Assembly (NCBI GenBank): GCA_022561055.1 | Contig: JADFRY010000001.1 | Coordinates: 121,262 to 185,261 of the forward strand | Direction of reading: 5' to 3' | Source: Nanobdellota archaeon | GTDB lineage: Archaea > Nanobdellota > Nanobdellia > Pacearchaeales > GW2011-AR1 | DNA: 64,000 bases | Shown: positions 1-64,000 of the stretch, in pieces | Layout: every line of letters starts with the position of its first letter | Numbering within the stretch: the first letter of the stretch is position 1 | Made by a program: the position numbers and the translations under genes | The notes under the pieces: generated by a model | The model's database searches: none | Seen by the model: only the letters and a program-made list of their open reading frames with translations | What the model was told of the DNA's origin: nothing

Positions 1-904
1 TTTTATCATTCCTATTTGAAAATGTAAATAGAATATAAGGTTCGTCTTTATCTAACACTTTTATTAATTGTGTAGCACCCACTATCTCTCTTAAGCTTTC
101 ATCCTCACAACAAAAAGTTGGTTGATACCCCAATGACGCTTTAAACTTTTCAAGTCCAATGCTAACAGCTTCACCATAATAAGCAGTATCAGTACCATAA
201 CTCATTATTTTCAAACCTAATTTCTTAGCAAGAGCATAAACTTCTTCTTGAGCCCTCAAAATAAAATGTTTTCTGCGATTTTCTCCAGAATTATCTGAAA
301 CGCTCCCTTTTATCTTTAAAATACCTTTTCCAGAAATTAATTCAAGAATCAAACCAGCAACCATTTTTCCACTAGTATCTTTAATTATAACTTCATAGAA
401 ATTATCACGGACATTTTCGATTTGCTTTAAAAAATCAGTAGGGATAAGACGCAACCCATATTTTTTACTAAGAACGAATTTTTCATAGAGCAAATACCAT
501 TCCTTAAAATTTTTATCCGTCAATTCATTTGTAGTAACTGAATAATTCTTAGTTGTATTTATTTTCTTACGATAGTCTCTAATCCTTCTCCTTCTTTCTT
601 GTTCATTGATATCTGTCCGCATAATTAATCTATCCAAATATGTACTTGTAGGAGCATGCCAGGTAACATAAATAGGCCCATAATTAAAATCGTTCAATGA
701 TTGCACATCCTCTTTATTAGGGTTCCGAATAGCTATTGCATAAACGCCTTTCTTTAACAACTTTTTTTCTTCTTTCCTTGCCAACAATCCGGAACCAGCA
801 GGAAATAAAGCAACCTTTTTACTGATAAAACCAGTCAGCATCCAATCAGGAGAATTTGGATTTTCATCCATTGTTTCAGTAATGCGATATTTTTCATCAG
901 TCAT
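1..904 (-). CDS. Hypothetical protein, partial (C-terminus lies beyond the window edge); possible GNAT/FemAB-like acyltransferase fold
   Basis: Absent from the supplied track because it runs off the window. ATG at 904-902 on the minus strand, open to position 1 (~301 codons, MTDEKYRITETMDENPNSPDW...). The segment FYEVIIKDTSGKMVAGLILELISGKGILKIKG...RKHFILRAQEEVYALAKKLGLKIMSYG resembles acetyltransferase-fold proteins. The function is tentative. Confidence 0.5.
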   Translation of the reverse strand, partial: MTDEKYRITETMDENPNSPDWMLTGFISKKVALFPAGSGLLARKEEKKLLKKGVYAIAIRNPNKEDVQSLNDFNYGPIYVTWHAPTSTYLDRLIMRTDINEQERRRRIRDYRKKINTTKNYSVTTNELTDKNFKEWYLLYEKFVLSKKYGLRLIPTDFLKQIENVRDNFYEVIIKDTSGKMVAGLILELISGKGILKIKGSVSDNSGENRRKHFILRAQEEVYALAKKLGLKIMSYGTDTAYYGEAVSIGLEKFKASLGYQPTFCCEDESLREIVGATQLIKVLDKDEPYILFTFSNRNDK

Positions 905-1071
905 TTTGATATTCCTATAAATGATGTTTTAACCATACAAATCTAAATAAGGCGTCTTTTTTAAGATTTAGGTTGGTTTGATTAGTAAATAAACCACTCC
1001 CTAAACAACCCTTTTCTATGAGGGATTTTTTAGAAATGAATAATCATGTGGTTTTTTTAGCTATGATATAA

Positions 1072-1623
1072 TTATCCAAATAATGTTTTAATTCTTTCAT
1101 CAACATAGGCCGCTGCCTCTTGAGCACGTTTCTTGTCACCTTTGAGTTCTTTGATGTCCACATATGGATAAAGAATAGGAATTAATACTGTAGCTGGAGG
1201 TATTAAACTAAATAAGGCTTTTCTCACAATGTATCTAGGCATTCCCATGCCCCTCCTTGCTCCATTATTCATTTTTCTCAAATAATTACAAGGGATAATA
1301 TATTCCAATTGCTCGGCTCTTCCAAGGAGTTCCTCAGGTTTTCTTTGTTCACCAGACACATAATTACGGAACCCTGTAATGTCATCTAATTCTTCTAATG
1401 TGGATGAAATCACGGAATCATTGGGTCTACTTACTGCTTCAGAGGCTATTGGATTATTGAGAAGTGCAATCAGCTCTCTGTGAGCTAAATCTATTATCTT
1501 TTTTGTGGTTGGGAGACTATCTTGGATCTTTTTTGGTATGCTATAATCTCCATCTCTGAAACTTTTTATAGTTACTTCTACTTTTTTCATTTTTCTGTAT
1601 GTTGTGTCCCATTCTGATACCAT
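1072..1623 (-). CDS. Hypothetical protein
   Basis: 183-aa ORF with normal composition and no better-supported overlapping ORF. No motif recognised. Confidence 0.55.
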   Translation of the reverse strand: MVSEWDTTYRKMKKVEVTIKSFRDGDYSIPKKIQDSLPTTKKIIDLAHRELIALLNNPIASEAVSRPNDSVISSTLEELDDITGFRNYVSGEQRKPEELLGRAEQLEYIIPCNYLRKMNNGARRGMGMPRYIVRKALFSLIPPATVLIPILYPYVDIKELKGDKKRAQEAAAYVDERIKTLFG

Positions 1624-1678
1624 ATAAATTAGCCAATAGATACCTTTATAAAGTTAGTTTGTCGGATAATTCGACAAC

Positions 1679-2407
1679 ATGATAGAGAAATTACAAAGAC
1701 TTGGGATGACAAAAAGTGAATCACAAGTGTATCAATTATTAGTTAAGTATGGAAGTATTTCTGGTAGTCAATTAGCTAAGAAATCTGGAATAGATAGGTC
1801 TACAACATATAATCTACTTGTATCTCTAAACGCAAAAGGATTTGTTTCATATATTATTAAAGAAGGCATTAAGATTTACCAAATTTCAAATCCTTCAAAT
1901 TTAAGAAAATTTGCAGAGGATTCTATACAAATTGCAGAGTCTGTTATCGAAGAAATAAACAAGACCAAACAAAAGATTCTGACTGAAAGCATAGCCGAGG
2001 TTTACGAAGGACCAAACGCTCCCAAAGTAATGTATAATTACTATCTAGAATCTAAAGATCAAGAATTTTATGTATATGGGGGCTATGGCAAAATGTTCCA
2101 AAAACTTGAGCCAGAAATGAAAGGATACATTAAAAAATTTATTTCCAATAAGAATTTTCTATATTCCTTTGTCTCGAAAGATTATCCAAATCTGGAAAAT
2201 TTGAGGAAAATTCCTGGGAAAATAAAAAGAACAGACTTTAAATCACTCCCAGCAGGATTTACAATTGGATCAGATTCAGTTACTTTTCATGTATATGAAG
2301 ATGAATCTCAAGTAATATCTATCAAGCATCCACAGATTGCTAAAGTTATGAGAGAACTATTTGAAATAGCTTGGGGAAAGCGGACTACCAAGGAAGTTGG
2401 TGCATAA
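1679..2407 (+). CDS. TrmB-family winged-helix transcriptional regulator
   Basis: N-terminus LGMTKSESQVYQLLVKYGSISGSQLAKKSGIDRSTTYNLLVSLNAKGFVSY matches the TrmB N-terminal HTH pattern. A TATA-like ctttataaag lies upstream. Confidence 0.75.
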   Translation: MIEKLQRLGMTKSESQVYQLLVKYGSISGSQLAKKSGIDRSTTYNLLVSLNAKGFVSYIIKEGIKIYQISNPSNLRKFAEDSIQIAESVIEEINKTKQKILTESIAEVYEGPNAPKVMYNYYLESKDQEFYVYGGYGKMFQKLEPEMKGYIKKFISNKNFLYSFVSKDYPNLENLRKIPGKIKRTDFKSLPAGFTIGSDSVTFHVYEDESQVISIKHPQIAKVMRELFEIAWGKRTTKEVGA

Positions 2408-2543
2408 AAGTTATTTCACTGTTTTACGCCAAAAATAAAAAACCAGGTGATTATTTACATCTAAGCGCCAATTCGTATCTAAAACTTACGGCTTTCTCTC
2501 CGCGCTTTTTCTGGATTCGAGGGCTCGGTTTAAATATCGCGTT

Positions 2544-3299
2544 CTAGGGCTTTGAAATTTTCCATAAAGTATTAAAGTATTCCTGAAAACCCTTTGCTAG
2601 TTTTTTATTTTTGATAAAAATAGTGATTTCTTTTTCCCCGCTTCCTAGTAGAGGGATAATTACGTTATCTTTATACACGTTTATTGGAATGGCACTGCTT
2701 TGGTCGAGAAATCTTTCTTGATTATAGGCGTCTTGTTTTTGATGGTACTCTTTAACTCCTTTTAAATTTGTTGTAAATATTACTTTTGTTTTTAATTTGG
2801 CTTTAACTCTTTTTTTGTGATAATTAATAAAGAAGTTAAGCTGTTGTTCGTTTAGTGTTTTGTCAACTCCAAATACTAAAAATTCTTCATTTGGTTGGAA
2901 TTCGTTTTCAACAATTTGGAATGCGTTTTTTAGTCCATTATATCCTTCAAATATTTCTGCTCTTTCCTCTTTTGAGGAGATTGTTTGGAGATCTGATAAA
3001 GAGGGGATTAATTCTTGCAATTCTTTTTTTTGGTTTTGTATTTCTTTCGCTTTTTTGTCTAGAAGGCCCTGTAAGAAATTTGGAGGAGCTGCATTATAGT
3101 AGTTAACTTTATTTTTAAGGAAGTTTGAGACAAGACCTTTATTTTTTAGTCTGTCTAAGATGTCATATATTTTTGATTTTGTTATTTTTGCTTCTTTGAC
3201 AATTTTTCCCACAGGAGCTTGACCTATTTTTAGCAGAGCTAGGTAGACCTCGGTTTCTCCTTTCGTTAAGCCTAGATTATAAAAGAATTCTTTGTTCAT
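2544..3299 (-). CDS. TrmB-family winged-helix transcriptional regulator (paralog of 1679..2407)
   Basis: LGLTKGETEVYLALLKIGQAPVGKIVKEAKITKSKIYDILDRLKNKGLVS matches the TrmB HTH pattern, and the length is similar to the neighbouring paralog. Confidence 0.75.
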   Translation of the reverse strand: MNKEFFYNLGLTKGETEVYLALLKIGQAPVGKIVKEAKITKSKIYDILDRLKNKGLVSNFLKNKVNYYNAAPPNFLQGLLDKKAKEIQNQKKELQELIPSLSDLQTISSKEERAEIFEGYNGLKNAFQIVENEFQPNEEFLVFGVDKTLNEQQLNFFINYHKKRVKAKLKTKVIFTTNLKGVKEYHQKQDAYNQERFLDQSSAIPINVYKDNVIIPLLGSGEKEITIFIKNKKLAKGFQEYFNTLWKISKP

Positions 3300-3380
3300 G
3301 TTACTTTAATATCCCCTATGGGGGGAACTAAGTTTTATATATGTTTGTTTTTGTCTCAGAAATAGATAACGAGGAACAAA

Positions 3381-3698
3381 ATGATAGGAAAAGAATGGTT
3401 TACAAAAGCGAGAGAAAGGGCCTATGTAAACGAGTTAACAGATTCCCCTGATGATGAATTAGAGGCCATTGTATCAAGTTGGAGAGATAGATCCCCCTTT
3501 AACAAATTGTCAACAAGACTAGTTACATATCAAAAAGCGCGAGTCAATGCCGCAAGCACGGTTCTTTGGAATAGAAATCTAGCTATTATGTTGGAGAAAT
3601 ATTATAGGGAGGAGTATGGGGTTGATATTACCCCTGGCGATTCTTTGAATAATGGGAGAACTATAACAACCCATTATACAGCAGCGCCTATAAAGTAG
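3381..3698 (+). CDS. Hypothetical protein
   Basis: 105-aa ORF ending in TAG. No motif recognised. Confidence 0.45.
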   Translation: MIGKEWFTKARERAYVNELTDSPDDELEAIVSSWRDRSPFNKLSTRLVTYQKARVNAASTVLWNRNLAIMLEKYYREEYGVDITPGDSLNNGRTITTHYTAAPIK

Positions 3699-3761
3699 TG
3701 CTTAAGAGAATAGTTAGGCACTACGCATAAAATTTAAATAGTCTATTGTAGTGCCTAATAT

Positions 3762-4139
3762 ATGAAAGCATTATCATTGAAGCAGCCATTTGCAGAATTG
3801 ATATTGCAAGGAAAGAAGAAGATAGAATTGAGGACTTGGAATACTAAATTTAGAGGAGAATTTTTGATACATGCTTCTAAAATCCCTGATAAGAATGCTA
3901 TGAAGGAGTTTGGTTTTGATGATTTGCCTTGTGGCTTTATTCTAGGAAAAGCAGAATTAGTATATGTTAAAAAATATGAGAGTAAAAGTGCACATGAAAA
4001 GGATAAAAAGTTACATTTGGGTTCTGAGGATTGGGGAGATTATGGTTTTGTTTTAGAGAATGTTAGGAGAATTAAGCTGGTTAGTTGTAAAGGAAGATTA
4101 GGATTTTGGAATTTTGAAGGAGATATAAAATGTTTATAG
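3762..4139 (+). CDS. ASCH domain protein
   Basis: MKALSLKQPFAELILQGKKKIELRTWNTKFRGEFLIHAS is a typical ASCH (PUA-like) N-terminal pattern, and the ~125-aa size fits. Confidence 0.7.
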   Translation: MKALSLKQPFAELILQGKKKIELRTWNTKFRGEFLIHASKIPDKNAMKEFGFDDLPCGFILGKAELVYVKKYESKSAHEKDKKLHLGSEDWGDYGFVLENVRRIKLVSCKGRLGFWNFEGDIKCL

Positions 4140-4173
4140 CTACAACTTTTAGAAAAAGTTCTAGGAGTCAAAA

Positions 4174-5901
4174 ATGTTTATTGTGAAAAAGGTAATTGCT
4201 GGAAATGATTATTATTATTTGCGTGATTCTAAGAGAGTTAATGGCAAAGTGAAGGCGGTGACAGTTGCTTATCTTGGAAAAAATAAGAAAGAGGCAGAGA
4301 AAAAGGCACGGGAAATTATTAATGAGAGGAAAAAAGGAGTTAGCAAAAAAGAACAGGAAGGAAAAGAGAGCAAGGAGAAAAAGATGATTGTGATGGGCAA
4401 CGAAGAAAAGGAATTTTTGAGTTTTATTCAAGAGGGAGGATTTATTTGGGGGCCGAGTCCTGAGATTTATGGAGGTGTTGCTGGTTTTTACACTTACGGA
4501 CCACTTGGAAAGTTATTGAAAAACAAGATTGAGAATTCTGTTAGGAGAGTTTTTAATTCTCATGGTTTTAGAGAGATGGAAGGACCGACTGTACTCCCAG
4601 ATGTAGTTTGGAAAGCTTCTGGACATCTTGATACTTTCAAGGACAGAATAATAAAATGTAAAAAATGTAGGGCGGTTTTCAGGGCTGATAAATTAATTGA
4701 AGAGAGATTTAATGTTTCTGCTGACTCTTTTTCTGATGAGAAAATTTTGAAGTTTATTGAGGATAAAGGAATAAACTGTCCGAGTTGTGGAGGAAGTTTT
4801 GAGAAGAAGATCGAGAGTCAAACTTTAATGATGAAGACAAAAGTTGCTGGACAAGATTCTTCTTTGAGGCCAGAGACCGCGACAGTAACTTATTTACCTT
4901 TTTTGAGAATTTATAATTATTTTAGGAAGAAGTTGCCCTTTTCAGTTTATCAGATTGGTAAGGTTTATAGGGATGAAATATCTCCGAGGCAGCATGTTTT
5001 AAGAAGTCGTGAATTTACGCAAGCAGAAGGACAGATTTTTATTGATCCTGAAAAAAAGAATGATTGGGAAAAGTATGAAGATATTAAATCGGTGGTTTTA
5101 CCTTTCTGGGATTGGAAGGCGCAGGATAAAAATGAAGAGCCTAGTGATATTTCAATAGCCTCTGCGATGAAAAAAGGTTTGATAAAAAGCCAGGCTTATG
5201 CATGGTGCATATGGCTTGCATATATGCAGTTTGTTAATTTTGGCATTCCTAGGGAGAGAATAAGATTACGTCAGCATTGGCCTGACGAGAAAGCGTTTTA
5301 CGCAGATGATGCTTGGGACATAGAGGCTAATTTGAATAATTATGGTTGGGTTGAACTTTGTGGGGTGCATGATAGAGCAGATTATGATTTGAAACAACAT
5401 GGAAAAGCTTCAGGAGTTGCCTTAGAGGCTGTAAGGGAGAATGGAGAAAAATTTATTCCACATATTTTGGAAATTGCATTTGGAACGGACAGACCAACTT
5501 ATGCTTTAATTGATATTTTTTATAGGAAGAAGGAAGTTGAAGAAGGGAAAACAATGTTTAAGGTTCCTTATCACATGGCGCCGATCGATGTTTCTATTTT
5601 TCCATTGATGAAAAAGCGAGAATTAATTAAAATTGCCGAGGAAGTAAAAGAGATGCTTGAAAATGATTTTGTTATTGATTATGATGTTTCTGGTTCGATA
5701 GGAAGAAGGTATTTAAGAGCTGCTTCTGCCGGAACACCGTTTGCTATAACAATTGATTATGAAAGTTTGGAGAAAAAGGATGTGACTATTAGAGATAGAG
5801 ATACTTCTCGTCAAATAAGGGTAAAAATAAGCGATTTAAAGGATATTATTAAAAAGTTATTAGAGGGAGCCAAAATAACTGATTTTGGTAAATTTATTTA
5901 G
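4174..5901 (+). CDS. glyS: Glycine--tRNA ligase, archaeal/eukaryotic dimeric type, with a ~70-aa Lys-rich N-terminal extension
   Basis: FIWGPSPEIYGGVAGFYTYGPLGKLLKNKIENSVRRVF and the class II motifs (FREMEGP, YRDEISPRQHVLRSREFTQAEGQIF, EIAFGTDRP) match. The canonical core begins near the internal ATG at 4384. Confidence 0.9.
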   Translation: MFIVKKVIAGNDYYYLRDSKRVNGKVKAVTVAYLGKNKKEAEKKAREIINERKKGVSKKEQEGKESKEKKMIVMGNEEKEFLSFIQEGGFIWGPSPEIYGGVAGFYTYGPLGKLLKNKIENSVRRVFNSHGFREMEGPTVLPDVVWKASGHLDTFKDRIIKCKKCRAVFRADKLIEERFNVSADSFSDEKILKFIEDKGINCPSCGGSFEKKIESQTLMMKTKVAGQDSSLRPETATVTYLPFLRIYNYFRKKLPFSVYQIGKVYRDEISPRQHVLRSREFTQAEGQIFIDPEKKNDWEKYEDIKSVVLPFWDWKAQDKNEEPSDISIASAMKKGLIKSQAYAWCIWLAYMQFVNFGIPRERIRLRQHWPDEKAFYADDAWDIEANLNNYGWVELCGVHDRADYDLKQHGKASGVALEAVRENGEKFIPHILEIAFGTDRPTYALIDIFYRKKEVEEGKTMFKVPYHMAPIDVSIFPLMKKRELIKIAEEVKEMLENDFVIDYDVSGSIGRRYLRAASAGTPFAITIDYESLEKKDVTIRDRDTSRQIRVKISDLKDIIKKLLEGAKITDFGKFI

Positions 5902-5979
5902 AGATTATATTCTCTTTTTTCATTCTTTTTCTATAAATTTATATAAGGGCTTTGTGATTATTAATTAGTAATTGAAAAA

Positions 5980-6780
5980 ATGGGGAAGACGATTGGCTTA
6001 ATATCTATAAAAGGTGGTGTTGGTAAAACGACTCTGAGTGTTGCGCTTGCAGTTGATTTAGCTAATAATTATGGGAAAAAAGTTTTATTAATAGACACTA
6101 ATTATTCTGCTCCGAATTTGGGGATTCATATGGATATTATTTCTCCTAGGAAAACTATTCATGATGTACTGTCAGGGTCAAAGCTGAGTGCTGCTATTCA
6201 TGAGAAGTATGGTGTTGATGTTATTCCTGGAGATTTTTTATACAAAAGAGAATTTAGTCCTTTGAAGTTAAAGGCAAAGTTGAATCATGTAAAAAAGAAA
6301 TATGATTTTATTATTTTAGATGCTTCTCCGAGTTTAAATGACGAGGTTCTTTCGACTATTTTGGCTTCAGATAAATTATTTGTTGTTACGACAGCTGATT
6401 ATCCTACTTTGAGTTGTTCTATGAAGGCGGCTAAGTTGGCAAGGCAGAGGAGCAGACCGATTGATGGTATTATTTTAAATAGATTAAAGGGCAGATATGA
6501 AGTTAGTCTTGAGGAAATTCAGGAGTCTACAGGTATTCCTGTTGTTGCGAGGGTGAAAGATGATAAAATTGTTGCAATGTCTTTGTTTGAGAGAATTCCC
6601 GCCACGCTCTTTGCTAAGAACACTGCTTTTTCTAAAGAGATAAACAAACTTAGTGCAGCTTTAGTTGGAGAAAAAGAAAGAAGACCTTTATTAGATAAAT
6701 TACTTTTTATTGATTTGAGAAAAGAAGAAGTAAACAGAGAGGTTTTAAGAGAAAATTTTTATAAGAGAGTTTTTAGGTAA
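5980..6780 (+). CDS. MinD/ParA-family P-loop ATPase
   Basis: Deviant Walker A motif SIKGGVGKTTLSVALA, and DASPSL resembling the Walker B region. Confidence 0.8.
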   Translation: MGKTIGLISIKGGVGKTTLSVALAVDLANNYGKKVLLIDTNYSAPNLGIHMDIISPRKTIHDVLSGSKLSAAIHEKYGVDVIPGDFLYKREFSPLKLKAKLNHVKKKYDFIILDASPSLNDEVLSTILASDKLFVVTTADYPTLSCSMKAAKLARQRSRPIDGIILNRLKGRYEVSLEEIQESTGIPVVARVKDDKIVAMSLFERIPATLFAKNTAFSKEINKLSAALVGEKERRPLLDKLLFIDLRKEEVNREVLRENFYKRVFR

Positions 6781-6785
6781 TTTGT

Positions 6786-7139
6786 ATGGAAAGAGATTGT
6801 ATATTTTGCAAAATTGCTAAAGGCGAGGTAAAATCGGAGAAAGTTGCAGAGAGTGATAATTTTTTTGCTATTCGTGACGTACATCCAATTGCTGAGGGGC
6901 ACGTCATGGTAATTCCAAAGAAACATCTGGTTACTTTGTTGGACATCCCTAATAATCTTGGAGAAGAGCTTTTGAGTTTTACTAAAAAAGTTGCAGGGAA
7001 TTTGTTAGATAAGAAATTGGGAGATGGTTTTGATTTGCTTATGAGGAATTTGGAAGCTGGCGGACAAGAAGTCATGCATGCTCATGTACATGTAATTCCG
7101 AGGAAAGAAGGCGACGGAATAAGCAGTTTGCCTGTATGA
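6786..7139 (+). CDS. HIT-family (histidine triad) nucleotide hydrolase/transferase
   Basis: CIFCKI near the N-terminus and the histidine triad HAHVHVIP. Confidence 0.85.
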   Translation: MERDCIFCKIAKGEVKSEKVAESDNFFAIRDVHPIAEGHVMVIPKKHLVTLLDIPNNLGEELLSFTKKVAGNLLDKKLGDGFDLLMRNLEAGGQEVMHAHVHVIPRKEGDGISSLPV

Positions 7140-7140
7140 T

Positions 7141-7332
7141 TTATAGTTTTTGAATTATTAATAATATTGTTGTTATTGCAAGCATTATGAAGCCGAAAAT
7201 GAGGGATGTTTGGCCGAATTGGGTTGCTGCGAGTCTTTGAGAAGTTACAATTATTGAAATTGCTAGAAAGATGTTTAAGAAGGCAATTATATTTTGTGTG
7301 ATTTGATATTTTTTAGGAACTTCTTTTTTCAT
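7141..7332 (-). CDS. Small membrane protein (2 predicted TM helices)
   Basis: 63-aa ORF containing two hydrophobic stretches. Confidence 0.4.
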   Translation of the reverse strand: MKKEVPKKYQITQNIIAFLNIFLAISIIVTSQRLAATQFGQTSLIFGFIMLAITTILLIIQKL

Positions 7333-7495
7333 TTTTTAGGAAAGGTTTTTTTATTAATAAGTGTTTGTGAGCATACAATTCTGACTCACTCTTGCTGCTG
7401 GCATCCTCACTATCGTTGTAGTGCTCTTCTCTGCAGTGAATAAACAAGACGATTTCGATCTTCTCTTGCTCGAGTACTCGCTGCGGAAGACGAAA

Positions 7496-7620
7496 TGGCT
7501 CTGGAGAGAATTGAACTCTCGGCCTCTGCCTGTCTCAAATTTCATGATTTGTGAGTAAATCTGATTTCTTACGAAATTAGATTTCATGAGAGCAGCGCTC
7601 TGCCACTGAGCTACAGAGCC
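7496..7620 (-). tRNA. tRNA with anticodon CAU (elongator Met, or Ile2 if C34 is modified), interrupted by a ~53-nt intron at the canonical 37/38 position
   Basis: Hand-folded cloverleaf on the minus strand. Acceptor stem GGCTCTG/CAGAGCC. D arm GCTC-AGTGGCA-GAGC. Anticodon stem CTGCT/GGCAG with loop CT-CAT-G[intron]A. Variable region AGGCC. T arm GAGAG-TTCAATT-CTCTC. Discriminator A, with no encoded CCA. Exons are roughly 7620-7585 and 7531-7496, and the intron roughly 7584-7532. Confidence 0.85.
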
Positions 7621-7688
7621 AAGAATAGAAACTCTGGAGTGTTTTTAAGTTTGTTGGAAAGGTTAATAAAATGTTTTTTCTTTAGTGG

Positions 7689-7919
7689 GTGATGGTTGTG
7701 GAAGAGGTTTTAGGGGCAACTCCTGAAGTTGTTATTGAGCTTGGAAGGATTGGGAAATGGATACAGGCAGTTGGTCTTTTGGTGATTTTGTGGATTATTG
7801 TGCAAGCGATAACTATGTTTTTTAACAGGAAAAGAAGGAAATCTCTTTATTCTATCAAGGCGGATTTGAAAAGAATAGAGAAGAAGATTGATAGGTTAGA
7901 TAAGAAGATTAAGAGATAG
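7689..7919 (+). CDS. Small membrane-anchored protein with a basic coiled-coil tail
   Basis: One TM helix (WIQAVGLLVILWIIVQAITMFF) followed by RKRRKSLYSIKADLKRIEKKIDRLDKKIKR. The start may be GTG at 7689 or ATG at 7692. Confidence 0.5.
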   Translation: MMVVEEVLGATPEVVIELGRIGKWIQAVGLLVILWIIVQAITMFFNRKRRKSLYSIKADLKRIEKKIDRLDKKIKR

Positions 7920-7920
7920 A

Positions 7921-8262
7921 TTATTTTATTAAAACTATATCTATTGTGGAGACATTTATTTTTCTGCCTTCTTTTTCATATTCTTCTGTGTCGATTTTTA
8001 TATCTTTAATTAAAATATTTTGATTTTTCATGAATCTTTTTCTAGAGACTTCTGCAACGTCCACGGCTTTAGAGATGAATTTGCCTCTTGCTTTAATTAT
8101 GACGTCAGAATTATTTTCGTTTGTGAATTGCATTAATATGCTTGTTACGTAGTTCATGACTGGCTTGCTTCCTATAAAAACGATGTTGTCATTATCTCTC
8201 TTTTCTTTGAATGTTTCTTTTTTTTCTGTGTTATTTTCTAACTTGTTGTCGTTGATTTCCAT
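7921..8262 (-). CDS. albA: DNA/RNA-binding protein Alba
   Basis: [21 protein letters not shown]...[24 protein letters not shown]...NVSTIDIVL matches the Alba core. It is preceded by a ~25-aa polar N-terminal extension. Confidence 0.85.
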
Positions 8263-8263
8263 T

Positions 8264-8452
8264 TTAGTTTGTTTCCTTTGTTTTCATTAGTCTTGCAATG
8301 TAACCTGCAATTTTGTTTCTGATTTTTTTGCTTGACATGGTGTTTGTCAAGAGTTTTTTGTTGTATTCAAAGTCTGTTGTGAATTTGTTGCCTTCTATTT
8401 TGATTAGCTCAAAAGCAGTCTTTTTGACCATCGTAGACTTTATTCTTCCCAT
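8264..8452 (-). CDS. rps17e: 30S ribosomal protein S17e (eS17)
   Basis: [17 protein letters not shown]...[25 protein letters not shown] matches the eS17 pattern, and the ~62-aa size fits. Confidence 0.85.
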
Positions 8453-8505
8453 TTTTTTGAGTATTTAAGTATTTTTATACTAAAGTTATCCTTTTTACTG
8501 GGTAT

Positions 8506-8943
8506 TTAAATATTTGGGCTAGAGTACAATGTAGAATTAGAGAGAGATTTATTAGGGAGTTGTGCCCTAGATCTTCTTTTTCTTTCCTCAAGTTCTTCAT
8601 ATGAATCATCTAAATATAAATTAACAGTTTCTTCATTTGATCCAACGCTTGATGAGGTTAGTTTTCCTTCTAGTCTCTTTACGATTTGTCTTATGAATTT
8701 TGGCTCTCTCAAAGAAGTTCTCTTTACAGACATTAAAACTCTTCCTGCCAATCCATTCTCGTTTTCCTTTCTTTGATCCATTAAAGACAATTCTACATTT
8801 TCTGAAATAATTACATAAGTTGTCCAATCTCTTTCATCAGTTGGAAATTGTCCTGAAGCAATTGATTTAAGACTATCAAGTAATGCTTCATATTCACCTA
8901 CTCTACAACTCAAATCATATTGTTGTTGTCTTACTTTTACCAT
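8506..8943 (-). CDS. Hypothetical protein
   Basis: 145-aa ORF. No motif recognised. Confidence 0.5.
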   Translation of the reverse strand: MVKVRQQQYDLSCRVGEYEALLDSLKSIASGQFPTDERDWTTYVIISENVELSLMDQRKENENGLAGRVLMSVKRTSLREPKFIRQIVKRLEGKLTSSSVGSNEETVNLYLDDSYEELEERKRRSRAQLPNKSLSNSTLYSSPNI

Positions 8944-9092
8944 GATTTTTTCATGATTTAAACCTTTATAAATCTTTCTATCTTGTTACTACTATCAGGA
9001 GGTATATCAAAGTAAACTCCGATCACAAATATCCTTTAATAATAAAAAACCAGATGATTATTTACTCTGATATATATTTCTCATTCTTACCA

Positions 9093-9965
9093 TTAATAAT
9101 TGATTTTCTCAAACTTAATCAGATTTTTCCATTGTTGCAGGTATTCTTGGGCTTTTTTGTCTAGTTCTCCTGTAGAGATAAAAAGAGCTGGCATTTTTTC
9201 TGTTTGTGCTTTTTGTAGCGCTATGGTTAAGTCGTTTGAGTTTATTTTCTTTTTTTCTTTTGCCATTAAATAATATTCTTGTTTTCCAAATTTATCATCT
9301 GTGCGGATTTTTGACACGAATTCTTTCTTTTTGGCAGATATTTCTTCTAAAATTTCAATATCTTTGGCTGACAGGTGTTCTTTTATGAGATTTGGGAATT
9401 CAAATATTTGTTTTGGCTTTTTCTGTTTTGCTATAATGGGTTTTTTAATGGTTTGTTCTATTTTCAATGGTTTTATAATTTCTTTTTTTAAGCGAGGGAT
9501 TTTGCCTTGGATAATCTGTTGAATTTTTATTTTAATTTGTTCGTTTGGAAGCATAAAAAATCTCCAGAATAGTCTTGATTCTCCATTAACTCTTACTGTG
9601 ATAGGTAGCGCAAAGTCTTTTATTTTTCTTAAAGCGACTCTTATTGCCGGCTGTTGTTTTTCATCCTCAAGGATTTGTGATTCTTTTAAGAGAATAAAAG
9701 CCTCTTTTTCTTTTGAATTTAAGTAATCAACAAAATTTTCTAGTTTTGCCTCTTGTCCTATGATGAAATAAAGAGGAGAACTCCCGACTTTCATGTTGCT
9801 TAGTTTTAATTTTCTTTCTGAAACTAATTCTGATAAGAATGCAGAGACAAACAATGGGCTTATTCCTGTTTCTCTAGAAATTCTGGCTGGAAAACTTGGC
9901 CCTGCTGTTTTTATTGTTGAAATTATTTTCTCTTTATTTTCATATAATTTTTGTAAGTCTGGCAT
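9093..9965 (-). CDS. Hypothetical protein with an N-terminal winged-helix-like domain
   Basis: ISTIKTAGPSFPARISRETGISPLFVSAFLSELVSERKLKLSNMKVGSSPLYFI looks like a wHTH. The C-terminal part is Lys-rich. The function is not recognised. Confidence 0.55.
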   Translation of the reverse strand: MPDLQKLYENKEKIISTIKTAGPSFPARISRETGISPLFVSAFLSELVSERKLKLSNMKVGSSPLYFIIGQEAKLENFVDYLNSKEKEAFILLKESQILEDEKQQPAIRVALRKIKDFALPITVRVNGESRLFWRFFMLPNEQIKIKIQQIIQGKIPRLKKEIIKPLKIEQTIKKPIIAKQKKPKQIFEFPNLIKEHLSAKDIEILEEISAKKKEFVSKIRTDDKFGKQEYYLMAKEKKKINSNDLTIALQKAQTEKMPALFISTGELDKKAQEYLQQWKNLIKFEKINY

Positions 9966-10084
9966 AAGGAAATTATAGCGGCGAAGATTATAAATATTGT
10001 TGTGCGGTTGGGATTTTATAGAATAATATCAAAGTCTTTGAGTTTTTGTTCTAGTGAGTGTGGATGTAAATTAATTGACAGAGA

Positions 10085-10597
10085 TTAGGGTTTTAACCAA
10101 GAAACTTCGTAATATGAAACGTCATCTTCATCGTCTAGTACCCCGATTAACAAGTTTTTTCTTGCCGAATGCGCCACTCTGTTTTTTGCTGCAAAATCAT
10201 ACCAGCTGTGGCTTTCTGATTCTTTTACAGGATAAAGCAGCCAGAGTGCGTGGTCTTGCCCTGGTTTGACTCCTTTTTTATAAACTCTGAAATCTGCACC
10301 GAATTTTAAGGCGGTTTTTATGATATAGCCTCGCTTTCTTAAATCAGTAAAAACAGGAAGTTTGATTTCTATTCTTTTATCGAGCCTCTTTGCTTTTTTT
10401 ATGAGAGAATCTGAATCTAATTGTTTTTTCCCTGAGAAAATCTGCATTTTTCCTTGGAGATCCAGGAATAGGGCTTCGACTATGGAATATTCAATTTTAT
10501 TTTGCTTTTTTTCTCCGAATCTTGATTTCTCATAAAGTGAGAATGCAACGTTAGAGCTTGAGTAAATTTTGTTTCCGGAAAATTGGGCAGTTATCAT
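10085..10597 (-). CDS. endA: tRNA-splicing endonuclease
   Basis: DLRKRGYIIKTALKFGADFRVYKKG...DHALWLLYPV...HSARKNLLIGV matches the catalytic-domain pattern with the conserved Y/H/K residues. The 170-aa size fits the single-domain type. Confidence 0.85.
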   Translation of the reverse strand: MITAQFSGNKIYSSSNVAFSLYEKSRFGEKKQNKIEYSIVEALFLDLQGKMQIFSGKKQLDSDSLIKKAKRLDKRIEIKLPVFTDLRKRGYIIKTALKFGADFRVYKKGVKPGQDHALWLLYPVKESESHSWYDFAAKNRVAHSARKNLLIGVLDDEDDVSYYEVSWLKP

Positions 10598-10689
10598 GCT
10601 AAAAATAAGGAGAAAGTGTTTTTAAGCGTGTTGATTAATCCACCTGTCCTAAATTATGAGCCATTAAGAAATAAGAGTTGATATTTATG

Positions 10690-10715
10690 TCACATGTTAA
10701 ATATAACATATGTGA
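10690..10715. promoter_or_regulatory. Imperfect palindrome (candidate ArsR operator) just upstream of a TATA-like box
   Basis: TCACAT-GTTA-AATA-TAAC-AT-ATGTGA: the outer 6 bp and inner 4 bp arms are complementary, with a 2-nt offset. It sits ~15 nt upstream of tttataaata (10731-10740) and ~45 nt upstream of the arsR-like ATG. Confidence 0.35.
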
Positions 10716-10759
10716 TATTTTACCATAATATTTATAAATAGCATTATGTAATAAAATAT

Positions 10760-11071
10760 ATGATAAAGTCAAAATCTCTTCAAAATGCATATGACAGATT
10801 TCTTACAACTTTATCAAATAAAGTAAGATTAACAATAATTTATTCCTTAAAAGATAATCCAAAGAATGTAACTCGACTCACTAATGAACTGAAAATTCAT
10901 CAGACAACTGTTTCCCATTCATTAAGAAGACTATTAGATTGTGGATTTGTGTTTGTAGAGCAAAATGGTAAAGAAAGAATATACTCTGTAAATAAAAAAA
11001 CAATTAAGCCGTTGTTAAAATTAATGGAAGAGCATGTTAATAATTATTGTGCAAAGGGGGTGTGTAAATAA
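10760..11071 (+). CDS. ArsR/SmtB-family metalloregulatory transcriptional repressor
   Basis: RLTIIYSLKDNPKNVTRLTNELKIHQTTVSHSLRRLLDCGFVFVEQNGKERIYSVN matches the ArsR wHTH pattern. The C-terminus contains CAKGVC. Confidence 0.85.
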   Translation: MIKSKSLQNAYDRFLTTLSNKVRLTIIYSLKDNPKNVTRLTNELKIHQTTVSHSLRRLLDCGFVFVEQNGKERIYSVNKKTIKPLLKLMEEHVNNYCAKGVCK

Positions 11072-11072
11072 A

Positions 11073-11234
11073 ATGGTAAAACAAGAAACAAAAAACGACA
11101 AGACATATTTCATGTGTGAAGAATGTAACATGTATTACAAAACTAAGGATTTGGCTGAGAAGTGTGAAAGTCATTGCAGAGATAAACATGCATGTGACAC
11201 TGAAATAACAAAATATGCTGTTCAGCTTGATTGA
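11073..11234 (+). CDS. Small Cys-rich (zinc-ribbon-like) protein
   Basis: The most plausible start is the ATG at 11073, 1 nt after the arsR stop. The sequence is MVKQETKNDKTYFMCEECNMYYKTKDLAEKCESHCRDKHACDTEI, with CxxC...CxxxC...C spacing. Confidence 0.6.
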   Translation: MVKQETKNDKTYFMCEECNMYYKTKDLAEKCESHCRDKHACDTEITKYAVQLD

Positions 11235-12094
11235 AAATGAGCAATAATTATCTGAGATTAATTGGGATTATTATAATTTTGATAGCTATAATTGCAGCCG
11301 GCTATTTCACTTTTATATATTTTGTAAAAAATATAGTTCCAAGTTTCAGTAGTTATGGTTTGATTATCATTGCTATGATTGCCGGAGTTTCTATGTTTTT
11401 TAATCCTTGTTCATTTACATTATTACCAGCTTTCTTAACTTTTTTTGCTACAAAAAGCGAATTAAAGGGCGAGAATAAATTAGGTAAATTTTTATTATAT
11501 GGTCTTTTTGCTTCTTTAGGTATCATAACGTTTAGCATTATTCTTGGCAGTTTAATAGGACTATTAGGGGTAGGATTTGGTAAATCATTTGCTTTAACAG
11601 GAGATGCTCCCAATTTATCTGTCAGAATTTTTAGAGGTGTCATAGGAGGGTTATTAGCTATTTTTGGTTTAATGCATTTTAGAGGTGTGAGTTTTAAGAC
11701 AGGGGCCCTAAATAAGTTAAGCCAAGGGATCATGTCACCGGGTAATAAGGGTCCTTTAATGGGCATGTATTTATATGGCTTTGGATATAATGCACTAGGA
11801 ATTGGCTGTGGCGGACCTATAATGGCAGGTCTCTTAGTTTTTTCTTTAAGTTTAGGTGGTTTTAGCTCAGCATTGCTCGCCTTTATTATATTCTCCTTAA
11901 CAATGGTTGTATTAATGTTATTGATATCTATTTTAGTTGGTCTTTCTAAAGACACCTTAATTAATAAGATGAAAACTTCGTCTGGAAAAATTAAAAAGTT
12001 TACAGGAATAATAATGCTGCTAGTTGGTTTGTTTTTATTACTTTCAGCTATCTTTACAAAGATATTTGTAGGCATATTATTTCCAGGAGGATAA
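11231..12094 (+). CDS. DsbD/CcdA-family transmembrane thiol:disulfide electron-transfer protein (copy 1)
   Basis: Polytopic membrane protein with the family's two-Cys signature: FNPCSFTLLPAFL in an early TM helix and GIGCGGPIMAG in a later one. It overlaps the upstream gene by 4 nt. Confidence 0.75.
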   Translation: MKMSNNYLRLIGIIIILIAIIAAGYFTFIYFVKNIVPSFSSYGLIIIAMIAGVSMFFNPCSFTLLPAFLTFFATKSELKGENKLGKFLLYGLFASLGIITFSIILGSLIGLLGVGFGKSFALTGDAPNLSVRIFRGVIGGLLAIFGLMHFRGVSFKTGALNKLSQGIMSPGNKGPLMGMYLYGFGYNALGIGCGGPIMAGLLVFSLSLGGFSSALLAFIIFSLTMVVLMLLISILVGLSKDTLINKMKTSSGKIKKFTGIIMLLVGLFLLLSAIFTKIFVGILFPGG

Positions 12095-12110
12095 AAATAA
12101 GAAAGGAACA

Positions 12111-12308
12111 ATGAAAAAAATACTGAAAATACAAGGCATGCATTGTAGTGGATGTGCAACAGGCTTGGAGATTTTATTAAATACAAAAGGCATAAAAGCC
12201 AAAGTGGACTTTGATTCAAAAAAGGCAGAAGTTGAATTCAACCCAGATAAAATAAGCCTTGAAAAAATTAAAAAAGAAATAGAAAATGTTGGTTACAAAG
12301 TAAAATAA
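12111..12308 (+). CDS. Heavy-metal-associated (HMA) domain metallochaperone, CopZ-like
   Basis: LKIQGMHCSGCATGLE carries the MxCxxC motif, and the 65-aa size fits a ferredoxin-like HMA domain. Confidence 0.85.
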   Translation: MKKILKIQGMHCSGCATGLEILLNTKGIKAKVDFDSKKAEVEFNPDKISLEKIKKEIENVGYKVK

Positions 12309-12310
12309 AC

Positions 12311-13141
12311 ATGAGAATTAAAAAAGGCTATTTGGTATTAGGCTTATTATTATTGGGTATAATTATAGTAGCCATTATTGGACTTTATATTTGGAATAAT
12401 CAAATTTTATCAAACATTGGAAAAATAAGCCAGTTTTCATTCTTTTTAATTTTGGGATTTGCTTTTATCGCAGGCGTAATATCTTTTTTCTCACCTTGTG
12501 GTTTAGCCCTATTACCAGCTTTTCTTAGTTATAATATGGCAATGGTAGACAGCAAACAAAATCCACGTGAAACAAAGAAAAGAATTCTAAAAATAGGTAT
12601 TTTCTCAGCTTTAGGAATTGTTACATTTTATATTATTCTAGGAGTAATATTTTCATTATTCGGAGTAGTAATCGGCCAGTATATAAAATATTTTCAGTAT
12701 GCTATTGCAATACTTTTCGTAGTGTTTGGAATTATGCTTGTAAGAAATTTTGCTCTTTCAAATAAACTGTTTGATAAATTACGAGAGAAAGTTCATTCTA
12801 AGGCGGTAAGTAGTTCTGGTTATAAAGGATTTTATATTTTCGGATTTGCTTATGGTCTTGATATCATTGGATGTCTTTTTCCCCTAATCGCAGCTTTGGT
12901 GTTAATTCCTATAGCAACAGGAAATTTCGTGGTTGGAATTTCAGCATTCTTGTCTTTCTCTTTAGCATTAGCTATTACATTGAGCGTATTTGCTTATTTG
13001 ATAATTTATTCAAAAAAATCATTAGTTTCAGATATCTTAAAATCAACTAGAAAATTAAAAATGTGGATGGGAATAGGTTTAATAATTGGTGGAGTAGCCT
13101 TACTATTTTATTATACCTTTTGGGGGATGGTAATAGGATAA
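12311..13141 (+). CDS. DsbD/CcdA-family transmembrane thiol:disulfide electron-transfer protein (copy 2)
   Basis: FFSPCGLALLPAFLSY and GLDIIGCLFPLIAAL within a polytopic membrane protein. It starts 2 nt after the HMA gene stop. Confidence 0.75.
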   Translation: MRIKKGYLVLGLLLLGIIIVAIIGLYIWNNQILSNIGKISQFSFFLILGFAFIAGVISFFSPCGLALLPAFLSYNMAMVDSKQNPRETKKRILKIGIFSALGIVTFYIILGVIFSLFGVVIGQYIKYFQYAIAILFVVFGIMLVRNFALSNKLFDKLREKVHSKAVSSSGYKGFYIFGFAYGLDIIGCLFPLIAALVLIPIATGNFVVGISAFLSFSLALAITLSVFAYLIIYSKKSLVSDILKSTRKLKMWMGIGLIIGGVALLFYYTFWGMVIG

Positions 13142-13171
13142 AATGGATAAAAAGATGAAAGGAGGTATAAA

Positions 13172-13729
13172 ATGATAAACAAAGAAGACAAAGTTGAAGA
13201 AGCTAAAGAAGGAGAATATGTGCATATTAACATGAAAGTAATTGTTGTAGGATTAATAGCTGGAGTTATCGCATCTTTATGGACAATTATCCCATTTTTT
13301 GTTGGTGGTGTAAGTAATTTATTATATGCGACAGTTTCTATTGGGTTGCTTTTCTTAATCTTTTTTGCAGGATTTAAGAAAGGAGGAATAATCAAATCAG
13401 GAGGATTAGCCATAGGGGTTTTCCTTCTAATGTCTTATCTCCTAGTCCCATTTGTGAGCGGATTTTTATTGAATAACAATACTGATATCTCACAAATAAA
13501 TACTGAAGGATTGGAAACAGTTAATTTAGCATTACCCGGTCTATTTTGTGGAGGGTGTGCATATAGTTCGGAGAATGCATTGAAAGGCATGCCAGGAGTT
13601 GTAGATGCAAGAGTTGATTTTGATTCGAAAAGTGGAGTTGTTGTCTATGATCCAAACCTTATTACTCCAGAGACAATTGTTTCGAATGGAATTATTCAAG
13701 TTTACGGAGGAAGGATTGTAAATGGTTAA
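13172..13729 (+). CDS. Membrane protein with a C-terminal HMA-like domain
   Basis: About three TM helices, then LALPGLFCGGCAYSSENALKGMPGVVDARVDFDSKSGVVVYDP, which has an HMA topology with CGGC in place of MxCxxC. An SD-like aaaggaggt lies upstream. Confidence 0.65.
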   Translation: MINKEDKVEEAKEGEYVHINMKVIVVGLIAGVIASLWTIIPFFVGGVSNLLYATVSIGLLFLIFFAGFKKGGIIKSGGLAIGVFLLMSYLLVPFVSGFLLNNNTDISQINTEGLETVNLALPGLFCGGCAYSSENALKGMPGVVDARVDFDSKSGVVVYDPNLITPETIVSNGIIQVYGGRIVNG

Positions 13730-13776
13730 GGCATCCCCTTTTTTTGCTTTTCTTTATAAAATGCTAAACATACCAA

Positions 13777-14775
13777 ATGGCAGATAAATCAAGAATTTTG
13801 CTTGCAGTATTTGGTTTTATTTTATTGGTAATTATTATTGTAGGTCTGTTTTTTCTCGCGTTAAGTGCTGCTGGAACAACAAGTTTGCTTCTTTCCTATG
13901 CCGCTGGCTTATCAATGATTTTCTTGCCTTGCACGCTTCCTTTGGTGTTTATTATTGTACCTCTGACTATGGGTCATAAACCAATAAAAGGGTTGATGAT
14001 GGCACTTCTTTTTGGTCTTGGTATTTCAATCACTTTAGCGATCTATGGAATATTAACAGCCAGTATTGGCTCATTTTTAGGTGTCGATAAAACAACACGT
14101 ATTATGTTTAGTATTGCAGGACTTGCAGCCCTTACTTTTGGCATTTCAGAGCTAAAACTCATAAAATTTACTATGCCTGGTTTTTCTGGCGCAGTGCCTC
14201 AATGGATTCAGAAGAGGAAAGATTACTCTAAGATTTTTTTTATGGGCTTATTTTTAGGTAATGCTGGCGTAGGATGTCCTAATCCAGCTTTCTATGTTTT
14301 ACTTACTTATATTGCCTCTGTTGGCAGTTTTGTTACAGGTGGATGGCTTGCCTTTATTCATGGTGTGGGAAGAGCAACTCCGCTTATTTTTCTTGCAATT
14401 TTAGGAATTATTGGTATTAATTCAATGAAATGGGTAGCCACTAAGAGAACATCAATTGATAAAATAATGGGTTGGGGTTTAATTCTAGTCGGAGCATTTA
14501 TCTTTGCATTTGGCTTTTTTGGCATGGCATGGTGGGAAAGTGGCCCTATCCATCAAACATGGAATAGCGCTATAGAAAATATTGCGCCAAATCTAGCAGA
14601 GCTAGAAGGCCACGATTTATTAGTTCCAGCAGGTTTTGTTTCAGGCCCATTATGGTCGGGCTGGGTATTAGTGGCTACGATAATATTTTTTATTTTTATT
14701 TGGTATAGACTAAAAGGAAAACAAGTAACTAAAAAAGAAGAGGTAAACAATATAAACCGGGACTCACATATATAA
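13777..14775 (+). CDS. DsbD-family-like polytopic membrane protein (copy 3, larger and divergent)
   Basis: MIFLPCTLPLVFIIVP and NAGVGCPNPAFYVLL follow the same two-Cys-in-TM logic. It has extra C-terminal TM helices. Confidence 0.55.
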   Translation: MADKSRILLAVFGFILLVIIIVGLFFLALSAAGTTSLLLSYAAGLSMIFLPCTLPLVFIIVPLTMGHKPIKGLMMALLFGLGISITLAIYGILTASIGSFLGVDKTTRIMFSIAGLAALTFGISELKLIKFTMPGFSGAVPQWIQKRKDYSKIFFMGLFLGNAGVGCPNPAFYVLLTYIASVGSFVTGGWLAFIHGVGRATPLIFLAILGIIGINSMKWVATKRTSIDKIMGWGLILVGAFIFAFGFFGMAWWESGPIHQTWNSAIENIAPNLAELEGHDLLVPAGFVSGPLWSGWVLVATIIFFIFIWYRLKGKQVTKKEEVNNINRDSHI

Positions 14776-14782
14776 TTATAAA

Positions 14783-15031
14783 ATGATTAAAAAAGTTCAA
14801 ATTTTAAAAACGCCCGGCTGTACGTCTTGTGCAAAAGCAATGGTGCTTGTCAAGAAAATAAAAAAAGAAGAAAAACTCAGTTTTAAAATACAAGAATTAG
14901 ATATTTCAAAGCATCCAGACTTATTACAAAAATATCAAATAATGGTTTCTCCAGGCATTGTCATAGATGGCAAATTAGAGTTTGTAGGAATGCCTAACGA
15001 GAGGAAGCTTAGAGAGAAGTTAATTAAATGA
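14783..15031 (+). CDS. Small thioredoxin/glutaredoxin-fold protein
   Basis: KTPGCTSCAKA carries a CxxC motif, and YQIMVSPGIVIDGKLEFVGMP contains the cis-Pro region. The 82-aa size fits. Confidence 0.7.
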   Translation: MIKKVQILKTPGCTSCAKAMVLVKKIKKEEKLSFKIQELDISKHPDLLQKYQIMVSPGIVIDGKLEFVGMPNERKLREKLIK

Positions 15032-15074
15032 AAAAACCAAATAAAAAAGAGGATAGGTTGCTGGAACTCCTAGA

Positions 15075-15626
15075 ATGTCAAGAATGCTGGAAAGTTGCAT
15101 TCTTGAGCACATCCAAGAATCAAGGATTCTTGGTGACCCGCTGGAGGTTTGTAGAATGAAACCAAAACCAACTAAAGAGTCCATAACAATAATGTCTCAT
15201 CTTATGATGCCTGCAGACGCAAATACAGTTGGTTTTGTTCATGGAGGAGTCATATTAAAATTAGTCGATATAATTTCTTATATTTGTGCTTCCAAGCATT
15301 CTGGCAAATATTGCGTGACAGCTTCTATTGATAGAGTTAATTTTTTACAGCCTATAAGAATTGGTGAGTTGGTCATATTATATGCTTCTGTAAATTATGT
15401 TGGAAACACTTCTATGGAAGTTGGAGTGAGAGTTGAGGCAGAAAATCTTAGAAGTGGTAAGAGAAGACATACAAACAGTTGTTATGTAACTATGGTTTCT
15501 GTGAGTAATAAAGGAAAACCCATTAAAGCACCGAAAGTCATTCCTCAGACAAAAGAGGAGAAATTAAGATACGAAGAAGCTGAAAAGCGAAGAAAAGAGA
15601 GACTGATGAAAAAAGCGAAAATTTAA
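15075..15626 (+). CDS. Acyl-CoA thioesterase (hotdog fold)
   Basis: MMPADANTVGFVHGGVILKLVDIISYICASKHSG...ASIDRVNFLQPIRIGELV matches the pattern. The true start may be an internal Met (MKPKPT...). Confidence 0.8.
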   Translation: MSRMLESCILEHIQESRILGDPLEVCRMKPKPTKESITIMSHLMMPADANTVGFVHGGVILKLVDIISYICASKHSGKYCVTASIDRVNFLQPIRIGELVILYASVNYVGNTSMEVGVRVEAENLRSGKRRHTNSCYVTMVSVSNKGKPIKAPKVIPQTKEEKLRYEEAEKRRKERLMKKAKI

Positions 15627-15650
15627 ATTCCCCTTTCTTTTGATGTTGAT

Positions 15651-18134
15651 ATGAAGCAAATTAATTTTTCTCGTATTGAGAGAAAATGGCAGAAGCAGTG
15701 GGAGAGCAGAGGTATTTTTAAGGCTCGAGAAGGCAGGAGGAGGAAATATTATATTGTTGAAATGTATCCTTATCCTTCTGGTTTTGGGCTTCATATGGGC
15801 CATGCTTTTAATTACACTATCGGGGATGTTCAAGCTCGCTTGAGAAGAATGCAAGGATTTAATGTTCTTTATCCTATGGGTTATGATTCTTTTGGCTTGC
15901 CTGCAGAGAATGCCGCTATTAAGGCGAAATCACATCCTAAGAGATTTACTGAACAAGCTATTAAGAATTACATAAAACAGCAAAAAGAATTAGGATTGAG
16001 TTATGATTGGTCTCGGTTGATAGTGAGTCATGACCCTGAATTTTATAAGTGGGACCAATGGATTTTTTTGAAGATGTTTGAAAAAGGACTTGCTTATAAA
16101 AAGAAAGCGCCGGTAAATTTTTGTAAGAAGTGCAATACTGTTTTAGCAAATGAGCAGGTTGTTAATGGAAAGTGCTGGATACATGAAGATAGTGATGTCG
16201 AAGTCAAGTTGTTAGAACAATGGTTTTTGAGGATTACTGACTATGCTGATGAATTGTATGAGGGAATTGATAAGCTTGATGGGTGGCCTGATTTAATTAA
16301 GACTTTACAGAAGAATTGGATTAATAAAAGTCATGGGACAGAGATTGATTTTTTTGTTGGTGACAAGATATGGAAAGTTTTTACAACCAGGGCTGATACA
16401 TTATTTGGTGTTACTTTTCTTGTCGTGAGTGCGCAACATCCTGATTTGATGGCTTTGGTGAGTGATAAGCAGAAAAAAGAAGTTGATAAATTCTTGAGAA
16501 AAGTAAGGAGTGTTAGTGATAAGGACTTGGTTAAGCTGGATAAGGAAGGAGTTTTTACAGGATCATATGCTTTACATCCTTTGACTGAGAAAAGAATTCC
16601 TGTTTGGTTGGGCAATTTTATTGTTGCAGATTATGGTAGTGGAATGGTGATGGCAGTGCCAGCTCATGATCAGAGAGATTTTGAATTTGCTAAGAAATAT
16701 GGGTTGGAGATTAGGGAAGTTGTGAGGCCGAAAGGAGGAAAGAAATTTAACCCAAAGAGTGCGAAGGAAGCTTATACTGGTTTTGGTATTTTGGGGAACT
16801 CTGGAGGATTTGGAGGGTTGAAAAGTCAGGAAGCTATACAGCATATTACGAATGCTTTGGAAATGAAACATAAGGGTCGTAAAGCAGTTGGCTATAGATT
16901 AAAAGATTGGTTGATTTCACGACAGCGATTTTGGGGGACTCCAATTCCAATTATTTATTGTAATGCTTGTGGAATTGTTCTAGTGTTGGAGAAGGATTTA
17001 CCTGTTAAATTACCAGAGAATATTAAATTTAGTAGTAAGGGAAATCCTTTAGTTGGGCATGATAAGTTTATGAGAGCAAAGTGTCCTAAATGTGGTAAAA
17101 TTGGAAGAAGGGAGAGTGATACGATGGATACGTTTGTTAATTCTTCTTGGTATTTTTTGAGATATTGCGACCCTAAAAATAAAAAGAAAATATTTGACTC
17201 GAAAAAAGCAAATTATTGGATGCCTATTGATAATTATATTGGCGGAAAAGAACATGCTTGTTTACATTTGATTTATTTTAGATTTTATACTAAGTTTTTG
17301 AGAGATATTGGGTTATTGAGATTCGATGAGCCGGTGAAGAGGTTGTTTAACCAGGGAATGTTACATGCGGCGGACGGTAGGAAGATGAGCAAGTCTTATG
17401 GGAATGTTGTTTTGCCTGATGAAGCTGCTAAGAAATATGGGGTTGATGCCATGAGGATGTTCTTAATTTCTGTCGCGTCGCCAGATAAAGATTTTAACTG
17501 GAGTGATAAAGGCGCTGAAGGAAGTTTAAGATTTGTTTTGAAAGTAATGAATTTTGTTGATGATTTTAAGAATAAAAAAATTAAGAGTAAGAAGATGACA
17601 AAATTACAGGAGAGTAAGTTGCATAGGGCAATAAGAGATTATACTGACGATTTAGAGGTGTTTGGATATAATTTAGGCGTGATTAAATTGAGAGCGTTGT
17701 TTGATGTTTTGCGGGAGGGTTGTGACAAGAGAAGTTTAGAGATTTTTTTGAGATTGTTTAGCGTAATTTGTCCGCATGTTGCAGAGGAGATGTGGGAAAA
17801 ATTAGGAAACAGAGGATTTGTTAGTTTAGAGAAATGGCCAAAGTTTGATAAGAAGAAAATTGATGATAAGTTGGAGGAAATTGAAAATCAAATTAATAAA
17901 TTGATTGATGATATTAGGAATATTATTAAGATAGTTAAGGGTAGAGGCAAGAAGGTTGGTAGAGTATATCTATATGTTTTGCCGCAGGAAAAAAAGAATT
18001 ATGATAGTGAAAAATTAGTGGGAAGGTTAGGGATCGAGGTTATTATTTTTGCTGTTAATGACAAGGGTAAATATGATCCAGAGGGAAAAGCCAAGAAAGC
18101 TAAACCCGGAAGGCCTGGGATTTTTTTGGAGTAA
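15651..18134 (+). CDS. leuS: Leucine--tRNA ligase, bacterial-type architecture
   Basis: YPYPSGFGLHMGHAFNYTIGDVQARLRRMQGFNVLYPMGYDSFGLPAENAAIK carries a HIGH-type motif. A KMSKS motif (GRKMSKSYGNVV) is present. The 827-aa length is typical of bacterial LeuRS. Confidence 0.92.
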   Translation: MKQINFSRIERKWQKQWESRGIFKAREGRRRKYYIVEMYPYPSGFGLHMGHAFNYTIGDVQARLRRMQGFNVLYPMGYDSFGLPAENAAIKAKSHPKRFTEQAIKNYIKQQKELGLSYDWSRLIVSHDPEFYKWDQWIFLKMFEKGLAYKKKAPVNFCKKCNTVLANEQVVNGKCWIHEDSDVEVKLLEQWFLRITDYADELYEGIDKLDGWPDLIKTLQKNWINKSHGTEIDFFVGDKIWKVFTTRADTLFGVTFLVVSAQHPDLMALVSDKQKKEVDKFLRKVRSVSDKDLVKLDKEGVFTGSYALHPLTEKRIPVWLGNFIVADYGSGMVMAVPAHDQRDFEFAKKYGLEIREVVRPKGGKKFNPKSAKEAYTGFGILGNSGGFGGLKSQEAIQHITNALEMKHKGRKAVGYRLKDWLISRQRFWGTPIPIIYCNACGIVLVLEKDLPVKLPENIKFSSKGNPLVGHDKFMRAKCPKCGKIGRRESDTMDTFVNSSWYFLRYCDPKNKKKIFDSKKANYWMPIDNYIGGKEHACLHLIYFRFYTKFLRDIGLLRFDEPVKRLFNQGMLHAADGRKMSKSYGNVVLPDEAAKKYGVDAMRMFLISVASPDKDFNWSDKGAEGSLRFVLKVMNFVDDFKNKKIKSKKMTKLQESKLHRAIRDYTDDLEVFGYNLGVIKLRALFDVLREGCDKRSLEIFLRLFSVICPHVAEEMWEKLGNRGFVSLEKWPKFDKKKIDDKLEEIENQINKLIDDIRNIIKIVKGRGKKVGRVYLYVLPQEKKNYDSEKLVGRLGIEVIIFAVNDKGKYDPEGKAKKAKPGRPGIFLE

Positions 18135-18200
18135 GAAATAATCATTTTGTAGTAGTTATTTAATCCAAATCTTTAAATACCCTTGTTTTGTGGAGAAAAC

Positions 18201-18956
18201 ATGGCTACAAGAACAAAAATAAAAGGAAACTTTAACTGGAGAATTTTAACTATAGTTCCTAGTCTTATAGAGGGACCTGACGCAGAAGCATCCTTAGATG
18301 AATTCAATGGTAGAGCTGATGCTGATTACAAAGAAAATAGAAATGTAAAAGTCCTGACATATGATGATGGAATTGTAAAGGGTTCAAATTCTTTTGCTGT
18401 TGTTCTGATGAATCAAATTCTGAGACCTCAAGGAATAAGGACGGTGACTCCAGCTGATTTAGGAATGATATTAGAGGCAAGTAGTTTGCCATTAAGAGTC
18501 CAATATGAAGACGCGGCTTTAGTTCTAAGAGGAGATATTGACTCTTATGATCCTAATAATTCATTAGCACAAGATCTTGCTAGACAAGTAAAAGACCGTG
18601 GTTTAACTGCATCTCCGAAAGCTCCTGTGATGATTCCATTAACTGGCTTGGATTTACAAAATGCTGATAATCAATATGGTTTAGCTTTCAAGCTGAGAGA
18701 TGATGCTGAATTAATTGAAGCTCCTGAATTAGTTGACGAAAATGATGGTAAGACATTCTCTAAAACAGATGATAGAGGCATGCCAATCTTTGATGGCGAT
18801 GTGGGTAGAATATTATATACAAGAAATGAAGGCCTTTCCAGGTTGTACCTGGACAGGGGCTTGTACTCCGGTAGGTACAGGCTTGACGATTCCTACTGTT
18901 ACGGTCGGATAGTTCTTGTTTCTGGCGAATCCGGCGCGCCTAATTTTTCAGCATAA
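18201..18956 (+). CDS. Hypothetical protein with atypical composition
   Basis: The ATG at 18201 is the likely start (the track ORF begins at TTG 18183). It is richer in D/G/R/A and poorer in K than its neighbours, and the 3' end is visibly GC-richer. No motif recognised. Confidence 0.55.
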   Translation: MATRTKIKGNFNWRILTIVPSLIEGPDAEASLDEFNGRADADYKENRNVKVLTYDDGIVKGSNSFAVVLMNQILRPQGIRTVTPADLGMILEASSLPLRVQYEDAALVLRGDIDSYDPNNSLAQDLARQVKDRGLTASPKAPVMIPLTGLDLQNADNQYGLAFKLRDDAELIEAPELVDENDGKTFSKTDDRGMPIFDGDVGRILYTRNEGLSRLYLDRGLYSGRYRLDDSYCYGRIVLVSGESGAPNFSA

Positions 18957-19068
18957 ATAGCTTTGGGTAGAGATGAAGATAATAATCTGAGGAGAGTTTA
19001 TTTTGTAGAAGACAGGAGTGCTTATTAGTTTTAATTAACTTTATTAACTAGTTTCTTTCAGGTAGATT

Positions 19069-19863
19069 ATGGTCTTTGTCAGTGAATTAGTATCAGCATT
19101 AATTTTAGCGGTTGTTCAGGGGCTTACTGAATGGGTGCCTGTTTCTAGTTCTGGGCATTTGATTTTATTTGAGAGACTGCTAGGATTTTCTGGAGGATTG
19201 ACTTTTAACGTTGCTTTGCATTTTGGAACTTTGATGGCTGTGTTTGTTTATTTTGGTAAAGATATTACAGATATTATTCAGGATTTGTTGAGAGGTAAAT
19301 GGAAGAGCGAGCACGGCAGAATGGGTTTGTTGTTAATTATCGCTTCTATTCCTGCTGCAATTATTGGTTTCTTGGTTAAGGATTTTTTTGAGAGTGTTTT
19401 GTCTGGATTAGGAGTGGTTGCATTGGGATTTGGAATTACTGGTTTGTTTTTGTTAATTGCAAGTTTTCATTTTAACGGTAAAAAGATTGGTGGAATGAAG
19501 AAATTAGGATATGGAAATGCTTTTTTAATTGGTATCGCCCAGGCTTTGTCTATTGTGCCTGGAATTTCTAGGAGTGGTGCAACAATTTCTTCAGGAGTTT
19601 TATTAGGTTTAAATGAAAAAAACGCGATGAGGTTTGCTTTTTTAATGTCTATTCCGGTCATATTTGGAGCTAATATTATTTTTATTGGTAATCAAACCTT
19701 GCCTAAAGAGTTAATATGGGCGACTCTCGTTTCTTTTATTGTTGGACTTGCAAGTATTCATGTTATTTTTAAATATGTTTTGATTTTTAAGAAAAATTTT
19801 AGGTGGTTTGGGATTTATTGTTTGTTGTTGGCTTTAGCTATTGGAATTTGGTTGTTAGTTTAG
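19069..19863 (+). CDS. uppP: Undecaprenyl-diphosphate phosphatase (BacA/UppP family)
   Basis: VQGLTEWVPVSSSGHLILFERLLG and SIVPGISRSGATISSGVLLG match the two conserved BacA motifs. Confidence 0.85.
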   Translation: MVFVSELVSALILAVVQGLTEWVPVSSSGHLILFERLLGFSGGLTFNVALHFGTLMAVFVYFGKDITDIIQDLLRGKWKSEHGRMGLLLIIASIPAAIIGFLVKDFFESVLSGLGVVALGFGITGLFLLIASFHFNGKKIGGMKKLGYGNAFLIGIAQALSIVPGISRSGATISSGVLLGLNEKNAMRFAFLMSIPVIFGANIIFIGNQTLPKELIWATLVSFIVGLASIHVIFKYVLIFKKNFRWFGIYCLLLALAIGIWLLV

Positions 19864-19894
19864 AAATAGAGCCAATTTAATTGATAAATTACTT

Positions 19895-21469
19895 TTAAGT
19901 ACTTTCACACTTACTTTCTACACATATTTTATCTTCATCGCAGTCTGTGTCAACTGTGCATTCTGGCGCATTTTCACATTCACCTTCTACACAAACTTTA
20001 TCTTCTTCACAATTAGCATCGACTGTACATTCAGCTTTATCTTCTTCGTCTATTTCATCATTCTCATCTTTAAATTCTATCAAATCCTCTTTCTCTTCTC
20101 TAGTTTCAATCTCAAATTCTACAAATGGCCTTATTTCTTCGACTGGAACTCCTAATCTGAGTGCTATTTCATTTAAGATTTCTTTTTCATTTGTTGTTTT
20201 TAATTTAAATTCCATTTTTATTCTATCCCATTTAATTTCTATTTCTGCTTCATCATCTTCTATTTCGACTTCAATCTCTCTTTCTTTCTCCTCCTCCTCA
20301 ACTTCTTGTTTAAATTCTATAACATCTAATATTTCTTGTTCTGTAAGTTGGATTCTCTTTACAATTGCTTTTATTATAGACTCTCTGTCGGTGCCATCAA
20401 TGAATTCTAGTTTTATTTTTACTTTTGCAAATGAAACACCGTGTTTTTCTTTTATTTTAGCTTTAATTCTTAATTTTTCCAATCTTTCAAGTTCTTTCTT
20501 ATCTTCATCTTGTTCAGTTATGCTATTATCCGAGCCATTATCACAATGCCCTAGAGAGTCGCCATGTGCTAAATGAGTAGAAACCGCAGGCGCTCCTATG
20601 ATTATCGTATGTGCCTCTTCTGGATTTTCTGGAGGAATATGGCAAATCTCAACCTCTTCCTTTTCATCATCGCCTCTTTCTATTTTCAAGAGGCGATTTG
20701 CTTCTTCTTTAGTCAGAGCAAATCTTTCAATTATTTCTTTGATTACTTCATCTTTACTAGTTGCTCTTATAGTGAATTTAAGCTCAACCTTTACTCTTGA
20801 GAAATCGTCAAATATTTTTGCTTTAACTTTTCTTTCTTCCCTTAATCTTCCTAAACCATCTTCTATTTCTATTCTTGATCTTCCTGTTCGCTGCTCTATT
20901 CTAACCTTTGTTCTTTCTTCTTTATTTTCTATGTCTATTCTTACTCTTTCTATATTTTCATCAAGAGAATTTATGAATGCAAGTAATCTGGCTATTTGCT
21001 CTTCTGTCAGTGTTATGCCTTCTATTTTTATTCTTATTCTTGATCTGATTTCATCTAATTCTGCTTCTTGATCGTCTAAGGCATTTTCAAGGTCAACTAC
21101 TTCTTCTAAATTTTTTTCATTATCTTCTTCTAATTCTTGTATTCCTGCTCTTACTCTGGTAAGTTTTTCTTTATGAGCTAATTCAGCTTTTTCTGCGTCA
21201 GGAATTTTTTCTTCCTCAATCATCGCTTTGACTTCAAGAAGTCTTTCAAGAGCATGTTTGAGACCTTTTTCTGCTTTAGCTGATTTATCAAATGTTAGTG
21301 CTAGATTAATGTTTTCTAAAGCTCTGTCAATGCCCCATAAAGGATTATCAGGAGTCACGCCTGCTTGTATCTCTTCCTCGGCTGAAACGGCTTGATCCTG
21401 CGCAATTACAAATGATAAGGTTACAAATATAAGAAGACTAGATAATAATATTAATTTGTTCATATTCAT
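19895..21469 (-). CDS. Secreted, highly acidic repeat protein with a Cys-rich C-terminal module
   Basis: Signal-peptide-like N-terminus MNMNKLILLSSLLIFVTLSFVIAQD. Three internal ~55-60-aa repeats follow the pattern (K)VK.(E)L.F....T...EI...I..R..LT.EE. The C-terminus has tandem CTVD.(N/D)C.EDK.CVE..CE units. Confidence 0.7.
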   Translation of the reverse strand: MNMNKLILLSSLLIFVTLSFVIAQDQAVSAEEEIQAGVTPDNPLWGIDRALENINLALTFDKSAKAEKGLKHALERLLEVKAMIEEEKIPDAEKAELAHKEKLTRVRAGIQELEEDNEKNLEEVVDLENALDDQEAELDEIRSRIRIKIEGITLTEEQIARLLAFINSLDENIERVRIDIENKEERTKVRIEQRTGRSRIEIEDGLGRLREERKVKAKIFDDFSRVKVELKFTIRATSKDEVIKEIIERFALTKEEANRLLKIERGDDEKEEVEICHIPPENPEEAHTIIIGAPAVSTHLAHGDSLGHCDNGSDNSITEQDEDKKELERLEKLRIKAKIKEKHGVSFAKVKIKLEFIDGTDRESIIKAIVKRIQLTEQEILDVIEFKQEVEEEEKEREIEVEIEDDEAEIEIKWDRIKMEFKLKTTNEKEILNEIALRLGVPVEEIRPFVEFEIETREEKEDLIEFKDENDEIDEEDKAECTVDANCEEDKVCVEGECENAPECTVDTDCDEDKICVESKCEST

Positions 21470-21517
21470 AATTAATTATAAGAAAGAGAGATATATAAGT
21501 TTTAGGTTTTTGGTTTC

Positions 21518-21670
21518 TCAATCATGTTTTTTGATTGTATGTCCGCATTCAGTGCATTTCCATTTTTCAAAGACGTCTTCTTTAAATGAGAAAGGAACTA
21601 AGTATCCTTCATTGCATATTGGACATTTTGGGAAAATGCAATTATTGTTGTTTTTTTGTTCGTCGGTCAT
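21518..21670 (-). CDS. Small zinc-ribbon protein (50 aa), below the track's ORF size cutoff
   Basis: Translated by hand as MTDEQKNNNNCIFPKCPICNEGYLVPFSFKEDVFEKWKCTECGHTIKKHD, with CPxC and CxxC pairs. Its ATG begins 1 nt after the alaS stop on the same strand. Confidence 0.55.
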   Translation of the reverse strand: MTDEQKNNNNCIFPKCPICNEGYLVPFSFKEDVFEKWKCTECGHTIKKHD

Positions 21671-21671
21671 T

Positions 21672-23465
21672 TTATTCTAAAATCGCCTTTATCCTCCTGA
21701 CTCCGGCAGCAATAGATTGTTCTTTTATTATTTTAAACTTTTCTAATTCTTTTATGTTGCTAACATGTGGGCCTGTGCAGATTTCTTTGCTGAACCAGCC
21801 TTGTTTTTGTGAAGAGTCTTCTATAGTGTAGACAGATACTATTTTAGGATATTTGTGACCAAACTCTGCTTGAGCACCAATGTTTAATGCTTTGTTTAAT
21901 GGCATTTCTTCTTTAATTACTTTTAAGCCAGCTTTTATTTTTTCATTTACAAGATTCTCTACTTTTTTTAGTTCTTCTGGAGTGAGCTTTCTTGGGAAAT
22001 TAAAGTCAAATCTTAGTCTTTCTAGAGTTATGTTTGAACCTCTTTGTTTCACTTTGTTTCCTAGGACTCTTCTTAGCGCTTCATTTAAGAGATGAGTCGC
22101 TGTATGTAATTTTGTTGTTTCTTCTGAAGCATCTGCTAAACCTGATTTGAACACGCCTTGTTTTGCAGCTGCCCCTCTCGATAGAGTTTGATGTTTTTTC
22201 AGTTCTTTTTTGTATCCTTCTAAATTAACTTTGATTCGTTTTTCTGCTGCAAGTTCTTGTGTCATTTCAATTGGGAAGCCATAGCTTTGGAAAAGTAAGA
22301 AAGCTTCTTTTCCAGATATTTTTTTGTTGCGATTTTGCGTGAGCCTATTGAATTCTCTGATGCCTTTTTCGAGTGTGTTTCGGAATTTATTTTCTTCCTC
22401 ATCTAGACTCGTGAATATGAAATTTTTATTTTTTTTTAATTCAGGATAATCAGGATAAATTGGTAAGACTGCTTGGGCAATTTTTGCTGTGAAGTTTTTA
22501 TTGATGTTAAGGAGCCGGCCATATCTGATTGCCCGTCTAATTAGTCTTCTTAAGACATATCCTTGTCCAATATTTGATGGTTTGATGCCTTTTTCATCTC
22601 CGAGAATGAAGGTTGCGGCTTTAATATGGTCTGCGATTATTCTTATTGGTTTTTTGTTTTCCTTAGAATGGTAAGATTTTCCAGATATTTTTTCTATTTC
22701 TTTTATTATTGGTAAGAAGAGGGATGAGCAGTAGTCATCCTCCAAATTATTTAGAACTGTAAGAGTTCTTTCAACACCACCGCCGAAGTCAACATTTTTT
22801 TGTTTTAATTTGACGTATTCGCCTTCTTTTGTTTTGTTGTATTCTATGAAGACGTCGTTTCCTATTTCTACCCATTTATCATTGTCAGGGTCAAATTTTT
22901 TTGGAGGTTTTTTTTCAGATGCCCAGAAGAACATTTCTGTACAAGGACCACAAGGTCCTGTTTGTCCTGCAGGGCCCCACCAATTATCTTTTTTCCCTCG
23001 GAAAGCAATTCTTTCTTTTGGCACTCCGAGGCTTAACCAAATTTTTGTAGATTCTTTGTCTCTAGGAGCATCTTTATCACCTTTAAAACAAGTGATTGCA
23101 ATTTTTTCTCTTGATATTTTGAGAGTTTTTGTTAAAAATCCAAAACTATATTCTATTGCTTCTTTTTTCCAGTAATCACCAAAACTCCAATTTCCAAGCA
23201 TTTCAAAGAAAGTGTGATGTACAAGATCTCCGACTTCGTCTATATCCCCTGTTCTGAGGCATTTTTGAACATTTACAATTCTTTTTCCTAGTGGATGTTT
23301 TTGACCTGTTAAGTAAGGAACTAATGGGTGCATTCCTGCTGTTGTGAATAAAACTGTTGGGTCGTTTTCAGGAATAAGAGAAGAAGAAGGAATTGCTTTA
23401 TGTTTATTCTTTTTGAAAAAATCAATGTATCTCTTTATTAGGTCTTGGCGGGTTTTTATTTGCAT
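21672..23465 (-). CDS. alaS: Alanine--tRNA ligase, short bacterial-type form lacking the C-Ala domain
   Basis: DPTVLFTTAGMHPLVPYL...HHTFFEMLGNWSFGDYWK is the bacterial-type catalytic core. The editing-domain motifs HTATH and CTGPH are present. The protein ends at 597 aa right after ...GVRRIKAILE. Confidence 0.9.
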   Translation of the reverse strand: MQIKTRQDLIKRYIDFFKKNKHKAIPSSSLIPENDPTVLFTTAGMHPLVPYLTGQKHPLGKRIVNVQKCLRTGDIDEVGDLVHHTFFEMLGNWSFGDYWKKEAIEYSFGFLTKTLKISREKIAITCFKGDKDAPRDKESTKIWLSLGVPKERIAFRGKKDNWWGPAGQTGPCGPCTEMFFWASEKKPPKKFDPDNDKWVEIGNDVFIEYNKTKEGEYVKLKQKNVDFGGGVERTLTVLNNLEDDYCSSLFLPIIKEIEKISGKSYHSKENKKPIRIIADHIKAATFILGDEKGIKPSNIGQGYVLRRLIRRAIRYGRLLNINKNFTAKIAQAVLPIYPDYPELKKNKNFIFTSLDEEENKFRNTLEKGIREFNRLTQNRNKKISGKEAFLLFQSYGFPIEMTQELAAEKRIKVNLEGYKKELKKHQTLSRGAAAKQGVFKSGLADASEETTKLHTATHLLNEALRRVLGNKVKQRGSNITLERLRFDFNFPRKLTPEELKKVENLVNEKIKAGLKVIKEEMPLNKALNIGAQAEFGHKYPKIVSVYTIEDSSQKQGWFSKEICTGPHVSNIKELEKFKIIKEQSIAAGVRRIKAILE

Positions 23466-23594
23466 AACAGGAAGTGGAATTTGATGTTTTTAATATTAAC
23501 TTGTTTTATTAAGTTTTGAGAGAAAACTTATTTTTGTTATCTTTATAGTAGTTACAGTGCAAAGCTTTAAAAGAGAGAGAGATTTTTGAATTTT

Positions 23595-24812
23595 ATGAGT
23601 TATTTAGAAGATAGAGTTGAAAGAATTGGCAGACTGAAAGGAATTCTCTTATCTGGTGAGCTGAAAACTCGTAAAGAAATTTTGGAAGAGCTTGGAGCTA
23701 GTCAATATACTCTTAAGGTTTTGTTGGAAGGAATTGGTGCTAGATTAGTTCCTAAGAGGTATCATCATTATGCTAAGATAAGAAATGCTATGGATAATGG
23801 AGCGAAAACTAGAAAAGAAATAGCTAAAGTGACCGGGCTTAGTTATAATACTGTATCTATAGTAGTTAAGGAAGGAGCTATTGGAAATATTTATCTTGGT
23901 AGAATAAAGAAAACAAGAGCTGATAGATTAATTGGAAGAGGTCTCTCTTTCGGTCAGATAGCAGAAAGGGCAGGTGTATCTAGGAGCACTGTTTTGCGAT
24001 ATGTTAACATATCTAACCAACGTGAGAAATGGAGAGAGAGTAGAGAAGGGTATAAAAATGCACCTAAGATTAAGGCTCAAAAAGAGAGAGAAGAGGATGA
24101 GGAGAGAATTGGTGTTGTCAGAGGTTTGATTCGTTCAGTTCAAGATAACTCCTTAAAAAAACTTGATGAAGATGAAGAATGGGCTGCGAGAAAAGCTTTG
24201 GCAGTAAGAGGAAGACATCCTTTTTATGAAGTGGGAAAATTGTATACTATTTTTGTGAGATATAGAGAAGCAGAGAAGAGAGAATATAAATTGTCTTTGG
24301 AGGAATTAGGGGAAGGAACTGGTATTTGGTTTCCCCAGGTTGGTAGGTTTCTGAAAGAAGCTGGTTTAAGCCCTCTTTATGGAAAAAGAGATAGACATGC
24401 AACTCCTGCTGAAAAAAAAGAAGCTATAAGAAGATCTGTGTATGTGGAGATGCCCTATTTAGATATAGATTATTTTTTGGGTCTTCCTGCTCTTGTTGTT
24501 AATAATAATATTAGGGGTGGGGGGCTAAGGGATAAAAGACCAGATACTAAACCCTGGATTAAATCATTTGGAATTAGATCTAATTTAGGAACTTTAAATT
24601 ATCGTCTGGCGAGCCAGGTTTATGAGGCGCAAGATTTAGGATTTTCAGTTTCAGAGACAATGGAATTATTAGACTCTGGGAATGAGCTTGTTAATTATGC
24701 TTTAGAAAATAGAGGAGAAATTTCTGACAAAATTGTTGGTGCTTTGGAAGTGATGTATCCTGATAGAGATATTTCTAAACCTTACAGAGATTGGAAATTA
24801 TATAATTACTGA
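23595..24812 (+). CDS. Hypothetical protein with several HTH-like modules
   Basis: Three N-terminal segments resemble short HTH units: TRKEILEELGASQYTLKVLLE, TRKEIAKVTGLSYNTVSIVVKE and SFGQIAERAGVSRSTVLRYVN. The track ORF starts at TTG 23586 and the first ATG is at 23595. Confidence 0.55.
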   Translation: MSYLEDRVERIGRLKGILLSGELKTRKEILEELGASQYTLKVLLEGIGARLVPKRYHHYAKIRNAMDNGAKTRKEIAKVTGLSYNTVSIVVKEGAIGNIYLGRIKKTRADRLIGRGLSFGQIAERAGVSRSTVLRYVNISNQREKWRESREGYKNAPKIKAQKEREEDEERIGVVRGLIRSVQDNSLKKLDEDEEWAARKALAVRGRHPFYEVGKLYTIFVRYREAEKREYKLSLEELGEGTGIWFPQVGRFLKEAGLSPLYGKRDRHATPAEKKEAIRRSVYVEMPYLDIDYFLGLPALVVNNNIRGGGLRDKRPDTKPWIKSFGIRSNLGTLNYRLASQVYEAQDLGFSVSETMELLDSGNELVNYALENRGEISDKIVGALEVMYPDRDISKPYRDWKLYNY

Positions 24813-25126
24813 AGAGCTTTAAGTTTGGTTCTTATTTCTTCAATTTCAAGATCTAGTTCGTCTCGCTTTTTAGGAGTTTTTTTTATCGTGCGTGTATGGT
24901 ACGACTCGTGTTTTACTGTTGGAAATAATTTATCTAAAGATTTCATTTCTTGTTGCATTTCATTTACTTTTTTTCTTAGCTGGTTTTTTAGAGCGAGTTC
25001 TTTTTTTCTTAGTTTTTTGTATTCTTGATATCTTTTTATTATTGTTAGCAATTCCATTTGGCCATAAAGCAGATTTTTCTTACCGTAAATTTGTTCAGAA
25101 TGTCCTAGTTTTACATATTCAATCAT
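24806..25126 (-). CDS. Hypothetical coiled-coil protein
   Basis: 106-aa ORF rich in heptad-like K/E/L sequence. Its start overlaps the upstream gene's end by 8 nt (25119-25126). Confidence 0.55.
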   Translation of the reverse strand: MIEYVKLGHSEQIYGKKNLLYGQMELLTIIKRYQEYKKLRKKELALKNQLRKKVNEMQQEMKSLDKLFPTVKHESYHTRTIKKTPKKRDELDLEIEEIRTKLKALQ

Positions 25127-25760
25127 TTAAACTACCTTGTGTACCCTCGAAAATTTGCGAATTTACATTGTCAATCCTCGCTTTAATTGTTTCTATTTCT
25201 CTTTCCCATGCAGAGAGTTCATGGTCTTCTCTTAGTTTGACTTCTCTTATGTTTTTCAGTAGTTCTTCTATTTCTCCGAGTTGTCCTTTGACTGTATTGA
25301 GCGAGTCTCTTGCCGCTTGGAATTTATCTAGTCTTACAAATATTGGTTTGTTTTCTATTATCCTTTTTGGTGGCGGTAAAGCAGGAGCAGGAGCAGGAGC
25401 CAGTTGCAAAGAAGGTTGCAAATCTTTCATAGGTTCTATCTGTTTTTTTGGTTTCCATTCTTCCATTTCAATTAGTTTGTGCTCTCTTTCTTCTGGGAAT
25501 GCAGGAATTTTTGGCAGTTCTTCTTCAGCATCTGGTGTTGAGACAGCATCTTTTATAGCGCTCTGACTAAAACCTTTTTGCGTTGGTGAATCTGGAAAAG
25601 AAGGTAAGCCATGAATTTCTTCTTCTTGTTTTTCTTTAGACAAACCAGGTGGAGAGTGATTGAAATCTTTCATTGAAGGAATTGCTTTCGGCGCAGCTGG
25701 TAAGTCTGGGAGACCCCTATTTTTCTTTTTTTTACTCCAAAACATATTATTATTTTCCAA
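25119..25760 (-). CDS. Hypothetical protein: Pro-rich N-terminal half and coiled-coil C-terminal half
   Basis: The N-terminal half is rich in LPxxP/APAP motifs. The C-terminal part is KPIFVRLDKFQAARDSLNTVKGQLGEIEELLKNIREVKLREDHELSAWEREIETIKARI. Confidence 0.55.
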   Translation of the reverse strand: MENNNMFWSKKKKNRGLPDLPAAPKAIPSMKDFNHSPPGLSKEKQEEEIHGLPSFPDSPTQKGFSQSAIKDAVSTPDAEEELPKIPAFPEEREHKLIEMEEWKPKKQIEPMKDLQPSLQLAPAPAPALPPPKRIIENKPIFVRLDKFQAARDSLNTVKGQLGEIEELLKNIREVKLREDHELSAWEREIETIKARIDNVNSQIFEGTQGSLND

Positions 25761-25869
25761 AAGAGATATAAATAGGTTTATATAAATTATATAATAGTAA
25801 CATAAAAATACGAAAGGTTTTTATTCGAAGTTTTTTAAAGGTGTCTATTGATGTTAGGATTTTTATAAG

Positions 25870-26856
25870 ATGGTAAAGAAAATTAAACAAGTAAAAAAGG
25901 GAATAAAGATATATAAAAAAATAGGGAAGAGAGTAGAGAAGATAACGCCAAGGAAAAAAATAAAAAAAGTGGTAGTGTTGAGGAAGAAAATTAAAAAGAA
26001 GGATATTACAAAACATTCAAAGAAAATAAAAATCTCTGAAAAAAAGCAACTAGAACTTTTAAAAAATATAGTTATTTCAATTGCAGGAGAAAATTCTGCT
26101 CAAATTGTTGATATTTTATATAAGAAGGAAAATATGAACGAATTTCTTATAGCTAAGAAGTTAGATATAACAATAAATCAGGCGAGAAATATTTTATACA
26201 AACTTGCCGAAGAGGGATTGGTTAATTTTAGTAGAAAGAAAGATAAAAAAAATGGAGGATGGTACACATATTTTTGGACGTTAGACATCGGAAAGTCTTT
26301 AGTCAGTCTAAAAAAGAAAATTGTTCAAGAGATTAAGGAATTAGAATATCAGGTAACAAGTAAAAAAACAAAGAGATTTTATTTTTGTTCAAACTGTGAT
26401 ATTGAGATGAGTGAAGAAAACGCTTTGTTGCATAATTTTACTTGCCCAGAATGCGGTGAGGTTTTTCAGTTGAAGGATAATAAAGAAATTATTACGCGTT
26501 TGGAAAATAATATTGCGAAACTTAAAGAGCAGTTATTTTTTGTTGATGAAGAGGTTGAGATTATACGGAAAAAAGAAGAGGTCGTAAAGGAAAGAAGAAT
26601 GAAGGCAGAAGCTAAGAAAAAAATGATTGAAAGGGCTGCTCGGAGAAAAGCTAAAAAAAGAGAGATGGAAAAAAATAAAAAGATTGTGAAGAAAACTAAA
26701 AAAGTGAGAAAGAAAAAGAAGTCTAAAAAAATTATTAATAAAATAAAGAAAAAGCAAAAAAAGAAAATAAGTAAATGGGTTTCTAGAAAGAAAGTGTTAA
26801 GGAAAAAAAGAGCTGTGAGAGCGAGGAGAATATTTAAGAAAAAGAGGAGAAGATAG
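25870..26856 (+). CDS. tfe: Transcription factor E (TFE-alpha/TFIIE-alpha homolog) with long poly-Lys N- and C-terminal tails
   Basis: The core has a wHTH (IAGENSAQIVDILYKKENMNEFLIAKKLDITINQARNILYKLAEEGLVNFSRKKDKKNGGWYTYFWTLD) and a zinc ribbon (FYFCSNCDIEM...FTCPECGEVF). It is flanked by ~60-aa and ~100-aa K/R-rich tails. Confidence 0.8.
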   Translation: MVKKIKQVKKGIKIYKKIGKRVEKITPRKKIKKVVVLRKKIKKKDITKHSKKIKISEKKQLELLKNIVISIAGENSAQIVDILYKKENMNEFLIAKKLDITINQARNILYKLAEEGLVNFSRKKDKKNGGWYTYFWTLDIGKSLVSLKKKIVQEIKELEYQVTSKKTKRFYFCSNCDIEMSEENALLHNFTCPECGEVFQLKDNKEIITRLENNIAKLKEQLFFVDEEVEIIRKKEEVVKERRMKAEAKKKMIERAARRKAKKREMEKNKKIVKKTKKVRKKKKSKKIINKIKKKQKKKISKWVSRKKVLRKKRAVRARRIFKKKRRR

Positions 26857-27560
26857 TGGTTTATAGAAGAAGAGCTTATAGGCGTAGTTATAGGAGAAAA
26901 GGTTTTTTTGCTAGGATGAGTATGACTGACACTTTGATATTCATTAATGTATTAGTTTTTTTTATTATTTTGATTGCAGCGCTTTCAGGATTCTTGGAGT
27001 TTGTAATTAATTATTTTGCTTTGAATCCTTCTTCATTTTTTCAAGGTTATATTTGGACACCCCTAACTAGTATGTTTATGCATGTTCTTTTCTTGCATCT
27101 CTTTGTTAATATGATCTCTATGTTTTTTATTGGTAATTTTGTAGAAAGATTAATTGGAAGAAAAAGATATTTGTGGTTTTATATGATATCTGGTATTGTA
27201 GCTAGCTTGTTTTTTGTTGGTTTTGCTTATCTTGGTCTTTTCGTTTCTGGAGGAGAGGCTTTATTTGGAGGATTTGACATGCCTGCTATTGGTGCAAGCG
27301 GGGCTTTATTTGGTTTAGGTGGATTGCTTGCAGTTTTAATTCCTAGATTGAAAGTTTTAATTTTCTTCATTATTCCCATGCCTATGTGGCTTGCGATGAC
27401 AGTTTTAATGTTTGGACTTTGGATATTTTCTGTAACAGCAGGATTGCCTGTTGGAAATACGGCTCATTTTGGAGGTCTTTTAGTCGGCGTTGCTTATGGT
27501 TTTTATTTAAGGAAAAGGTATTCTAGAAAAATTAAGATGTTGAATAAGATGTTTGGGTAA
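26856..27560 (+). CDS. Rhomboid-family intramembrane serine protease
   Basis: GASGALFGLGGLLAV carries the GxSG motif and HFGGLLVGVAYGF carries the catalytic His. The protein is polytopic. The GTG start overlaps the tfe stop; an alternative ATG lies at 26916. Confidence 0.85.
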   Translation: MVYRRRAYRRSYRRKGFFARMSMTDTLIFINVLVFFIILIAALSGFLEFVINYFALNPSSFFQGYIWTPLTSMFMHVLFLHLFVNMISMFFIGNFVERLIGRKRYLWFYMISGIVASLFFVGFAYLGLFVSGGEALFGGFDMPAIGASGALFGLGGLLAVLIPRLKVLIFFIIPMPMWLAMTVLMFGLWIFSVTAGLPVGNTAHFGGLLVGVAYGFYLRKRYSRKIKMLNKMFG

Positions 27561-27760
27561 ATACAATAATTATGTCAAGATTGCTGATGCAGAGAACCAC
27601 ATGCTTTAGCATGTGGATGAATACAATCTTGAACATCCAAAAAAACTAACAAACCATACGCTTTAGTGTATGATAAACTCAAAGTTTTTTTGGTTTCCTG
27701 TTTATAGATAGATTGTTAACTAAGTTTTAAAAACATGCATTTCTATTTTATATTAGTAAG

Positions 27761-28363
27761 ATGAAAAAAAAAGGCAAGAAAGAAAGTGTAGGTAAGAGAA
27801 GAAATACTAAGAGAGGAATTTGGAAAGAATCCTTGTCTTATTTGAAAGAAACAAGAAATTATATTTTTATAGCGGTTTTTATCTTTTTTATTAGTGCACT
27901 CATTGGTTTTTTATTTTCTTCAGAGTTTACATTTTTTGATCCTATTTTGAGAGAGTTGGCGGGGAAGATTGAGGGATTGAGTTTATTGCAGTTAATGTGG
28001 TTTATTTTTCAAAATAATATTACAAGTGCTTTTATTGTAGTGATTTTTGGAGTTGTTCTCGGAATTTTTCCTGTTATTAATGCGTTGACAAATGGCGTGC
28101 TGTTGGGATATGTTTTTTCAAAAGCTTCTGCCATTGCTGGGTTTTCAGTTATTTGGTTTCTCTTGCCTCACGGAATTTTTGAGCTTCCTGCAATTTTTAT
28201 TGCTCTTGGTTTAGGAATGAATTTTGGCATGTTTATTTTTTCAAAAAATAAGAAGAAGGAATTTGTTAGAAGATTTTATGGTTCTATGAAAGTTTTCTTT
28301 AGTATTGTTTTGCCTTTGTTGATTATTGCTGCGATTATTGAAGGGATTTTAATTACGTTGTGA
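27761..28363 (+). CDS. SpoIIM-like (DUF95 family) membrane protein
   Basis: LLPHGIFELPAIFIALGLG is the family's hallmark motif, within a polytopic protein. Confidence 0.7.
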   Translation: MKKKGKKESVGKRRNTKRGIWKESLSYLKETRNYIFIAVFIFFISALIGFLFSSEFTFFDPILRELAGKIEGLSLLQLMWFIFQNNITSAFIVVIFGVVLGIFPVINALTNGVLLGYVFSKASAIAGFSVIWFLLPHGIFELPAIFIALGLGMNFGMFIFSKNKKKEFVRRFYGSMKVFFSIVLPLLIIAAIIEGILITL

Positions 28364-28415
28364 GGCAGGGTTTAGGCGGGTAAGAATTTAAAAACCTCTT
28401 CACGTATAGCTTTTT

Positions 28416-28949
28416 ATGGGCATGGACAGGATTTCAAGCGAGAGCATAGAGGAAATAGATAGTGAAAGAGAGATTGAGAATCTGAGAAAGGTTGAGGCTG
28501 TGCTTTTTATAGCTGGGAGGTTTTTGTCCCTGAAAGAGCTTATAAGTCTTACAGATATTAATCCTATTTTGTTAAGAAAAATTCTTGATGAGTTGAATGA
28601 TAAGTATCAAGATTCTGCTATTGAGATTTCTAAGAGAGATGATATGTGGAAAATGGATGTTGCTGCAGAATATGCAGATATGGTTAATAGGTTGGCAACT
28701 GGTAGTTCTGAGTTTACAAAAGCTGAGCAAGAAACTTTGGCAATTATCGCGTATAAACAGCCGATAAAACAGAGCGTCGTTGTTAAAATCAGGGGTAATA
28801 AAGCGTATGAACATGTTAAGAATTTTGTATCTTTAGGATTAATTAATAAAAAGAGGTTTGGCCATACTGCAGAGTTGACATTAAATGAAAATTTTTATGA
28901 TTATTTTCATCTTAATAAAGATAATCAATTAAATAAAGAAGTGAGGTAA
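28416..28949 (+). CDS. scpB: Segregation and condensation protein B
   Basis: VEAVLFIAGRFLSLKELISLT... and FTKAEQETLAIIAYKQPIKQSVVVKIRGNKAYEHVKNFVSLGLI match the tandem-wHTH ScpB pattern. Confidence 0.8.
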   Translation: MGMDRISSESIEEIDSEREIENLRKVEAVLFIAGRFLSLKELISLTDINPILLRKILDELNDKYQDSAIEISKRDDMWKMDVAAEYADMVNRLATGSSEFTKAEQETLAIIAYKQPIKQSVVVKIRGNKAYEHVKNFVSLGLINKKRFGHTAELTLNENFYDYFHLNKDNQLNKEVR

Positions 28950-28951
28950 GA

Positions 28952-30175
28952 ATGGGGTTTATAACTACTTTATATATAATTTTGTTTTTCTTTGGTATTT
29001 TCTTTCTTTTGATATTTATTTTAATGCAATATAGGAATAGTAAAGCACTTTATGATTATCCAAAGCCTAAAAGATATCCTACAGTTTCTTTTTTAGTGCC
29101 CGCTTATAATGAGGAGAAGAGTATTGCAGATACGATAAATGCTTTACTCAATATTAAATATCCTAAGGGTAAGAAAGAAATAATTGTTATTAATGATGGT
29201 AGCAAGGATAGAACTGCTGAGATTGTTAGGAAGTTGGAAAAAAAGTACAAAGAGATCTATTTATTAAACAAAAAAAATTCTGGAAAGGCTAATTCATTGA
29301 ATCAGGCGATAAAATTAGCAAAGGGTGAATTGATTGCAGTTGTTGACGCTGATTCTTATCCTAATAAAAATGCTTTAATTAGAATGGTTGGATATTTTGA
29401 AGATGAAAATGTTGGGGCCGTGACTTCTAGGGTTTTAGTTAAGAATAAGAAAAATTGGATAGAAAGGTACCAAGTTTTAGATTATTCGATAATTGCTTGG
29501 ACACGAAAGCTATTAGATTTTGTTAATTCTGTTTATGTTACGAATGGTCCATTGAGCATATATAGAAAGGATATTGTTGTCGAGATTGGCGGTTTTGATC
29601 CTAAGAATTTGACAGAAGATATTGAAATTACATGGAATATTTTGAGTCATGATTATGATACGAGAATGTCTTATTCTGCTATTGTTTATACTATTGTCCC
29701 CAGTGATTTTAAGATGTGGGTAAAGCAAAGAGTTAGATGGAATTTGGGAGGATTACAAACAATTTACAAGTATTGGAGGCACATGTTTAGGAGACGGGAA
29801 TTTGGATATTTTGTCATACCATATGTTGCAGCTTCGTTTATGTTTGCAATTATAGGTTTCTTATTGATTTTAAGATATGCTTGGATTAAAGGCTCGTATT
29901 ATTATTATTCTATTTATTATTATTTTTTAGGTTATGATTTCTTTCGATATATTGAATTTAATTTCACTCTCACTCTCTTGTTCTTTTTTGCAATGACATT
30001 CCTTGTTTTTGCTATTTATTATTATAAGACTGGCTTTAAGCATTCTGAAACTGGAAGGAAAAGTGTTTTAAAGATTCTGGCTTATTCATTTTTTTATAGA
30101 TCACTTTATATTGTTCCATTACTCATAGCTTGGTATAAGCTAGCGAGAGGAGATATAAGATGGTACACAAAATAG
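28952..30175 (+). CDS. Membrane-integrated family 2 glycosyltransferase, processive type (PgaC/NodC/cellulose-synthase-like)
   Basis: SFLVPAYNEEKSI, INDGSKDRT, VVDADS, TEDIEITW and the QRVRW motif are all present, with N- and C-terminal TM helices. Confidence 0.85.
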   Translation: MGFITTLYIILFFFGIFFLLIFILMQYRNSKALYDYPKPKRYPTVSFLVPAYNEEKSIADTINALLNIKYPKGKKEIIVINDGSKDRTAEIVRKLEKKYKEIYLLNKKNSGKANSLNQAIKLAKGELIAVVDADSYPNKNALIRMVGYFEDENVGAVTSRVLVKNKKNWIERYQVLDYSIIAWTRKLLDFVNSVYVTNGPLSIYRKDIVVEIGGFDPKNLTEDIEITWNILSHDYDTRMSYSAIVYTIVPSDFKMWVKQRVRWNLGGLQTIYKYWRHMFRRREFGYFVIPYVAASFMFAIIGFLLILRYAWIKGSYYYYSIYYYFLGYDFFRYIEFNFTLTLLFFFAMTFLVFAIYYYKTGFKHSETGRKSVLKILAYSFFYRSLYIVPLLIAWYKLARGDIRWYTK

Positions 30176-30831
30176 TTGATAATAGGTATAGGATATTTGT
30201 AGAGTCTCTCCTTATTACTTTTATCATATTTATAATAGGTTTTTCAGTTGGGTTTTTTGTTGAGTCTTATAGGACCGATAAGATAATAGATAGTTATAGA
30301 GATTATGAAGTTGAGGCTTTAGATTTGAAATTGCAAAATTATTATTATCAAATAATGAGTAGAAGTTCTTGTGATGTGGCGATTGAGCAGAATTTTATTT
30401 TTGCAGACAAACTTTACAATGATGGATTAATTATTGAAAGATATGAAGAAGCGAGCCAGATTACAGATAATGTGGAAAGGGAGAAGAAGAGGTATGTTTT
30501 GCTTAAGACAGAGCTTTGGCTTAATACTCTATTATTAAAAGAAAAATGTGATAATCCTTTCGATACAATTGTTTATTTTTATACGAATGACCCGAGTAAT
30601 AATATAGTGCTTTCTCAGCAAAAGATAATTTCTAATGTTCTTAAAGATATTAAGGAAGATAAAGGGAATTCTGTTATTTTATTGCCGATAGCAGGGGATT
30701 TGGGTTTGGAATCTGTTGATTTGCAAATGAGGATTTATAATGTAACTTCTTTGCCTTCTATTCTTATTAATGAAGAGATATTACTTGAAGGTTTCCATAC
30801 TGTTGAAGAGATCGAATCTTATCTGAGATAA
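30160..30831 (+). CDS. Hypothetical membrane-anchored protein, translationally coupled to the GT2 gene
   Basis: It overlaps the GT2 gene by 16 nt. It has one N-terminal TM helix (LLITFIIFIIGFSVGFFV) followed by a soluble domain. Confidence 0.55.
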   Translation: MVHKIVDNRYRIFVESLLITFIIFIIGFSVGFFVESYRTDKIIDSYRDYEVEALDLKLQNYYYQIMSRSSCDVAIEQNFIFADKLYNDGLIIERYEEASQITDNVEREKKRYVLLKTELWLNTLLLKEKCDNPFDTIVYFYTNDPSNNIVLSQQKIISNVLKDIKEDKGNSVILLPIAGDLGLESVDLQMRIYNVTSLPSILINEEILLEGFHTVEEIESYLR

Positions 30832-30905
30832 TAACTTTTGAGGAGCTGGAGAAGGTTATTTTCCAGAGCAATAATTAATATAAATCGGAGTTTGTTGTTT
30901 TTGGT

Positions 30906-31505
30906 ATGGATTTTAGAGAAAGATTAGTAGAAGTAATCAGAGAAGGAGAAATTGTGAAGATGTCCGAGTCAGAGGCAATGGAGGAAGACCTTTTTATTTT
31001 GAGAAGAGTAATTGAGCCTGTTGTTGAGGAGAAGGAATTTACTTTAAATTCTTCTAAAGCAACAATTGACTTAACTAAAAAATATTCAAGGCCGGTTATT
31101 TCGTTTGAGAGTTGGAGAAGCAGAAAATTTGAATACGAGAAAAATAATGTTATTAAAGAGTTGGTAGATAATTTTCATTGGGTAGTTATTAGGGCGCGAA
31201 GGAATATTAACCTGACTAGGAAGAAGCTTGCTAGTGCTATTGGGGTGCCTGAGGACGAGCTTAAAATAGTAGAGTTTGGAGGACTTCCGAGGGATGATTT
31301 TGTTTTGATTAATAAAATTGAAAATAGATTGGGGATTAATTTAAGAAAAGAAAAAAAGAAAGATGAGATTACTCTTGCCGAGCTTCAAAAAATGGATGAG
31401 AGGAAGATTCGGGAAGAGATAGAGAAGACTCATTTGAAAGAGGCTAAGCTAGAAGAAGAGAGAGAAAGGATTTCTGGGAGTGATATAGAAATTTTAGAAG
31501 ACTAA
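30906..31505 (+). CDS. Hypothetical protein with an XRE-type HTH segment
   Basis: IRARRNINLTRKKLASAIGVPEDELKIVEFG resembles an HTH_XRE unit. The C-terminus is a charged coiled coil. Confidence 0.5.
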   Translation: MDFRERLVEVIREGEIVKMSESEAMEEDLFILRRVIEPVVEEKEFTLNSSKATIDLTKKYSRPVISFESWRSRKFEYEKNNVIKELVDNFHWVVIRARRNINLTRKKLASAIGVPEDELKIVEFGGLPRDDFVLINKIENRLGINLRKEKKKDEITLAELQKMDERKIREEIEKTHLKEAKLEEERERISGSDIEILED

Positions 31506-31575
31506 AAGATTGATTTTCAATATAATTTTTGAGTTGCATATATGTTTTTATATGGGTTTTTATTGATAAACCTCA

Positions 31576-32100
31576 ATGGGTGATAGAATTAGCTTTGAGG
31601 AAGGATTGCAACAAAAACTTGGATGTGCCATTATAGTTGCTGGTTCTGGAAGTGATAAGAGCCATATTGAGAAGATTGTAGATTCTTTGAAGGAATATAC
31701 TGTTCCTTTTGATGTGAGAGTTTGTTCTGTGCACAAACAGTTGGAGCAGACTAGGGATATTGTTGAATATTTGGTTAGCATTGATGCTCCTCTTGCAATT
31801 GTTGCTGTTGCCGGTGGTACAGATGGTTTGTCTGGCACATTAGCATATCAGGTTTTTAACCATCCCACTATTAGTTGTCCTCCTGATGGGATAGATAACA
31901 GGAGCGTCTTAACGAATCCTCCTGGTAGCTCTAATTCTACTATTTATAAGCCAAGAAATGTAGGAAGATATGTTGCTCAGATGTTTGCTCATCTTAATCT
32001 TGAATATGCCAGGATATTACTTGAAAAAAACGAGGAGAAAGACGCGAGCCTTGGGCGCGATGATAGAGAGATACAAGATTGGGCAAAGGGGATTAAATGA
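31576..32100 (+). CDS. purE: PurE-family (AIR carboxylase / N5-CAIR mutase fold) protein, divergent
   Basis: CAIIVAGSGSDKSHIEKIVDSLKEYTVPFDVRVCSVHKQ...AIVAVAGGTDGLSGTLA parallels the PurE pattern (G-S-SD ... V-SAHR ... AGGAAHLPG), but with substitutions in the conserved motifs. Confidence 0.6.
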   Translation: MGDRISFEEGLQQKLGCAIIVAGSGSDKSHIEKIVDSLKEYTVPFDVRVCSVHKQLEQTRDIVEYLVSIDAPLAIVAVAGGTDGLSGTLAYQVFNHPTISCPPDGIDNRSVLTNPPGSSNSTIYKPRNVGRYVAQMFAHLNLEYARILLEKNEEKDASLGRDDREIQDWAKGIK

Positions 32101-32128
32101 GTAGTTTGTTAGAGGTTGCAGAGGGAAA

Positions 32129-32851
32129 ATGACAATAAGAAATTTGATAGGTGGAGTAGAGGATTTGATACCTGTCAATAATGTGTTGATTAGTGTTTAT
32201 GATAAAACGGGTCTTGATCGTCTAATTCCTGGACTCGTCGAGTTAAATCCCGGAGTTAGGTTTTTATTGACTGGTGGGACACATAGAGTTGTTGGAAAAA
32301 TTCTAGAAGGTTTACGCTTAAACGGATGGGAACTTATTGAGGAGATATCTGAATATACTGGTTTTCCTGAAATGGAAGGAGGGCTAGTTAAAACACTTCA
32401 TCCGAAAATACATGCGGGTTTGTTAGCTGAAAGAAATAATCCAGATCACCGAAGATTTTTAGAAGAAGAATTATGTGGAGGTGTATTTATTGATGTGGCT
32501 GTTGTGAATTTATATCCTTTTTCTGAGGTTGTTAGTTCTGGAGATGTTGATTTTGAGAGAGCTAGAGGCCATATTGATATAGGGGGGCCTGCCATGATTA
32601 GGGCTGCTGCGAAGAATTTTCCGAGCTGTGCTGCTGTTTGTGATCCCAGGGATTATTCAGATTTTCTTATGCATTTGATTAGTAATACGGGGGCAACTTC
32701 ATTTATTCAAAGAGTTGGTTTGGCAGGGAAAGCTTTTGAAATGACTGCAAGGTATGATAGAGAGATTGCAAATTATTTTGCAAAAAATAATATCAGAGCT
32801 GAAGAGGATATTAGAAGGGAATATGGTTTTGCAGATGGAGGAGATGATTAG
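32129..32851 (+). CDS. purH: IMP cyclohydrolase, stand-alone N-terminal (MGS-like) half of bacterial-type PurH
   Basis: VLISVYDKTGL, GGTHRVV, GLVKTLHPKIHAGLL, VAVVNLYPF and IDIGGPAMIRAAAKNF all match. The gene ends with TAG at 32849-32851. Confidence 0.8.
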   Translation: MTIRNLIGGVEDLIPVNNVLISVYDKTGLDRLIPGLVELNPGVRFLLTGGTHRVVGKILEGLRLNGWELIEEISEYTGFPEMEGGLVKTLHPKIHAGLLAERNNPDHRRFLEEELCGGVFIDVAVVNLYPFSEVVSSGDVDFERARGHIDIGGPAMIRAAAKNFPSCAAVCDPRDYSDFLMHLISNTGATSFIQRVGLAGKAFEMTARYDREIANYFAKNNIRAEEDIRREYGFADGGDD

Positions 32852-33943
32852 ATGGCTCTAGATAGATCTAGGAGAGATCAATATAAAACAAAAGTTGTTG
32901 AAGGGTTTCCAGATAAAATTGTAATGCCTAGGTTTACTAAACAATTGTCTTTAAGGTATGGACAGAACCCTGGAAGTCCCGCCGCCTTTTATATTGAAGA
33001 AGGAGCAACTGGTCCTAACATGGCTAACTTTGATGTTTTGCAAGAAGGCAAAGGCCTTGGTTTTATTAATGTAGGGGATATGGATTTAGGGCAGAGAGTC
33101 GTTAAAACATTGCACGATATTTATACTGGTAATGGAGGTGGTGTGGCTTGTTGCATTGTTAAACATGAAATGCCTTCTGGTGTCGCTTTAGGAAAAGATG
33201 CGTATGATGCATTCAATAAAGCTTGGGGAAGTGACCCCTTGTCTTCATTTGGTGGAGTTCATGTATTTTCTGCAGGTGTTGATGATGGACTTGCTAGACT
33301 TTTAGTTGAAAGGGAGAGGAATGCAGAAGTTGTTTATGCCCCGGCTTTTACAGAAGATGCTTTAGTTGTTTTAACCGAGAGGAAGTCTTTGAGAGTTGTT
33401 CAAATGTCAGATATTACCGAGGACGCAATAGATAATGGGATTGAATATAAGAGAGTTTCCGGAGGCTTATTGGTTGAAAAAAGATTTAGTACGAGAATAA
33501 GATCTTGGGAAGATGTCAGATGTATTTCTGAAAGAGAACCTACAGAAGAGGAGATGAAGGCGGCTATTTTTAATTGGATTGTTGCTTCATATACAAGATC
33601 AAATGCTGTGGTGATTGGAACAGGTGATAAAACACATGGCATTGGTTCTGGTCAGAGAAGTAGGATAGATGCGGCAGAACAAGCAATTCATTTTGCTAAT
33701 GGTCGGGGAGGTAAGAATGAATCTTATGGATCTAAAGGTACTTTCATGGCGTCTGATGCTTATATGCCCCAGACAGATGTTGTCGAAGCTGCGGCAGAAG
33801 CAGGGGTTACTGGAATCATATTTCCTCTAGGATCTATTAGGGATCAGGAAGTCATTGATGCAGGAAATGAACGAGGTCTTGCTTTAATTGCGACCGGTGC
33901 TCCCGGAGAAACAAGTGACGAGAGGTGTTTTTTTCATAGATAA
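32852..33943 (+). CDS. purH: AICAR formyltransferase, stand-alone C-terminal half of bacterial-type PurH
   Basis: Its ATG directly abuts the preceding stop codon. LRYGQNPGSPAAFY (compare LRYGENPHQ), VVKHEMPSGVA, GIGSGQRSRIDA and ASDAYMP match the AICARFT domain. Confidence 0.8.
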   Translation: MALDRSRRDQYKTKVVEGFPDKIVMPRFTKQLSLRYGQNPGSPAAFYIEEGATGPNMANFDVLQEGKGLGFINVGDMDLGQRVVKTLHDIYTGNGGGVACCIVKHEMPSGVALGKDAYDAFNKAWGSDPLSSFGGVHVFSAGVDDGLARLLVERERNAEVVYAPAFTEDALVVLTERKSLRVVQMSDITEDAIDNGIEYKRVSGGLLVEKRFSTRIRSWEDVRCISEREPTEEEMKAAIFNWIVASYTRSNAVVIGTGDKTHGIGSGQRSRIDAAEQAIHFANGRGGKNESYGSKGTFMASDAYMPQTDVVEAAAEAGVTGIIFPLGSIRDQEVIDAGNERGLALIATGAPGETSDERCFFHR

Positions 33944-33944
33944 G

Positions 33945-35027
33945 ATGGGAAGTGTGAAAGATTTAACGATAACAACTGAACCGACAGAGGCATACTTTGG
34001 AGAGGGTATTTTTGAGTTCTCAGATAGGTTTTCTGTGTTTGATTGGGGTGCCATGCCTGATGAGATTCCACATAAGGGTGCTGCTTTGTGTATGATGGCT
34101 GCCTGGAACTTTGAGGAACTTGAGAAGAGAGGAATTCCTACTCATTATTTCGGCGTTGAGAGTGGTTGGCAAGGGGCGATAACAACGGAGGATCTTGATA
34201 AACCAAGTGACGCTATGGTTGTTATGATAGCTAATGTTTATAGGCCTGAATTTATTGATGGAAAATGGAATTATGATCGTTTTGGTGGAATTAAGGGAAG
34301 GTCTGGAAATTTTGTTGTTCCGCTGGAAGTTATTTATAGAAATGGTGCTCCCAAGGGTAGTTCGTTATTTAGGAAAATAGATAAGTTTAGGGATAAGGGT
34401 GATGAAGAAGGGTTAGAAAAACTTCTGACTAGCCTTGGATTGTCTGATGTTCCAGAACCAGGAGATATGTTTCCAGAGAGGGTTTATGATTTTACAACTA
34501 AGTTTGAGAAGATTGATAGGCCTGTTAGTGATAAAGAAGCTTTTTATATGTCTGGATTGACAGAAGATCAATTTGAAAGATTAATAGGGATGAGAAGAAG
34601 TGTTGCTGATTTTATTGGATCGAGGGCTGGGGAAGTAGGACTTGTTGATTATGATGGGAAGTTTGAATTTATTATTGACGATGGAGAAATAAGGCTTGCT
34701 GATGTTGCTGGAACTCCCGATGAGAATAGATTTATGTTAAATGGGAGACAAGTGAGTAAAGAATTTTTAAGACAAGTGTACAAAAGCACACAACCAGCCT
34801 GGTATGTCGCTGTTGAACGAGCGAAAGAGGAAGCTGAAAGTCGTGGAATAAAAAACTGGAAATCTCTTGTTAGTAGTCAGCCAGCTCATCTGGATCCTCG
34901 GCTTGTTGAACTGGTTGGTGAGATGTATGCGTCTGTTTCTGATAGATATACTGGTTTAAATTTATTTGATGTTAGACCTTTAGAAGAAGTTATGGATGAT
35001 TTAGAGCCTTTTAGGGCTGTTGCGTGA
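33945..35027 (+). CDS. purC: SAICAR synthetase (long form)
   Basis: The likely start is ATG 33945 (MGSVKDL...), just after the purH-C stop. FSDRFSVFDWG resembles the DRxSxFD motif. The track ORF extends upstream to 33888 in a region that overlaps purH-C. Confidence 0.75.
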   Translation: MGSVKDLTITTEPTEAYFGEGIFEFSDRFSVFDWGAMPDEIPHKGAALCMMAAWNFEELEKRGIPTHYFGVESGWQGAITTEDLDKPSDAMVVMIANVYRPEFIDGKWNYDRFGGIKGRSGNFVVPLEVIYRNGAPKGSSLFRKIDKFRDKGDEEGLEKLLTSLGLSDVPEPGDMFPERVYDFTTKFEKIDRPVSDKEAFYMSGLTEDQFERLIGMRRSVADFIGSRAGEVGLVDYDGKFEFIIDDGEIRLADVAGTPDENRFMLNGRQVSKEFLRQVYKSTQPAWYVAVERAKEEAESRGIKNWKSLVSSQPAHLDPRLVELVGEMYASVSDRYTGLNLFDVRPLEEVMDDLEPFRAVA

Positions 35028-36490
35028 AAATGGTAAAAGATAATCTTAATTTAGTTAGTAAATTAAGTTCCGAAGAAGAAGCTGAATTGCGTTTTGCTTT
35101 GGAATGTATTTCTCCTGATGATGCAAAATATAGGAAGGCAACTAAGCCAATTCGAAAAGCAATTGGACCGAGAGCAGAATGGGAAGGATGTTTTAATCTT
35201 CAATATCTCTTATTAGAGACAAGAGCAAAATTTGGGAAAGCCGATAGAAAACATGTTAAAGAAGTTAGATTAATTCTTGATAGAGTTGATTCTCTTAATG
35301 CAAGTTTGTTGGAAGAAGAAGTAACGAGGCATGATCAACAAGCTGTTCTAGCTGAAATAGGTAGGTTTGTTACAATAGCAACGAGAGCTCTTCTACATCC
35401 TGGAGTAACCTCTTATGATATTTTGGATACGGTTAGATCTTCTTTGTTTAAGAAAGCTTGGTTTGATGTTATGAGGCCTAAGATTGGAGAAGTTGCTGAG
35501 CAGTTTTGTGATTTTGCTGAAGATACTATAGACGTAATTCAGGTCGGGAGGACGCATATACAGGATACCTCGCCAGTTCCTTTTGGTGTTACAATGGCTG
35601 GATATGCGAGAAGAATTTCAGAAAGAGCTGAGTATCTTGATAGAGCGTTTGATGATTTAAGAGGCAAGGTTAGAGGAATGGTTGGTACTGGTGCAAGCAT
35701 TGAAATGATTGTTGGGAAAGGTAGAGCTTCAGATTTTGAAAAAGCAGTACTTGGTAAACTAGGATTAAAGCCAGATTTAACTGCAACACAAGTTACCCAA
35801 AAAGAACGATTGGTTGATGTTGGGCATGGTTTAGTAACATTGGCTTCTGTTTTAGGAGATTTTGCAGGCGATGTAAGGCTTTTGTATTCTTCTGCAATAA
35901 GAGAGCTCGTAAGCAGTGATAGTTCTAAAATTCTTGGAGGCTCAAGTGCTGATGCAGCAAAAGATAATCCAATTAATTATGAAAATATGGAAGGCAAAGT
36001 GCCAGTGATTGAGTCTGGAATGAGAGTATTATATTCTATGATTTCTACAGATTTACAAAGAGATTTGAGAAGCTCTGTACAAGGAAGATATCAACCTCAG
36101 CAAATGATGGCACAAGTGTATGAGATGTTTGTAAGAATGAATAAAGCAATGAAAACTCTTTGTGTTAATAAAGATAAAATGAGCAATAATTTAATTTCTG
36201 TAAGGGAATTTCCGAGTGAAGCAATGGTTGCTATTTTGAGAGGAGAAGGATGGATGCATCCAGATTATGGAGATGGTCATGATTTTGTTAAGAATATATC
36301 TCAAAAAGCTAAAGCAAATCGACAAAAACTTTTAGGTGTTGCATTAACAGATGAGAGGTTTAAGTCTCTTTATGAAACTCTTCCTCAAGAAAAGCAGCGC
36401 ATTTTACAAGGAGAAATGGAATTATATGTGGGAGATTCTCCTGAAAGAGCACGAGATAATATTACATATGCAAGAAAAGTATTTGAATAG
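35024..36490 (+). CDS. purB: Adenylosuccinate lyase-family protein, divergent signature loop
   Basis: GRTHIQDTSPVPFG matches the fumarate-lyase family. The signature loop reads GGSSADAAKDNPINYEN, where GSSAMPHKRNP would be expected. It overlaps purC by 4 nt. Confidence 0.65.
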   Translation: MKMVKDNLNLVSKLSSEEEAELRFALECISPDDAKYRKATKPIRKAIGPRAEWEGCFNLQYLLLETRAKFGKADRKHVKEVRLILDRVDSLNASLLEEEVTRHDQQAVLAEIGRFVTIATRALLHPGVTSYDILDTVRSSLFKKAWFDVMRPKIGEVAEQFCDFAEDTIDVIQVGRTHIQDTSPVPFGVTMAGYARRISERAEYLDRAFDDLRGKVRGMVGTGASIEMIVGKGRASDFEKAVLGKLGLKPDLTATQVTQKERLVDVGHGLVTLASVLGDFAGDVRLLYSSAIRELVSSDSSKILGGSSADAAKDNPINYENMEGKVPVIESGMRVLYSMISTDLQRDLRSSVQGRYQPQQMMAQVYEMFVRMNKAMKTLCVNKDKMSNNLISVREFPSEAMVAILRGEGWMHPDYGDGHDFVKNISQKAKANRQKLLGVALTDERFKSLYETLPQEKQRILQGEMELYVGDSPERARDNITYARKVFE

Positions 36491-36533
36491 AGATTAGCAA
36501 ACCTTTAAAAACACTCTTTATTATTTTTGGAGT

Positions 36534-36791
36534 ATGGAAGTAGAGATTATTAATTCAGAAAAAAATGATTTTGATATTAGGATAGATAATTTAACTGTAG
36601 CTGAGATTTTGCGTGTTTATTTAAATGAGCAAGGAATAAAGTTTGCTGCTTGGCGAAGAGAGCATTATTCAAAACCAATTATTTTTAAAATTCAGACTTC
36701 TGGAAAAACAGTCAAGAGAGCTGTAAGTGAGGCTGTTGCAGCTATTAAAAAAGATAGTGATGCGATTATTAAGGGTTTGAAGAAAAAATAA
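36534..36791 (+). CDS. rpoL: DNA-directed RNA polymerase subunit L (Rpo11)
   Basis: Its size and the pattern NDFDIRIDNLTVAEILRVYLNEQGIKFAAWRREHYSKPIIFKIQTSGKT fit the Rpo11/RpoL fold. Confidence 0.7.
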   Translation: MEVEIINSEKNDFDIRIDNLTVAEILRVYLNEQGIKFAAWRREHYSKPIIFKIQTSGKTVKRAVSEAVAAIKKDSDAIIKGLKKK

Positions 36792-37019
36792 TATCAACTC
36801 AACCATGTAGTTCTCATTGATTATATTAATTACTAAACTACATAACCTCGCCTAACCCTTTGTTATCATCTAATACTTGAGATCTTGAGATATTATTAAT
36901 GATTAATCATGTTTTTATTATAATTTTTTATTTATTATTTAAAATCTAAACATATAATTGAAAAGAACTAAACGTTAGATTTATTAATCCTTTTTCTTTT
37001 GTAGGTAAGGAGGTGGAAA

Positions 37020-37217
37020 ATGAAATGTAATTGTAAGTGGTGTACTAGTATTATGGCTATAGTGATATTAGTATTTCTATTCTGGCAGACAGTAGCTTCT
37101 ACATGGATAATTGCAATTGCTGCGATTTTATTGTTGGTTCATGCATGGGTTTGCAAAAATTGTGGTATTTGTTCTCCAGAGATGGCAGCCAAGCCAGCAG
37201 GGAAGAAAAAAAGATAG
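37020..37217 (+). CDS. Small two-TM protein with N- and C-terminal Cys motifs and a basic tail
   Basis: MKCNCKWC...two TM helices...VCKNCGICSP...KKKR. A strong SD-like GGAGGTG lies at 37009-37015. Confidence 0.55.
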   Translation: MKCNCKWCTSIMAIVILVFLFWQTVASTWIIAIAAILLLVHAWVCKNCGICSPEMAAKPAGKKKR

Positions 37218-37269
37218 TTGTATTTATTAACAGTTTTCTTATTTTTCATGTTTGGAAAAGGAGGTGACA

Positions 37270-37482
37270 ATGCTAAATAGAACTTGGAAAATCGTGTTAC
37301 TGGTGATTGCACTGGTGTTTGTGATTTGGCCTGGCTTGCTTTTTAATACAGCAACAAATTGGATAGCCTTGATTGCAATAGTAATCTTGTTGCTTGGCGA
37401 ATTTACATGCAAGAGTTGTGGCCCATCTATGTCGACTACATCGGCTAAGTCAGCTAGAAGGTCGGCTCGAAGAAGCAGATAA
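37270..37482 (+). CDS. Small two-TM protein with a CxxC motif and basic tail (paralog of 37020..37217)
   Basis: The ATG at 37270 is preceded by GGAGGTG (37260-37266). It has two TM helices, then FTCKSCGP and the tail SAKSARRSARRSR. The track ORF starts at TTG 37252. Confidence 0.55.
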   Translation: MLNRTWKIVLLVIALVFVIWPGLLFNTATNWIALIAIVILLLGEFTCKSCGPSMSTTSAKSARRSARRSR

Positions 37483-37536
37483 TTAATTAATTTTGATTAT
37501 AATCATTTTTATATATTATTGATAATTTGTTTATTT

Positions 37537-38250
37537 ATGACTAAAATATCCGCGGGAAGTTATGATTTGAATAAGTGGCTTCATGGCGGCTATGATACTG
37601 ATATTATAACTACTATTTATGGCGGGGCCGGAACTGGGAAAACGAATTTTTGCTTGCTTGCCGCAGTGAGCCTGGCTAAAAAAGGAAAAAAGATAATTTT
37701 CATCGATACCGAGGGAGGTTTTTCTTCTGAGAGAGTTAAACAAATACTTGGAAAAGAAAGTGAAAACTATGAAAATGTTTTGAAAAATATTCTTGTTTTG
37801 AAACCGACTAATTTTAGTGAGCAGAAAGATGCTTTCAAGCAATTGTTTAAACATTTGAAGAAGCAGGTTTCTTTGATTATCATTGATGGTATGACGATGC
37901 TTTATAGATTGGATTTTGCAGATGCGCGGGAGAATAAAGTTAATGGAGGGGAAAGCCTGGAAGGCATACAAAAAGTTAATGCGGAGTTGACGAGACAAAT
38001 GAGGATTTTGGCGGAAATTGCAAGGAAGCAAGATATTCCTGTTGTTGTTACGAATCAAGTTTACAATTGGGAGAACGAGAGTAAAATGGTTGGAGGAGAT
38101 ATTTTGAAATATTGGAGTAAATGCTTAATTGAGGTTGTTAATGATGGAGGCAAGCGAACAGTTTATTTGAGAAAGCATAGGAGTTTGCCGGAAAAGAGTT
38201 TAAGTTTTCAGATAACAAATGAAGGAATTAAGAAGAAGGGTTGGATTTAA
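37537..38250 (+). CDS. radB: DNA repair and recombination protein RadB
   Basis: LNKWLHGGYDTDIITTIYGGAGTGKTNFCL contains Walker A, and LIIIDGMT contains Walker B. The ~237-aa size without an N-terminal HhH domain fits RadB. The likely start is ATG 37537. Confidence 0.85.
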   Translation: MTKISAGSYDLNKWLHGGYDTDIITTIYGGAGTGKTNFCLLAAVSLAKKGKKIIFIDTEGGFSSERVKQILGKESENYENVLKNILVLKPTNFSEQKDAFKQLFKHLKKQVSLIIIDGMTMLYRLDFADARENKVNGGESLEGIQKVNAELTRQMRILAEIARKQDIPVVVTNQVYNWENESKMVGGDILKYWSKCLIEVVNDGGKRTVYLRKHRSLPEKSLSFQITNEGIKKKGWI

Positions 38251-38325
38251 ATTAGTGAGAGATTATTGAGGAGAGACTGGATTTAGATGGAAAGACTTAA
38301 ATATAAGTTATAAGTTATAATTTAC

Positions 38326-38538
38326 ATGAAAACAATAGCACTTAAAGAAAACACTTTTAGGATATTGGGTGAAATGAAGAGAAAAGCTAAGGCATCTTCT
38401 TTTGATGAATTAATAGTGGAGCTTGTAAAGAGGAAAGATAATATTCCGGAGTCTATGTTTGGCTCTCTGAAAGGAAAAACTAAGGGTTTCAACTCTGAAG
38501 AAAGAGAGTTTCTCTGGAAGGATGAATATAGAGAATGA
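38326..38538 (+). CDS. Type II antitoxin (VapB-like)
   Basis: 70-aa ORF that overlaps the downstream PIN gene by 4 nt. Its N-terminal beta-strand and helix pattern is typical of small antitoxins. Confidence 0.6.
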   Translation: MKTIALKENTFRILGEMKRKAKASSFDELIVELVKRKDNIPESMFGSLKGKTKGFNSEEREFLWKDEYRE

Positions 38539-38915
38539 AAGTTGTTTTTGATACTTATGCATGGATAGAGTATTTTTTAGGAAGTAAAAAAGGGCTTAAA
38601 GTTAAGGAGTTTTTGGAGAGAGGAGATGAGATTATTACTCCCTCGATAGTTCTTTTGGAGATGAGTGTTAAGTCGAATAAAGAGGGATGGAATTTTGAAA
38701 AGCAGTTAAAGTTTATAAAAATGAATTCTAAAGTTTCTGGGTTTAATGATGAGTTTGTTAGTTCTTTTGGGAAAATTTATAACAAGACTAAAAAGTCTAT
38801 CAAAGGAATAGGAATTGTAGATTGTATTGTGTTGACAACAGCGGTTTTGGCTGATGCAAAAATCTTGACGGGAGACAAGCATTTTGAGAAAATTGACAGA
38901 GCTGTTTTATTATAG
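38535..38915 (+). CDS. vapC: PIN-domain ribonuclease toxin (VapC-like)
   Basis: MKVVFDTYAWIEYF carries the first acidic residue of the PIN motif, and GIVDCIVLTTAVLADAKILTGDKHF carries the C-terminal acidic residues. Confidence 0.8.
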   Translation: MKVVFDTYAWIEYFLGSKKGLKVKEFLERGDEIITPSIVLLEMSVKSNKEGWNFEKQLKFIKMNSKVSGFNDEFVSSFGKIYNKTKKSIKGIGIVDCIVLTTAVLADAKILTGDKHFEKIDRAVLL

Positions 38916-38946
38916 GAAGTTTAGGGAGGATTTGATGGCATAAGGA

Positions 38947-39345
38947 TTAAATAATACCTAATATCTCTTCTGGAGTTATTGCCTTTATACCTCTGAATTC
39001 TTTTAGGTTTAGAAGATGTTTATCATAGGTTATTATATGTTTAGCATTACTTTCAACTGCGCATTCTATTATTTTATTATCTTCTGGATCATCTTTCACA
39101 ACATCTATTTTTTCAGCTGGTTCTACAAGCGTCACAAATGATAAAACCTTTTCCATAATATTTATAATTTCTTCATCAGAGTATTCAAAATCTCTTTTGA
39201 GAATTTTTTGATATTCAATAAGGATTTTATTAGATGTGAATATTTTACTATCTGACTGTATTAATTTGAACAATAATTTTTGTGCTACACTATTATTCCA
39301 AAGGGTAGAAGAAATTATTACATTTGTGTCAAATACGACATTCAT
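38947..39345 (-). CDS. PIN-domain toxin (second, unrelated subfamily)
   Basis: MNVVFDTNVIISS... and DPEDNKIIECAVESNAKHIITYDKHLL match the PIN pattern. Confidence 0.8.
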   Translation of the reverse strand: MNVVFDTNVIISSTLWNNSVAQKLLFKLIQSDSKIFTSNKILIEYQKILKRDFEYSDEEIINIMEKVLSFVTLVEPAEKIDVVKDDPEDNKIIECAVESNAKHIITYDKHLLNLKEFRGIKAITPEEILGII

Positions 39346-39614
39346 TATTTTCTCCTTGATTTTTGAACAATTTCTGGTATATCTGATTCTTTTATGCCCT
39401 TTCTTTCTAAGCGCTTTCTTCCTTCTTTTGCGATTGATTCAAGTTCTTTTATTAAGGCTTCTTTTGAAGGGGTTTTTATTTTTTTTAACACAATTGAATC
39501 TTTTGTTCCCATAACTACAAAAATTGTTCCTTCCTCTGCTTTTATTCTTTCTCTTATATCTAAGGGAATAACAATTTGCCCCCTTGATGACATTTTTGTT
39601 GTTTCTATTTCCAT
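39345..39614 (-). CDS. AbrB/SpoVT-family antitoxin
   Basis: KMSSRGQIVIPLDIRERIKAEEGTIFVV is the swapped-hairpin AbrB motif. Its stop overlaps the PIN gene's start by 1 nt. Confidence 0.8.
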   Translation of the reverse strand: MEIETTKMSSRGQIVIPLDIRERIKAEEGTIFVVMGTKDSIVLKKIKTPSKEALIKELESIAKEGRKRLERKGIKESDIPEIVQKSRRK

Positions 39615-39700
39615 TTTCTTATTATAAGATAATAAGATTTTCTTATTTATAAACTTTTCGGTAGAATTTTAGTTTTGGAATTAAGAAGAGATATTGGATT

Positions 39701-39736
39701 TAGTAAGTTATTTAAATCAAATTACTCTGTAGGTTT
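39701..39736 (+). promoter_or_regulatory. Promoter region of surface-protein gene 1 (TATA-like tatttaaatc)
   Basis: The sequence is tagtaagttatttaaatcaaattactctgtaggttt followed by ATG. Homologous sequence also occurs at 42791-42836 and 52610-52658. Confidence 0.4.
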
Positions 39737-42700
39737 ATGCGAAAAAAGTGGTGGATGATTATTATTGTTTTGATTGCTTTGTTAGTTGTCGTTGCTAGTT
39801 ATAATTATATTACTACTGGTGTTCTTTTTGCTCCTTTTTTAGATAGTGATGGTGCTGATGGTTTTATTGGTGAGGAAAGTTTTGGGGTTGTTGAGAGTGA
39901 TGGAGCTGAAGATACGATTATAGAAGACGAGGAATTGAAAGTAGGAAATATATTAGAGAGGCTTTTTGCCGGCGAGGAGCGGGTCGCTCCTAGGACATTT
40001 AAGGTCTTTGCAACAGATTCTAATTTTACAGGAGATGTTTTGAATAGGGCTGATGAAATTTGTAATGATGCGGCTTCTAATGCTGGATTGAGGGGGAATT
40101 ATGTGGCTTTATTGAGCACGACGAGGGAACATGCCGTGGATAAAATACAAGATGGGAAATACTTGAGAGTCGATGGAGTTAAGATTGCAGATAACAAGAG
40201 AGATTTGTTTGATGGGACTATTGATAACCCTTTAAATGTTAATGAGTTTGGTAATGTATTGCCTACGCTTACTTGCGATAGTAATGGATTTGAGTGTAAT
40301 TTAATTTATACCGGTAGTAAGGTTGATGGCACTTTAGATCCTGGTTTTAATTGTAATGATTGGAATTCTATCTCTGCACTTTCTACAGTTGGACATTATC
40401 CAAGTGTCGATCATAATTGGATAAATACAAATAATGTTTCTTGTTCTGAAGTCTTAGGAATTTATTGTTTTGAATCTTATGTTACTAGGCCAGAGTGTGA
40501 TGAGGTTTACACTGTACGGGATTTAGATAATGTAAGGAATGATTTAGATGCTTGTTATATCCAGATGGCAGATATTGATATGACAGGAGTGGTTTGGGAG
40601 CCTATTGGACAGATAGACCTTAATATGTTTCCGAGTCCGAATGACAGACCATTCACAGGAAGATACGATGGTAATGGATTTAAGATAACTAATTTTGAAA
40701 TACCTGAAACAAATGCTTCTGCTTTATTTGCTTATTCTACTGGAATTATAGAGAATGTTACTATTGATGGTTTTAATATAGATACTAGGAATTCTTTAGG
40801 GATAATAGGTTCTTTAATTGCTGTTAATGAAGGGGTTGTGAGAAATTCTTTGGCTAAAAATGGATTTATGAGAGTCGCCGGTTCATCCATCCTTTCAGAA
40901 GGTATTGGTGGTTTAATTGGTGCAAATCTTGAAGGGAATATAAGGAATTCTGGAGTTATTAGAGTAACTATTTTTGGAAATAGTTTTGTTGGAGGGCTTA
41001 TGGGGGGAACGTTGTATGGTATAATTGAAAGTACCTATGCAGAAGATGTAAATGTTCAATCTCAGGGCAGGGATAGGTTTGTAGGAGGTCTTATAGGAGT
41101 AGTGGCAGGAACTGGGTCTATAAAAGACACAAATATAACTGACTCGTATGCAACTGGCAATGTTGGAAATGGCAATGAAAATGATGTTGGAGGGTTAATT
41201 GGAGGTTTCGAAGGGATTGAATCAGAATTATATAATTCTCATTTTAGAGGTGTTGTTAATGGAAGAGGAAAGGTGGGAGGTCTTATAGGGTCAGGAGAGT
41301 TTGTAACTGTTGGAAATTCTTATTCTCTTGGAACTGTTAACGGAGATTATGATGTTGGCGGACTAATTGGAGTTGCAAGGCATGTAGATATTGTAGATAG
41401 CTTTTCAACAAGTACAGTTCAGGGTAAACAATTTGTAGGAGGTTTGGTTGGAGGCATGGTTAGAAGCTCTATTAAGGATTCTCACAGTAGTGGTAATGTA
41501 AGTGGAGAAATAAGTGTTGGTGGACTAATAGGTAGTCTTTGGCAGGGAGACAATAGTATATTTAAATCATATGCAACAGGAAATGTGTTTGGGAGAAATG
41601 ATGTTGGTGGTTTCGCCGGGTACATTAGTGATTCTGCTTTAGTAAATGAATCTTTTGCTCTAGGCAATGTTGTTGGTAATATAAGTACTATTATAAGTAC
41701 TATTGGAGGATTCGCAGGGATTAATGGCGGAAATGTAACTAATTCATTTTCTAAAGGGTCAGTGTTAGGAACTAATTTAGTGGGAGGTTTCGTTGGAAGT
41801 GATTTATTTGGAGTAATGTTACAAGGAGCTCCTGAACATTCTTATTCTACTGGATTTGTCAGTGGAAATTACTCTGTAGGAGGCTTTTCAGGGGGAGGAA
41901 CGTTGGTTTCTAATACAAATTACTGGGACATTGAAACCTCAAATCAAACAACAAGTGCTGGAGGAGTTGGCAAAACAACAGCAGAAATGAAAAGGCAGAA
42001 TACATTTGAAAATTGGGACTTTAATAGAGTTTGGGATATTGCAGAAGATAGAACTTATCCGTTCTTGAGGTGGATGTCTGAGGAGGAATTGGTTGTACAC
42101 TATAAGTTTGATGAAATTACAAACGGCAAGACACCAGATAGTTCGATATTCAGATATGATGCGGATGTTTCAGGAGCTACATTATGGCAGTGGGGAAATA
42201 TAGACAAGGCATTGAATTTCAGTGGTTGGAGAGATTTTGTCTCTGTGGAAGATACTCCATTTTTGTATTCAGATAAGGAAATAACTATTTCGGCTTGGGT
42301 TAATACGAAGAAAAAATGGAAGCCTCTCCAAACTATTGCTTGGAAAGGAAATCCGGAGGGAAGTGCTGTTAATAGTAGTAATAGAGAGTTTGCTTTATTC
42401 TTGGCAGGGTCTGAAGACCCTAGTGCTGGAGGACAACATAATAGCAAGGTGCAAATAGTATTTACTCCTGAAAATAGAATTGGAGTAGGACAGATTCCAT
42501 GCACGACAAATACTTTTCCTATCAGAGCAGAAAATTGGTGGTATCATGTTGCCGGCGTTATCGATGTTAGAAATCAAGTAATGAAGATTTATGTTGATGG
42601 AGTGGAGGTTAAGACATGTAATATTCTTGGCATATCAAATATTAGAAATACAAATGGTTCGTTGGTTGTAGGGAATAAGATGCCATTGCCTGCCGGTAGC

Positions 42701-42790
42701 AGCGCAGGATTTACAGGAATGATTGATGATTTTAGACTTTATAGCAGGGTTTTGAGTGATGTGGAAATATTTGATTTGGCTAATGTGTGA
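39737..42790 (+). CDS. Large membrane-anchored surface protein 1: Cys-containing lectin-like domain, GLUG repeats and a LamG-like domain
   Basis: N-terminal TM anchor WWMIIIVLIALLVVVA. A ~190-aa domain follows (FKVFATDSNFTGDVLNRADEICN...NCNDWNS...LGIYCFE, tentatively DUF1554/endostatin-like). It has 12 or more GLUG-type units (VGGLIG, VGGLMG, VGGFAG). The C-terminus is a concanavalin-A/LamG-like domain (VHYKFDE...ALNFSG...ITISAWVN...WYHVAGV...IYVDGV...IDDFRLYSRVLS). Confidence 0.85.
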   Translation: MRKKWWMIIIVLIALLVVVASYNYITTGVLFAPFLDSDGADGFIGEESFGVVESDGAEDTIIEDEELKVGNILERLFAGEERVAPRTFKVFATDSNFTGDVLNRADEICNDAASNAGLRGNYVALLSTTREHAVDKIQDGKYLRVDGVKIADNKRDLFDGTIDNPLNVNEFGNVLPTLTCDSNGFECNLIYTGSKVDGTLDPGFNCNDWNSISALSTVGHYPSVDHNWINTNNVSCSEVLGIYCFESYVTRPECDEVYTVRDLDNVRNDLDACYIQMADIDMTGVVWEPIGQIDLNMFPSPNDRPFTGRYDGNGFKITNFEIPETNASALFAYSTGIIENVTIDGFNIDTRNSLGIIGSLIAVNEGVVRNSLAKNGFMRVAGSSILSEGIGGLIGANLEGNIRNSGVIRVTIFGNSFVGGLMGGTLYGIIESTYAEDVNVQSQGRDRFVGGLIGVVAGTGSIKDTNITDSYATGNVGNGNENDVGGLIGGFEGIESELYNSHFRGVVNGRGKVGGLIGSGEFVTVGNSYSLGTVNGDYDVGGLIGVARHVDIVDSFSTSTVQGKQFVGGLVGGMVRSSIKDSHSSGNVSGEISVGGLIGSLWQGDNSIFKSYATGNVFGRNDVGGFAGYISDSALVNESFALGNVVGNISTIISTIGGFAGINGGNVTNSFSKGSVLGTNLVGGFVGSDLFGVMLQGAPEHSYSTGFVSGNYSVGGFSGGGTLVSNTNYWDIETSNQTTSAGGVGKTTAEMKRQNTFENWDFNRVWDIAEDRTYPFLRWMSEEELVVHYKFDEITNGKTPDSSIFRYDADVSGATLWQWGNIDKALNFSGWRDFVSVEDTPFLYSDKEITISAWVNTKKKWKPLQTIAWKGNPEGSAVNSSNREFALFLAGSEDPSAGGQHNSKVQIVFTPENRIGVGQIPCTTNTFPIRAENWWYHVAGVIDVRNQVMKIYVDGVEVKTCNILGISNIRNTNGSLVVGNKMPLPAGSSAGFTGMIDDFRLYSRVLSDVEIFDLANV
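39983..40483 (+). repeat. 501-bp near-identical block shared with 52878..53378
   Basis: Aligned by eye: about 14 substitutions and no indels, and the last ~155 nt are identical. The block lies inside the lectin-like domain of both surface-protein genes. Confidence 0.85.
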
Positions 42791-42836
42791 TAGTAAGTTT
42801 TAGTATTATATCAAGGATAATTATTTAAATCAAATT
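42791..42836 (+). promoter_or_regulatory. Orphan third copy of the surface-protein upstream/promoter sequence
   Basis: tagtaagtt...tcaaggataattatttaaatcaaatt combines elements seen upstream of both gene 1 (tagtaagttatttaaatcaaatt) and gene 2 (tcaaggataatttaggtaatatatttaaac). No surface-protein ORF follows it. Confidence 0.45.
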
Positions 42837-42928
42837 TTCAACACACCAAAAATATTATAAACACACTATTTCTTAATGTATTAACATAATCCCAGGTGAT
42901 CCGAAAGGGTTGCCTGATGCTTTAAAAA

Positions 42929-43477
42929 ATGAAATCTACGATCGTATTTATTGACGGAGGTTATCTTTCTTTTATCTCTAAATTTTTTGGAAAAGGAAAG
43001 CCTCTTAGATATAAAATGGAAGTTTTTGCAAGTAATCTTGCAAAGGCTAGAGGGGCAGAATGCAAAAAAATTTATTTTTATACAGCACCACCCTATCAAA
43101 GTTCAAACCCAACTCCTGAAGAAAATAAGAGAAAAGCTAATTACGATAAATTTGTCTCAAAGTTAAAGGAAGCTAAAATCATAGTAAGAGAAGGAAGGTG
43201 CCAAAAAATTGACAATACTTATCAACAAAAAGGAGTCGATACTTTATTGACTATTGATTTGTCAAGAATTCCTAGAATTGAAGGAATTTCCGATGTTATA
43301 GTCTTAACTTCGGATACAGACTTTGTTCCGATTATAAATGACTTATCTGAAGATGGAATAAATGTGATCCTTGCTTATTTTACTGACAAAAAAAGAAAAT
43401 CTGGATTGTCTCTTTCAAATCATTTATGGAACTCTTGCAAGGATAAGATAAAGATAAGAAAAGAATATTTTTCTTAA
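42929..43477 (+). CDS. NYN-domain (LabA-like) protein
   Basis: TIVFIDGGYL, KGVDTLLTIDL and VLTSDTDFVPII match the NYN/LabA ribonuclease-fold motifs. Confidence 0.75.
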   Translation: MKSTIVFIDGGYLSFISKFFGKGKPLRYKMEVFASNLAKARGAECKKIYFYTAPPYQSSNPTPEENKRKANYDKFVSKLKEAKIIVREGRCQKIDNTYQQKGVDTLLTIDLSRIPRIEGISDVIVLTSDTDFVPIINDLSEDGINVILAYFTDKKRKSGLSLSNHLWNSCKDKIKIRKEYFS

Positions 43478-43506
43478 ATGGGTGAGAGATTATTGAGAAG
43501 AGTTAG

Positions 43507-43617
43507 TCAACAAAGAAAATGCAAACTTAAGATACTTATGAAGAATGGGATTTTGAGAATATTTGGACGAGGGTTGTCGAACCGAGCTATCCTTCATTAA
43601 GATGGCAGTGGTTGTAA
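43507..43617 (+). pseudogene. Relic of the C-terminal end of a GLUG-repeat module
   Basis: This frame reads STKKMQT*DTYEEWDFENIWTRVVEPSYPSLRWQWL*. It aligns residue for residue with the post-GLUG motif of the intact genes (TTAEMKRQNTFENWDFNRVWDIAEDRTYPFLRW), and carries an in-frame TAA at 43528. There is no upstream coding continuation. Confidence 0.5.
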
Positions 43618-43663
43618 ACTGATTTATCGGATTATTTAAATACACAATCTTCTTTTTTGATAC

Positions 43664-45379
43664 ATGAAGTACTCTGAGTTAGTCGAGATATATGAAGCTC
43701 TCTCCCAGACGACAAAGAAGCTAGAGAAGGTAGATATCTTAGCGAGGTTTTTACCGAAGCTTAAGGGAGATGAGGAGAAAGTTTATTTGTTGAGAGGAAG
43801 AGTTTTTCCTGATTATGATGAGAGAGAGTTTGGTTTGTCAGGGCAGTTGTCTATCAAGGTTATTTCAAAGTCTACTGGCGTGAATGTTGAAAAGGTTGTT
43901 TCTAGATTTAGAAAACTCGGAGATTTAGGAGATGTTGCTGCAGAGTTAATTGATAAAAAGAGACAGTCGACTTTATTTTCTAAAAATTTAAGTGTCGATA
44001 AAGTATTTGGAAATTTGAGGAAACTTGTTGAAATAGAGGGAAAGGGTTCTGTCGATAAGAAGTTAAATTTAGTCCTCGAGCTTCTGACTTCTGCTTCAGG
44101 TAGGGAAGGAAGGTATATCATCAGAACTATTTTGAATGATTTGAGAGTGGGTGTTGCCGATGCTTTACTTAGAGATTCTATTGCTAAGGCTTTTTTTGAA
44201 GGAGATAAAGATATGAATGAGAAGGTTGAGGAAGCTTATGATAAATTAAATGATTTTGCTTTGATTTTAGAGATTGCAAGAAAAGGAAAAAAAGCTTTTG
44301 ATAAAGTTGAAGTTGTTCCTGGGAGGCCGATAAAAGTTATGCTTCCAGTTAAAGTTACTGAACTTTCTGAGGCATTTAGAATTTGTGGTAGACCGTTGGC
44401 TGTCGAACATAAGTATGATGGCTTTCGGGTTTTAATAAATAAAGATGAGGAAGGGAAGATAAGTTTGTTTACCCGTCGGCTTGACAATGTTACAAAACAA
44501 TTTCCAGATGTTGTAGAAATTGTTAAGAAATGTGTTAAAGCAAAGAGTTTTGTTTTAGATTCTGAAATTGTGGGTTATGATCCTAAAAAACAGAGATACA
44601 AACCCTTTGAGGCTATAAGTCAGAGGATAAGGAGAAAGCATGATATCGAATCCATGGTCAAGAAACTTCCTGTAGGCATAAATATTTTTGATATAATTTA
44701 TTTGAATGGAAAGAGTACTATTAATTTTCCATTTGAAAAGCGTAGGAAAGCTTTGGAGAAAATTGTTAAGCCTGAGAAATGGAAAATACGTTTATCCAAA
44801 CAGTTTATCAGCGATGATGAGAAGGCAATAAATAAGTTTTACAAGGATGCATTGAAGGTTGGAGAGGAAGGAATAATGCTGAAGAAGTTGGATGCCCCAT
44901 ATAGACCAGGAAGGAGAGTTGGTTATATGGTTAAGATGAAACCAGAAGCTGCCGATTTAGATTTAGTTATTGTTGGAGCAGAGTATGGCAAGGGCAAAAG
45001 GTCTGGTGGTTTGACGAGTTATGTTCTTGCTTGTAGGAGTAATGATGGAAAGAAGTTTTTTGAGGTTGGAAAAGCTTCCTCTGGTTTGAAAGAAAAAGAA
45101 ACTGAAGAAGGAACTAGTTATGCTGAGATGGATAAATTGCTCCAGCCTTTGATAAAGAGTGAGAAGGGTAATGTTGTGAGTGTAAGGCCGAAGGTTGTGG
45201 TGAGTGTTACATATCAGAATGTTCAGCCGAGTCCGAGATATGATTCGGGTTATGCGTTGCGTTTCCCGAGGATAACTCATTACAGGCCGGAACGTGGCAC
45301 ACACGATATTGCTACGGTAAAAGACATAAAGAAAGAGTTTCAAAGAATGCAAAAGATGAGGAAGAGCGGTTTAGGATAA
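43664..45379 (+). CDS. lig: ATP-dependent DNA ligase
   Basis: The adenylation motif AVEHKYDGFRVLI contains the KxDG motif. EGIMLKKLDAPYRPGRR and a C-terminal OB-fold region are also present. The 571-aa size fits archaeal Lig. Confidence 0.9.
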   Translation: MKYSELVEIYEALSQTTKKLEKVDILARFLPKLKGDEEKVYLLRGRVFPDYDEREFGLSGQLSIKVISKSTGVNVEKVVSRFRKLGDLGDVAAELIDKKRQSTLFSKNLSVDKVFGNLRKLVEIEGKGSVDKKLNLVLELLTSASGREGRYIIRTILNDLRVGVADALLRDSIAKAFFEGDKDMNEKVEEAYDKLNDFALILEIARKGKKAFDKVEVVPGRPIKVMLPVKVTELSEAFRICGRPLAVEHKYDGFRVLINKDEEGKISLFTRRLDNVTKQFPDVVEIVKKCVKAKSFVLDSEIVGYDPKKQRYKPFEAISQRIRRKHDIESMVKKLPVGINIFDIIYLNGKSTINFPFEKRRKALEKIVKPEKWKIRLSKQFISDDEKAINKFYKDALKVGEEGIMLKKLDAPYRPGRRVGYMVKMKPEAADLDLVIVGAEYGKGKRSGGLTSYVLACRSNDGKKFFEVGKASSGLKEKETEEGTSYAEMDKLLQPLIKSEKGNVVSVRPKVVVSVTYQNVQPSPRYDSGYALRFPRITHYRPERGTHDIATVKDIKKEFQRMQKMRKSGLG

Positions 45380-45435
45380 AATAGCCCTTTAAAAAGGTTT
45401 ATAAAGGGATTTTCTTTAAAAATACTGATTCTATA

Positions 45436-46014
45436 ATGGTTAAATCAAAATCAAATCTTAAAGTTCAAAATATTGTTGCTACGGCTTCCTTAGGGAAACC
45501 AGTTTCTTTGACTAAGCTTGCGAGAATGCATAGCGGCAATACGGAGTATAATCCTGAGCAATTTCCTGGTTTGGTTTTACGTGTGAAAAAACCAAAATCT
45601 GCTGTTTTGGTTTTTTCTTCTGGGAATCTTGTTTGCACAGGAACAAAAAGCGTACGACAGGTTAGAGAGGTAATATCACAAGTCATAACACAACTTGCGA
45701 AAATTGGAGTTAAGATAACAGAAAAGCCGAAGATAACTGTGCAAAATATTGTGGCTTCTGGAAGCATAAATGTTGACCTTAATCTTAATCTTTTAGCTTT
45801 GGAATTAGAGAATACAGAATATGAGCCAGAACAGTTTCCTGGTTTGGTTTATAAGTTAGATAACCCAACAACGACTTTCTTGCTTTTTTCTAATGGAAAA
45901 TTGGTTTGCACTGGAACTAAAAACAGGCAGCAGTTGGAAGATGCAATGTATCAGTTGAATAAAAATGTTAAAGCTGTTCTGAGAAAGATAAAGAAGAAGA
46001 AAAGAAAAAGGTAG
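45436..46014 (+). CDS. tbp: TATA-box-binding protein, with a basic C-terminal tail
   Basis: Two direct repeats: QNIVATASLG...EYNPEQFPGLVLRV...VLVFSSGNLVCTGTKS and QNIVASGSIN...EYEPEQFPGLVYKL...FLLFSNGKLVCTGTKN. The tail is RKIKKKKRKR. Confidence 0.92.
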   Translation: MVKSKSNLKVQNIVATASLGKPVSLTKLARMHSGNTEYNPEQFPGLVLRVKKPKSAVLVFSSGNLVCTGTKSVRQVREVISQVITQLAKIGVKITEKPKITVQNIVASGSINVDLNLNLLALELENTEYEPEQFPGLVYKLDNPTTTFLLFSNGKLVCTGTKNRQQLEDAMYQLNKNVKAVLRKIKKKKRKR

Positions 46015-46044
46015 TAATTTAAACTGTTTTCTGTTAATGATTTT

Positions 46045-46386
46045 ATGATATTTAGTCTTGCTGAAGAACATTTTTATAAGAGAAAAAGAATTCATCAAAG
46101 GCATGAGCCATATCCTCATCCCGTAAGATGGAAGAGGATTATTGATAGAGTTATTTATATTGCAGCATTTATAGGACCTTTATTGACTTTACCACAGGTT
46201 CTTAAAATATGGATTGGCAAGAGTGCTATCGGTGTATCAATTATTTCATGGTCGTTTTTTTTATTATTGGCATTTATTTGGCTTATCTATGGTATTGCCC
46301 ACAAATCAAAACTACTTATTTTTAATAATATTTTGTGGATGCTTATGGATTTTTTGATCATATTAGGAGTGATAGTTTATGGATAG
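46045..46386 (+). CDS. PQ-loop (SemiSWEET-like) three-TM membrane protein
   Basis: GPLLTLPQVLKIWIGKSAIGVSIISW carries the PQ motif in TM1. There are three TM helices and the size is ~110 aa. Confidence 0.55.
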   Translation: MIFSLAEEHFYKRKRIHQRHEPYPHPVRWKRIIDRVIYIAAFIGPLLTLPQVLKIWIGKSAIGVSIISWSFFLLLAFIWLIYGIAHKSKLLIFNNILWMLMDFLIILGVIVYG

Positions 46387-46570
46387 GAATTATTCTGATA
46401 TGGATACTGGTAAGTTGAGAGTTATGATTGGTGCACTTGATTTGTTAATTCTGGCTAGGAATTATAGGAGTGGTGTAAGGGGGCTATCGACAGAGGAAAA
46501 GTTAGAGCGTGATCGAAATTTTGCTGAGAGAGTTAGGATTAGGGAAGAATTAGATAGAAGATTAAATTAA
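46379..46570 (+). CDS. Hypothetical small protein
   Basis: 63-aa ORF that overlaps the upstream gene by 8 nt. No motif recognised. Confidence 0.35.
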   Translation: MDRNYSDMDTGKLRVMIGALDLLILARNYRSGVRGLSTEEKLERDRNFAERVRIREELDRRLN

Positions 46571-47730
46571 GTAAACAGACTCAGCTTCGTTTGTTTGCCG
46601 AAATTTTTTAATAACCAAGAGCGTGAGGTGTAATTTATTATTGGTTGTTTTAGTCTAGTTTGAATTTTTGCTAGGGCTTCATTAATTGTATTAAATTTTT
46701 CTGGAGGGTGTTTGAAAACCTCTCTAGATATTTCTCTTAATATTCCAACTCCACAAGGCATATAATATTCTGGGCGAATTTCTCTGATAACGAGGCATTG
46801 TGCTTGCTTTTTTATTTTTTCTAAATATTCTGTTAAGGCGAGGCGGTTTGCATAATAAGCGCCAGTTACAGAGTCTGCATATTTTTTTCTTGGAAAAAAT
46901 GATTCGTAATCACTCCAAATGCCGAAATTCTTTAGCGAGATTTCAATTACTTCAAATGAATATTTTTCTGGTAATAGTATGAAGTTGTAATAGTTGCCTA
47001 GATAGTCCGCATGGAAAACTTGTATTTCAGAAATTTCAGGATATTGTTTTATTTTTTTAAGTTTATCTTTTGAAATCGTATCATCTACCGCAGTGATTGA
47101 CCATCTCGTAGGTACAAGACTGCGATTCTTTTTTAAACCTAATAAGCCAGCAGAAAGAAGTTTTATTATGTTTGATGTTTGAATATTTGCTTTTTCAAGT
47201 TCTTGGATTGCAATTATTGATTTTACATCGGTGTCGTTTATTAAGTAATCTACTTTTCTTTTTATTTTAGGATTTTCTTGAAGTCTTATTTTTTCAATTG
47301 GGGCTGCTCTCGATATTAATGGGACTCTTGTATCATGCTCTGAATATTTTTTTATTGGTTTTTTTAATTTGAATTCTGTTGCTATGGATTTATGCGTCAT
47401 TGCAATTTCTTTAAAAATGTCAAAGAATTTTGTCTTTAGTTTTTTGATATGACTTTGAGTTCTTCCATAAATTAATTTATTTCTGAATTCAATTATTTGT
47501 GAGAGTGGAATTTTATTCTGATGCCATAATTCAGACGATGATAAGATCTGTGTATTCCCGTATTCATCAGGGGAAAGAACTCCCACATAGACATTTGGAT
47601 AATTCCAACGACCAACGAAAATTTCTGGTGGTGAAGAGCCTGAAAATTCTTTAATAAGTTTCGTTTTTCCTAAGAAGAATTCATGTTCTTGGCAGTTATA
47701 TTTGCCGCAAGTTTTGCATCTCTTAGCCAT
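46567..47730 (-). CDS. nreA: NreA-like archaeal DNA repair protein (DUF650/DUF651 family) with a PIP-like C-terminus
   Basis: The N-terminus has CKTCGKYNC followed by SSPPEIFVGRWNYPNVYVGVLSP, the family hallmark. The extreme C-terminus KQTKLSLFT resembles a PCNA-interacting QxxLxxF box. Confidence 0.65.
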   Translation of the reverse strand: MAKRCKTCGKYNCQEHEFFLGKTKLIKEFSGSSPPEIFVGRWNYPNVYVGVLSPDEYGNTQILSSSELWHQNKIPLSQIIEFRNKLIYGRTQSHIKKLKTKFFDIFKEIAMTHKSIATEFKLKKPIKKYSEHDTRVPLISRAAPIEKIRLQENPKIKRKVDYLINDTDVKSIIAIQELEKANIQTSNIIKLLSAGLLGLKKNRSLVPTRWSITAVDDTISKDKLKKIKQYPEISEIQVFHADYLGNYYNFILLPEKYSFEVIEISLKNFGIWSDYESFFPRKKYADSVTGAYYANRLALTEYLEKIKKQAQCLVIREIRPEYYMPCGVGILREISREVFKHPPEKFNTINEALAKIQTRLKQPIINYTSRSWLLKNFGKQTKLSLFT

Positions 47731-47731
47731 T

Positions 47732-48244
47732 TTATTCTGAAAATAATTTAATTGTTTGAGCTACTTCTTCTTTGATACCTAAAATACACGGATAGTTTTT
47801 TACTTCTTCTTCACTTACCCATGCATGATCTGTGAATGCTCCTATTTCGGGTTTTACCTCACCTGATTTGTATTTGGCTGCGAATTTTACTAATATTACA
47901 GGGATTCCATCTGGTCTGATAAATGCAACACTATTAATATAATGTAATTTTTGTTCTATTTTTATTCCAGCTTCTTCTTTAACTTCTCTTTGTAGTAAGG
48001 ATTCAGCTGCATTTTCAAAATCTAGTATATCACCGTTGATTCTTGTTGGATTTTCAATTGGGATATTTTCCCATTCTAGTTTTCCGCCTGCAACTCCATA
48101 TTTACCAGGATGTGCTTTTTCATTTTCAGAGCGTTTTAGGATTAAGCAGCGTTTATCACTTTCCCTATATACTACGACATTTGCCACAAAATAAAAGAGC
48201 TTGTTTTGTTTTGCATTCCCAAGATGTATTTTATCTGCAGGCAT
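47732..48244 (-). CDS. Nudix hydrolase
   Basis: The Nudix box GGKLEWENIPIENPTRINGDILDFENAAESLLQREVKEEAGI contains the REVKEEAG core. Confidence 0.8.
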   Translation of the reverse strand: MPADKIHLGNAKQNKLFYFVANVVVYRESDKRCLILKRSENEKAHPGKYGVAGGKLEWENIPIENPTRINGDILDFENAAESLLQREVKEEAGIKIEQKLHYINSVAFIRPDGIPVILVKFAAKYKSGEVKPEIGAFTDHAWVSEEEVKNYPCILGIKEEVAQTIKLFSE

Positions 48245-48300
48245 TACATGGGAAAGAAGAAAGGGTATTTATGTTTTTATGGATTGTTGGGATTATTATC

Positions 48301-48543
48301 TCATACTCTTAGTTTTCTGTGATGGGTTCTTCCTTCATTTTTCAGGTATTCAAGCGCTAGTCTGGCATCACCCTCTGGAACACCAAATTCAGTTGATATG
48401 TCTTCTGGTTGTATTGATTGCCAAAGAGGAGTTTTTCTTACGTATAATTCTGAAGCTCTTTTTAGCAACGATTGATATTTTTCCCTATAACTTTCACCTG
48501 TTAAATTAGCTGCAGAATTTCTTTCGGTTTCTTCAGTTGTCAT
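48301..48543 (-). CDS. Hypothetical protein
   Basis: 80-aa ORF. No motif recognised. Confidence 0.4.
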   Translation of the reverse strand: MTTEETERNSAANLTGESYREKYQSLLKRASELYVRKTPLWQSIQPEDISTEFGVPEGDARLALEYLKNEGRTHHRKLRV

Positions 48544-48548
48544 TAGAT

Positions 48549-48758
48549 TTAACCCTTCAAATCAGAAATTCCCAGAAGAACGAATAAAACGCCGATCATT
48601 GCAATAAACCAGAAAATACCGCCCTTGAGGAAAATCCATGCTGGACCCCAGAAATTTAAAGATTTCCCGAAAATAGTCCATGTTTGGGAGTAAAATGCAA
48701 TTATAATTGGAACTACTATTAATATTAATCCAATAAGAAGTTCAGCCCATTTGTTCAT
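48549..48758 (-). CDS. Small membrane protein (2-3 TM helices)
   Basis: 69-aa hydrophobic ORF. Confidence 0.45.
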   Translation of the reverse strand: MNKWAELLIGLILIVVPIIIAFYSQTWTIFGKSLNFWGPAWIFLKGGIFWFIAMIGVLFVLLGISDLKG

Positions 48759-48877
48759 GATATTTTTATTGTATGGAGGTTTATAAATATTATTGTTAAT
48801 TTTTGTATAGTTTGGGAGTAAAAATCTGTGTTTTTCTTGAGCAAAACATTAAAAACTCTATTTGTAATTTTATTTCT

Positions 48878-49969
48878 ATGCTAACTAAAAAACAGCTTTC
48901 TGAAATACGTGAGCATTTAGAGAGAGCTCAGAATCCTGTGTTTTTTTATGATAATGATGCTGATGGGTTTTGTAGTTATGTGCTTTTTAGGAGATTTTTA
49001 GGTAGGGGAAAAGGAGTCGCTGTCAGGACTCATCCGAATATTGATGCAGGATATGCAAAAAAAGCGCAGGAATTTGGTTCAGACTATGTTTTTATTTTAG
49101 ACAGGCCTTTTCTTGGGAAGGAGTTTGTTGAAGAAATAGAAAAGTTGCAGTTGCCTATAGTTTGGATTGACCACCATGATATAAAAGAAAATATTAACGA
49201 TTATGGATATGATAATATTTTTGTTTATAATCCGACTAGGACATCTTATAAAAAGAGTAAAAAAAGCAATGAGCCTGTGACTTATTTGGCTTATAAAGTT
49301 GTTAACAGGAAGGAAGATGTTTGGATTGCTGTGATGGGTTGTATTTCAGACCATTATATGCCTGATTTTATTAAAGAATTTGCTAAAGAATATTCTGAAT
49401 ATTGGAGGCAGCAGATAGCAATAGAAAAGCCATTTGACGCTTATTATAAGACTGAAATAGGATTTTTAGCCAGAGCGTTAGGTTTTGGACTTAAGGATTC
49501 AATAACTCATGTTGTCCAGCTGCAGAACTTTTTGGTTTCATGTAAATCTCCTGCAGATGTTTTGTCAGAGATTGAATCTAATAGGCCATTTGGTAAAAAG
49601 TATAGAGAGTTAAGAAAAAAATATGATTTATTAATAGAGAAAGCGAAGAAAAATGTTGACGGCAAAATTATATTTTTTTGTTATGGAGGAAATTTAAGTA
49701 TTAGTTCAGATATTTCAAATGAGTTGTCTTTTTTGTATCCAGGACGTTTTATTATTGTTGGTTATATGATGGAGTCTATTAGTAATTTGTCTATAAGAGG
49801 AGATGACGTTAAGTCTTTGATAGAAAAGTTATTGCCAAGATTTAAAGATTCTAGGGGAGGAGGTCATAGGAATGCAGTCGGTGTTAGGTTACAAACAGAA
49901 GATTTAGAAAGATTTAAGAAGGAATTTGAGGAAGAGGTAAATAGGAAAAATGCAAGAAATAAAAATTGA
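48878..49969 (+). CDS. DHH/DHHA1-family phosphoesterase (RecJ/GAN-like)
   Basis: FFYDNDADGFCS is the DHH motif I/II region. VWIDHHD contains the DHH motif, and GGGHRNAVG is the DHHA1 motif. The likely start is ATG 48878; the track ORF begins at 48803. Confidence 0.65.
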   Translation: MLTKKQLSEIREHLERAQNPVFFYDNDADGFCSYVLFRRFLGRGKGVAVRTHPNIDAGYAKKAQEFGSDYVFILDRPFLGKEFVEEIEKLQLPIVWIDHHDIKENINDYGYDNIFVYNPTRTSYKKSKKSNEPVTYLAYKVVNRKEDVWIAVMGCISDHYMPDFIKEFAKEYSEYWRQQIAIEKPFDAYYKTEIGFLARALGFGLKDSITHVVQLQNFLVSCKSPADVLSEIESNRPFGKKYRELRKKYDLLIEKAKKNVDGKIIFFCYGGNLSISSDISNELSFLYPGRFIIVGYMMESISNLSIRGDDVKSLIEKLLPRFKDSRGGGHRNAVGVRLQTEDLERFKKEFEEEVNRKNARNKN

Positions 49970-50972
49970 AATTTTTGGAAGAGTTCAGGGAATTGGATTT
50001 AGACATTTTACTAAAGAGCATGCTGATAAGTTAGGATTGAAAGGATTTGTCAGGAACACAGACCAGGGAAGTGCTTTGGTTATTGCTCAGGGTGATAAGA
50101 AAAAGCTTGAAGAGTTACTTAAGATTGTGCAGAAAGGACCGATTCTTACTCATGTCGAGGGAGTTTCATATTTTTGGAAAAAGGCTGAAAATAATTATTC
50201 TGATTTTGTTATAGCATTGGATAAAGGAATTATTGAGGACCAGAAAAGAAATTTTTTGAATTTAGGCAAAAGTGTTTTAAATATAAAAGACAGAATTCCG
50301 AGGCATATTGCTATAATTCCCGATGGAAATAGAAGGTGGGCTACTAAGAGAGGACTTAATATTTTAATGGGACATAAAAAATCTGCAACTTATGAAAAAA
50401 TTATTGCTTTATCAGAAGAGGCAAAGCAGTTAGGAATAAAATATATTACTGTTTGGGTTTTTTCTACAGAAAACTGGAAAAGGGACTCGGAAGAAATTAA
50501 GAATATTTTCGGACTAATTTTAAAAGTTTTGAAGAGATTTAGGAAAGAAGCTAAGAAGAATCAGTTTAGATTTAGACATTTAGGGAGAAAAGATAGACTA
50601 CCTAAAAAACTTGTTGATGAAATTTTAAAGGTAGAGGAAGAAACAAAAGAGTTTGATAAATTTAATATTCAGTTATGTATTGATTACGGCGGGCGTGATG
50701 AGATTACGAGGGCGATTAATAAATTATTAGAGTCTGGCGTTAAAGAGATAAAAGAAGATGAGCTTTCTATGTATTTGGATTCTATTGGCATTCCTGACCC
50801 TGATTTGATTATAAGGACTTCTGGAGAAAAGAGGACAAGCGGTTTTATGCCTTTCCAGTCAATTTATGCAGAGCTGTATTTTGCAGATGTGGATTTTCCT
50901 GATTTTGGGCCGGAAGAGTTAAGAAAAGCTGTTGAAGAGTTTGCAGAGAGGAAGAGAAATTTTGGGAAGTGA
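49950..50972 (+). CDS. uppS: Fusion protein: N-terminal acylphosphatase-like domain plus cis-prenyltransferase (undecaprenyl-diphosphate synthase family)
   Basis: The N-terminal ~90 aa (IEIFGRVQGIGFRHFTKEHADKLGLKGFVRNTDQGSALVIAQG) match the acylphosphatase signature VxGxVQGVxFR...G.V.N. The remainder (HIAIIPDGNRRWATKRGL, WVFSTENWKR, IRTSGEKRTSGFMPFQ) matches UppS. Confidence 0.8.
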   Translation: MQEIKIEIFGRVQGIGFRHFTKEHADKLGLKGFVRNTDQGSALVIAQGDKKKLEELLKIVQKGPILTHVEGVSYFWKKAENNYSDFVIALDKGIIEDQKRNFLNLGKSVLNIKDRIPRHIAIIPDGNRRWATKRGLNILMGHKKSATYEKIIALSEEAKQLGIKYITVWVFSTENWKRDSEEIKNIFGLILKVLKRFRKEAKKNQFRFRHLGRKDRLPKKLVDEILKVEEETKEFDKFNIQLCIDYGGRDEITRAINKLLESGVKEIKEDELSMYLDSIGIPDPDLIIRTSGEKRTSGFMPFQSIYAELYFADVDFPDFGPEELRKAVEEFAERKRNFGK

Positions 50973-51034
50973 TTTGTATTTACTAGTTAAGATAAATTTA
51001 AATAGAAAACTTGTTTTTTATAGTAGAGGTGAAA

Positions 51035-52045
51035 ATGGATTTACTTGAGAGTTTGATTAATCTTGATGGAGTTAGTGGCGATGAGCACGACGTGAGGGAT
51101 TTTATTATCAGAGAGTGCAAGAAGTATGTTAAAAACGTGGACGTTGATAAAATGGGAAATGTCATTGTTAGCAGGAAAGGGAAAAAACCTGCGATACTGT
51201 TTCTGGCTCATATGGATGAGATTGGTCTCATGGTAAAAAGGATAACTCGGCGTGGAAGGATGTATATTAGTCCTATCGGTGGTATAGACCCTCCAATTTT
51301 AATCGGACAAAGAGTTTTTATTAAAGGAAAAGAAAAGATACAAGGAGTCATTACGACTGACGAAGTTTTAAACGACGATTTAGTTCCTAACACAGTTAAG
51401 ATGGAAGAGCTTTTCGTTCATTCTGGTCTCGATGCTAAGGAATTGAAGAAAAAGGGCGTTAATATAGGAACATATATGTCTTTTGGGAGCAACTATGATT
51501 GTTGTACTTTAGGTTCTAAAGATGTTATTTCTGGCAAGGCTTTGGATGACAGGATTGGTTGTTATATTTTGCTTGAACTGATGAGAAACTTGAAAACTAA
51601 GAATGAAATTTATTTTGTTTTTACAGTTCAGGAAGAAGTCGGACTTTATGGGGCGAAGGCTTCTGTTTTTAATTTGGAGCCTGACTATGCAATTGCTGTC
51701 GATGTTACAGGACATGAGGATAGAAATGATACAATGATTTTAGGAAACGGGCCTGCTTTGACAATTAAAGATGCTGAAATGCTCGGCAATAAATGTTTAA
51801 ATGAGGCATTACAAGAAGTTGCTGCGAAATTAAATATTAACTTGCAATTAGAAGTTGGTGACGTTGGTACTACCGATGCGACTTCGATTTTTGCATCTAA
51901 GGGAGGAATTCCTTCTGCTGTTTTAGGAGTTTCTGTCGCTAATATACACACTACTATTGGCATGGCACATAAAGAAGATATTGTGGGAGCTGTTAAGGTT
52001 CTTAGAGGATTTTTAAAGAATCCCCCGGCGAAGTGCTGGGCCTAG
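51035..52045 (+). CDS. M42-family metallopeptidase (TET aminopeptidase / FrvX-like)
   Basis: LLESLINLDGVSGDEHDVRDFI, FLAHMDEIGLMV, GKALDDRIGC and FTVQEEVGLYGA all match. The likely start is ATG 51035. Confidence 0.75.
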   Translation: MDLLESLINLDGVSGDEHDVRDFIIRECKKYVKNVDVDKMGNVIVSRKGKKPAILFLAHMDEIGLMVKRITRRGRMYISPIGGIDPPILIGQRVFIKGKEKIQGVITTDEVLNDDLVPNTVKMEELFVHSGLDAKELKKKGVNIGTYMSFGSNYDCCTLGSKDVISGKALDDRIGCYILLELMRNLKTKNEIYFVFTVQEEVGLYGAKASVFNLEPDYAIAVDVTGHEDRNDTMILGNGPALTIKDAEMLGNKCLNEALQEVAAKLNINLQLEVGDVGTTDATSIFASKGGIPSAVLGVSVANIHTTIGMAHKEDIVGAVKVLRGFLKNPPAKCWA

Positions 52046-52568
52046 TAGATTTATTAATACTAAACTTTTCAGAGAAGTATTTTGCTCTTCTTTCTACTGT
52101 CCAATTTTGAATAGAATTATAGAATCCTATTTGAATGAAGTCATAGATATTTCTTTCAATTCTTGGTTGGTATGATAGTATTATAGCATGGGGGTCTATG
52201 AGGTCTGGTTTTTCCTCTATTATTTCTGTATTTTTTGGGGTTATTGTAGGAATAAATCCGAGTGGTTTTAAGGCGCAATAGACTGTTCTCAATTTTGCTA
52301 TTTCCCACCACCCCCACAATCTTCTATCTTCTTGATCTGCGTAGACAGAAGGAGGTTCAACTAGTTCTATAGATATTTGACCCGTATTTCTAAATTTTTT
52401 TCCTGTGTGTTCAGACACAAATCTAAGTCTTCTTTGTAAGTATCTGGGAGAATTCTGTAGAGGCATCTCGAAGGTTAGAGAGCGATCAATTAATTCTGGA
52501 TTTCTGATGGTTATTAAACTAATAAAATTGTCAAGAGAAGAGACTATTTTTGATAGGTCATCCATCAA
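52002..52568 (-). CDS. Hypothetical protein
   Basis: 188-aa ORF. Its last ~14 codons overlap the 3' end of the convergent M42 gene. No motif recognised. Confidence 0.45.
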   Translation of the reverse strand: MMDDLSKIVSSLDNFISLITIRNPELIDRSLTFEMPLQNSPRYLQRRLRFVSEHTGKKFRNTGQISIELVEPPSVYADQEDRRLWGWWEIAKLRTVYCALKPLGFIPTITPKNTEIIEEKPDLIDPHAIILSYQPRIERNIYDFIQIGFYNSIQNWTVERRAKYFSEKFSINKSTRPSTSPGDSLKIL

Positions 52569-52609
52569 AATGTTATCAAGGGGTTTGAATTTTTAAGGAT
52601 ATAGGTGAT

Positions 52610-52658
52610 TCAAGGATAATTTAGGTAATATATTTAAACGGAGTTACTTTCTAGGTTT
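52610..52658 (+). promoter_or_regulatory. Promoter region of surface-protein gene 2 (TATA-like atatttaaac)
   Basis: The sequence is tcaaggataatttaggtaatatatttaaacggagttactttctaggttt followed by ATG. It is homologous to 39701-39736 and 42791-42836. Confidence 0.4.
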
Positions 52659-55517
52659 ATGCGAAAAGAGTGGTGGATGATTATTTTAGTTTTAGTTGCT
52701 TTGTTAGTTGTCGTTGCAAGTTATAATTATATTACAACAGGTGTTCTCTTTGCTCCTAAGTTGAGTAGTGGTGGTGCTGATAGTTTTTCTGGTGAGGTTG
52801 AGAGTTTGGAAGGTGTTAGTGAGGAGGAGTTAAAGGAGGAAAGTATATTTACGAGGTATTTTGGAAATGAAGATAGAGTCGCTCCTAGGACATTTAAGGT
52901 CTTTGCAACAGATTCTAATTTTACAGGAGATGTTTTGAATAGGGCTGATGAAATTTGTAATGGTGCAGCCTCTAATGCTGGATTGAGGGGGAATTATGTG
53001 GCTTTATTGAGCACGACTAGGGAACATGCCGCGGATAAAATACAAGATGGAAAATATGTGAGAGTCGATGGAGTTAAGGTTGCAGATAACAAGAGAGATT
53101 TGTTTGATGGAACCATTGATAATCCTTTAAATGTTAATGAGTTTGGTAATGTATTGCCTACGCTTACTTGCGATAGTAATGGATTCGAGTGTAATTTAAT
53201 TTATACCGGTAGTAAGGTTGACGGCACTTTAGATCCTGGTTTTAATTGTAATGATTGGAATTCTATCTCTGCACTTTCTACAGTTGGACATTATCCAAGT
53301 GTCGATCATAATTGGATAAATACAAATAATGTTTCTTGTTCTGAAGTCTTAGGAATTTATTGTTTTGAATCTTATGTTCCTAGACCAAGTTGTAATAGGG
53401 TTTACACTGCCCAGGATTTAGATAACGTGAGGAATGATTTAGATGCTTGTTATATCCAGATGGCTGATATTGATTTGGGTAGTTGGGGTAACTGGGAACC
53501 TATTGGATACTTGGACATTAATACGTTTCCAGGCCCTAACGACAGGCCATTCACAGGGAGATATGATGGTAATGGATTTAAAATAACTAACTTTGAAATA
53601 CCTGAAGAAAATCTTTCTGCGTTATTTGCTTATTCCACAGGAGTTTTGGAGAATGTTACAATTGATGGTTTTAATATAGACAGCAGGGCGGCGCCACTTA
53701 TAGCTGTCGGTTCTTTGGTAGCAGTTAATGGAGGAGTCGTAAGAAATTCTTTGGCTAAAAATGGATTTATGAGAATCGGTTTATCCTATTTTTCAGAAGC
53801 TATTGGTGGTTTGATTGGTGCAAATATTGATGGAGATATAATGAATTCTGGAGTTAAAAATGTAACTATTTTTGGAAGTTTTACCGCTGGAGGGCTTATG
53901 GGTTTAACGTTGTATGGTATAATTGAAGGCACATATGCAGAAGATGTAAAGGTTCAAGGTCAGGGAGGATTTGTAGGAGGTCTAATTGGACGTATGCAAC
54001 ACACGAATATAACTGATTCATATGCTACGGGAAATGTTAGTGGTGGTATGAGTGTTGGAGGTCTTATAGGAAGTTTTAGAGGCTCTATGATATTTGCAAG
54101 TTCTGTAACTATTAAAAATTCTTATTCTTTTGGAATAGTTAATGGGAGTTATAATGTAGGGGGTTTAGTTGGAATTACGGTCGGAAAGGTAAATATTACA
54201 AATAGCTTTTCATCTAGTAAAGTTTCCGGGAGAAGTTCTGTAGGAGGTTTTATTGGCAGGACCAGGGTCGGGGCTAGAGGAAATTTTATTAGTAATTCTT
54301 ATGCTACCGGAGATGTGTTGGGGAGCAATAATGTTGGTGGATTTTTAGGATATAATCGAGGAACAATTAGTAATTCCTATTCAACAGGTCATGTGCTAGG
54401 AGACGGTAGGCTACCAGAAAACAGTAATGTTGGTGGGCTTTTAGGATACAATGATGGTGGAACCGTTAATAATTCCTATTCAACAGGCGATGTGGTAGGA
54501 AGGGAAAATGTGGGAGGACTTTTAGGACAAAATAATGAGAACGGAATAATTAGTAATTCTTATTCAACAGGTAGTGTGTCAGGGTTTAGTGCTGGCGGTG
54601 GTGGATTGGTAGGAATTAACCAGATGGGAGGACTTATCAGTAATTCTTACTGGGACATTGAAACATCTGGGCAAACCACAAGTGCCGGCGGAGTTGGAAA
54701 GACAACAGCGCAAATGAAAAGGCAAAACACATTTACTAATTGGGACTTTGTTAGGGTTTGGGATATTGCAGAAGATATAACTTATCCATTCTTGAGATGG
54801 CAACTCGAGGAGGGATTGATTGTACACTATAAGTTTGATGAACTTGCGAACGGCAAGACTCCGGACAGTTCTGCATATAGATATGATGCGGATGTTTTTG
54901 CAGCGGGGTTGGTTCCTGGAAAGATAGATGGAGCTCTTAATTTTAGCGGATGGAGAGGCCGTGTTCTCGTGGAAGATACTCCATTTTTGTATTCGGATGA
55001 AGAGATGACTATTTCAGCCTGGGTTAATACGAGGAAAAAATGGAAACCATCTCAGACTATTGTTTGGAAAGGTAATCCTGATGGGAGTCCTGGCGCTGTT
55101 AGCAGTGATAACAGGGAGTTTGCTTTATTCTTGTTGGGAGCTAGGGACAATAGCACTGGTGGATTTAATAGTAAAGTGCAGTTAGCTTTTACCCCAGAGA
55201 ATAGGATTGGAATTGGACAATATGCATGCACGACAATCACATTTCCTATTAGAGCAGAAAATTGGTGGTATCATGTTGCCGGCGTTATCGATGTTAGAAA
55301 CCGAGTAATGAAGATTTATGTCGATGGAGTAAAAGTTAAGACATGTAATATTTCTAGCGTATCAAATATTAGAAATACAAATGGTTCGTTGGTTGTAGGG
55401 AATAAGATGCCGTTGCCTGCGGGTAGCAGCGCAGGATTTACAGGGAAGATAGATGATGTTAGAATTTATAGTAAGGTTTTAAGTGATGCGGAAATCTTAG
55501 AGTTAGCTCAAGGATAG
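52659..55517 (+). CDS. Large membrane-anchored surface protein 2 (paralog of 39737..42790)
   Basis: It has the same architecture as gene 1: TM anchor, lectin-like Cys domain, GLUG repeats, YWDIETSGQTTSAGGVGKTTAQMKRQNTF.NWDF motif and LamG-like C-terminus. It is 952 aa against 1017 aa, and the central repeats are not colinear. Confidence 0.85.
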   Translation: MRKEWWMIILVLVALLVVVASYNYITTGVLFAPKLSSGGADSFSGEVESLEGVSEEELKEESIFTRYFGNEDRVAPRTFKVFATDSNFTGDVLNRADEICNGAASNAGLRGNYVALLSTTREHAADKIQDGKYVRVDGVKVADNKRDLFDGTIDNPLNVNEFGNVLPTLTCDSNGFECNLIYTGSKVDGTLDPGFNCNDWNSISALSTVGHYPSVDHNWINTNNVSCSEVLGIYCFESYVPRPSCNRVYTAQDLDNVRNDLDACYIQMADIDLGSWGNWEPIGYLDINTFPGPNDRPFTGRYDGNGFKITNFEIPEENLSALFAYSTGVLENVTIDGFNIDSRAAPLIAVGSLVAVNGGVVRNSLAKNGFMRIGLSYFSEAIGGLIGANIDGDIMNSGVKNVTIFGSFTAGGLMGLTLYGIIEGTYAEDVKVQGQGGFVGGLIGRMQHTNITDSYATGNVSGGMSVGGLIGSFRGSMIFASSVTIKNSYSFGIVNGSYNVGGLVGITVGKVNITNSFSSSKVSGRSSVGGFIGRTRVGARGNFISNSYATGDVLGSNNVGGFLGYNRGTISNSYSTGHVLGDGRLPENSNVGGLLGYNDGGTVNNSYSTGDVVGRENVGGLLGQNNENGIISNSYSTGSVSGFSAGGGGLVGINQMGGLISNSYWDIETSGQTTSAGGVGKTTAQMKRQNTFTNWDFVRVWDIAEDITYPFLRWQLEEGLIVHYKFDELANGKTPDSSAYRYDADVFAAGLVPGKIDGALNFSGWRGRVLVEDTPFLYSDEEMTISAWVNTRKKWKPSQTIVWKGNPDGSPGAVSSDNREFALFLLGARDNSTGGFNSKVQLAFTPENRIGIGQYACTTITFPIRAENWWYHVAGVIDVRNRVMKIYVDGVKVKTCNISSVSNIRNTNGSLVVGNKMPLPAGSSAGFTGKIDDVRIYSKVLSDAEILELAQG
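52878..53378 (+). repeat. 501-bp near-identical block shared with 39983..40483
   Basis: See the partner repeat at 39983..40483. The offset between copies is 12895 nt, in direct orientation. Confidence 0.85.
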
Positions 55518-55622
55518 TATTATATTTTCTAAAAACAACAAGAACATTTGTCGAAAGACTTAAATACTCTTTTTTATTAGTAATATCTAATAGGTATCTA
55601 TTGATATCTAAAAAGTATTAAA

Positions 55623-55934
55623 ATGGCAAGTGGAAAATTAGAGTTCAGGGATATGGAAGTTATTGAGAAAAAAGGAAGAAAAATACTTAGGTATCCAAAT
55701 CTAAGTACTGTGTTGATGGTAGAGAATTTCTTGAAAGAGCATAGAGATATGCCTATGAAGATTTCCGAGATAAAAAGGGGTCTCTCTAAGAAAGTCATGC
55801 ACCAAACCCTGATTGTCATATTGGATTATCTACAATTAAGTGGGAAGATTATAATTGGAACGAAAGGAGTTCAGTGGATATACATAGGCAGAGAACATTT
55901 AGAAAAGATGCTCAAGGGCAGTTTAGAGGTTTAA
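55623..55934 (+). CDS. Hypothetical winged-helix-like protein (possible antitoxin or regulator of the adjacent decayed toxin gene)
   Basis: 103-aa ORF. PMKISEIKRGLSKKVMHQTLIVILDYLQLSGKIIIG looks like a wHTH. Its stop lies 1 nt before the RelE-like ATG. Confidence 0.45.
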   Translation: MASGKLEFRDMEVIEKKGRKILRYPNLSTVLMVENFLKEHRDMPMKISEIKRGLSKKVMHQTLIVILDYLQLSGKIIIGTKGVQWIYIGREHLEKMLKGSLEV

Positions 55935-55935
55935 C

Positions 55936-56283
55936 ATGTTTTTAGGAAAAGAGGTTAGAATATTTTTTAGAGGAAAGGCGAAAGAAAACTTTTTGGAATT
56001 GAAGAAAAGAGATGATAAGGAGTCTAAAGCACTTGTTAAATCTATAGAGAGGATTATTGAAATACTAAAAGATAATCCTTAGTACGGGAACCCGATTAGA
56101 AAAGAATTAATTCCTAAGGAATTAAAGAACCGAGAAATAACAAACATTTATAGAGTTGAACTTTCTAATTACTGGAGATTGCTTTATACGTTGGAAGGTA
56201 CAAAGATTGAAATATTCTTATTTATTTTGAGTATTATTGATCATCCGGCTTATAATAAGTTGTTTGGATATAGGAAGAGGTAA
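55936..56283 (+). pseudogene. RelE/ParE-superfamily toxin gene interrupted by an in-frame TAG
   Basis: Hand translation gives MFLGKEVRIFFRGKAKENFLELKKRDDKESKALVKSIERIIEILKDNP*YGNPIRKELIPKELKNREITNIYRVELSNYWRLLYTLEGTKIEIFLFILSIIDHPAYNKLFGYRKR. The stop is at 56080-56082. The motifs NP.YGNPI, WRLLYT and DH..Y.K.FGY are typical of this toxin family. Confidence 0.65.
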
Positions 56284-56350
56284 TCATCATATCAAGGAAT
56301 AGTTATATAAATCTGGTTGGTGGTTTTATTAGTGTTTTAGAAGAGGTTTT

Positions 56351-57814
56351 ATGGAATACTTAAATTACATAAATGGAGAGTGGGTGAAGAGTGTTTCTGG
56401 AGAAACTTTTGAAAGTAAAAATCCTGCAAATGAGAGAGTTATTGGGAAGTTTCAGAAAAGCAATGAAGAAGATGTGAAAGTCGCCATAAATGCTGCCGAG
56501 AATGCTTATGAGAATTGGTCGGAAATGCCTGCTGCAAAGAGAGGTGAAATTCTTTTTAGAGCTGCCGATCTTCTTATGAAAAATAAGCAAAAACTTGGAA
56601 AGTTAGTTGCGACAGAGATGGGAAAAGTTTTGTCTGAAAGTTTAGGTGATGTACAAGAAGCAATTGATGTGACTTATTATATGGCTGCTGAAGGTAGAAG
56701 ACTTTTTGGTCATACTACAACTTCTGAGTTGCGAGATAAATTTTGCATGACTATAAGAGTACCGATAGGAATTGTTGGTTGTATTACTCCATGGAATTTT
56801 CCTACTGCTATTCCTTCTTGGAAAATAATGCCTGCTTTGATATGTGGTAATACTATAATTTTTAAGCCAAGTTCTGATACTCCTTTGTGTGCTGTTGAGT
56901 TTGTAAAGATACTAGTAAAGGCAGGAGTTCCCAAAGGAGTACTTAATTTAGTTACTGGTCCAGGAGGAACTGTAGGAAAAGAAATTGTGAAAAATAAAAA
57001 AATAAGAGGAATTTCTTTTACAGGTCATAGAAATACAGGAAAATGGATTTTACAAAATGCCGGAATAAAAAGAATTGGCTTAGAACTTGGAAGTAAGAAT
57101 GGTATAATAATTATGGATGATGCAAACTTAGAAATTGCCTTGGATGGTGTGATATGGGGGGCTTTTGGAACAACCGGGCAAAGATGTACTGCCGCGAGTA
57201 GAGTCATTGTTCATAAAAAAGTGAAAAAGAAATTTGAGAATATGTTAGTTAATAGAGTTAAAAAATTAAAGCTTGGCAGTGGTTTAAATCCTGGAGTCGA
57301 TGTTGGACCACTTATAAATAAAGCAGCACTCGAAAAAGTAACTAGTTATGTTGAAATAGGAAAGAGAGAAGGAGCAAAATTATTAATAGGAGGCAAACCT
57401 GTCAAAGTTAAAGGAAAAGGTTATTTCTTTACTCCCAGTATTTTTACAAATTGTAACATAGATATGAATATTTGCCAAGATGAAATTTTTGGTCCTGTCG
57501 TTGCAATTATTGAAGCAAAAAATTTTGATGATGCAATTAAAAAAATAAATTCTGTAGATTATGGATTAAGTTCTGCAATTTACACAGAAAATATTAGGTA
57601 CGCATTTAAGGCTATGAAAAAAATAGAAGCTGGTTTAACATACATAAATAGCTCAACGATAGGGAGTGAAATTCATTTGCCTTTTGGTGGAGTAAAGCAA
57701 AGCGGTAATGCCAGAGAAGGAGGAATTCATGGTATCGATGAGTTTAGTGAAATAAAAACAATTTACTTTGATTATTCAGGAAGATTACAAAAGGCGCAAA
57801 TCGACACTTCGTGA
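56351..57814 (+). CDS. NAD(P)-dependent aldehyde dehydrogenase family protein
   Basis: PWNFP, FKPSSDTP, FTGHRNTGKWI, the ELGSKNG catalytic Glu region, the GQRCTAASR catalytic Cys region and EIFGPV are all present. Confidence 0.85.
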   Translation: MEYLNYINGEWVKSVSGETFESKNPANERVIGKFQKSNEEDVKVAINAAENAYENWSEMPAAKRGEILFRAADLLMKNKQKLGKLVATEMGKVLSESLGDVQEAIDVTYYMAAEGRRLFGHTTTSELRDKFCMTIRVPIGIVGCITPWNFPTAIPSWKIMPALICGNTIIFKPSSDTPLCAVEFVKILVKAGVPKGVLNLVTGPGGTVGKEIVKNKKIRGISFTGHRNTGKWILQNAGIKRIGLELGSKNGIIIMDDANLEIALDGVIWGAFGTTGQRCTAASRVIVHKKVKKKFENMLVNRVKKLKLGSGLNPGVDVGPLINKAALEKVTSYVEIGKREGAKLLIGGKPVKVKGKGYFFTPSIFTNCNIDMNICQDEIFGPVVAIIEAKNFDDAIKKINSVDYGLSSAIYTENIRYAFKAMKKIEAGLTYINSSTIGSEIHLPFGGVKQSGNAREGGIHGIDEFSEIKTIYFDYSGRLQKAQIDTS

Positions 57815-58065
57815 TCGATTTGCTGACAGAAAATTTCCAAGACATTTGGAGGAAATTTCCTGAGGCTCAAATTGATATAAAATAGATTAGAAACGTTTAT
57901 ATATTTTTAACAAATAATCATACAAAGAGGTAATTTTTTATGGGAGATAAAAAAGGAAGTAAGAAAACAGGGAAAAAACTAAAAAAGAGAAAAGTTTCCA
58001 AGAAAAACGACAGCAAAGTTTGTAAAATCTGTTGATAGCATAGTTAATCCTGCTATAATTGAAAG

Positions 58066-58944
58066 ATGTTAAAAAATGAAAAAAAGAGGTTTTCTAAATT
58101 AGTTTTAATTTTGATTTTTATTTTGTTAGGCATTATAGTTTTTGCTTCAATTAATGTTTTTGCACATGAAGGAGAAGAAGGAGAGCATGACGAGCGCGAA
58201 ATTATCCTGCCCCAGCAGGGAATTGATTGGGCAAGTCCTGTTCCTTATGTAGTTTTATCAGCATTATGGTTAATTGCTTTTACGATATTGTTATTAATTA
58301 TAAGAGTAGAAAATATAGGGAATTATAAAAAATTATTTTTCTGGCTCATGATAATTCCTATTGTTTTGTCTTCGTTATATCTCGCAGGCAATACAATTTA
58401 TGAAAATATTGTTTCTGAGACTGGCGGTCCTGTACATTGGCATGCAGATTATCAAGTTTTGGTTTGTGGAGAAAGACTTGATTTAATTGATCCAGAAGGA
58501 TTGAGTAATAGAATAGGAACCACTATTTTACATGAGCATGGGGATGATAGAATTCATTTGGAAGGAACTTTGCGAGAGGTTAAAGATGCAAGTTTAGGAA
58601 GATATTTTCAGGCAATTGGAGGCGAGCTTGAATCTGCGCCCGGACATTTAATTTATCCAACAGAGGACAAGGGAATTATTAATTATCAAAATGGGGATCT
58701 TTGTCCTGATGGTTCTCTTGGAACTTTGAAAGTTTATGTTAATGGAAAAAGAATCGATGATTTTGAGAATTATGTAATTTATCCTGATTCACGTGTTCCT
58801 CCTGGAGATTGTGTTATTATTGCGTTTGATGGAAGTGAGAGAGTGACGACAGATATTTTGTGTGAGAGTTGGGAAGCACAAGGATGGAGTTATGATGATT
58901 TTAAAAGAAGAAAGGTTACAATAGGAGAAAAAATATGGCAGTAG
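58066..58944 (+). CDS. Membrane protein with a His/Glu-rich extracytoplasmic segment and a C-terminal His- and Cys-containing domain
   Basis: Signal anchor, then HEGEEGEHDERE, two more TM helices, then GPVHWHADYQVLVCGERL...LHEHGDDRIHLEG...CPDG...GDCVIIAF. The function is unknown. Confidence 0.55.
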   Translation: MLKNEKKRFSKLVLILIFILLGIIVFASINVFAHEGEEGEHDEREIILPQQGIDWASPVPYVVLSALWLIAFTILLLIIRVENIGNYKKLFFWLMIIPIVLSSLYLAGNTIYENIVSETGGPVHWHADYQVLVCGERLDLIDPEGLSNRIGTTILHEHGDDRIHLEGTLREVKDASLGRYFQAIGGELESAPGHLIYPTEDKGIINYQNGDLCPDGSLGTLKVYVNGKRIDDFENYVIYPDSRVPPGDCVIIAFDGSERVTTDILCESWEAQGWSYDDFKRRKVTIGEKIWQ

Positions 58945-58960
58945 AAGTTGGAGGTGAATT

Positions 58961-59668
58961 ATGGCAGTAGAAATTACTTTACCGACGTTGGTGACAGTTT
59001 TAGTGACAGCAGCAGTTGATTCTATAAATCCTTGTGCAATAGGAGTTCTTATTCTTTTGATTTCTGTACTCGTAGTTACAAAAAAAAGAGATAAAATGCT
59101 TAAAATTGGATTCCTCTATATCGGGGCAGTATACTTAACTTATTTTATATTTGGTCTTGGTTTAATTGCATTTCTTACCTCAGTCCCTATTGTCTTAGCA
59201 CAATATATCTCAATAGCTGTTGGCCTTTTGGTCATTTTTGGTGGTATTATCGAGATAAAAGATTATTTCTGGTATGGTTTAGGATTTTCATTAATGATTC
59301 CTCACAAATATGCCAAAAAAATAAAAGAAAAAATGAAAAAAATGACAGTAGGAACCATTATATTTTTGGGAGTATTTGTTGCTGCTGTAGAGCTTCCATG
59401 CACAGGCGGACCTTATCTTGCAATAACTCTATTATTATCACAAAACTTTAATATCACGGCATTCTTTCTTCTTGTAATTTATAATATTATATTTGTCATG
59501 CCTCTTTTGATAATATTATTGCTTGTTGTTTTTGGAATAAAGATTCAAAACATTCAAAAATGGAAACAAGCTAATAAAGCATATATGAGATTAATAACAG
59601 GACTCGTGCTTGTTGGATTAGGATGGTTACTTATATTAATCGCAAACGGCACAATAAACCTTAATTAA
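58961..59668 (+). CDS. DsbD/CcdA-family transmembrane protein (fourth copy in the window)
   Basis: AVDSINPCAIGVLILL and VELPCTGGPYLAITLL give the two-Cys-in-TM signature. The protein is polytopic. Confidence 0.7.
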   Translation: MAVEITLPTLVTVLVTAAVDSINPCAIGVLILLISVLVVTKKRDKMLKIGFLYIGAVYLTYFIFGLGLIAFLTSVPIVLAQYISIAVGLLVIFGGIIEIKDYFWYGLGFSLMIPHKYAKKIKEKMKKMTVGTIIFLGVFVAAVELPCTGGPYLAITLLLSQNFNITAFFLLVIYNIIFVMPLLIILLLVVFGIKIQNIQKWKQANKAYMRLITGLVLVGLGWLLILIANGTINLN

Positions 59669-59692
59669 GATGAAAAGGAGGATAACTAAACA

Positions 59693-59956
59693 ATGAAGTG
59701 TGTTGTAAAAAGAAAAGGCATTGAGGAACCGTATGATGAAAAGAAAGTTTATGCATCTTGCTATGCTGCAGCACTTAATTGCCATTACAGCGAGAAAAAA
59801 TCTGAGAAGATTGCTTACGACGTAATGAAAAAAATTAATGCGTGGATAAAGAAGAAAAAATCAGTGGGTTCGAAAGAAATCAGGGATAAAGTCATTTCTA
59901 ATTTGAAAGATAGGGATGTGGCTTTAATGTATGAACATCATTTGGATCTTTCTTAG
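59693..59956 (+). CDS. Stand-alone ATP-cone domain protein
   Basis: MKCVVKRKGIEEPYDEKKVYASCYAAAL...SKEIRDKVISNLKDRDVALMYEHH follows the ATP-cone pattern (V.KR.G..E.Y...K). Confidence 0.65.
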   Translation: MKCVVKRKGIEEPYDEKKVYASCYAAALNCHYSEKKSEKIAYDVMKKINAWIKKKKSVGSKEIRDKVISNLKDRDVALMYEHHLDLS

Positions 59957-59961
59957 AGAAA

Positions 59962-60927
59962 ATGATTTATGAAATTTTTATCGGTCTTATTAGTGTTTTA
60001 GGATTACTTATTGGAGCAGAGCTGGTTATTCATAATGCGAGAATTATTGCGCACAAACTTAGAATTTCCGATTTTTTTATTGGTTTAACTATATTTTCTA
60101 TTGGAACAAGTTTGCCAGAGATTGCCACTCATATAATTGCGAGTATTGACATTTTGAGAGGGGTTGATTTTCAAACAATGTCGGGGCTTGCTGTAGGAAC
60201 AAATGTCGGTTCTAATATAATTCAAATAACTCTGATTATTGGCATCGTGGCTTTTTTTGGAGTTTTAAAAGCAAAAAGGAAATTCTTGAGAGTAGACTAT
60301 GTTATGATGCTGGGCTCTATACTAATTTTATTTTTATTTTCACTGAATGGAATAATCTCAAGATTAGAAGGAGCTATTTTATTTTTCCTTTATGTGGCAT
60401 ATCTTATTTATCTTATAATAGATGAGAAAATTCCGAAGAAATTAATTGCCAGCCATTTAAAAGAAAAAGATAAGTTTCATTTATATATTTCTTTAGTCAT
60501 AATAATTGCTGGTTTAGTTATTTTGTTATTGAGTGCTGATAAAATTGCCGAGTTGACTTTATTTTTCTCGGCTAAATATTTAATATCCGGTTCTCTTCTT
60601 GGGACTTTGATTGTTGGTGTAAGCACTGCGCTTCCTGAGTTTACTACTGCAATCTTTGCTCTTAGAAAAAAAAGTTCTGGAATGTCTCTTGGAACATTAG
60701 TCGGGAGTAATATTACAAATCCTTTGATGGCATTAGGAATAGGCGCTATGATATCGACATATTCTATAGATAAGTCTATTTTATGGTATGACATTCCATT
60801 TTGGTTTTTAACATCCTTGATTTTGTTAGCTATAATGTGGCGTACGAAAACGTTAACAAAGAAAGGAGGAATATTCTTAATCCTTGCATATATTTTATTT
60901 GTGATTGTCAGGATTTATTTGTTCTAG
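59962..60927 (+). CDS. Ca2+/cation antiporter (CaCA family, YrbG/NCX-like)
   Basis: Two alpha-repeats are present, GLTIFSIGTSLPEIATHI and GTLIVGVSTALPEFTTAIFA. There are ~10 TM helices. Confidence 0.85.
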   Translation: MIYEIFIGLISVLGLLIGAELVIHNARIIAHKLRISDFFIGLTIFSIGTSLPEIATHIIASIDILRGVDFQTMSGLAVGTNVGSNIIQITLIIGIVAFFGVLKAKRKFLRVDYVMMLGSILILFLFSLNGIISRLEGAILFFLYVAYLIYLIIDEKIPKKLIASHLKEKDKFHLYISLVIIIAGLVILLLSADKIAELTLFFSAKYLISGSLLGTLIVGVSTALPEFTTAIFALRKKSSGMSLGTLVGSNITNPLMALGIGAMISTYSIDKSILWYDIPFWFLTSLILLAIMWRTKTLTKKGGIFLILAYILFVIVRIYLF

Positions 60928-61008
60928 GGTCTTAGAGATATGAAAGTTAAAGATTCCGTAGGAATCTTTTTATAGATTTATTTATTTCATTTGTGGAGAG
61001 AGGGTTGA

Positions 61009-63717
61009 ATGAAATTTTATAATCGTACGAGTGAGGGCGTCCTCGAGTTTTTTAAAGTAAGTCCGGAAGAGGGATTAACTGAACATGAAGTAATAGCTCA
61101 AAGAGAGACTTACGGAATTAACCGATTGAAAGCAAAGAAAAAAGTAAATCCTTTCATGATATTTATCAACCAATTTCGTAGTTTTATAATTTACATACTT
61201 CTTTTTGCAGTGCTAATATCACTTTTGACAGGAGGTTATATAGATACGATAGTAATACTTGCAATATTATTGTTCAATGCATTTTTTGGTTTCATCCAGG
61301 AATACAAAGCTGAGAAATCAATCGAGGCGCTCAAAAAACTTTCAGGGTTGAAGAGCAGGGTGGTTAGAAATGGAAAAACGATTTTTATTGATACTAAAGA
61401 TTTAGTTCCAGGAGATATAATTCTTTTAGAAGAAGGAGATAAAATTTCTGCTGACTCGAGAATAATTGAAGCAATAAGTCTTCAGGTTATGGAGGCTTCA
61501 TTGACAGGAGAATCAATGCCTGTTGAGAAGAGTGAGAAGGTTTTGGCAGGCGAGTTGACTATTGCAGACAGAAAAAATATGTTGTTTTCTGGGACAGTAG
61601 TCACTAAAGGGAGAGGGAAAGCAGTAGTTACTTCGATAGGAATGAGGACAGAGATAGGGAAAATAGCAGGAATGATAACCGAACTTAAGAAAGAATCGAC
61701 GCCTCTGCAAAAAAAACTTGAGTCTCTTGGGAAATGGATTGGATTAGGGACAATAATAATCTCTATGATGGTGTTTATAGTAGGAGTTACTAAGGAAGGA
61801 TTAATTCCTTTGCTGTTGTCGGGACAATTTTTTGAGTTTATTGTCGAAGCAAAGACGTGGTTTTTGATAGCTATTGCATTGGCAGTGGCGGCTGTCCCAG
61901 AAGGTTTACCGGCAATCGTAACAATAGCTTTGGCACTCGGAGTCAGAAGAATGTTAAAAAGGAATTCTCTAATAAGAAGACTTCCTTCTGTGGAAACACT
62001 CGGTGAAACAAATGTAATCTGCGCTGATAAAACAGGAACATTAACAAGAAACGAGATGACTATAAAAAGAGTTTATACTAATTTGAAAGATATTGAGGTT
62101 GGTGGGGGAGGTTATGAGATAAATGGAAAGGCGACTTGTTCAGGGAAACCGATTAGTGAAAATGACTTGCTTATTTTTCAAATAGGAGTTTTATGTAATA
62201 ATGCTTTATTAGAATTAGATAAAAAGAAATTAAAAATAATTGGAGACCCGACAGAGGCTTCTCTCTTGGTGAGTGCTGAAAAGGCAGGAATAAGACATGA
62301 TAAGTTTAGAAAATTATGGAAGAGAATAGATGAAGAGCCTTTTGATTCTGAGAGAAAAATGATGAGCACAATCAACAAAGACCCAAAAACTGCAAAAGAG
62401 TATGTTTTTACAAAGGGCGCTTCGGAGAGAGTTGTTGAAAAATGCGACAGAATAATGATAAATGGAAGAGTAACGAGATTGAGGGCTGATATTAAGAAAA
62501 AGATACTCGATAAAAATGATGAGTTTGCCAAACAAGCTTTAAGAGTTTTAGCATTTGCTTATAAAGAACATAAAAAAAGTGAGTCATTAGAGTCTAATCT
62601 TATTTTTATTGGTTTGCAGGGTATGAGAGACCCACCGAGGAAGGAAGTTAAGGGTGCTATAAAGACGTGTAAAGAGGCAGGGATAAGAGTAATAATGGTC
62701 ACAGGAGATAACAGACATACGGCAGAAGCCATAGCAAAAGATATAGGAATTATTGGGGAGTCAATCGACGGCATGGAGTTTATGAAATTAAATGGTAGAG
62801 AACAGGCAAAAATAATTTCTGAGGTGTCAATATTCTCGAGAGTTGAACCGGGTCATAAAATGAGAATAGTAGAATTGTTGCAAAAGGAAGGAAATATTGT
62901 GGCAATGACAGGCGACGGAGTCAATGATGCTCCAGCATTAAAAAAGGCAGATATTGGAATCGCCATGGGAATAAAAGGCACAGATGTTGCGAAGGAAACC
63001 AGCGACATGATTTTGTTGGATGACAATTTTGTGAGTATAGTTAGTTCTGTAGAAGAAGGAAGAGGCATTTATGAAAATATAAAGAAATTTGTAAATTATT
63101 TGTTGTCTTCCAATATTGCCGAGGTTCTCGTCATATTTTTGGCAATTTTATTTGGTTGGCATTTGCCTATGACTGCGATAATGCTTTTGTGGATTAACTT
63201 AGTTACAGACGGGCTTCCTGCTTTGTCATTGAGTGTTGACCCGAGTCCAAAAGATTTAATGAAACGCCAGCCAAAAAAAGTCAGAGAGAGAATAATGAAT
63301 AAGTCAATGACTTTTAATGTTCTTTATGTTGCTATTTTAATAACAATAGCAGTACTTGGATTGTTTTATTGGGCTATGATTAGTTATGGCAGTGTTGATA
63401 TGGAAGACGGATTTTATGTGCGAAAGATACAAACTATCGCATTTACGGCGATAATAGTCATGGAATTCGTGAGGCTTTACACAGTAAGGTCAGAGTATCA
63501 TCTTGGAATATTTAGTAATAAATATTTAGTGTTGGCTGTTGTGTTATCTATTGCGTTGCAGTTAATTGTTATTTATACTCCTTTGAATGTTTTCTTTGGC
63601 ACAACTTATCTTTCGGTCAAGGATTGGCTGGCGATAATCGGAGCTAGCGCAGGCGTTTTTGTGCTTAATGTTATTGGAATTGGCTTGAAAAATAAGATTA
63701 AGTGGTTTAGGGAATAG
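61009..63717 (+). CDS. P-type ATPase, type II (Ca2+-transporting, SERCA/PMCA-like)
   Basis: ICADKTGTLT is the phosphorylation site. LTGES, PEGLP, MVTGDN and MTGDGVNDAPALKKADIGIAMG are also present, along with an N-terminal cation-ATPase domain. Confidence 0.9.
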   Translation: MKFYNRTSEGVLEFFKVSPEEGLTEHEVIAQRETYGINRLKAKKKVNPFMIFINQFRSFIIYILLFAVLISLLTGGYIDTIVILAILLFNAFFGFIQEYKAEKSIEALKKLSGLKSRVVRNGKTIFIDTKDLVPGDIILLEEGDKISADSRIIEAISLQVMEASLTGESMPVEKSEKVLAGELTIADRKNMLFSGTVVTKGRGKAVVTSIGMRTEIGKIAGMITELKKESTPLQKKLESLGKWIGLGTIIISMMVFIVGVTKEGLIPLLLSGQFFEFIVEAKTWFLIAIALAVAAVPEGLPAIVTIALALGVRRMLKRNSLIRRLPSVETLGETNVICADKTGTLTRNEMTIKRVYTNLKDIEVGGGGYEINGKATCSGKPISENDLLIFQIGVLCNNALLELDKKKLKIIGDPTEASLLVSAEKAGIRHDKFRKLWKRIDEEPFDSERKMMSTINKDPKTAKEYVFTKGASERVVEKCDRIMINGRVTRLRADIKKKILDKNDEFAKQALRVLAFAYKEHKKSESLESNLIFIGLQGMRDPPRKEVKGAIKTCKEAGIRVIMVTGDNRHTAEAIAKDIGIIGESIDGMEFMKLNGREQAKIISEVSIFSRVEPGHKMRIVELLQKEGNIVAMTGDGVNDAPALKKADIGIAMGIKGTDVAKETSDMILLDDNFVSIVSSVEEGRGIYENIKKFVNYLLSSNIAEVLVIFLAILFGWHLPMTAIMLLWINLVTDGLPALSLSVDPSPKDLMKRQPKKVRERIMNKSMTFNVLYVAILITIAVLGLFYWAMISYGSVDMEDGFYVRKIQTIAFTAIIVMEFVRLYTVRSEYHLGIFSNKYLVLAVVLSIALQLIVIYTPLNVFFGTTYLSVKDWLAIIGASAGVFVLNVIGIGLKNKIKWFRE

Positions 63718-63781
63718 TTTTGGATTTTATCGTATTAGCTAGAAGCAAAAACTATATAAATAATGGACACAATATATTTTT

Positions 63782-64000
63782 ATGAAAAGATTATATTTTG
63801 GTATGATGATTATAATAGCAGGAATTCTGATAATTTCATCAGTGGTTTTGGCATCTAGTAATTTTAGTAAAGAAGAGTATAGAGTAACAGCACAGGATTT
63901 GGCTGAAATACAGGCAGGAAACAGATGGGCAATCCATGATGGAAAATTAGTACAAGCAAAAGTTCTTTTTCATCATAGACCGGGTCATTCTGGTGGCCCT
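63782..64000 (+). CDS. Hypothetical secreted or membrane-anchored protein, partial (continues beyond the window)
   Basis: ATG at 63782, open to the window end. The sequence is MKRLYFGMMIIIAGILIISSVVLASS...VLFHHRPGHSGGP, with a signal-peptide-like N-terminus. Confidence 0.5.
   Translation, partial: MKRLYFGMMIIIAGILIISSVVLASSNFSKEEYRVTAQDLAEIQAGNRWAIHDGKLVQAKVLFHHRPGHSGGP

Follow-up and report, generated by a model that had tools for sequence, protein, structure and literature searches.

An eight-gene cluster headed by an ArsR-type regulator, located in a 64,000-nucleotide stretch of archaeal DNA (hereafter the window), probably encodes a trans-membrane relay of cysteine pairs linked to soft metals; we put the probability of this reading at roughly 80%. 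Judged by comparative genomics, the cluster is made of three old, separately conserved modules, in each of which a CcdA-family Cys-pair protein (Ccd1, Ccd2 or Ccd3) would be wired to a Cys-pair partner of its own. The operon would be repressed by ArsR and would deal with metals of the Hg(II)/Cu(I) class, which are thiophilic ("soft"), as suggested by the occurrence of relatives of each pair in mercury- and copper-resistance loci.

Organization of the cluster

All eight open reading frames (g1 to g8) lie on the + strand at the positions named in a preliminary description of this DNA, and they are as tightly packed as reported there, with gaps of 1, 16, 2, 30, 47 and 7 nt. The 4-nt overlap assigned to g2 and g3 is true only if g3 starts at a TTG (11231); from the ATG at 11237, the start matching the 285-aa database protein (P0001), a 2-nt gap separates the two genes. 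The family assignments are upheld by profile matches, by the identity between g3 and g5 and by a profile alignment with 5VKV (see below). The 53-aa Cys protein exists as well, but has five cysteines, not four.

10686..10723, no strand: candidate operator for ArsR, made of inverted repeats that overlap and are imperfect (TATGTCACATGTTA / TAACATATGTGATA; core AAATATAACATATGTG)
10731..10740, + strand: TATA-like box TTTATAAATA, read from the sequence, some 20-29 nt before the ATG of g1
10760..11071, + strand: g1, ArsR/SmtB-family regulator, 103 aa (HTH_5, 3.3e-12; NF033788, 60.4 bits, cutoff 55)
11073..11234, + strand: g2, 53-aa five-Cys protein (C-x2-C-x12-C-x3-C-x5-C), DUF7128-like
11237..12094, + strand: g3 (Ccd1), CcdA-family membrane protein, 285 aa, or 287 from TTG 11231 (motifs FFNPCSF, GIGCGGP)
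12111..12308, + strand: g4, CopZ-like HMA protein, 65 aa (HMA, 3.3e-13; motif GMHCSGC)
12311..13141, + strand: g5 (Ccd2), CcdA-family membrane protein, 276 aa (DsbD_TM, 4.6e-11; SPCGL, IIGCLFP)
13172..13729, + strand: g6, 185 aa, with an HMA domain at the C-terminus after three TM helices (HMA, 2e-10; LPGLFCGGC)
13777..14775, + strand: g7 (Ccd3), larger CcdA-family protein, 332 aa (DsbD_TM, 1.6e-11; DsbD_2, 1.8e-6)
14783..15031, + strand: g8, 82-aa thioredoxin-fold protein (Thioredoxin_3, 1.2e-13; motif PGCTSC)

Neither the cluster nor the rest of the window contains MerA, MerT/C/F/E or a P1B ATPase (the 902-aa ATPase at 61009-63717 is of the P2 type), and for this locus the preliminary description was right to set it apart from the standard cop and mer operons. 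The modules are conserved in other genomes, but the order of the eight genes is not, even in the closest relatives (L009, L010).

The ArsR regulator and its upstream region

The g1 protein carries Cys61 (LLDCGFV) and a C-terminal cluster formed by H93, C97 and C102. The cysteine of the L..CGFV motif and a C-terminal [YF]C-x2-4-C pair are kept in g1 homologues adjoining Ccd, MerA or P1B ATPase genes (L001, L004, L009, L010, L018, L020, L022, L045, L090, L092, L167); a single Cys-rich ArsR subfamily, that of g1, stands at the head of operons with MerA, with P1B and with Ccd genes alone. The conserved Cys triad may let g1 respond to the metal itself or to thiol stress that follows from it, with derepression of the operon as the outcome. 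The nearest ArsR proteins of solved structure, NmtR, CzrA, BigR and SqrR, score merely 23-29 bits.

The palindrome placed at 10690-10715 in the preliminary description is an inverted repeat, but an imperfect one (14-nt arms, 79-86% complementarity). Its core recurs in L001 upstream of the orthologous ArsR gene, at equal distance from a TATA-like box that is itself conserved, and most ArsR homologues of the g1 subfamily have CATATG-centred inverted repeats upstream. From the position of the TATA-like box, we infer that the g1 transcript may be leaderless or have a short leader, in the archaeal manner. As a general observation, AT-rich DNA readily produces inverted repeats of the kind seen here.

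Three modules built on CcdA-family proteins

The threefold paralogy described earlier stands insofar as g3, g5 and g7 all belong to the CcdA/DsbD family; a recent triplication is not supported. The g3 and g5 proteins are 31% identical (E 1e-30), whereas g7 is no more than a distant relative of g3 (E 1e-5) and its relationship to g5 is undetectable by BLASTP, which indicates that the three are old subfamilies. In the Ccd proteins, one cysteine is placed in the first core helix and one in the fourth. Natural fusions from Thermoplasmata have a thioredoxin-like domain inserted between TM0 and TM1, which argues that this stretch is external. AF2 models of moderate confidence (pLDDT 73 and 65) gave no match in Foldseek.

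In the first module, g3 is predicted to span the membrane with an extra N-terminal helix (TM0) and a six-TM core, Cys60 (FFNPC) lying in the first core helix and Cys193 (GIGCGGP) in the fourth; both are invariant in alignment A1. The protein itself has no Pfam or NCBIfam match; a profile of its family aligns with Thermus CcdA 5VKV (E 9.6e-5), and both cysteines coincide in that alignment. The Ccd1 family is small (156 50%-cluster representatives, E<=1e-30). A small leaderless HMA gene directly flanks the Ccd1-type gene in 18 of 38 species representatives; its counterpart g4, having no signal peptide and no TM or hydrophobic segment, is predicted to be cytoplasmic, and the HMA domain is on the cytoplasmic side in all of the HMA-Ccd1 fusion proteins (P0314, P0306, P0290). 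Other fusions join Ccd1 to a MerC-like domain (L046, P0281, P0319) or to an N-terminal zinc ribbon (P0287). The module sometimes includes DUF7128, against which g2 scores 25.1 bits (cutoff 25.7) and its L009 homologue 30.9. The g2 protein, without TM and predicted to be cytoplasmic, looks like a zinc-ribbon/rubredoxin-knuckle type; its five cysteines are all kept in 10 homologues beside Ccd1 or Ccd3 genes (L009, L010, L019, L038, and two copies each in L018, L020 and L046).

In the second module, g5 (predicted TM0 plus six-TM core) has its Cys63 (SPC) and Cys188 (IIGC) invariant in alignment A2. A tethered-HMA gene lies directly downstream of Ccd2 in L001/L013, L057, L090 and L091, with Thioredoxin_3 added in some loci. 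Positive-inside analysis predicts that the HMA domain of g6 is outside the membrane and that the N-terminus and the KKGGIIK loop are inside; the AF2 model has helices at 21-43, 48-66 and 77-99 and a pLDDT of 81-89 in the HMA region. Relatives of g6 form just 18 clusters among 5.8 billion proteins, with conserved TM residues, and in the patescibacterial equivalents one N-terminal anchor precedes HMA.

In the third module, g7 is predicted to go beyond TM0 and the six-TM core by one more TM at the C-terminus and an external acidic loop of 41 aa; its cysteines are at 51 (LPCTLP) and 167 (GVGCPNP). It has more than 2000 homologues, those in Patescibacteria being up to 73-78% identical. Its partner g8 has no TM, is predicted to be cytoplasmic and presumably supplies the Ccd proteins with electrons; on the MJ0307-family model it scores 51 bits, under the cutoff of 92.75. 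Homologues of g8 adjoin Ccd2/TM-HMA or Ccd3 genes in L001, L018, L057, L091, L168 and L169, the last two containing the Ccd3-Thioredoxin_3 pair, which is accompanied by CopA, cupredoxin, CsoR or ArsR across L167-L169. The one-to-one pairing of transporters with Cys modules proposed at the outset is thus seen for all three Ccd proteins. Family memberships, conserved cysteines, predicted topology and recurring pairings and fusions form the firm part of the analysis.

Metal-resistance genes near related modules

The modules recur across Nanoarchaeota, Patescibacteria, Aenigmarchaeota, Chloroflexota, Thermoplasmata and Thaumarchaeota, next to bona fide MerA, MerC-like proteins, P1B ATPases, cupredoxins and YHS, and beside ArsR, CsoR or HxlR regulators; the metal link suggested in the preliminary description is borne out by this company. 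In counts based on crude ORF calling and on MAG contigs without phylogenetic independence, HMA adjoins 21 of 47 subfamily loci versus 1 of 97 canonical CcdA loci (Fisher 2.5e-11), whereas Redoxin adjoins 1 of 47 versus 32 of 97 (Fisher 1e-5). By such counts, too, a MerA-like gene occurs within 8 kb of the Ccd1-type gene in 12 of the 38 species representatives, a P1B ATPase near it in 8 and at least one metal-related neighbour in 33. Nine MerA-like genes near Ccd1 combine the CVNVGC motif with a CC at the C-terminus, and one MerA-like protein scores 515 bits on TIGR02053 (cutoff 454). Canonical MerT/F/C/E were detectable near Ccd1-type genes in only 2 loci of this survey.

These metal-specific neighbours (HMA, YHS, MerA, MerC-like, P1B ATPase, cupredoxin, CsoR) make it quite improbable that the cluster serves general envelope thiol/disulfide stress, with Ccd and thioredoxin proteins repairing oxidised surface cysteines, the large anchored proteins of the window included, and HMA domains as incidental thiol modules. 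ArsR and HxlR would then be Cys-based redox or electrophile sensors; indeed, g1 weakly matches BigR and SqrR-type persulfide/redox sensors and is without the classical alpha3N and alpha5 metal ligands, HxlR flanks HMA-Ccd1 in L007, L029, L038, L042 and L046, and the Cys pattern of ArsR, like HxlR, could represent thiol-redox switches and not metal sites. Genes for VKOR, DsbA and DoxX also lie near related clusters. Three anchored window proteins have 10 cysteines apiece, but the Cys content of the secreted proteins is ordinary: only 3-4 anchored ones reach about 1-2%, and the earlier idea that the cluster maintains their redox state finds no specific support.

A relay of sulfane sulfur or selenium, akin to TusA/DsrE and to the selenoprotein operon called tso in NCBIfam, is less probable still. 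We take the latter to comprise an ArsR-type TsoR, a rhodanese/DsbD protein TsoB, a MerT/CopZ fusion and a Trx-like TsoX. The weak matches of g1, g5, g7, g6 and g8 to TsoR, TsoB, MerT_CopZ_Se and TsoX fall far under the cutoffs (38.5 vs 115, 37.7 vs 805, 24.6 vs 375, 19.6 vs 52), and a literature search on tso found nothing. L008 has the gene order DsrE2-TusA-Ccd1, and on Arthrobacter plasmids two CcdA genes form a module with DsbA and DsrE (PMC6305408), but a sulfur-relay context occurs in only 1 of about 47 subfamily loci, and the window is without rhodanese, TusA and DsrE. As for cytochrome c maturation, it is favoured by nothing but the name that some sources give the family ("cytochrome c biogenesis protein CcdA" as a database label); with no CcsBA/ResBC, Ccm or cytochrome genes in the cluster or related loci, and with HMA and small thioredoxin proteins under metal regulators as conserved partners, its likelihood is negligible.

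Electrons or metal as cargo

We infer the cargo (electrons or metal), the direction of its transfer and the inducer; the specific division of labour among the modules is tentative. Ccd3, with cytoplasmic g8, would act as a canonical CcdA and carry reducing equivalents outward. Ccd2 would serve the surface-tethered HMA of g6, whose CxxC would stay reduced for metal capture outside the cell. Ccd1 would exchange with the cytoplasmic HMA g4, five-Cys g2 being an additional cytoplasmic ligand; this step would most likely be a direct metal hand-off between the Cys pair in the membrane and that of the HMA.

Against a metal cargo, we know of no characterised CcdA or DsbD protein that moves metals; all move electrons. 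Without MerA, MerC/T or a P1B ATPase, moreover, the fate of imported metal, or the energy for export, is left unexplained. In P1B ATPases the HMA domain can be regulatory, and so could the cytoplasmic HMA here. The three Ccd proteins could be ordinary CcdA-type exporters of reductant, fed by g8 and housekeeping thioredoxin, that keep extracytoplasmic thiols (tethered HMA, transporter Cys pairs, surface proteins) reduced under metal stress, g4 and g2 being mere co-regulated metal buffers or regulatory domains: Scs/DsbD logic moved into DPANN. The 5VKV match agrees with this, as do the Thioredoxin_3 genes adjacent in the window and in the six loci given above, the external Redoxin adjoining Ccd1-type genes in MerA operons (L002/L015 and L020) and the Redoxin fusions in 19 of 111 family representatives. 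MerC-Ccd1 fusions could serve to keep MerC thiols reduced, and Scs is a Cu-induced DsbD-like reductase system conferring copper resistance (PMC10907172). What such an electron relay leaves unexplained is that Ccd1's commonest neighbour is a cytoplasmic, non-reductase HMA, that HMA is fused cytoplasmically to Ccd1 in three independent architectures, and that many HMA-Ccd1 pairs have no thioredoxin or external acceptor nearby. We consider it rather unlikely.

Comparison with known systems

The preliminary description did not recognise a described system here; partial precedents exist in the NCBIfam tso set, in Scs, a DsbD-family system for copper defence that binds or transfers Cu(I) (PMC10907172), and in actinomycete mer operons, where genes with CcdA and TrxA domains are listed as "mercury transporter" (PMC12195606). 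The cluster differs from mer and cop operons in having no MerA, MerT or P1B ATPase, and from canonical CcdA systems in that the tethered HMA (g6) holds the genomic place of the external Redoxin/TlpA-like partner. The metal hand-off proposed between Ccd1 and HMA would resemble that from MerT to NmerA, or from CopZ to CopA. Set beside these systems, the cluster most probably serves defence against soft metals, in a layout so far undescribed.

Gene organization of the cluster

The eight + strand genes of the cluster, g1 to g8, were all found exactly where the preliminary description had placed them. Searches with Pfam and NCBIfam models bear out the ArsR, HMA, DsbD_TM (g5 and g7) and Thioredoxin_3 assignments.

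Genes of the cluster, with model scores and cutoffs
g1, 10760-11071, +, ArsR/SmtB regulator; NF033788 60.4 bits (cutoff 55), HTH_5 46.5 (cutoff 22)
g2, 11073-11234, +, 53 aa protein with five Cys; DUF7128 25.1 (cutoff 25.7)
g3 (Ccd1), 11231/11237-12094, +, no direct Pfam/NCBIfam match; assigned via g5 and CcdA 5VKV
g4, 12111-12308, +, CopZ-like HMA protein, motif GMHCSGC; PF00403 50.2 bits (cutoff 24.8)
g5 (Ccd2), 12311-13141, +, DsbD_TM (PF02683) 42.9 bits (cutoff 27.1)
g6, 13172-13729, +, protein with C-terminal HMA, motif GLFCGGC; PF00403 41.3 bits (cutoff 24.8)
g7 (Ccd3), 13777-14775, +, DsbD_TM (PF02683) 44.4 bits (cutoff 27.1)
g8, 14783-15031, +, Pfam Thioredoxin_3 51.3 (cutoff 24.8)

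The second gene indeed encodes a 53-residue Cys-rich protein, with five Cys residues and not the four originally counted; its homologue in the related locus L009 passes the DUF7128 cutoff at 30.9. The 4-nt overlap reported between g2 and g3 holds only if g3 starts at a TTG codon, the database protein beginning at the ATG at 11237. Two products lie below equivalog cutoffs: g8 for the MJ0307 family (TIGR00411, 51.3 vs 92.75) and g4 for CopZ (NF033795, 52.5 vs 91; NF033794, 38 vs 95). Judged by its sequence, g4 would rank as CopZ-like only.

The cluster is flanked by an archaeal tRNA-intron endonuclease gene and by a thioesterase/LeuRS pair. The closest relatives (79-80% identity) come from MAGs labelled Nanoarchaeota (loci L009 and L010). 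In L010, the ArsR-Ccd1-HMA-DUF7128-Ccd3 operon is immediately preceded (6295-7265) by a second ArsR gene (C-terminal HYCRC) and a gene whose product joins a YHS/TRASH-like domain, at its N-terminus, with a membrane domain of the MauE/DoxX type.

The view that this is not a standard mer or cop operon proved correct. The window contains no MerA homologue and no P1B ATPase, and phmmer searches with MerT, MerF, MerC and MerE sequences (validated against NCBIfam) gave no match anywhere in it. The sole P-type ATPase of the window (61009-63717) carries Cation_ATPase_N/C domains and, being P2-type, was rejected as a CopA candidate. This gene is grouped with those for an SfLAP-family membrane protein (58961-59668) and a Na/Ca exchanger (59962-60927) at the far end of the window, unrelated to the cluster. 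The cluster itself encodes no external Trx-fold protein. The Cys-containing secreted proteins mentioned in the preliminary description correspond to three large proteins (19895-21469 on the - strand, 39737-42790 and 52659-55517), each with 10 Cys and a hydrophobic anchor or signal at the N-terminus; their Cys content (1-2%) is unremarkable.

Relationship of the Ccd proteins to CcdA and predicted topology

Assignment of the membrane proteins to an unrelated permease family can be dismissed: g5 and g7 match DsbD_TM, and the family profile of g3 leads to the solved Thermus CcdA (5VKV; E 9.6e-5), its FFNPC and GIGCGGP motifs aligning with both active-site Cys residues. The g3 protein is 31% identical to g5 (E 1e-30), and 48 of 111 g3-family representatives match DsbD_TM directly. 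Similarity between g7 and g3 is remote (E 1e-5), and none is detectable by BLASTP between g7 and g5, which led us to reject a recent triplication. Ccd1, Ccd2 and Ccd3 are ancient subfamilies. The two core Cys residues, located in core transmembrane helices 1 and 4, are invariant in alignments of both the Ccd1 and the Ccd2 families and nearly so in the 111 representatives.

By hydropathy and the positive-inside rule, g3 and g5 are predicted to start in the cytoplasm and end outside, with an extra helix (TM0) preceding a core of six helices. The g7 protein is predicted to follow this plan, with the addition of a 41-residue acidic external loop and one further helix; g6, with three helices, would have its N-terminus in the cytoplasm and expose its HMA domain outside. 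The g2, g4 and g8 proteins, which have no hydrophobic segment, should be cytoplasmic. An AF2 model of g3 (pLDDT 73) shows TM0 and six helices, matching hydropathy. The core fold of the CcdA/DsbD family is one of six TM helices with an inverted repeat; searching the g3 model against PDB with Foldseek gave no significant match (best E 0.38); this search being uninformative, we relied instead on the 5VKV profile match.

Two independent observations back the predicted topology. First, the stretch between TM0 and the first core helix should be external, because fusion proteins from Thermoplasmata carry a Trx-like (TlpA/Redoxin) domain at this position. Second, the g6 equivalents of Patescibacteria consist of a single N-terminal anchor followed by the HMA domain. 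The anchor-Redoxin-CcdA design, found in 19 of the 111 representatives, amounts to a natural fusion of canonical CcdA with its external acceptor. Examples from Thermoplasmata and relatives, with anchor helix, TlpA/Redoxin-like domain and CcdA core in one polypeptide, are L056 (5954-7276), L058 (7359-8666), L062 (6417-8726) and L108 (354-2153). Given the genomic adjacency of the Thioredoxin_3 (Trx3) gene, the Ccd proteins may transfer electrons from a cytoplasmic thioredoxin to an external acceptor.

The g6 family is tiny (18 clusters among 5.8 billion proteins). Invariant residues in the membrane helices indicate that these are more than an anchor. The AF2 model of g6 combines three helices with a confident HMA fold (pLDDT 81-89 in the HMA region), and its Cys residues are confined to the HMA motif. 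Identity as MerT or a MerTP fusion was rejected: there is no transmembrane Cys, and the match (34.8 vs a cutoff of 180) spans only the HMA domain and the last helix.

Ccd1 is found next to metal-handling genes

The g3 protein has homologues in Nanoarchaeota, Aenigmarchaeota, Woesearchaeota, Micrarchaeota, Thaumarchaeota, Thermoplasmata, Patescibacteria, Chloroflexota and further groups; at E<=1e-30, an exhaustive profile search yields no more than 156 50%-cluster representatives out of 1.84 billion. Neighbors were counted in 38 species-representative genomes. A small HMA gene on the same strand directly adjoins Ccd1 in 18 of these, and a MerA-like gene lies within 8 kb in 12. P1B ATPase (8/38), ArsR (9/38), divergent HxlR (5/38) and DUF7128 (6/38) genes also recur, and 33 of the 38 genomes have at least one of these neighbors. 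Nine of the MerA neighbors combine the CVNVGC redox motif with the C-terminal CC pair; on the MerA equivalog model (cutoff 454), the one from Patescibacteria reaches 515 bits. The MerT, MerF, MerC and MerE queries detected canonical Hg transporters in only two of the Ccd1 loci.

The HMA proteins encoded next to Ccd1 are 74-80 aa long with no signal peptide, hence cytoplasmic. HMA and Ccd1 are also found in a single polypeptide, as HMA-TM0-Ccd1 in the database proteins P0314 and P0306, and in P0290 as Ccd1 with an HMA domain attached behind it through an additional helix and a basic linker. From their sequences, the HMA domain is predicted to be cytoplasmic in all three fusions. These arrangements bear on the possibility that all Ccd proteins are purely electron relays. 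The Redoxin genes that adjoin Ccd1 in L002 and L020 speak for such a role; however, an HMA domain is not a reductase, and its pairing with and fusion to Ccd1 are hard to explain by electrons alone. We therefore consider a pure electron relay rather unlikely, and less likely than the mixed model described below.

Other domains are joined to Ccd1 as well. A MerC-like domain (PF03203) is fused to its N-terminus in L046 (7491-8759), P0281 and P0319, and free-standing MerC-family genes adjoin it in L019 (1284-1721; 31.1 bits) and L021 (3808-4287; 27.7 bits, cutoff 27.6); these cases come from Aenigmarchaeota, Woesearchaeota and Thaumarchaeota. P0287 is a zinc ribbon-Ccd1 fusion. The patescibacterial loci L002 and L015 show the order ArsR-MerA-x171-Redoxin-Ccd1, where x171 stands for unannotated small membrane proteins with a CxxC within a transmembrane helix (e.g. 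AACASCLAALFGF) and usually a second, cytoplasmic CxxC. In MerA operons, genes of this type (L002 5919-6434 and 8088-8360, L011 7379-7951, L020 7481-7909, L024 458-961) immediately precede those of the Ccd1 type. Neither x171 nor x145, likewise small membrane proteins encoded upstream of Ccd1 elsewhere, has a Pfam or NCBIfam match or a counterpart in the window. We regard the x171 proteins as a putative new family of Hg(II) transporters that follow a MerT/MerC-like logic.

In some Chloroflexota, HMA-Ccd1 loci include a gene for a MerA-like pyridine-nucleotide disulfide oxidoreductase devoid of the C-terminal Cys pair, just upstream in L035 (988-2238), just downstream in L036 (2626-3876) and about 1.2 kb downstream in L026 (4708-5925). 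This enzyme, which is no MerA, could be RclA-like or a reductase of another kind. In L008 (6165-7858), a Ccd1-type gene follows DsrE2 and TusA beside IscS/NifU. Arthrobacter plasmids carry a CopY-type regulator gene with two CcdA genes, DsbA and DsrE (PMC6305408). Together, these two cases suggest that some CcdA-like proteins are linked to sulfur-relay proteins.

Ccd2 and Ccd3 modules and the change of partner

Ccd2-type genes are followed by a gene for a membrane-tethered HMA protein (TMHMA), often with Trx3, in several loci; Ccd3-type genes, with more than 2000 matches, are abundant.

Gene order in loci with Ccd2- or Ccd3-type genes
L001/L013: ArsR-Trx3-Ccd2-TMHMA-Ccd1
L057: Ccd2-TMHMA-Trx3
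L090: ArsR-Ccd2-TMHMA
L091: Ccd3-Ccd2-TMHMA-Trx3
L168: CsoR-Ccd3-x-FTR1-Trx3
L169: ArsR/YHS-cupredoxin-CopA-small Cys protein-Ccd3-Trx3

Tiny Cys-rich proteins accompany Ccd3-Trx3 in Patescibacteria (L169 5773-5970, 65 aa with CCKCGC; L168 8309-8479, 56 aa with an FCS/TRASH-like zinc finger) and seem to play the part of the DUF7128-like protein g2. In another locus, L167, a Ccd3-type gene (6001-6975) stands behind the same ArsR subfamily as in the window. The surroundings of L167 are bacterial (LepA, RF-1, FtsX, DivIC), those of the window archaeal (tRNA-intron endonuclease), and g7 (13777-14775) is 73-78% identical to the patescibacterial proteins P0131, P0132 and P0147. This combination points to a recent cross-domain transfer of Ccd3 between CPR bacteria and DPANN archaea, as far as sequence comparison can tell.

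Loci with ordinary short CcdA genes recovered in the same scans served as control; a metagenome contig scan with the Ccd2 alignment, which used one generic pattern and returned mainly canonical CcdA-Redoxin pairs, proved useful for this set. In counts that derive from simple ORF calling and are phylogenetically non-independent, a Redoxin/TlpA-like gene is adjacent in 32 of 97 canonical CcdA loci vs 1 of 47 loci of the three subfamilies (Fisher 1e-5), an HMA gene in 1 of 97 vs 21 of 47 (Fisher 2.5e-11). The switch of partner from Redoxin to HMA is clear.

The ArsR regulator

The ArsR proteins heading these clusters form one subfamily, with conserved Cys residues in "L..CGFV" and in a C-terminal [YF]C-x2-4-C motif; its members stand first in operons of the MerA, P1B and Ccd-only kinds alike. 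The window protein, g1, keeps the conserved Cys61 and the C-terminal Cys pair. Alignment with CzrA and NmtR revealed neither an ELCVCD-type motif in alpha3 nor a D/H pair in alpha5; scores are 23-29 bits against any solved ArsR and 34 on the CmtR model (cutoff 150). Such a thiolate-rich site, as read from the sequence, fits soft metals; it could be a redox switch instead. Inverted repeats centered on CATATG occur upstream of most genes of this subfamily, and AAATATAACATATGTG, upstream of a TATA-like box, is common to the window and L001. The repeat upstream of g1, taken initially for a palindrome, is imperfect.

Interpretation

The cluster strings together three modules, each found in Hg- or Cu-handling loci and each under selection in many lineages. 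We interpret it as a soft-metal-linked trans-membrane Cys-pair relay under a metal- or thiol-sensing ArsR, a reading to which we assign a probability of about 0.8.

What the relay carries may differ between modules. Ccd3 with Trx3, and Ccd2 with its external acceptor, resemble canonical electron relays, with an HMA domain that would take the place of the Trx-fold acceptor. The pairing and fusions of Ccd1 with cytoplasmic HMA appear to mirror CopZ/CopA and MerT/NmerA. Since this pairing is difficult to account for by electrons, we favor a mixed model combining electron relays with a metal hand-off between Ccd1 and HMA, tentatively and at somewhat less than even odds.

A further proposal, which we hold to be rather unlikely, is that proteins of the Ccd1 and Ccd2 types, although derived from CcdA, translocate thiophilic metal ions instead of carrying electrons, forming with g6 and g4 a full brigade from outside HMA through the membrane Cys pair to inside HMA. 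As Hg(II)/Cu(I) transporters they would then make up a class not seen before, and they would supply the uptake route that is missing where mer operons of archaea, CPR bacteria and Chloroflexota are ArsR-regulated and have no MerT; redox cycling by the thioredoxin/Ccd3 branch might gate the brigade or drive it. Against any import role we count the absence of MerA from the window, along with the lack of an evident energy source for export.

Should the Ccd proteins, as the mixed model has it for Ccd1, move or service soft metals, they would be candidates for the transporter missing from ArsR-type mer operons (PMC3466566) and would offer a natural case of an electron-transporter scaffold re-used for metal hand-off. 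By adjacency and gene fusion, the three subfamilies have swapped their Trx-fold partner for HMA, and they form part of mercury and copper loci in six or more phyla, whose members are mostly uncultivated. The only role known to us for CcdA/DsbD proteins is that of electron conduits, their partners being thioredoxin-fold proteins. The ultra-small cells of DPANN and CPR have no periplasm and are devoid of many thiol buffers; a metal-servicing role would show how they protect surface thiols from Hg and Cu.

Comparison with known systems

In the CcdA/DsbD reductive pathway, electrons pass from cytoplasmic thioredoxin through CcdA to an extracytoplasmic Trx-like protein (ResA, TlpA or CcmG). The cluster shares with this pathway the membrane family, its two Cys divided between the first and fourth core helices, the small cytoplasmic thioredoxin encoded alongside, and a gene for the external partner next to the CcdA gene, as seen in the control loci (32 of 97). 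It differs in that the partner is an HMA domain, external and tethered (Ccd2) or cytoplasmic (Ccd1), rather than a Trx-fold protein, and in having TM0, three divergent paralogues in one operon, a metal-type ArsR and no cytochrome c machinery. A function in cytochrome c maturation was rejected, no heme-attachment genes being present.

The mer brigade runs from MerP to MerT, MerC or MerF and then to NmerA-MerA. Its layout of external HMA (MerP), membrane Cys pair and cytoplasmic HMA recurs here, and the topology of g6 is that of a MerTP fusion; moreover, relatives of Ccd1 occur in bona fide MerA operons, mostly without MerT, MerC, MerF or MerE, and fused to MerC-like domains. Unlike mer, the window has no MerA, its membrane proteins are of the CcdA family, the g6 helices have no Cys and the regulator is of the ArsR, not the MerR, type.

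Literature searches (mer with CcdA; mercuric reductase with DsbD and HMA; CcdA with HMA and archaea) returned no description of the system, most "ccdA" matches being to the ccdAB toxin-antitoxin; the preliminary description had not recognized it either, and only partial precedents came to light. Among these are actinomycete mer operons in which CcdA- and TrxA-domain "mercury transporter" genes are listed (PMC12195606 Table 4). ArsR-type repressors are found in mer operons, and ArsR-type mer operons lack known transporters (Boyd & Barkay 2012, PMC3466566). Likened by annotation, the actinomycete operons share the ArsR-type repressor, a CcdA-family protein and a thioredoxin-like protein, and L002 and L015 look to be of this type; in contrast to the window, they contain MerA and MerB, and no HMA partners, three paralogues or tethered HMA are reported. 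A tblastn search of 72,556 plasmids gave no match for g3 and two weak ones for g7 (an annotated dsbD gene and a stretch with no annotated feature); plasmid pMAB23, on inspection, has MerT/MerH and no CcdA gene.

The NCBIfam tso selenoprotein operon (TsoR; TsoB, a rhodanese/DsbD fusion; a MerT/CopZ fusion selenoprotein; TsoX) resembles the cluster, by model names and weak matches only, in its ArsR-type regulator, DsbD-type protein, 3-TM-plus-HMA fusion and small Trx-like protein. Scores are far under the curated cutoffs (TsoR 38.5 vs 115, TsoB 37.7 vs 805, TsoX 19.6 vs 52, MerT_CopZ_Se 24.6 vs 375), the window has neither selenocysteine nor rhodanese, and a literature search for tso (TsoR) found no publication. 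Among archaea, DsbD-family genes of Nitrososphaera are reported to be copper-responsive, with a speculative Cu-binding role (PMC7785015). HMA partners, a tethered external HMA and a set of three Ccd paralogues are found in none of these partial precedents, nor in the Scs system of Salmonella, Caulobacter and Proteus.

Scs differs from the cluster in several respects. ScsB has eight transmembrane segments and periplasmic alpha and gamma Cys domains, whereas the window Ccd proteins are bare 7-8 TM cores devoid of soluble Cys domains; Scs partners are Trx-fold proteins (ScsC/ScsD) under CpxRA control in Proteobacteria, those of the window HMA proteins under ArsR in DPANN/CPR. Scs is nonetheless the best functional analogue of a thiol relay plus metallochaperone, because this DsbD-family reductase system, induced by Cu, protects the envelope against copper stress, and both ScsB and ScsC bind Cu(I), which they can hand on to the metallochaperone CueP (PMC10907172).

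Follow-up and report, generated by a model that had tools for sequence, protein, structure and literature searches.

Mosaic identity between two GLUG/LamG genes of a DPANN archaeon: evidence for gene conversion within a small gene family

Genes A and B and the proteins they encode

The window analyzed here, the whole 64-kb stretch of DNA, contains two open reading frames on the same strand, A (39737-42790, +, 1017 aa) and B (52659-55517, +, 952 aa), whose starts are 12,922 nt apart. The initial annotation described them as a paralog pair of giant GLUG-repeat surface proteins 12.9 kb apart with one architecture. Position, strand and architecture were all verified: the proteins are 64% identical over their full length (BLASTP), both exceed the Pfam cutoffs for Glug (A 33.8 bits, B 82.7 bits, gathering cutoff 20.5) and for Laminin_G_3 (PF13385; A 69.9 bits, B 76.7 bits, cutoff 27.6), the latter matching over profile positions 5-150/151, and the motifs YWDIETS...TYPFLRW, FPIRAENWWYHVAGVIDVRN and SNIRNTNGSLVVGNKMPLPAGSSAGFTG are found in both translations. 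The proteins are large, yet not giant. Counted by GGxxG there are 12 GLUG units in A and 10 in B, and the "12 or more" units ascribed to each are thus present in A only. The parts of the two genes are given in Table 1.

Table 1. Parts of genes A and B and the evidence for each, in window coordinates.
Feature	Coordinates	Strand	Evidence
A, putative promoter/leader	39698..39736	+	TATA-like TTATTTAAAT at 39708-39717; TTACTCTGTAGGTTT immediately 5' of ATG
A, predicted signal peptide or signal anchor, codons 1-33 (MRKKWWMIIIVLIALLVVVASYNYITTGVLFAP)	39737..39835	+	sole hydrophobic segment, KD19 max 2.6
A, acidic, weakly conserved linker, codons 34-82	39836..39982	+	pN 0.32, pS 0.49 and indels against B
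A, predicted endostatin-like (DUF1554-type) domain; recent conversion tract	39983..40483	+	14/501 differences to B, pS 0.09
A, predicted beta-helix: start region (YTVRDLDNVRN...FTGRYDGNGFKITN) and 12 GLUG (GGxxG) units	40484..41920	+	Pfam Glug; pS 0.41-0.51; unit-number indels against B
A, helix cap motif YWDIETS...NWDF..VWDI..TYPFLRW	41921..42106	+	motif match
A, C-terminal LamG (Laminin_G_3), three-way mosaic with B and the S8 gene	42107..42790	+	Pfam E=3e-19; informative-site runs test P=5e-5; silent partner switching
Orphan copy of the family promoter element (ATTATATCAAGGATAATTATTTAAATCAAATT)	42805..42836	+	15 nt 3' of A stop; 32/32 match to L022 402-433, just 5' of S8 gene
B, putative promoter/leader (ATATTTAAAC ... 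TTACTTTCTAGGTTT 5' of ATG)	52619..52658	+	homology to A/S8 5' region
B, predicted signal peptide or signal anchor, codons 1-33	52659..52757	+	hydrophobic segment; similarity to A/S8
B, predicted endostatin-like domain; conversion tract	52878..53378	+	53223-53378 identical to A
B, predicted beta-helix start, 10 GLUG units and YWDIETS cap	53379..54833	+	Pfam Glug 82.7 bits, 5 stretches
B, C-terminal LamG, central part nearest to LamG of S8 gene	54834..55517	+	Pfam E=3e-21; 85.4% nt identity to L022 3621-4313

Both genes are complete and each has its own similar promoter-like element. The homology of A to B and to the S8 gene described below extends ~40 nt upstream of the ATG, and the TATA-like sequence of A has the position of an archaeal TATA box, which suggests a promoter role for this element. 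The motif TTACTYTSTAGGTTTATG is found in the window at A and B only; the element is too rare there to be a general promoter consensus of the genome.

Each protein has one hydrophobic segment near its N-terminus (residues ~5-30), preceded by RKK/RKE, and no second transmembrane segment. By the positive-inside rule the bulk of both proteins is predicted to be outside the cell, which is the topology first proposed, and the N-terminus may serve either as a cleaved signal peptide or as an anchor. A Cys domain of the disulfide type and lectin domains are compatible with an extracellular location.

The Cys domain had been suspected to be DUF1554/endostatin-like. Compared directly with Pfam it stays below the gathering cutoffs of DUF1554 (PF07588; 21.3 bits, cutoff 27.5) and of Endostatin (16 bits, cutoff 29.4), yet the Endostatin profile is covered over its whole length, and relatives exceed the Pfam cutoffs. 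A single-sequence phmmer search of the PDB gave noise only, and a profile built from 30 sequences found endostatin with E=3e-14. The AF2 model based on the 30-sequence alignment had a pLDDT of 93.7 (51 with a 4-sequence version), and when this model was used in Foldseek the five best matches were all endostatin (E 5e-10 to 7e-9, TM 0.74-0.78). The disulfide cysteines C30/C127/C157/C165 are invariant. Profile, model and structure search thus agree with the early guess, and the domain is predicted to have an endostatin fold of the DUF1554 type with two conserved disulfides.

The architecture of A and B is seen again in the proteins P0006 and P0249, and the cap motif YWDIETS...TYPFLRW is common to A, B, P0006, P0249 and P0059. 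In P0059 the endostatin-like domain stands after the helix. The best outside relatives in three large collections are 40% identical or less. GLUG homologs number in the hundreds at 30-39% identity, a metagenome scan gave no relative above 39%, and a scan of genome contigs with the LamG alignment (the source MAG is no GTDB representative) gave only distant bacterial LamG domains at 30% or less. Domains of the endostatin type, familiar from animal collagens, occur widely as parts of prokaryotic surface proteins, with more than 16,000 cluster representatives.

Uneven divergence of A and B

The nucleotide identity of the two genes had been described as strikingly uneven, and a sliding-window comparison (100 nt) bears this out. 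It is ~85% over promoter and signal anchor and 94-100% in the endostatin block. The GLUG core, which has indels, is at 12-60%, the 5' part of LamG at 64-83% and 42484-42730 at 88-94%, and in the flanks identity falls to ~35%, which is the random level. The comparison of 39983-40483 with 52878-53378 (501 nt) gives exactly the 14 substitutions and 0 indels that had been counted, and the identical end of the block, 40328-40483 against 53223-53378, is 156 nt long with zero differences. The borders of the block are sharp. The 25 nt leading up to 39983 contain 11 differences and are followed by 85 identical nt, and the first 16 nt beyond 40483 contain 6. The genes on either side and in between are unrelated housekeeping genes.

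One old duplication followed by uneven purifying selection along the protein, without any recombination, would be one explanation for such a profile, and the block of highest identity is indeed exactly a folded, disulfide-bonded domain (codons 83-249) with a pN of only 0.013. However, selection at the protein level leaves synonymous sites unconserved, and the silent sites contradict this explanation. Between A and B, codons 83-250 have a pS of 0.09 and codons 251-400 one of 0.41; it is 0.51 in GLUG, 0.61 in LamG codons 791-930 and 0.18 in LamG codons 931-1000. Among the 681 degenerate codons with identical amino acids the longest silent-identical run is 50 codons (permutation maximum 48, n=20,000), the maximum chi-square is 67.6 (permutation maximum 24.1), and the silent sites are clustered with a permutation P<5e-5; Fisher tests of the endostatin block against other regions gave P=4e-10 and 9e-5. 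A constraint acting on the nucleotides themselves might have had the same effect, but the block has no match in Rfam, and on its opposite strand no ORF reaches 80 aa. Moreover, the nearest neighbor changes along LamG when a third gene is included (see below). We regard an explanation by selection only as very improbable. Since the borders of the tracts are the borders of domains, selection probably shapes which conversion tracts persist.

It was also proposed that diversification is focused on the repeat core and the lectin surface. This is at variance with a dN/dS below 1 in every region (0.44 in GLUG; 0.14 in the N-terminal part of LamG, where dS is 1.24). The diverged part of LamG in A versus B points to an old divergence and to exchange with a different partner; in this part B is close to the S8 gene.

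As the window is part of a metagenome-assembled genome, it might be argued that a chimeric strain assembly or a collapsed repeat has produced the mosaic, the more so as other assemblies break exactly at the A and B genes. The contigs of these assemblies speak against it. Contig L024 is 100% identical to window 40328-53234 (12,907 nt) and contig L088 to window 34624-40037 (5,414 nt); both end inside the block shared by A and B, and jointly they cover the 5' and 3' parts of A and the 5' part of B. In all, three contigs from two other ENA assemblies match the window fully without a chimeric junction. That these assemblies match the window at 100% and break within the shared block shows the repeat to be real. 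With R as the shared block, A5'-R-(A3'...B5')-R-B3' is the sole linear path which uses the unique middle segment once, and, as the 14 substitutions in the block show, the assembly has resolved two separate copies. An artefact of assembly or binning can hardly account for the mosaic. The three contigs that break in genes of this family are a caution for the assembly and binning of such genomes.

A family of genes exchanging patches

A and B are members of a family of putative surface-protein genes in which at least four genes exchange patches of DNA, and the description as a paralog pair, correct as far as it goes, understated the number of genes carrying these modules. A third gene, on the separate contig L022 of the same population, codes for an S8-protease/beta-helix/LamG protein, and the LamG end of a fourth gene (D) is found in L087. 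What they have in common with A and B is the promoter/signal-anchor module and/or LamG. The placing of these genes in one genome or population with A and B rests on the proximity of the accessions (MCH7567978/7567992/7568620) and on co-occurrence in two ENA assemblies, each of which holds both loci; the family comparison covers this one population. Toxin-antitoxin genes, which are typical of variable regions, adjoin all loci of the family.

The 5' module of the family, MRKEWW...VVVASYNYITTGVL, is ~90% identical at the nucleotide level in codons 1-33 among A, B and S8, and over promoter and anchor the S8 gene is 83-87% identical to A and B; the similarity of promoter and signal-anchor regions noted earlier for A and B is thus a property of three genes. 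The LamG of the S8 gene is 85% identical to that of B and 78% to that of A. Along LamG the nearest relative at silent sites is first A=B, then B=S8 and then A=B again; in the segment A812-925 pS is 0.26 between B and S8 versus 0.63 between A and B. The three-way mosaic includes 24 consecutive A-private sites at 42171-42234. In the last 240 nt, with D included, 7 sites join A with B and S8 with D, 3 join A with S8 and B with D, and 2 join A with D and B with S8, counts which are too few to decide.

The proposal that repeated gene conversion or recombination produced the patchwork is borne out, because silent divergence is heterogeneous, borders are sharp, tracts are nested and partners switch among three paralogs. 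Low-pS tracts, sharp borders and partner switching in at least three paralogs are what characterizes concerted evolution by gene conversion. It could be thought that the patches were instead imported from other strains or species, by allelic exchange or domain shuffling. The 24 private differences of A look as if they came from a remoter donor, and the modules of the LamG and endostatin-like types occur widely and move between architectures, as in P0059. But a gene of the same population provides the closest sequence known for the endostatin block, the 3' tract of LamG and the B/S8 tract, and nothing external reaches a comparable identity in the three collections. We consider import unlikely.

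We find it likely that A and B are old paralogs of a small DPANN ("Nanoarchaeota") surface-protein family, in which patches have been overwritten repeatedly by gene conversion. The two genes would encode full-length, putatively expressed proteins exported by means of the N-terminal signal peptide or anchor. Outward from the membrane there would be the acidic linker, the disulfide-bonded endostatin-like domain (DUF1554-type, C-type-lectin-related), a GLUG stalk in the form of a right-handed beta-helix with the YWD...NWDF cap, and a terminal LamG/concanavalin-like domain. The duplication would be old, with dS ~0.6 to >1 in the helix and the N-terminal part of LamG. Ectopic homologous recombination between family members would then have overwritten the endostatin-like domain (a ~500-nt tract with the zero-difference tract nested in it), promoter and anchor, and parts of LamG, with at least two further genes of the population, the S8 protease/beta-helix/LamG gene and the fourth LamG gene, taking part. 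In this way the export and lectin modules common to the genes would evolve in concert, and the "passenger" parts in the center would grow apart through point mutations and the gain or loss of GLUG units. With one population sampled, any direction, number or timing assigned to single conversion events would be tentative.

The initial annotation went further and saw candidates for antigenic-style variation. Shared ends would then be handles for a programmed recombination which frequently switches the core in order to evade hosts, viruses or grazers. A conserved 5' end (promoter and anchor) and a conserved 3' LamG flank differing passengers in at least three genes, an orphan copy of the promoter is located 3' of A, toxin-antitoxin neighbors are present at all loci, and diversification of surface proteins is known from DPANN archaea (PMC7443923 mentions a DGR locus for Ca. 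Nanohalobium). Against this, every copy is full-length and has a promoter of its own, and no further copies, fragments or promoterless cassettes were found in the 64-kb window. No RT/DGR is present among the larger ORFs scanned in the window and the differences are not A-biased, which speaks against a DGR target; TR/VR-type extra repeats were not found in the window, where the direct repeat has two partners only, and neither were invertible-promoter repeats or SSRs. Membership in the cassette type was rejected as well, as there is no cassette archive in the 64-kb window and the converted tracts are conserved modules. The recombined parts spare the variable core, dN/dS stays below 1 throughout, and the contigs identical to the window have no chimeric junction. 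Programmed variation has in our judgment only a small chance of being right. What the locus shows is gene conversion between paralogs, a clean example but a fairly ordinary one; it is not programmed antigenic variation and reveals no new mechanism.

Improbable as well is a reading in which the promoter/anchor and LamG modules act as portable handles which re-assort passengers (GLUG helices, protease/beta-helix and others) among loci. If so, they would permit combinatorial remodelling of the surface without DGRs or silent cassettes, and the orphan promoter after A and the toxin-antitoxin-flanked loci would be footprints of passenger rearrangement.

Under gene conversion between paralogs, the locus documents well how genes of an uncultivated DPANN archaeon evolve in concert, with export and lectin modules near-identical via recombination and diverging central parts. 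The layout of A and B is plausibly that of an adhesin or ligand-binding fiber, with a role in adhesion or in binding of a host or of particles. Fibers with LamG, endostatin-like and GLUG parts, together with the LamG-tagged S8 protease, would be the best candidates for a cell-cell contact apparatus of the lineage.

Comparison with known systems

With GLUG proteins (Pfam PF07581; N-terminal regions of streptococcal IgA1/Zmp proteins and adhesin-like proteins) A and B share the repeated GGLxG units, the start "...DIDL...PIG...FxGxxDGxGxxI.N" and the cap "YWD...W.F..VW.I". Unlike IgA1/Zmp they have other terminal domains and no M26 peptidase domain: no peptidase family is among their Pfam matches, the zinc-binding motif HExxH of M26 is absent from both translations, and membership was rejected with NCBIfam ZmpA at 21 bits, in the GLUG region only, versus a cutoff of 3000. 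The Cys domain resembles endostatin (NC1 of collagen XV and XVIII) and DUF1554 in its predicted fold, in the four disulfide cysteines and in the full-length profile match. Unlike animal endostatin, to which sequence identity is only 16-19%, it has an additional pair of cysteines (TLTCDSNGFEC), which only A, B and P0249 possess.

Secreted LamG-domain proteins are expanded in DPANN archaea, e.g., in Mia14/ARMAN and Ca. Nanohalobium, and host interaction is the standard conjecture for them (PMC5498576, PMC7443923). The SPEARE proteins of Ca. Nanohaloarchaeum antarcticus are mentioned in one of these papers as "unusually large" (PMC7443923). As in these sets, we have a small genome with several putatively secreted LamG/ConA-like proteins, one of them with a serine protease, and a proposed host role. 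Unlike these sets, A and B carry an endostatin-like domain and a GLUG beta-helix in addition, their ~1000 aa make them far smaller than SPEARE, and their host link is putative.

Neisseria pilE/pilS and Borrelia vlsE have one expression site and many promoterless silent cassettes, and it is the variable region which is converted. Like A and B, which encode predicted surface proteins, they are genes for surface proteins, conserved at the ends and subject to gene conversion. In contrast, the copies of the A/B family are intact and bear promoters, and the conserved modules are the ones converted.

The bacterial tuf and rRNA copies are cases of concerted evolution by gene conversion between paralogs. 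The archaeal mtrA duplicates have evolved in concert by ectopic gene conversion (PMC4632066). A and B agree with all of these in being dispersed paralogs of the same genome with housekeeping DNA in between, with silent near-identity tracts, sharp borders and nesting. They differ in that they encode putative surface proteins, not core enzymes, and in that the network spans genes with differing central domains (a GLUG helix versus an S8 protease/NosD helix), of which only the end modules are homogenized.

Genes A and B and their domains

The two same-strand ORFs of the initial annotation, here called genes A and B, were found with the positions and lengths it had assigned, their starts 12,922 nt apart in AT-rich, archaeal DNA (GC 0.30-0.40). 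Both are deposited in GenBank on a 185-kb contig (MCH7567978.1, MCH7567992.1) as 'MAG: LamG domain-containing protein [Nanoarchaeota archaeon]', a name consistent with the small-genome DPANN archaeon that had been guessed. The interval between them holds unrelated housekeeping genes (NYN, ATP-dependent DNA ligase, TBP, Nre, NUDIX, DHH phosphoesterase, an acylphosphatase-UPP synthase fusion and M42 aminopeptidase), the outer flanks show no relationship between A and B (~35% identity), and there is no third copy in the 64 kb.

Features of the surface-protein loci and further observations (window coordinates unless a contig is named)
Feature	Position	Strand	Remarks
Gene A	39737-42790	+	1017 aa
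Gene B	52659-55517	+	952 aa
Endostatin block, A	39983-40483		A codons 83-249
Endostatin block, B	52878-53378
LamG mosaic	42077-42156		A=B
LamG mosaic	42171-42472		B=S8; includes 24 consecutive A-private sites
LamG mosaic	42484-42736		A=B
LamG mosaic	last ~50 nt		A=S8
RadA/Rad51-family ATPase	37519-38250	+	short, 243 aa, RadB-like size; 1.5 kb upstream of A
Toxin-antitoxin genes, incl. two PIN-domain genes	38535-38915 (+), 38947-39345 (-), 39345-39614 (-)		upstream of A
ParE-like pair			downstream of B
Possible winged-helix protein	55623-55934		103 aa; precedes ParE-like frame
ParE/RelE-like toxin frame	55936-56283		in-frame TAG at 56080-56082; weak Pfam ParE_like/ParE_toxin matches
Stretch matching L022 1-75	55998-56072		97% identical
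MNT-HEPN pair	L087 212-1445		between fourth LamG gene and S8 gene
32-nt element ATTATATCAAGGATAATTATTTAAATCAAATT	42805-42836		15 nt past A stop, ~95 nt upstream of NYN gene
Looser variant TCAAGGAATAGTTATATAAAT	56292-56312		upstream of aldehyde dehydrogenase gene
Acylphosphatase-UPP synthase ORF	49950-50972	+	N-terminal acylphosphatase and cis-prenyltransferase domains; unusual fusion
Rfam tRNA match	7496-7620	-	58 bits; 125 nt for a 71-nt model
DUF5667 ORF	19895-21469	-	524 aa; domain N-terminal

Two entries lie away from these loci. The Rfam match probably represents an archaeal tRNA with an intron (ARAGORN did not report any tRNA in the window), and the DUF5667 ORF is possibly another envelope or secreted protein.

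The GLUG and LamG domains claimed for both proteins are recovered by Pfam, Glug and Laminin_G_3 exceeding the curated cutoffs in each. The only hydrophobic segment comprises residues ~5-30, preceded by RKK/RKE; by the positive-inside rule we infer that the bulk of each protein is outside the cell, and the segment may be cleaved at VVA|S or retained as an anchor. The endostatin-like domain is followed by a typical GLUG beta-helix start (DLDNVRN...DIDM...WEPIG...FTGRYDGNGFKITN), the GLUG units, a cap (YWDIETS...NWDF..VWDI..TYPFLRW) and LamG. The 12 or more units credited to each protein hold for A (12 GGxxG units) but not for B (10). The first two units and the last are orthologous between A and B; the middle, as initially described, is not colinear. 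The whole architecture is a recurring design, since two unrelated proteins from metagenomes also have it complete: P0006, which aligns with 92% of A at 33% identity, and P0249. In P0059 the endostatin-like domain is placed after the helix.

The Cys-containing domain (~170 residues, A codons 83-249) had been guessed to be DUF1554/endostatin-like, and profiles and a structural model show it to be endostatin-like. Direct Pfam matches were below cutoffs (DUF1554, E 2.5e-4; Endostatin, E 0.01 over the full profile length). Against endostatin crystal structures a four-sequence profile gave E~1e-5 and a 30-sequence profile E=3e-14; the relatives found with the profile exceed the DUF1554 cutoff, and most exceed that of Endostatin too. 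The best five PDB matches of the AlphaFold2 model (pLDDT 93.7) are all endostatins of collagen XV/XVIII (E 5e-10 to 7e-9, TM 0.74-0.78); C-type lectins come next, at noise level. The four disulfide cysteines are invariant. The family is very large, with 16,530 cluster representatives at E<=1e-3 among metagenomic proteins, often in tandem (P0123-P0269; proteins of 2000-3300 aa with as many as 12 matched stretches). To our knowledge little work has been devoted to this prokaryotic family.

The wider gene family

A and B belong to a larger family: at least four genes have common 5' and/or 3' modules, so that 'paralog pair' is right as to their paralogy but not as to their number. The third member is an S8-protease gene on another contig (P0003, MCH7568620.1, 1291 aa, 'S8 family serine peptidase [Nanoarchaeota archaeon]'), with the domain order Peptidase_S8, Beta_helix/NosD, Laminin_G_3. 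Its signal anchor (MRKEWWTIVIVLVALLVVVASYNYITTGVL) is common to A and B, and its LamG has 68% amino acid identity to A and long stretches identical to B. The DNA compared was contig L022, which encodes a one-residue variant of P0003. Its promoter and anchor match those of A and B at 83-87% identity, the TATA/leader TATTTAAATCAAATTACTYTSTAGGTTTATG is common to all three, and its LamG is closer to B (85.4% identity) than to A (78.2%). The 3' end of a fourth LamG gene (80 codons, 81-87% identical to the other three) is found on contig L087, 1.6 kb upstream of the S8 gene, with an MNT-HEPN toxin-antitoxin pair and one small gene between. The accessions of the A, B and S8 proteins fall in one run of ~640 numbers, and both loci co-occur in two ENA assemblies, ERZ27267505 (L087 and the window-identical L024) and ERZ23499870 (L022 and the window-identical L088); this argues that the S8 and fourth genes share a genome or population with A and B. 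The initial annotation's view of a lineage-specific system is borne out in that the collections searched contain no close relative (identity 40% or less).

Toxin-antitoxin genes adjoin every member of the family. The first ~116 nt of the ParE-like frame are 92% identical to L087 1384-1499, within a small gene that directly precedes the S8 gene; the interrupted frame could be a pseudogene or contain a recoded stop. The 32-nt element past A is identical to L022 402-433, in the promoter region directly upstream of the S8 gene, and is an 'orphan' promoter copy.

Mosaic divergence and its origin

Compared in 100-nt sliding windows, A and B have ~85% identity over the signal anchor and the 40 nt preceding the ATG, then 49-68% over the acidic linker. 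Identity rises to 94-100% at 39958-40500 and is 73-86% where the helix starts; the GLUG core, which contains indels, has 12-60%. Within LamG the first two-thirds (5') have 64-83% and positions 42484-42730 have 88-94%; directly past the stop codons identity falls to random. The endostatin block, reported with about 14 substitutions, has exactly 14 in 501 nt, and its final 156 nt are identical. Its borders are sharp: the 25 nt before 39983 hold 11 differences and the next 85 nt none, and 6 differences occur in the 16 nt past 40483.

Synonymous sites provide the decisive test. The proportion of silent differences (pS, Nei-Gojobori) is 0.09 in the endostatin block, 0.41 in codons 251-400, 0.51 in GLUG, 0.42 in the cap, 0.61 in LamG 791-930 and 0.18 in LamG 931-1000. 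Among 681 degenerate codons with identical amino acids in A and B the longest silent-identical run is 50 codons (aa 198-249; maximum of 20,000 permutations, 48), and the maximum chi-square is 67.6 (permutation maximum 24.1). The endostatin block differs from LamG-N (Fisher, P=4e-10) and from the adjacent helix start (P=9e-5). Purifying selection on the protein is ruled out, as it cannot produce the silent-site pattern, and the block matches no Rfam family and carries no opposite-strand ORF that could impose a nucleotide-level constraint. We conclude that the mosaic is genuine and that recombination produced it, as had been proposed. A ~500-nt tract with 2.8% differences encloses the 156-nt tract that has none, which implies more than one conversion event.

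The three-way LamG alignment of A, B and S8 is likewise a mosaic (87 runs, 117 expected, P=5e-5). Silent divergence confirms the switching of partners: pS for A-B, A-S8 and B-S8 is 0.36, 0.72 and 0.65 in A codons 785-811, 0.63, 0.61 and 0.26 in 812-925, and 0.25, 0.36 and 0.42 in 926-1017.

An assembly artefact was ruled out. L024 is window 40328-53234 at 100% identity; it begins exactly where the 156-nt exact repeat does and stops 12 nt into the second copy; L088 is window 34624-40037 at 100% identity and terminates within the 85-nt exact match; L087 stops where the S8 LamG module starts. Because these contigs all break inside or at the edge of shared modules, the modules are treated as repeats by assemblers, and the family genes fragment short-read assemblies of this organism. 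The sequence on both sides agrees with the window, and with direct repeats only one linear path uses the unique 12.7-kb middle segment once. None of the three contigs has a chimeric junction, the number being too small for a population survey.

Antigenic-style variation, with diversification focused on the repeat core and lectin surface, had also been suggested. This is at variance with dN/dS, which is below 1 in all A-B regions (signal anchor 0.16, linker 0.52, endostatin-like 0.13, helix start 0.26, GLUG 0.44, cap 0.21, LamG-N 0.14, LamG-C 0.25). The GLUG core is relaxed and changing in unit number, and diversifying selection is not demonstrable; the LamG-N divergence of A and B is old (dS 1.24) and constrained, and B's version of this part is simply closer to the S8 gene's. 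Nor is programmed variation supported: the window contains no cassettes that are partial or lack a promoter, the ORFs scanned include no reverse transcriptase, the A/B substitutions show no adenine bias, and we found neither inverted repeats bracketing the promoters nor SSRs or long homopolymers. Recombination homogenises the conserved modules: this is concerted evolution, and antigenic diversification would be the reverse.

Proposed mechanism and known systems

Silent sites have been homogenised repeatedly and in patches among the family genes, and A and B have an adhesin-like modular architecture. We propose that the proteins would be exported by Sec via the N-terminal segment and stay membrane-tethered or envelope-bound. 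The endostatin-like lectin-type domain would lie close to the membrane, and the GLUG helix would be a rigid stalk with LamG displayed at its far end. The ligands could be glycans or glycoproteins, borne by a host cell, by a particle or by the cell's own envelope. Homologous recombination would copy tracts between paralogs wherever identity suffices, and selection would keep tracts respecting domain borders. That the shared ends are handles for swapping whole passenger regions seems very unlikely to us. The RadA/RadB-type ATPase gene is ordinary recombination machinery, and its nearness to A is probably coincidental.

LamG-rich secretomes are known in DPANN, and Pfam has catalogued families for GLUG helices and for DUF1554/endostatin-like domains. 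Host attachment is a common conjecture for DPANN LamG proteins (PMC5498576, PMC7443923), which the putative attachment role of A and B would match, and gene conversion between archaeal paralogs has been documented, e.g. for mtrA (PMC4632066). This combination, together with a multi-partner exchange limited to shared end modules in genes whose passengers differ, makes the A/B family a tidy fresh example, not a new kind of system.
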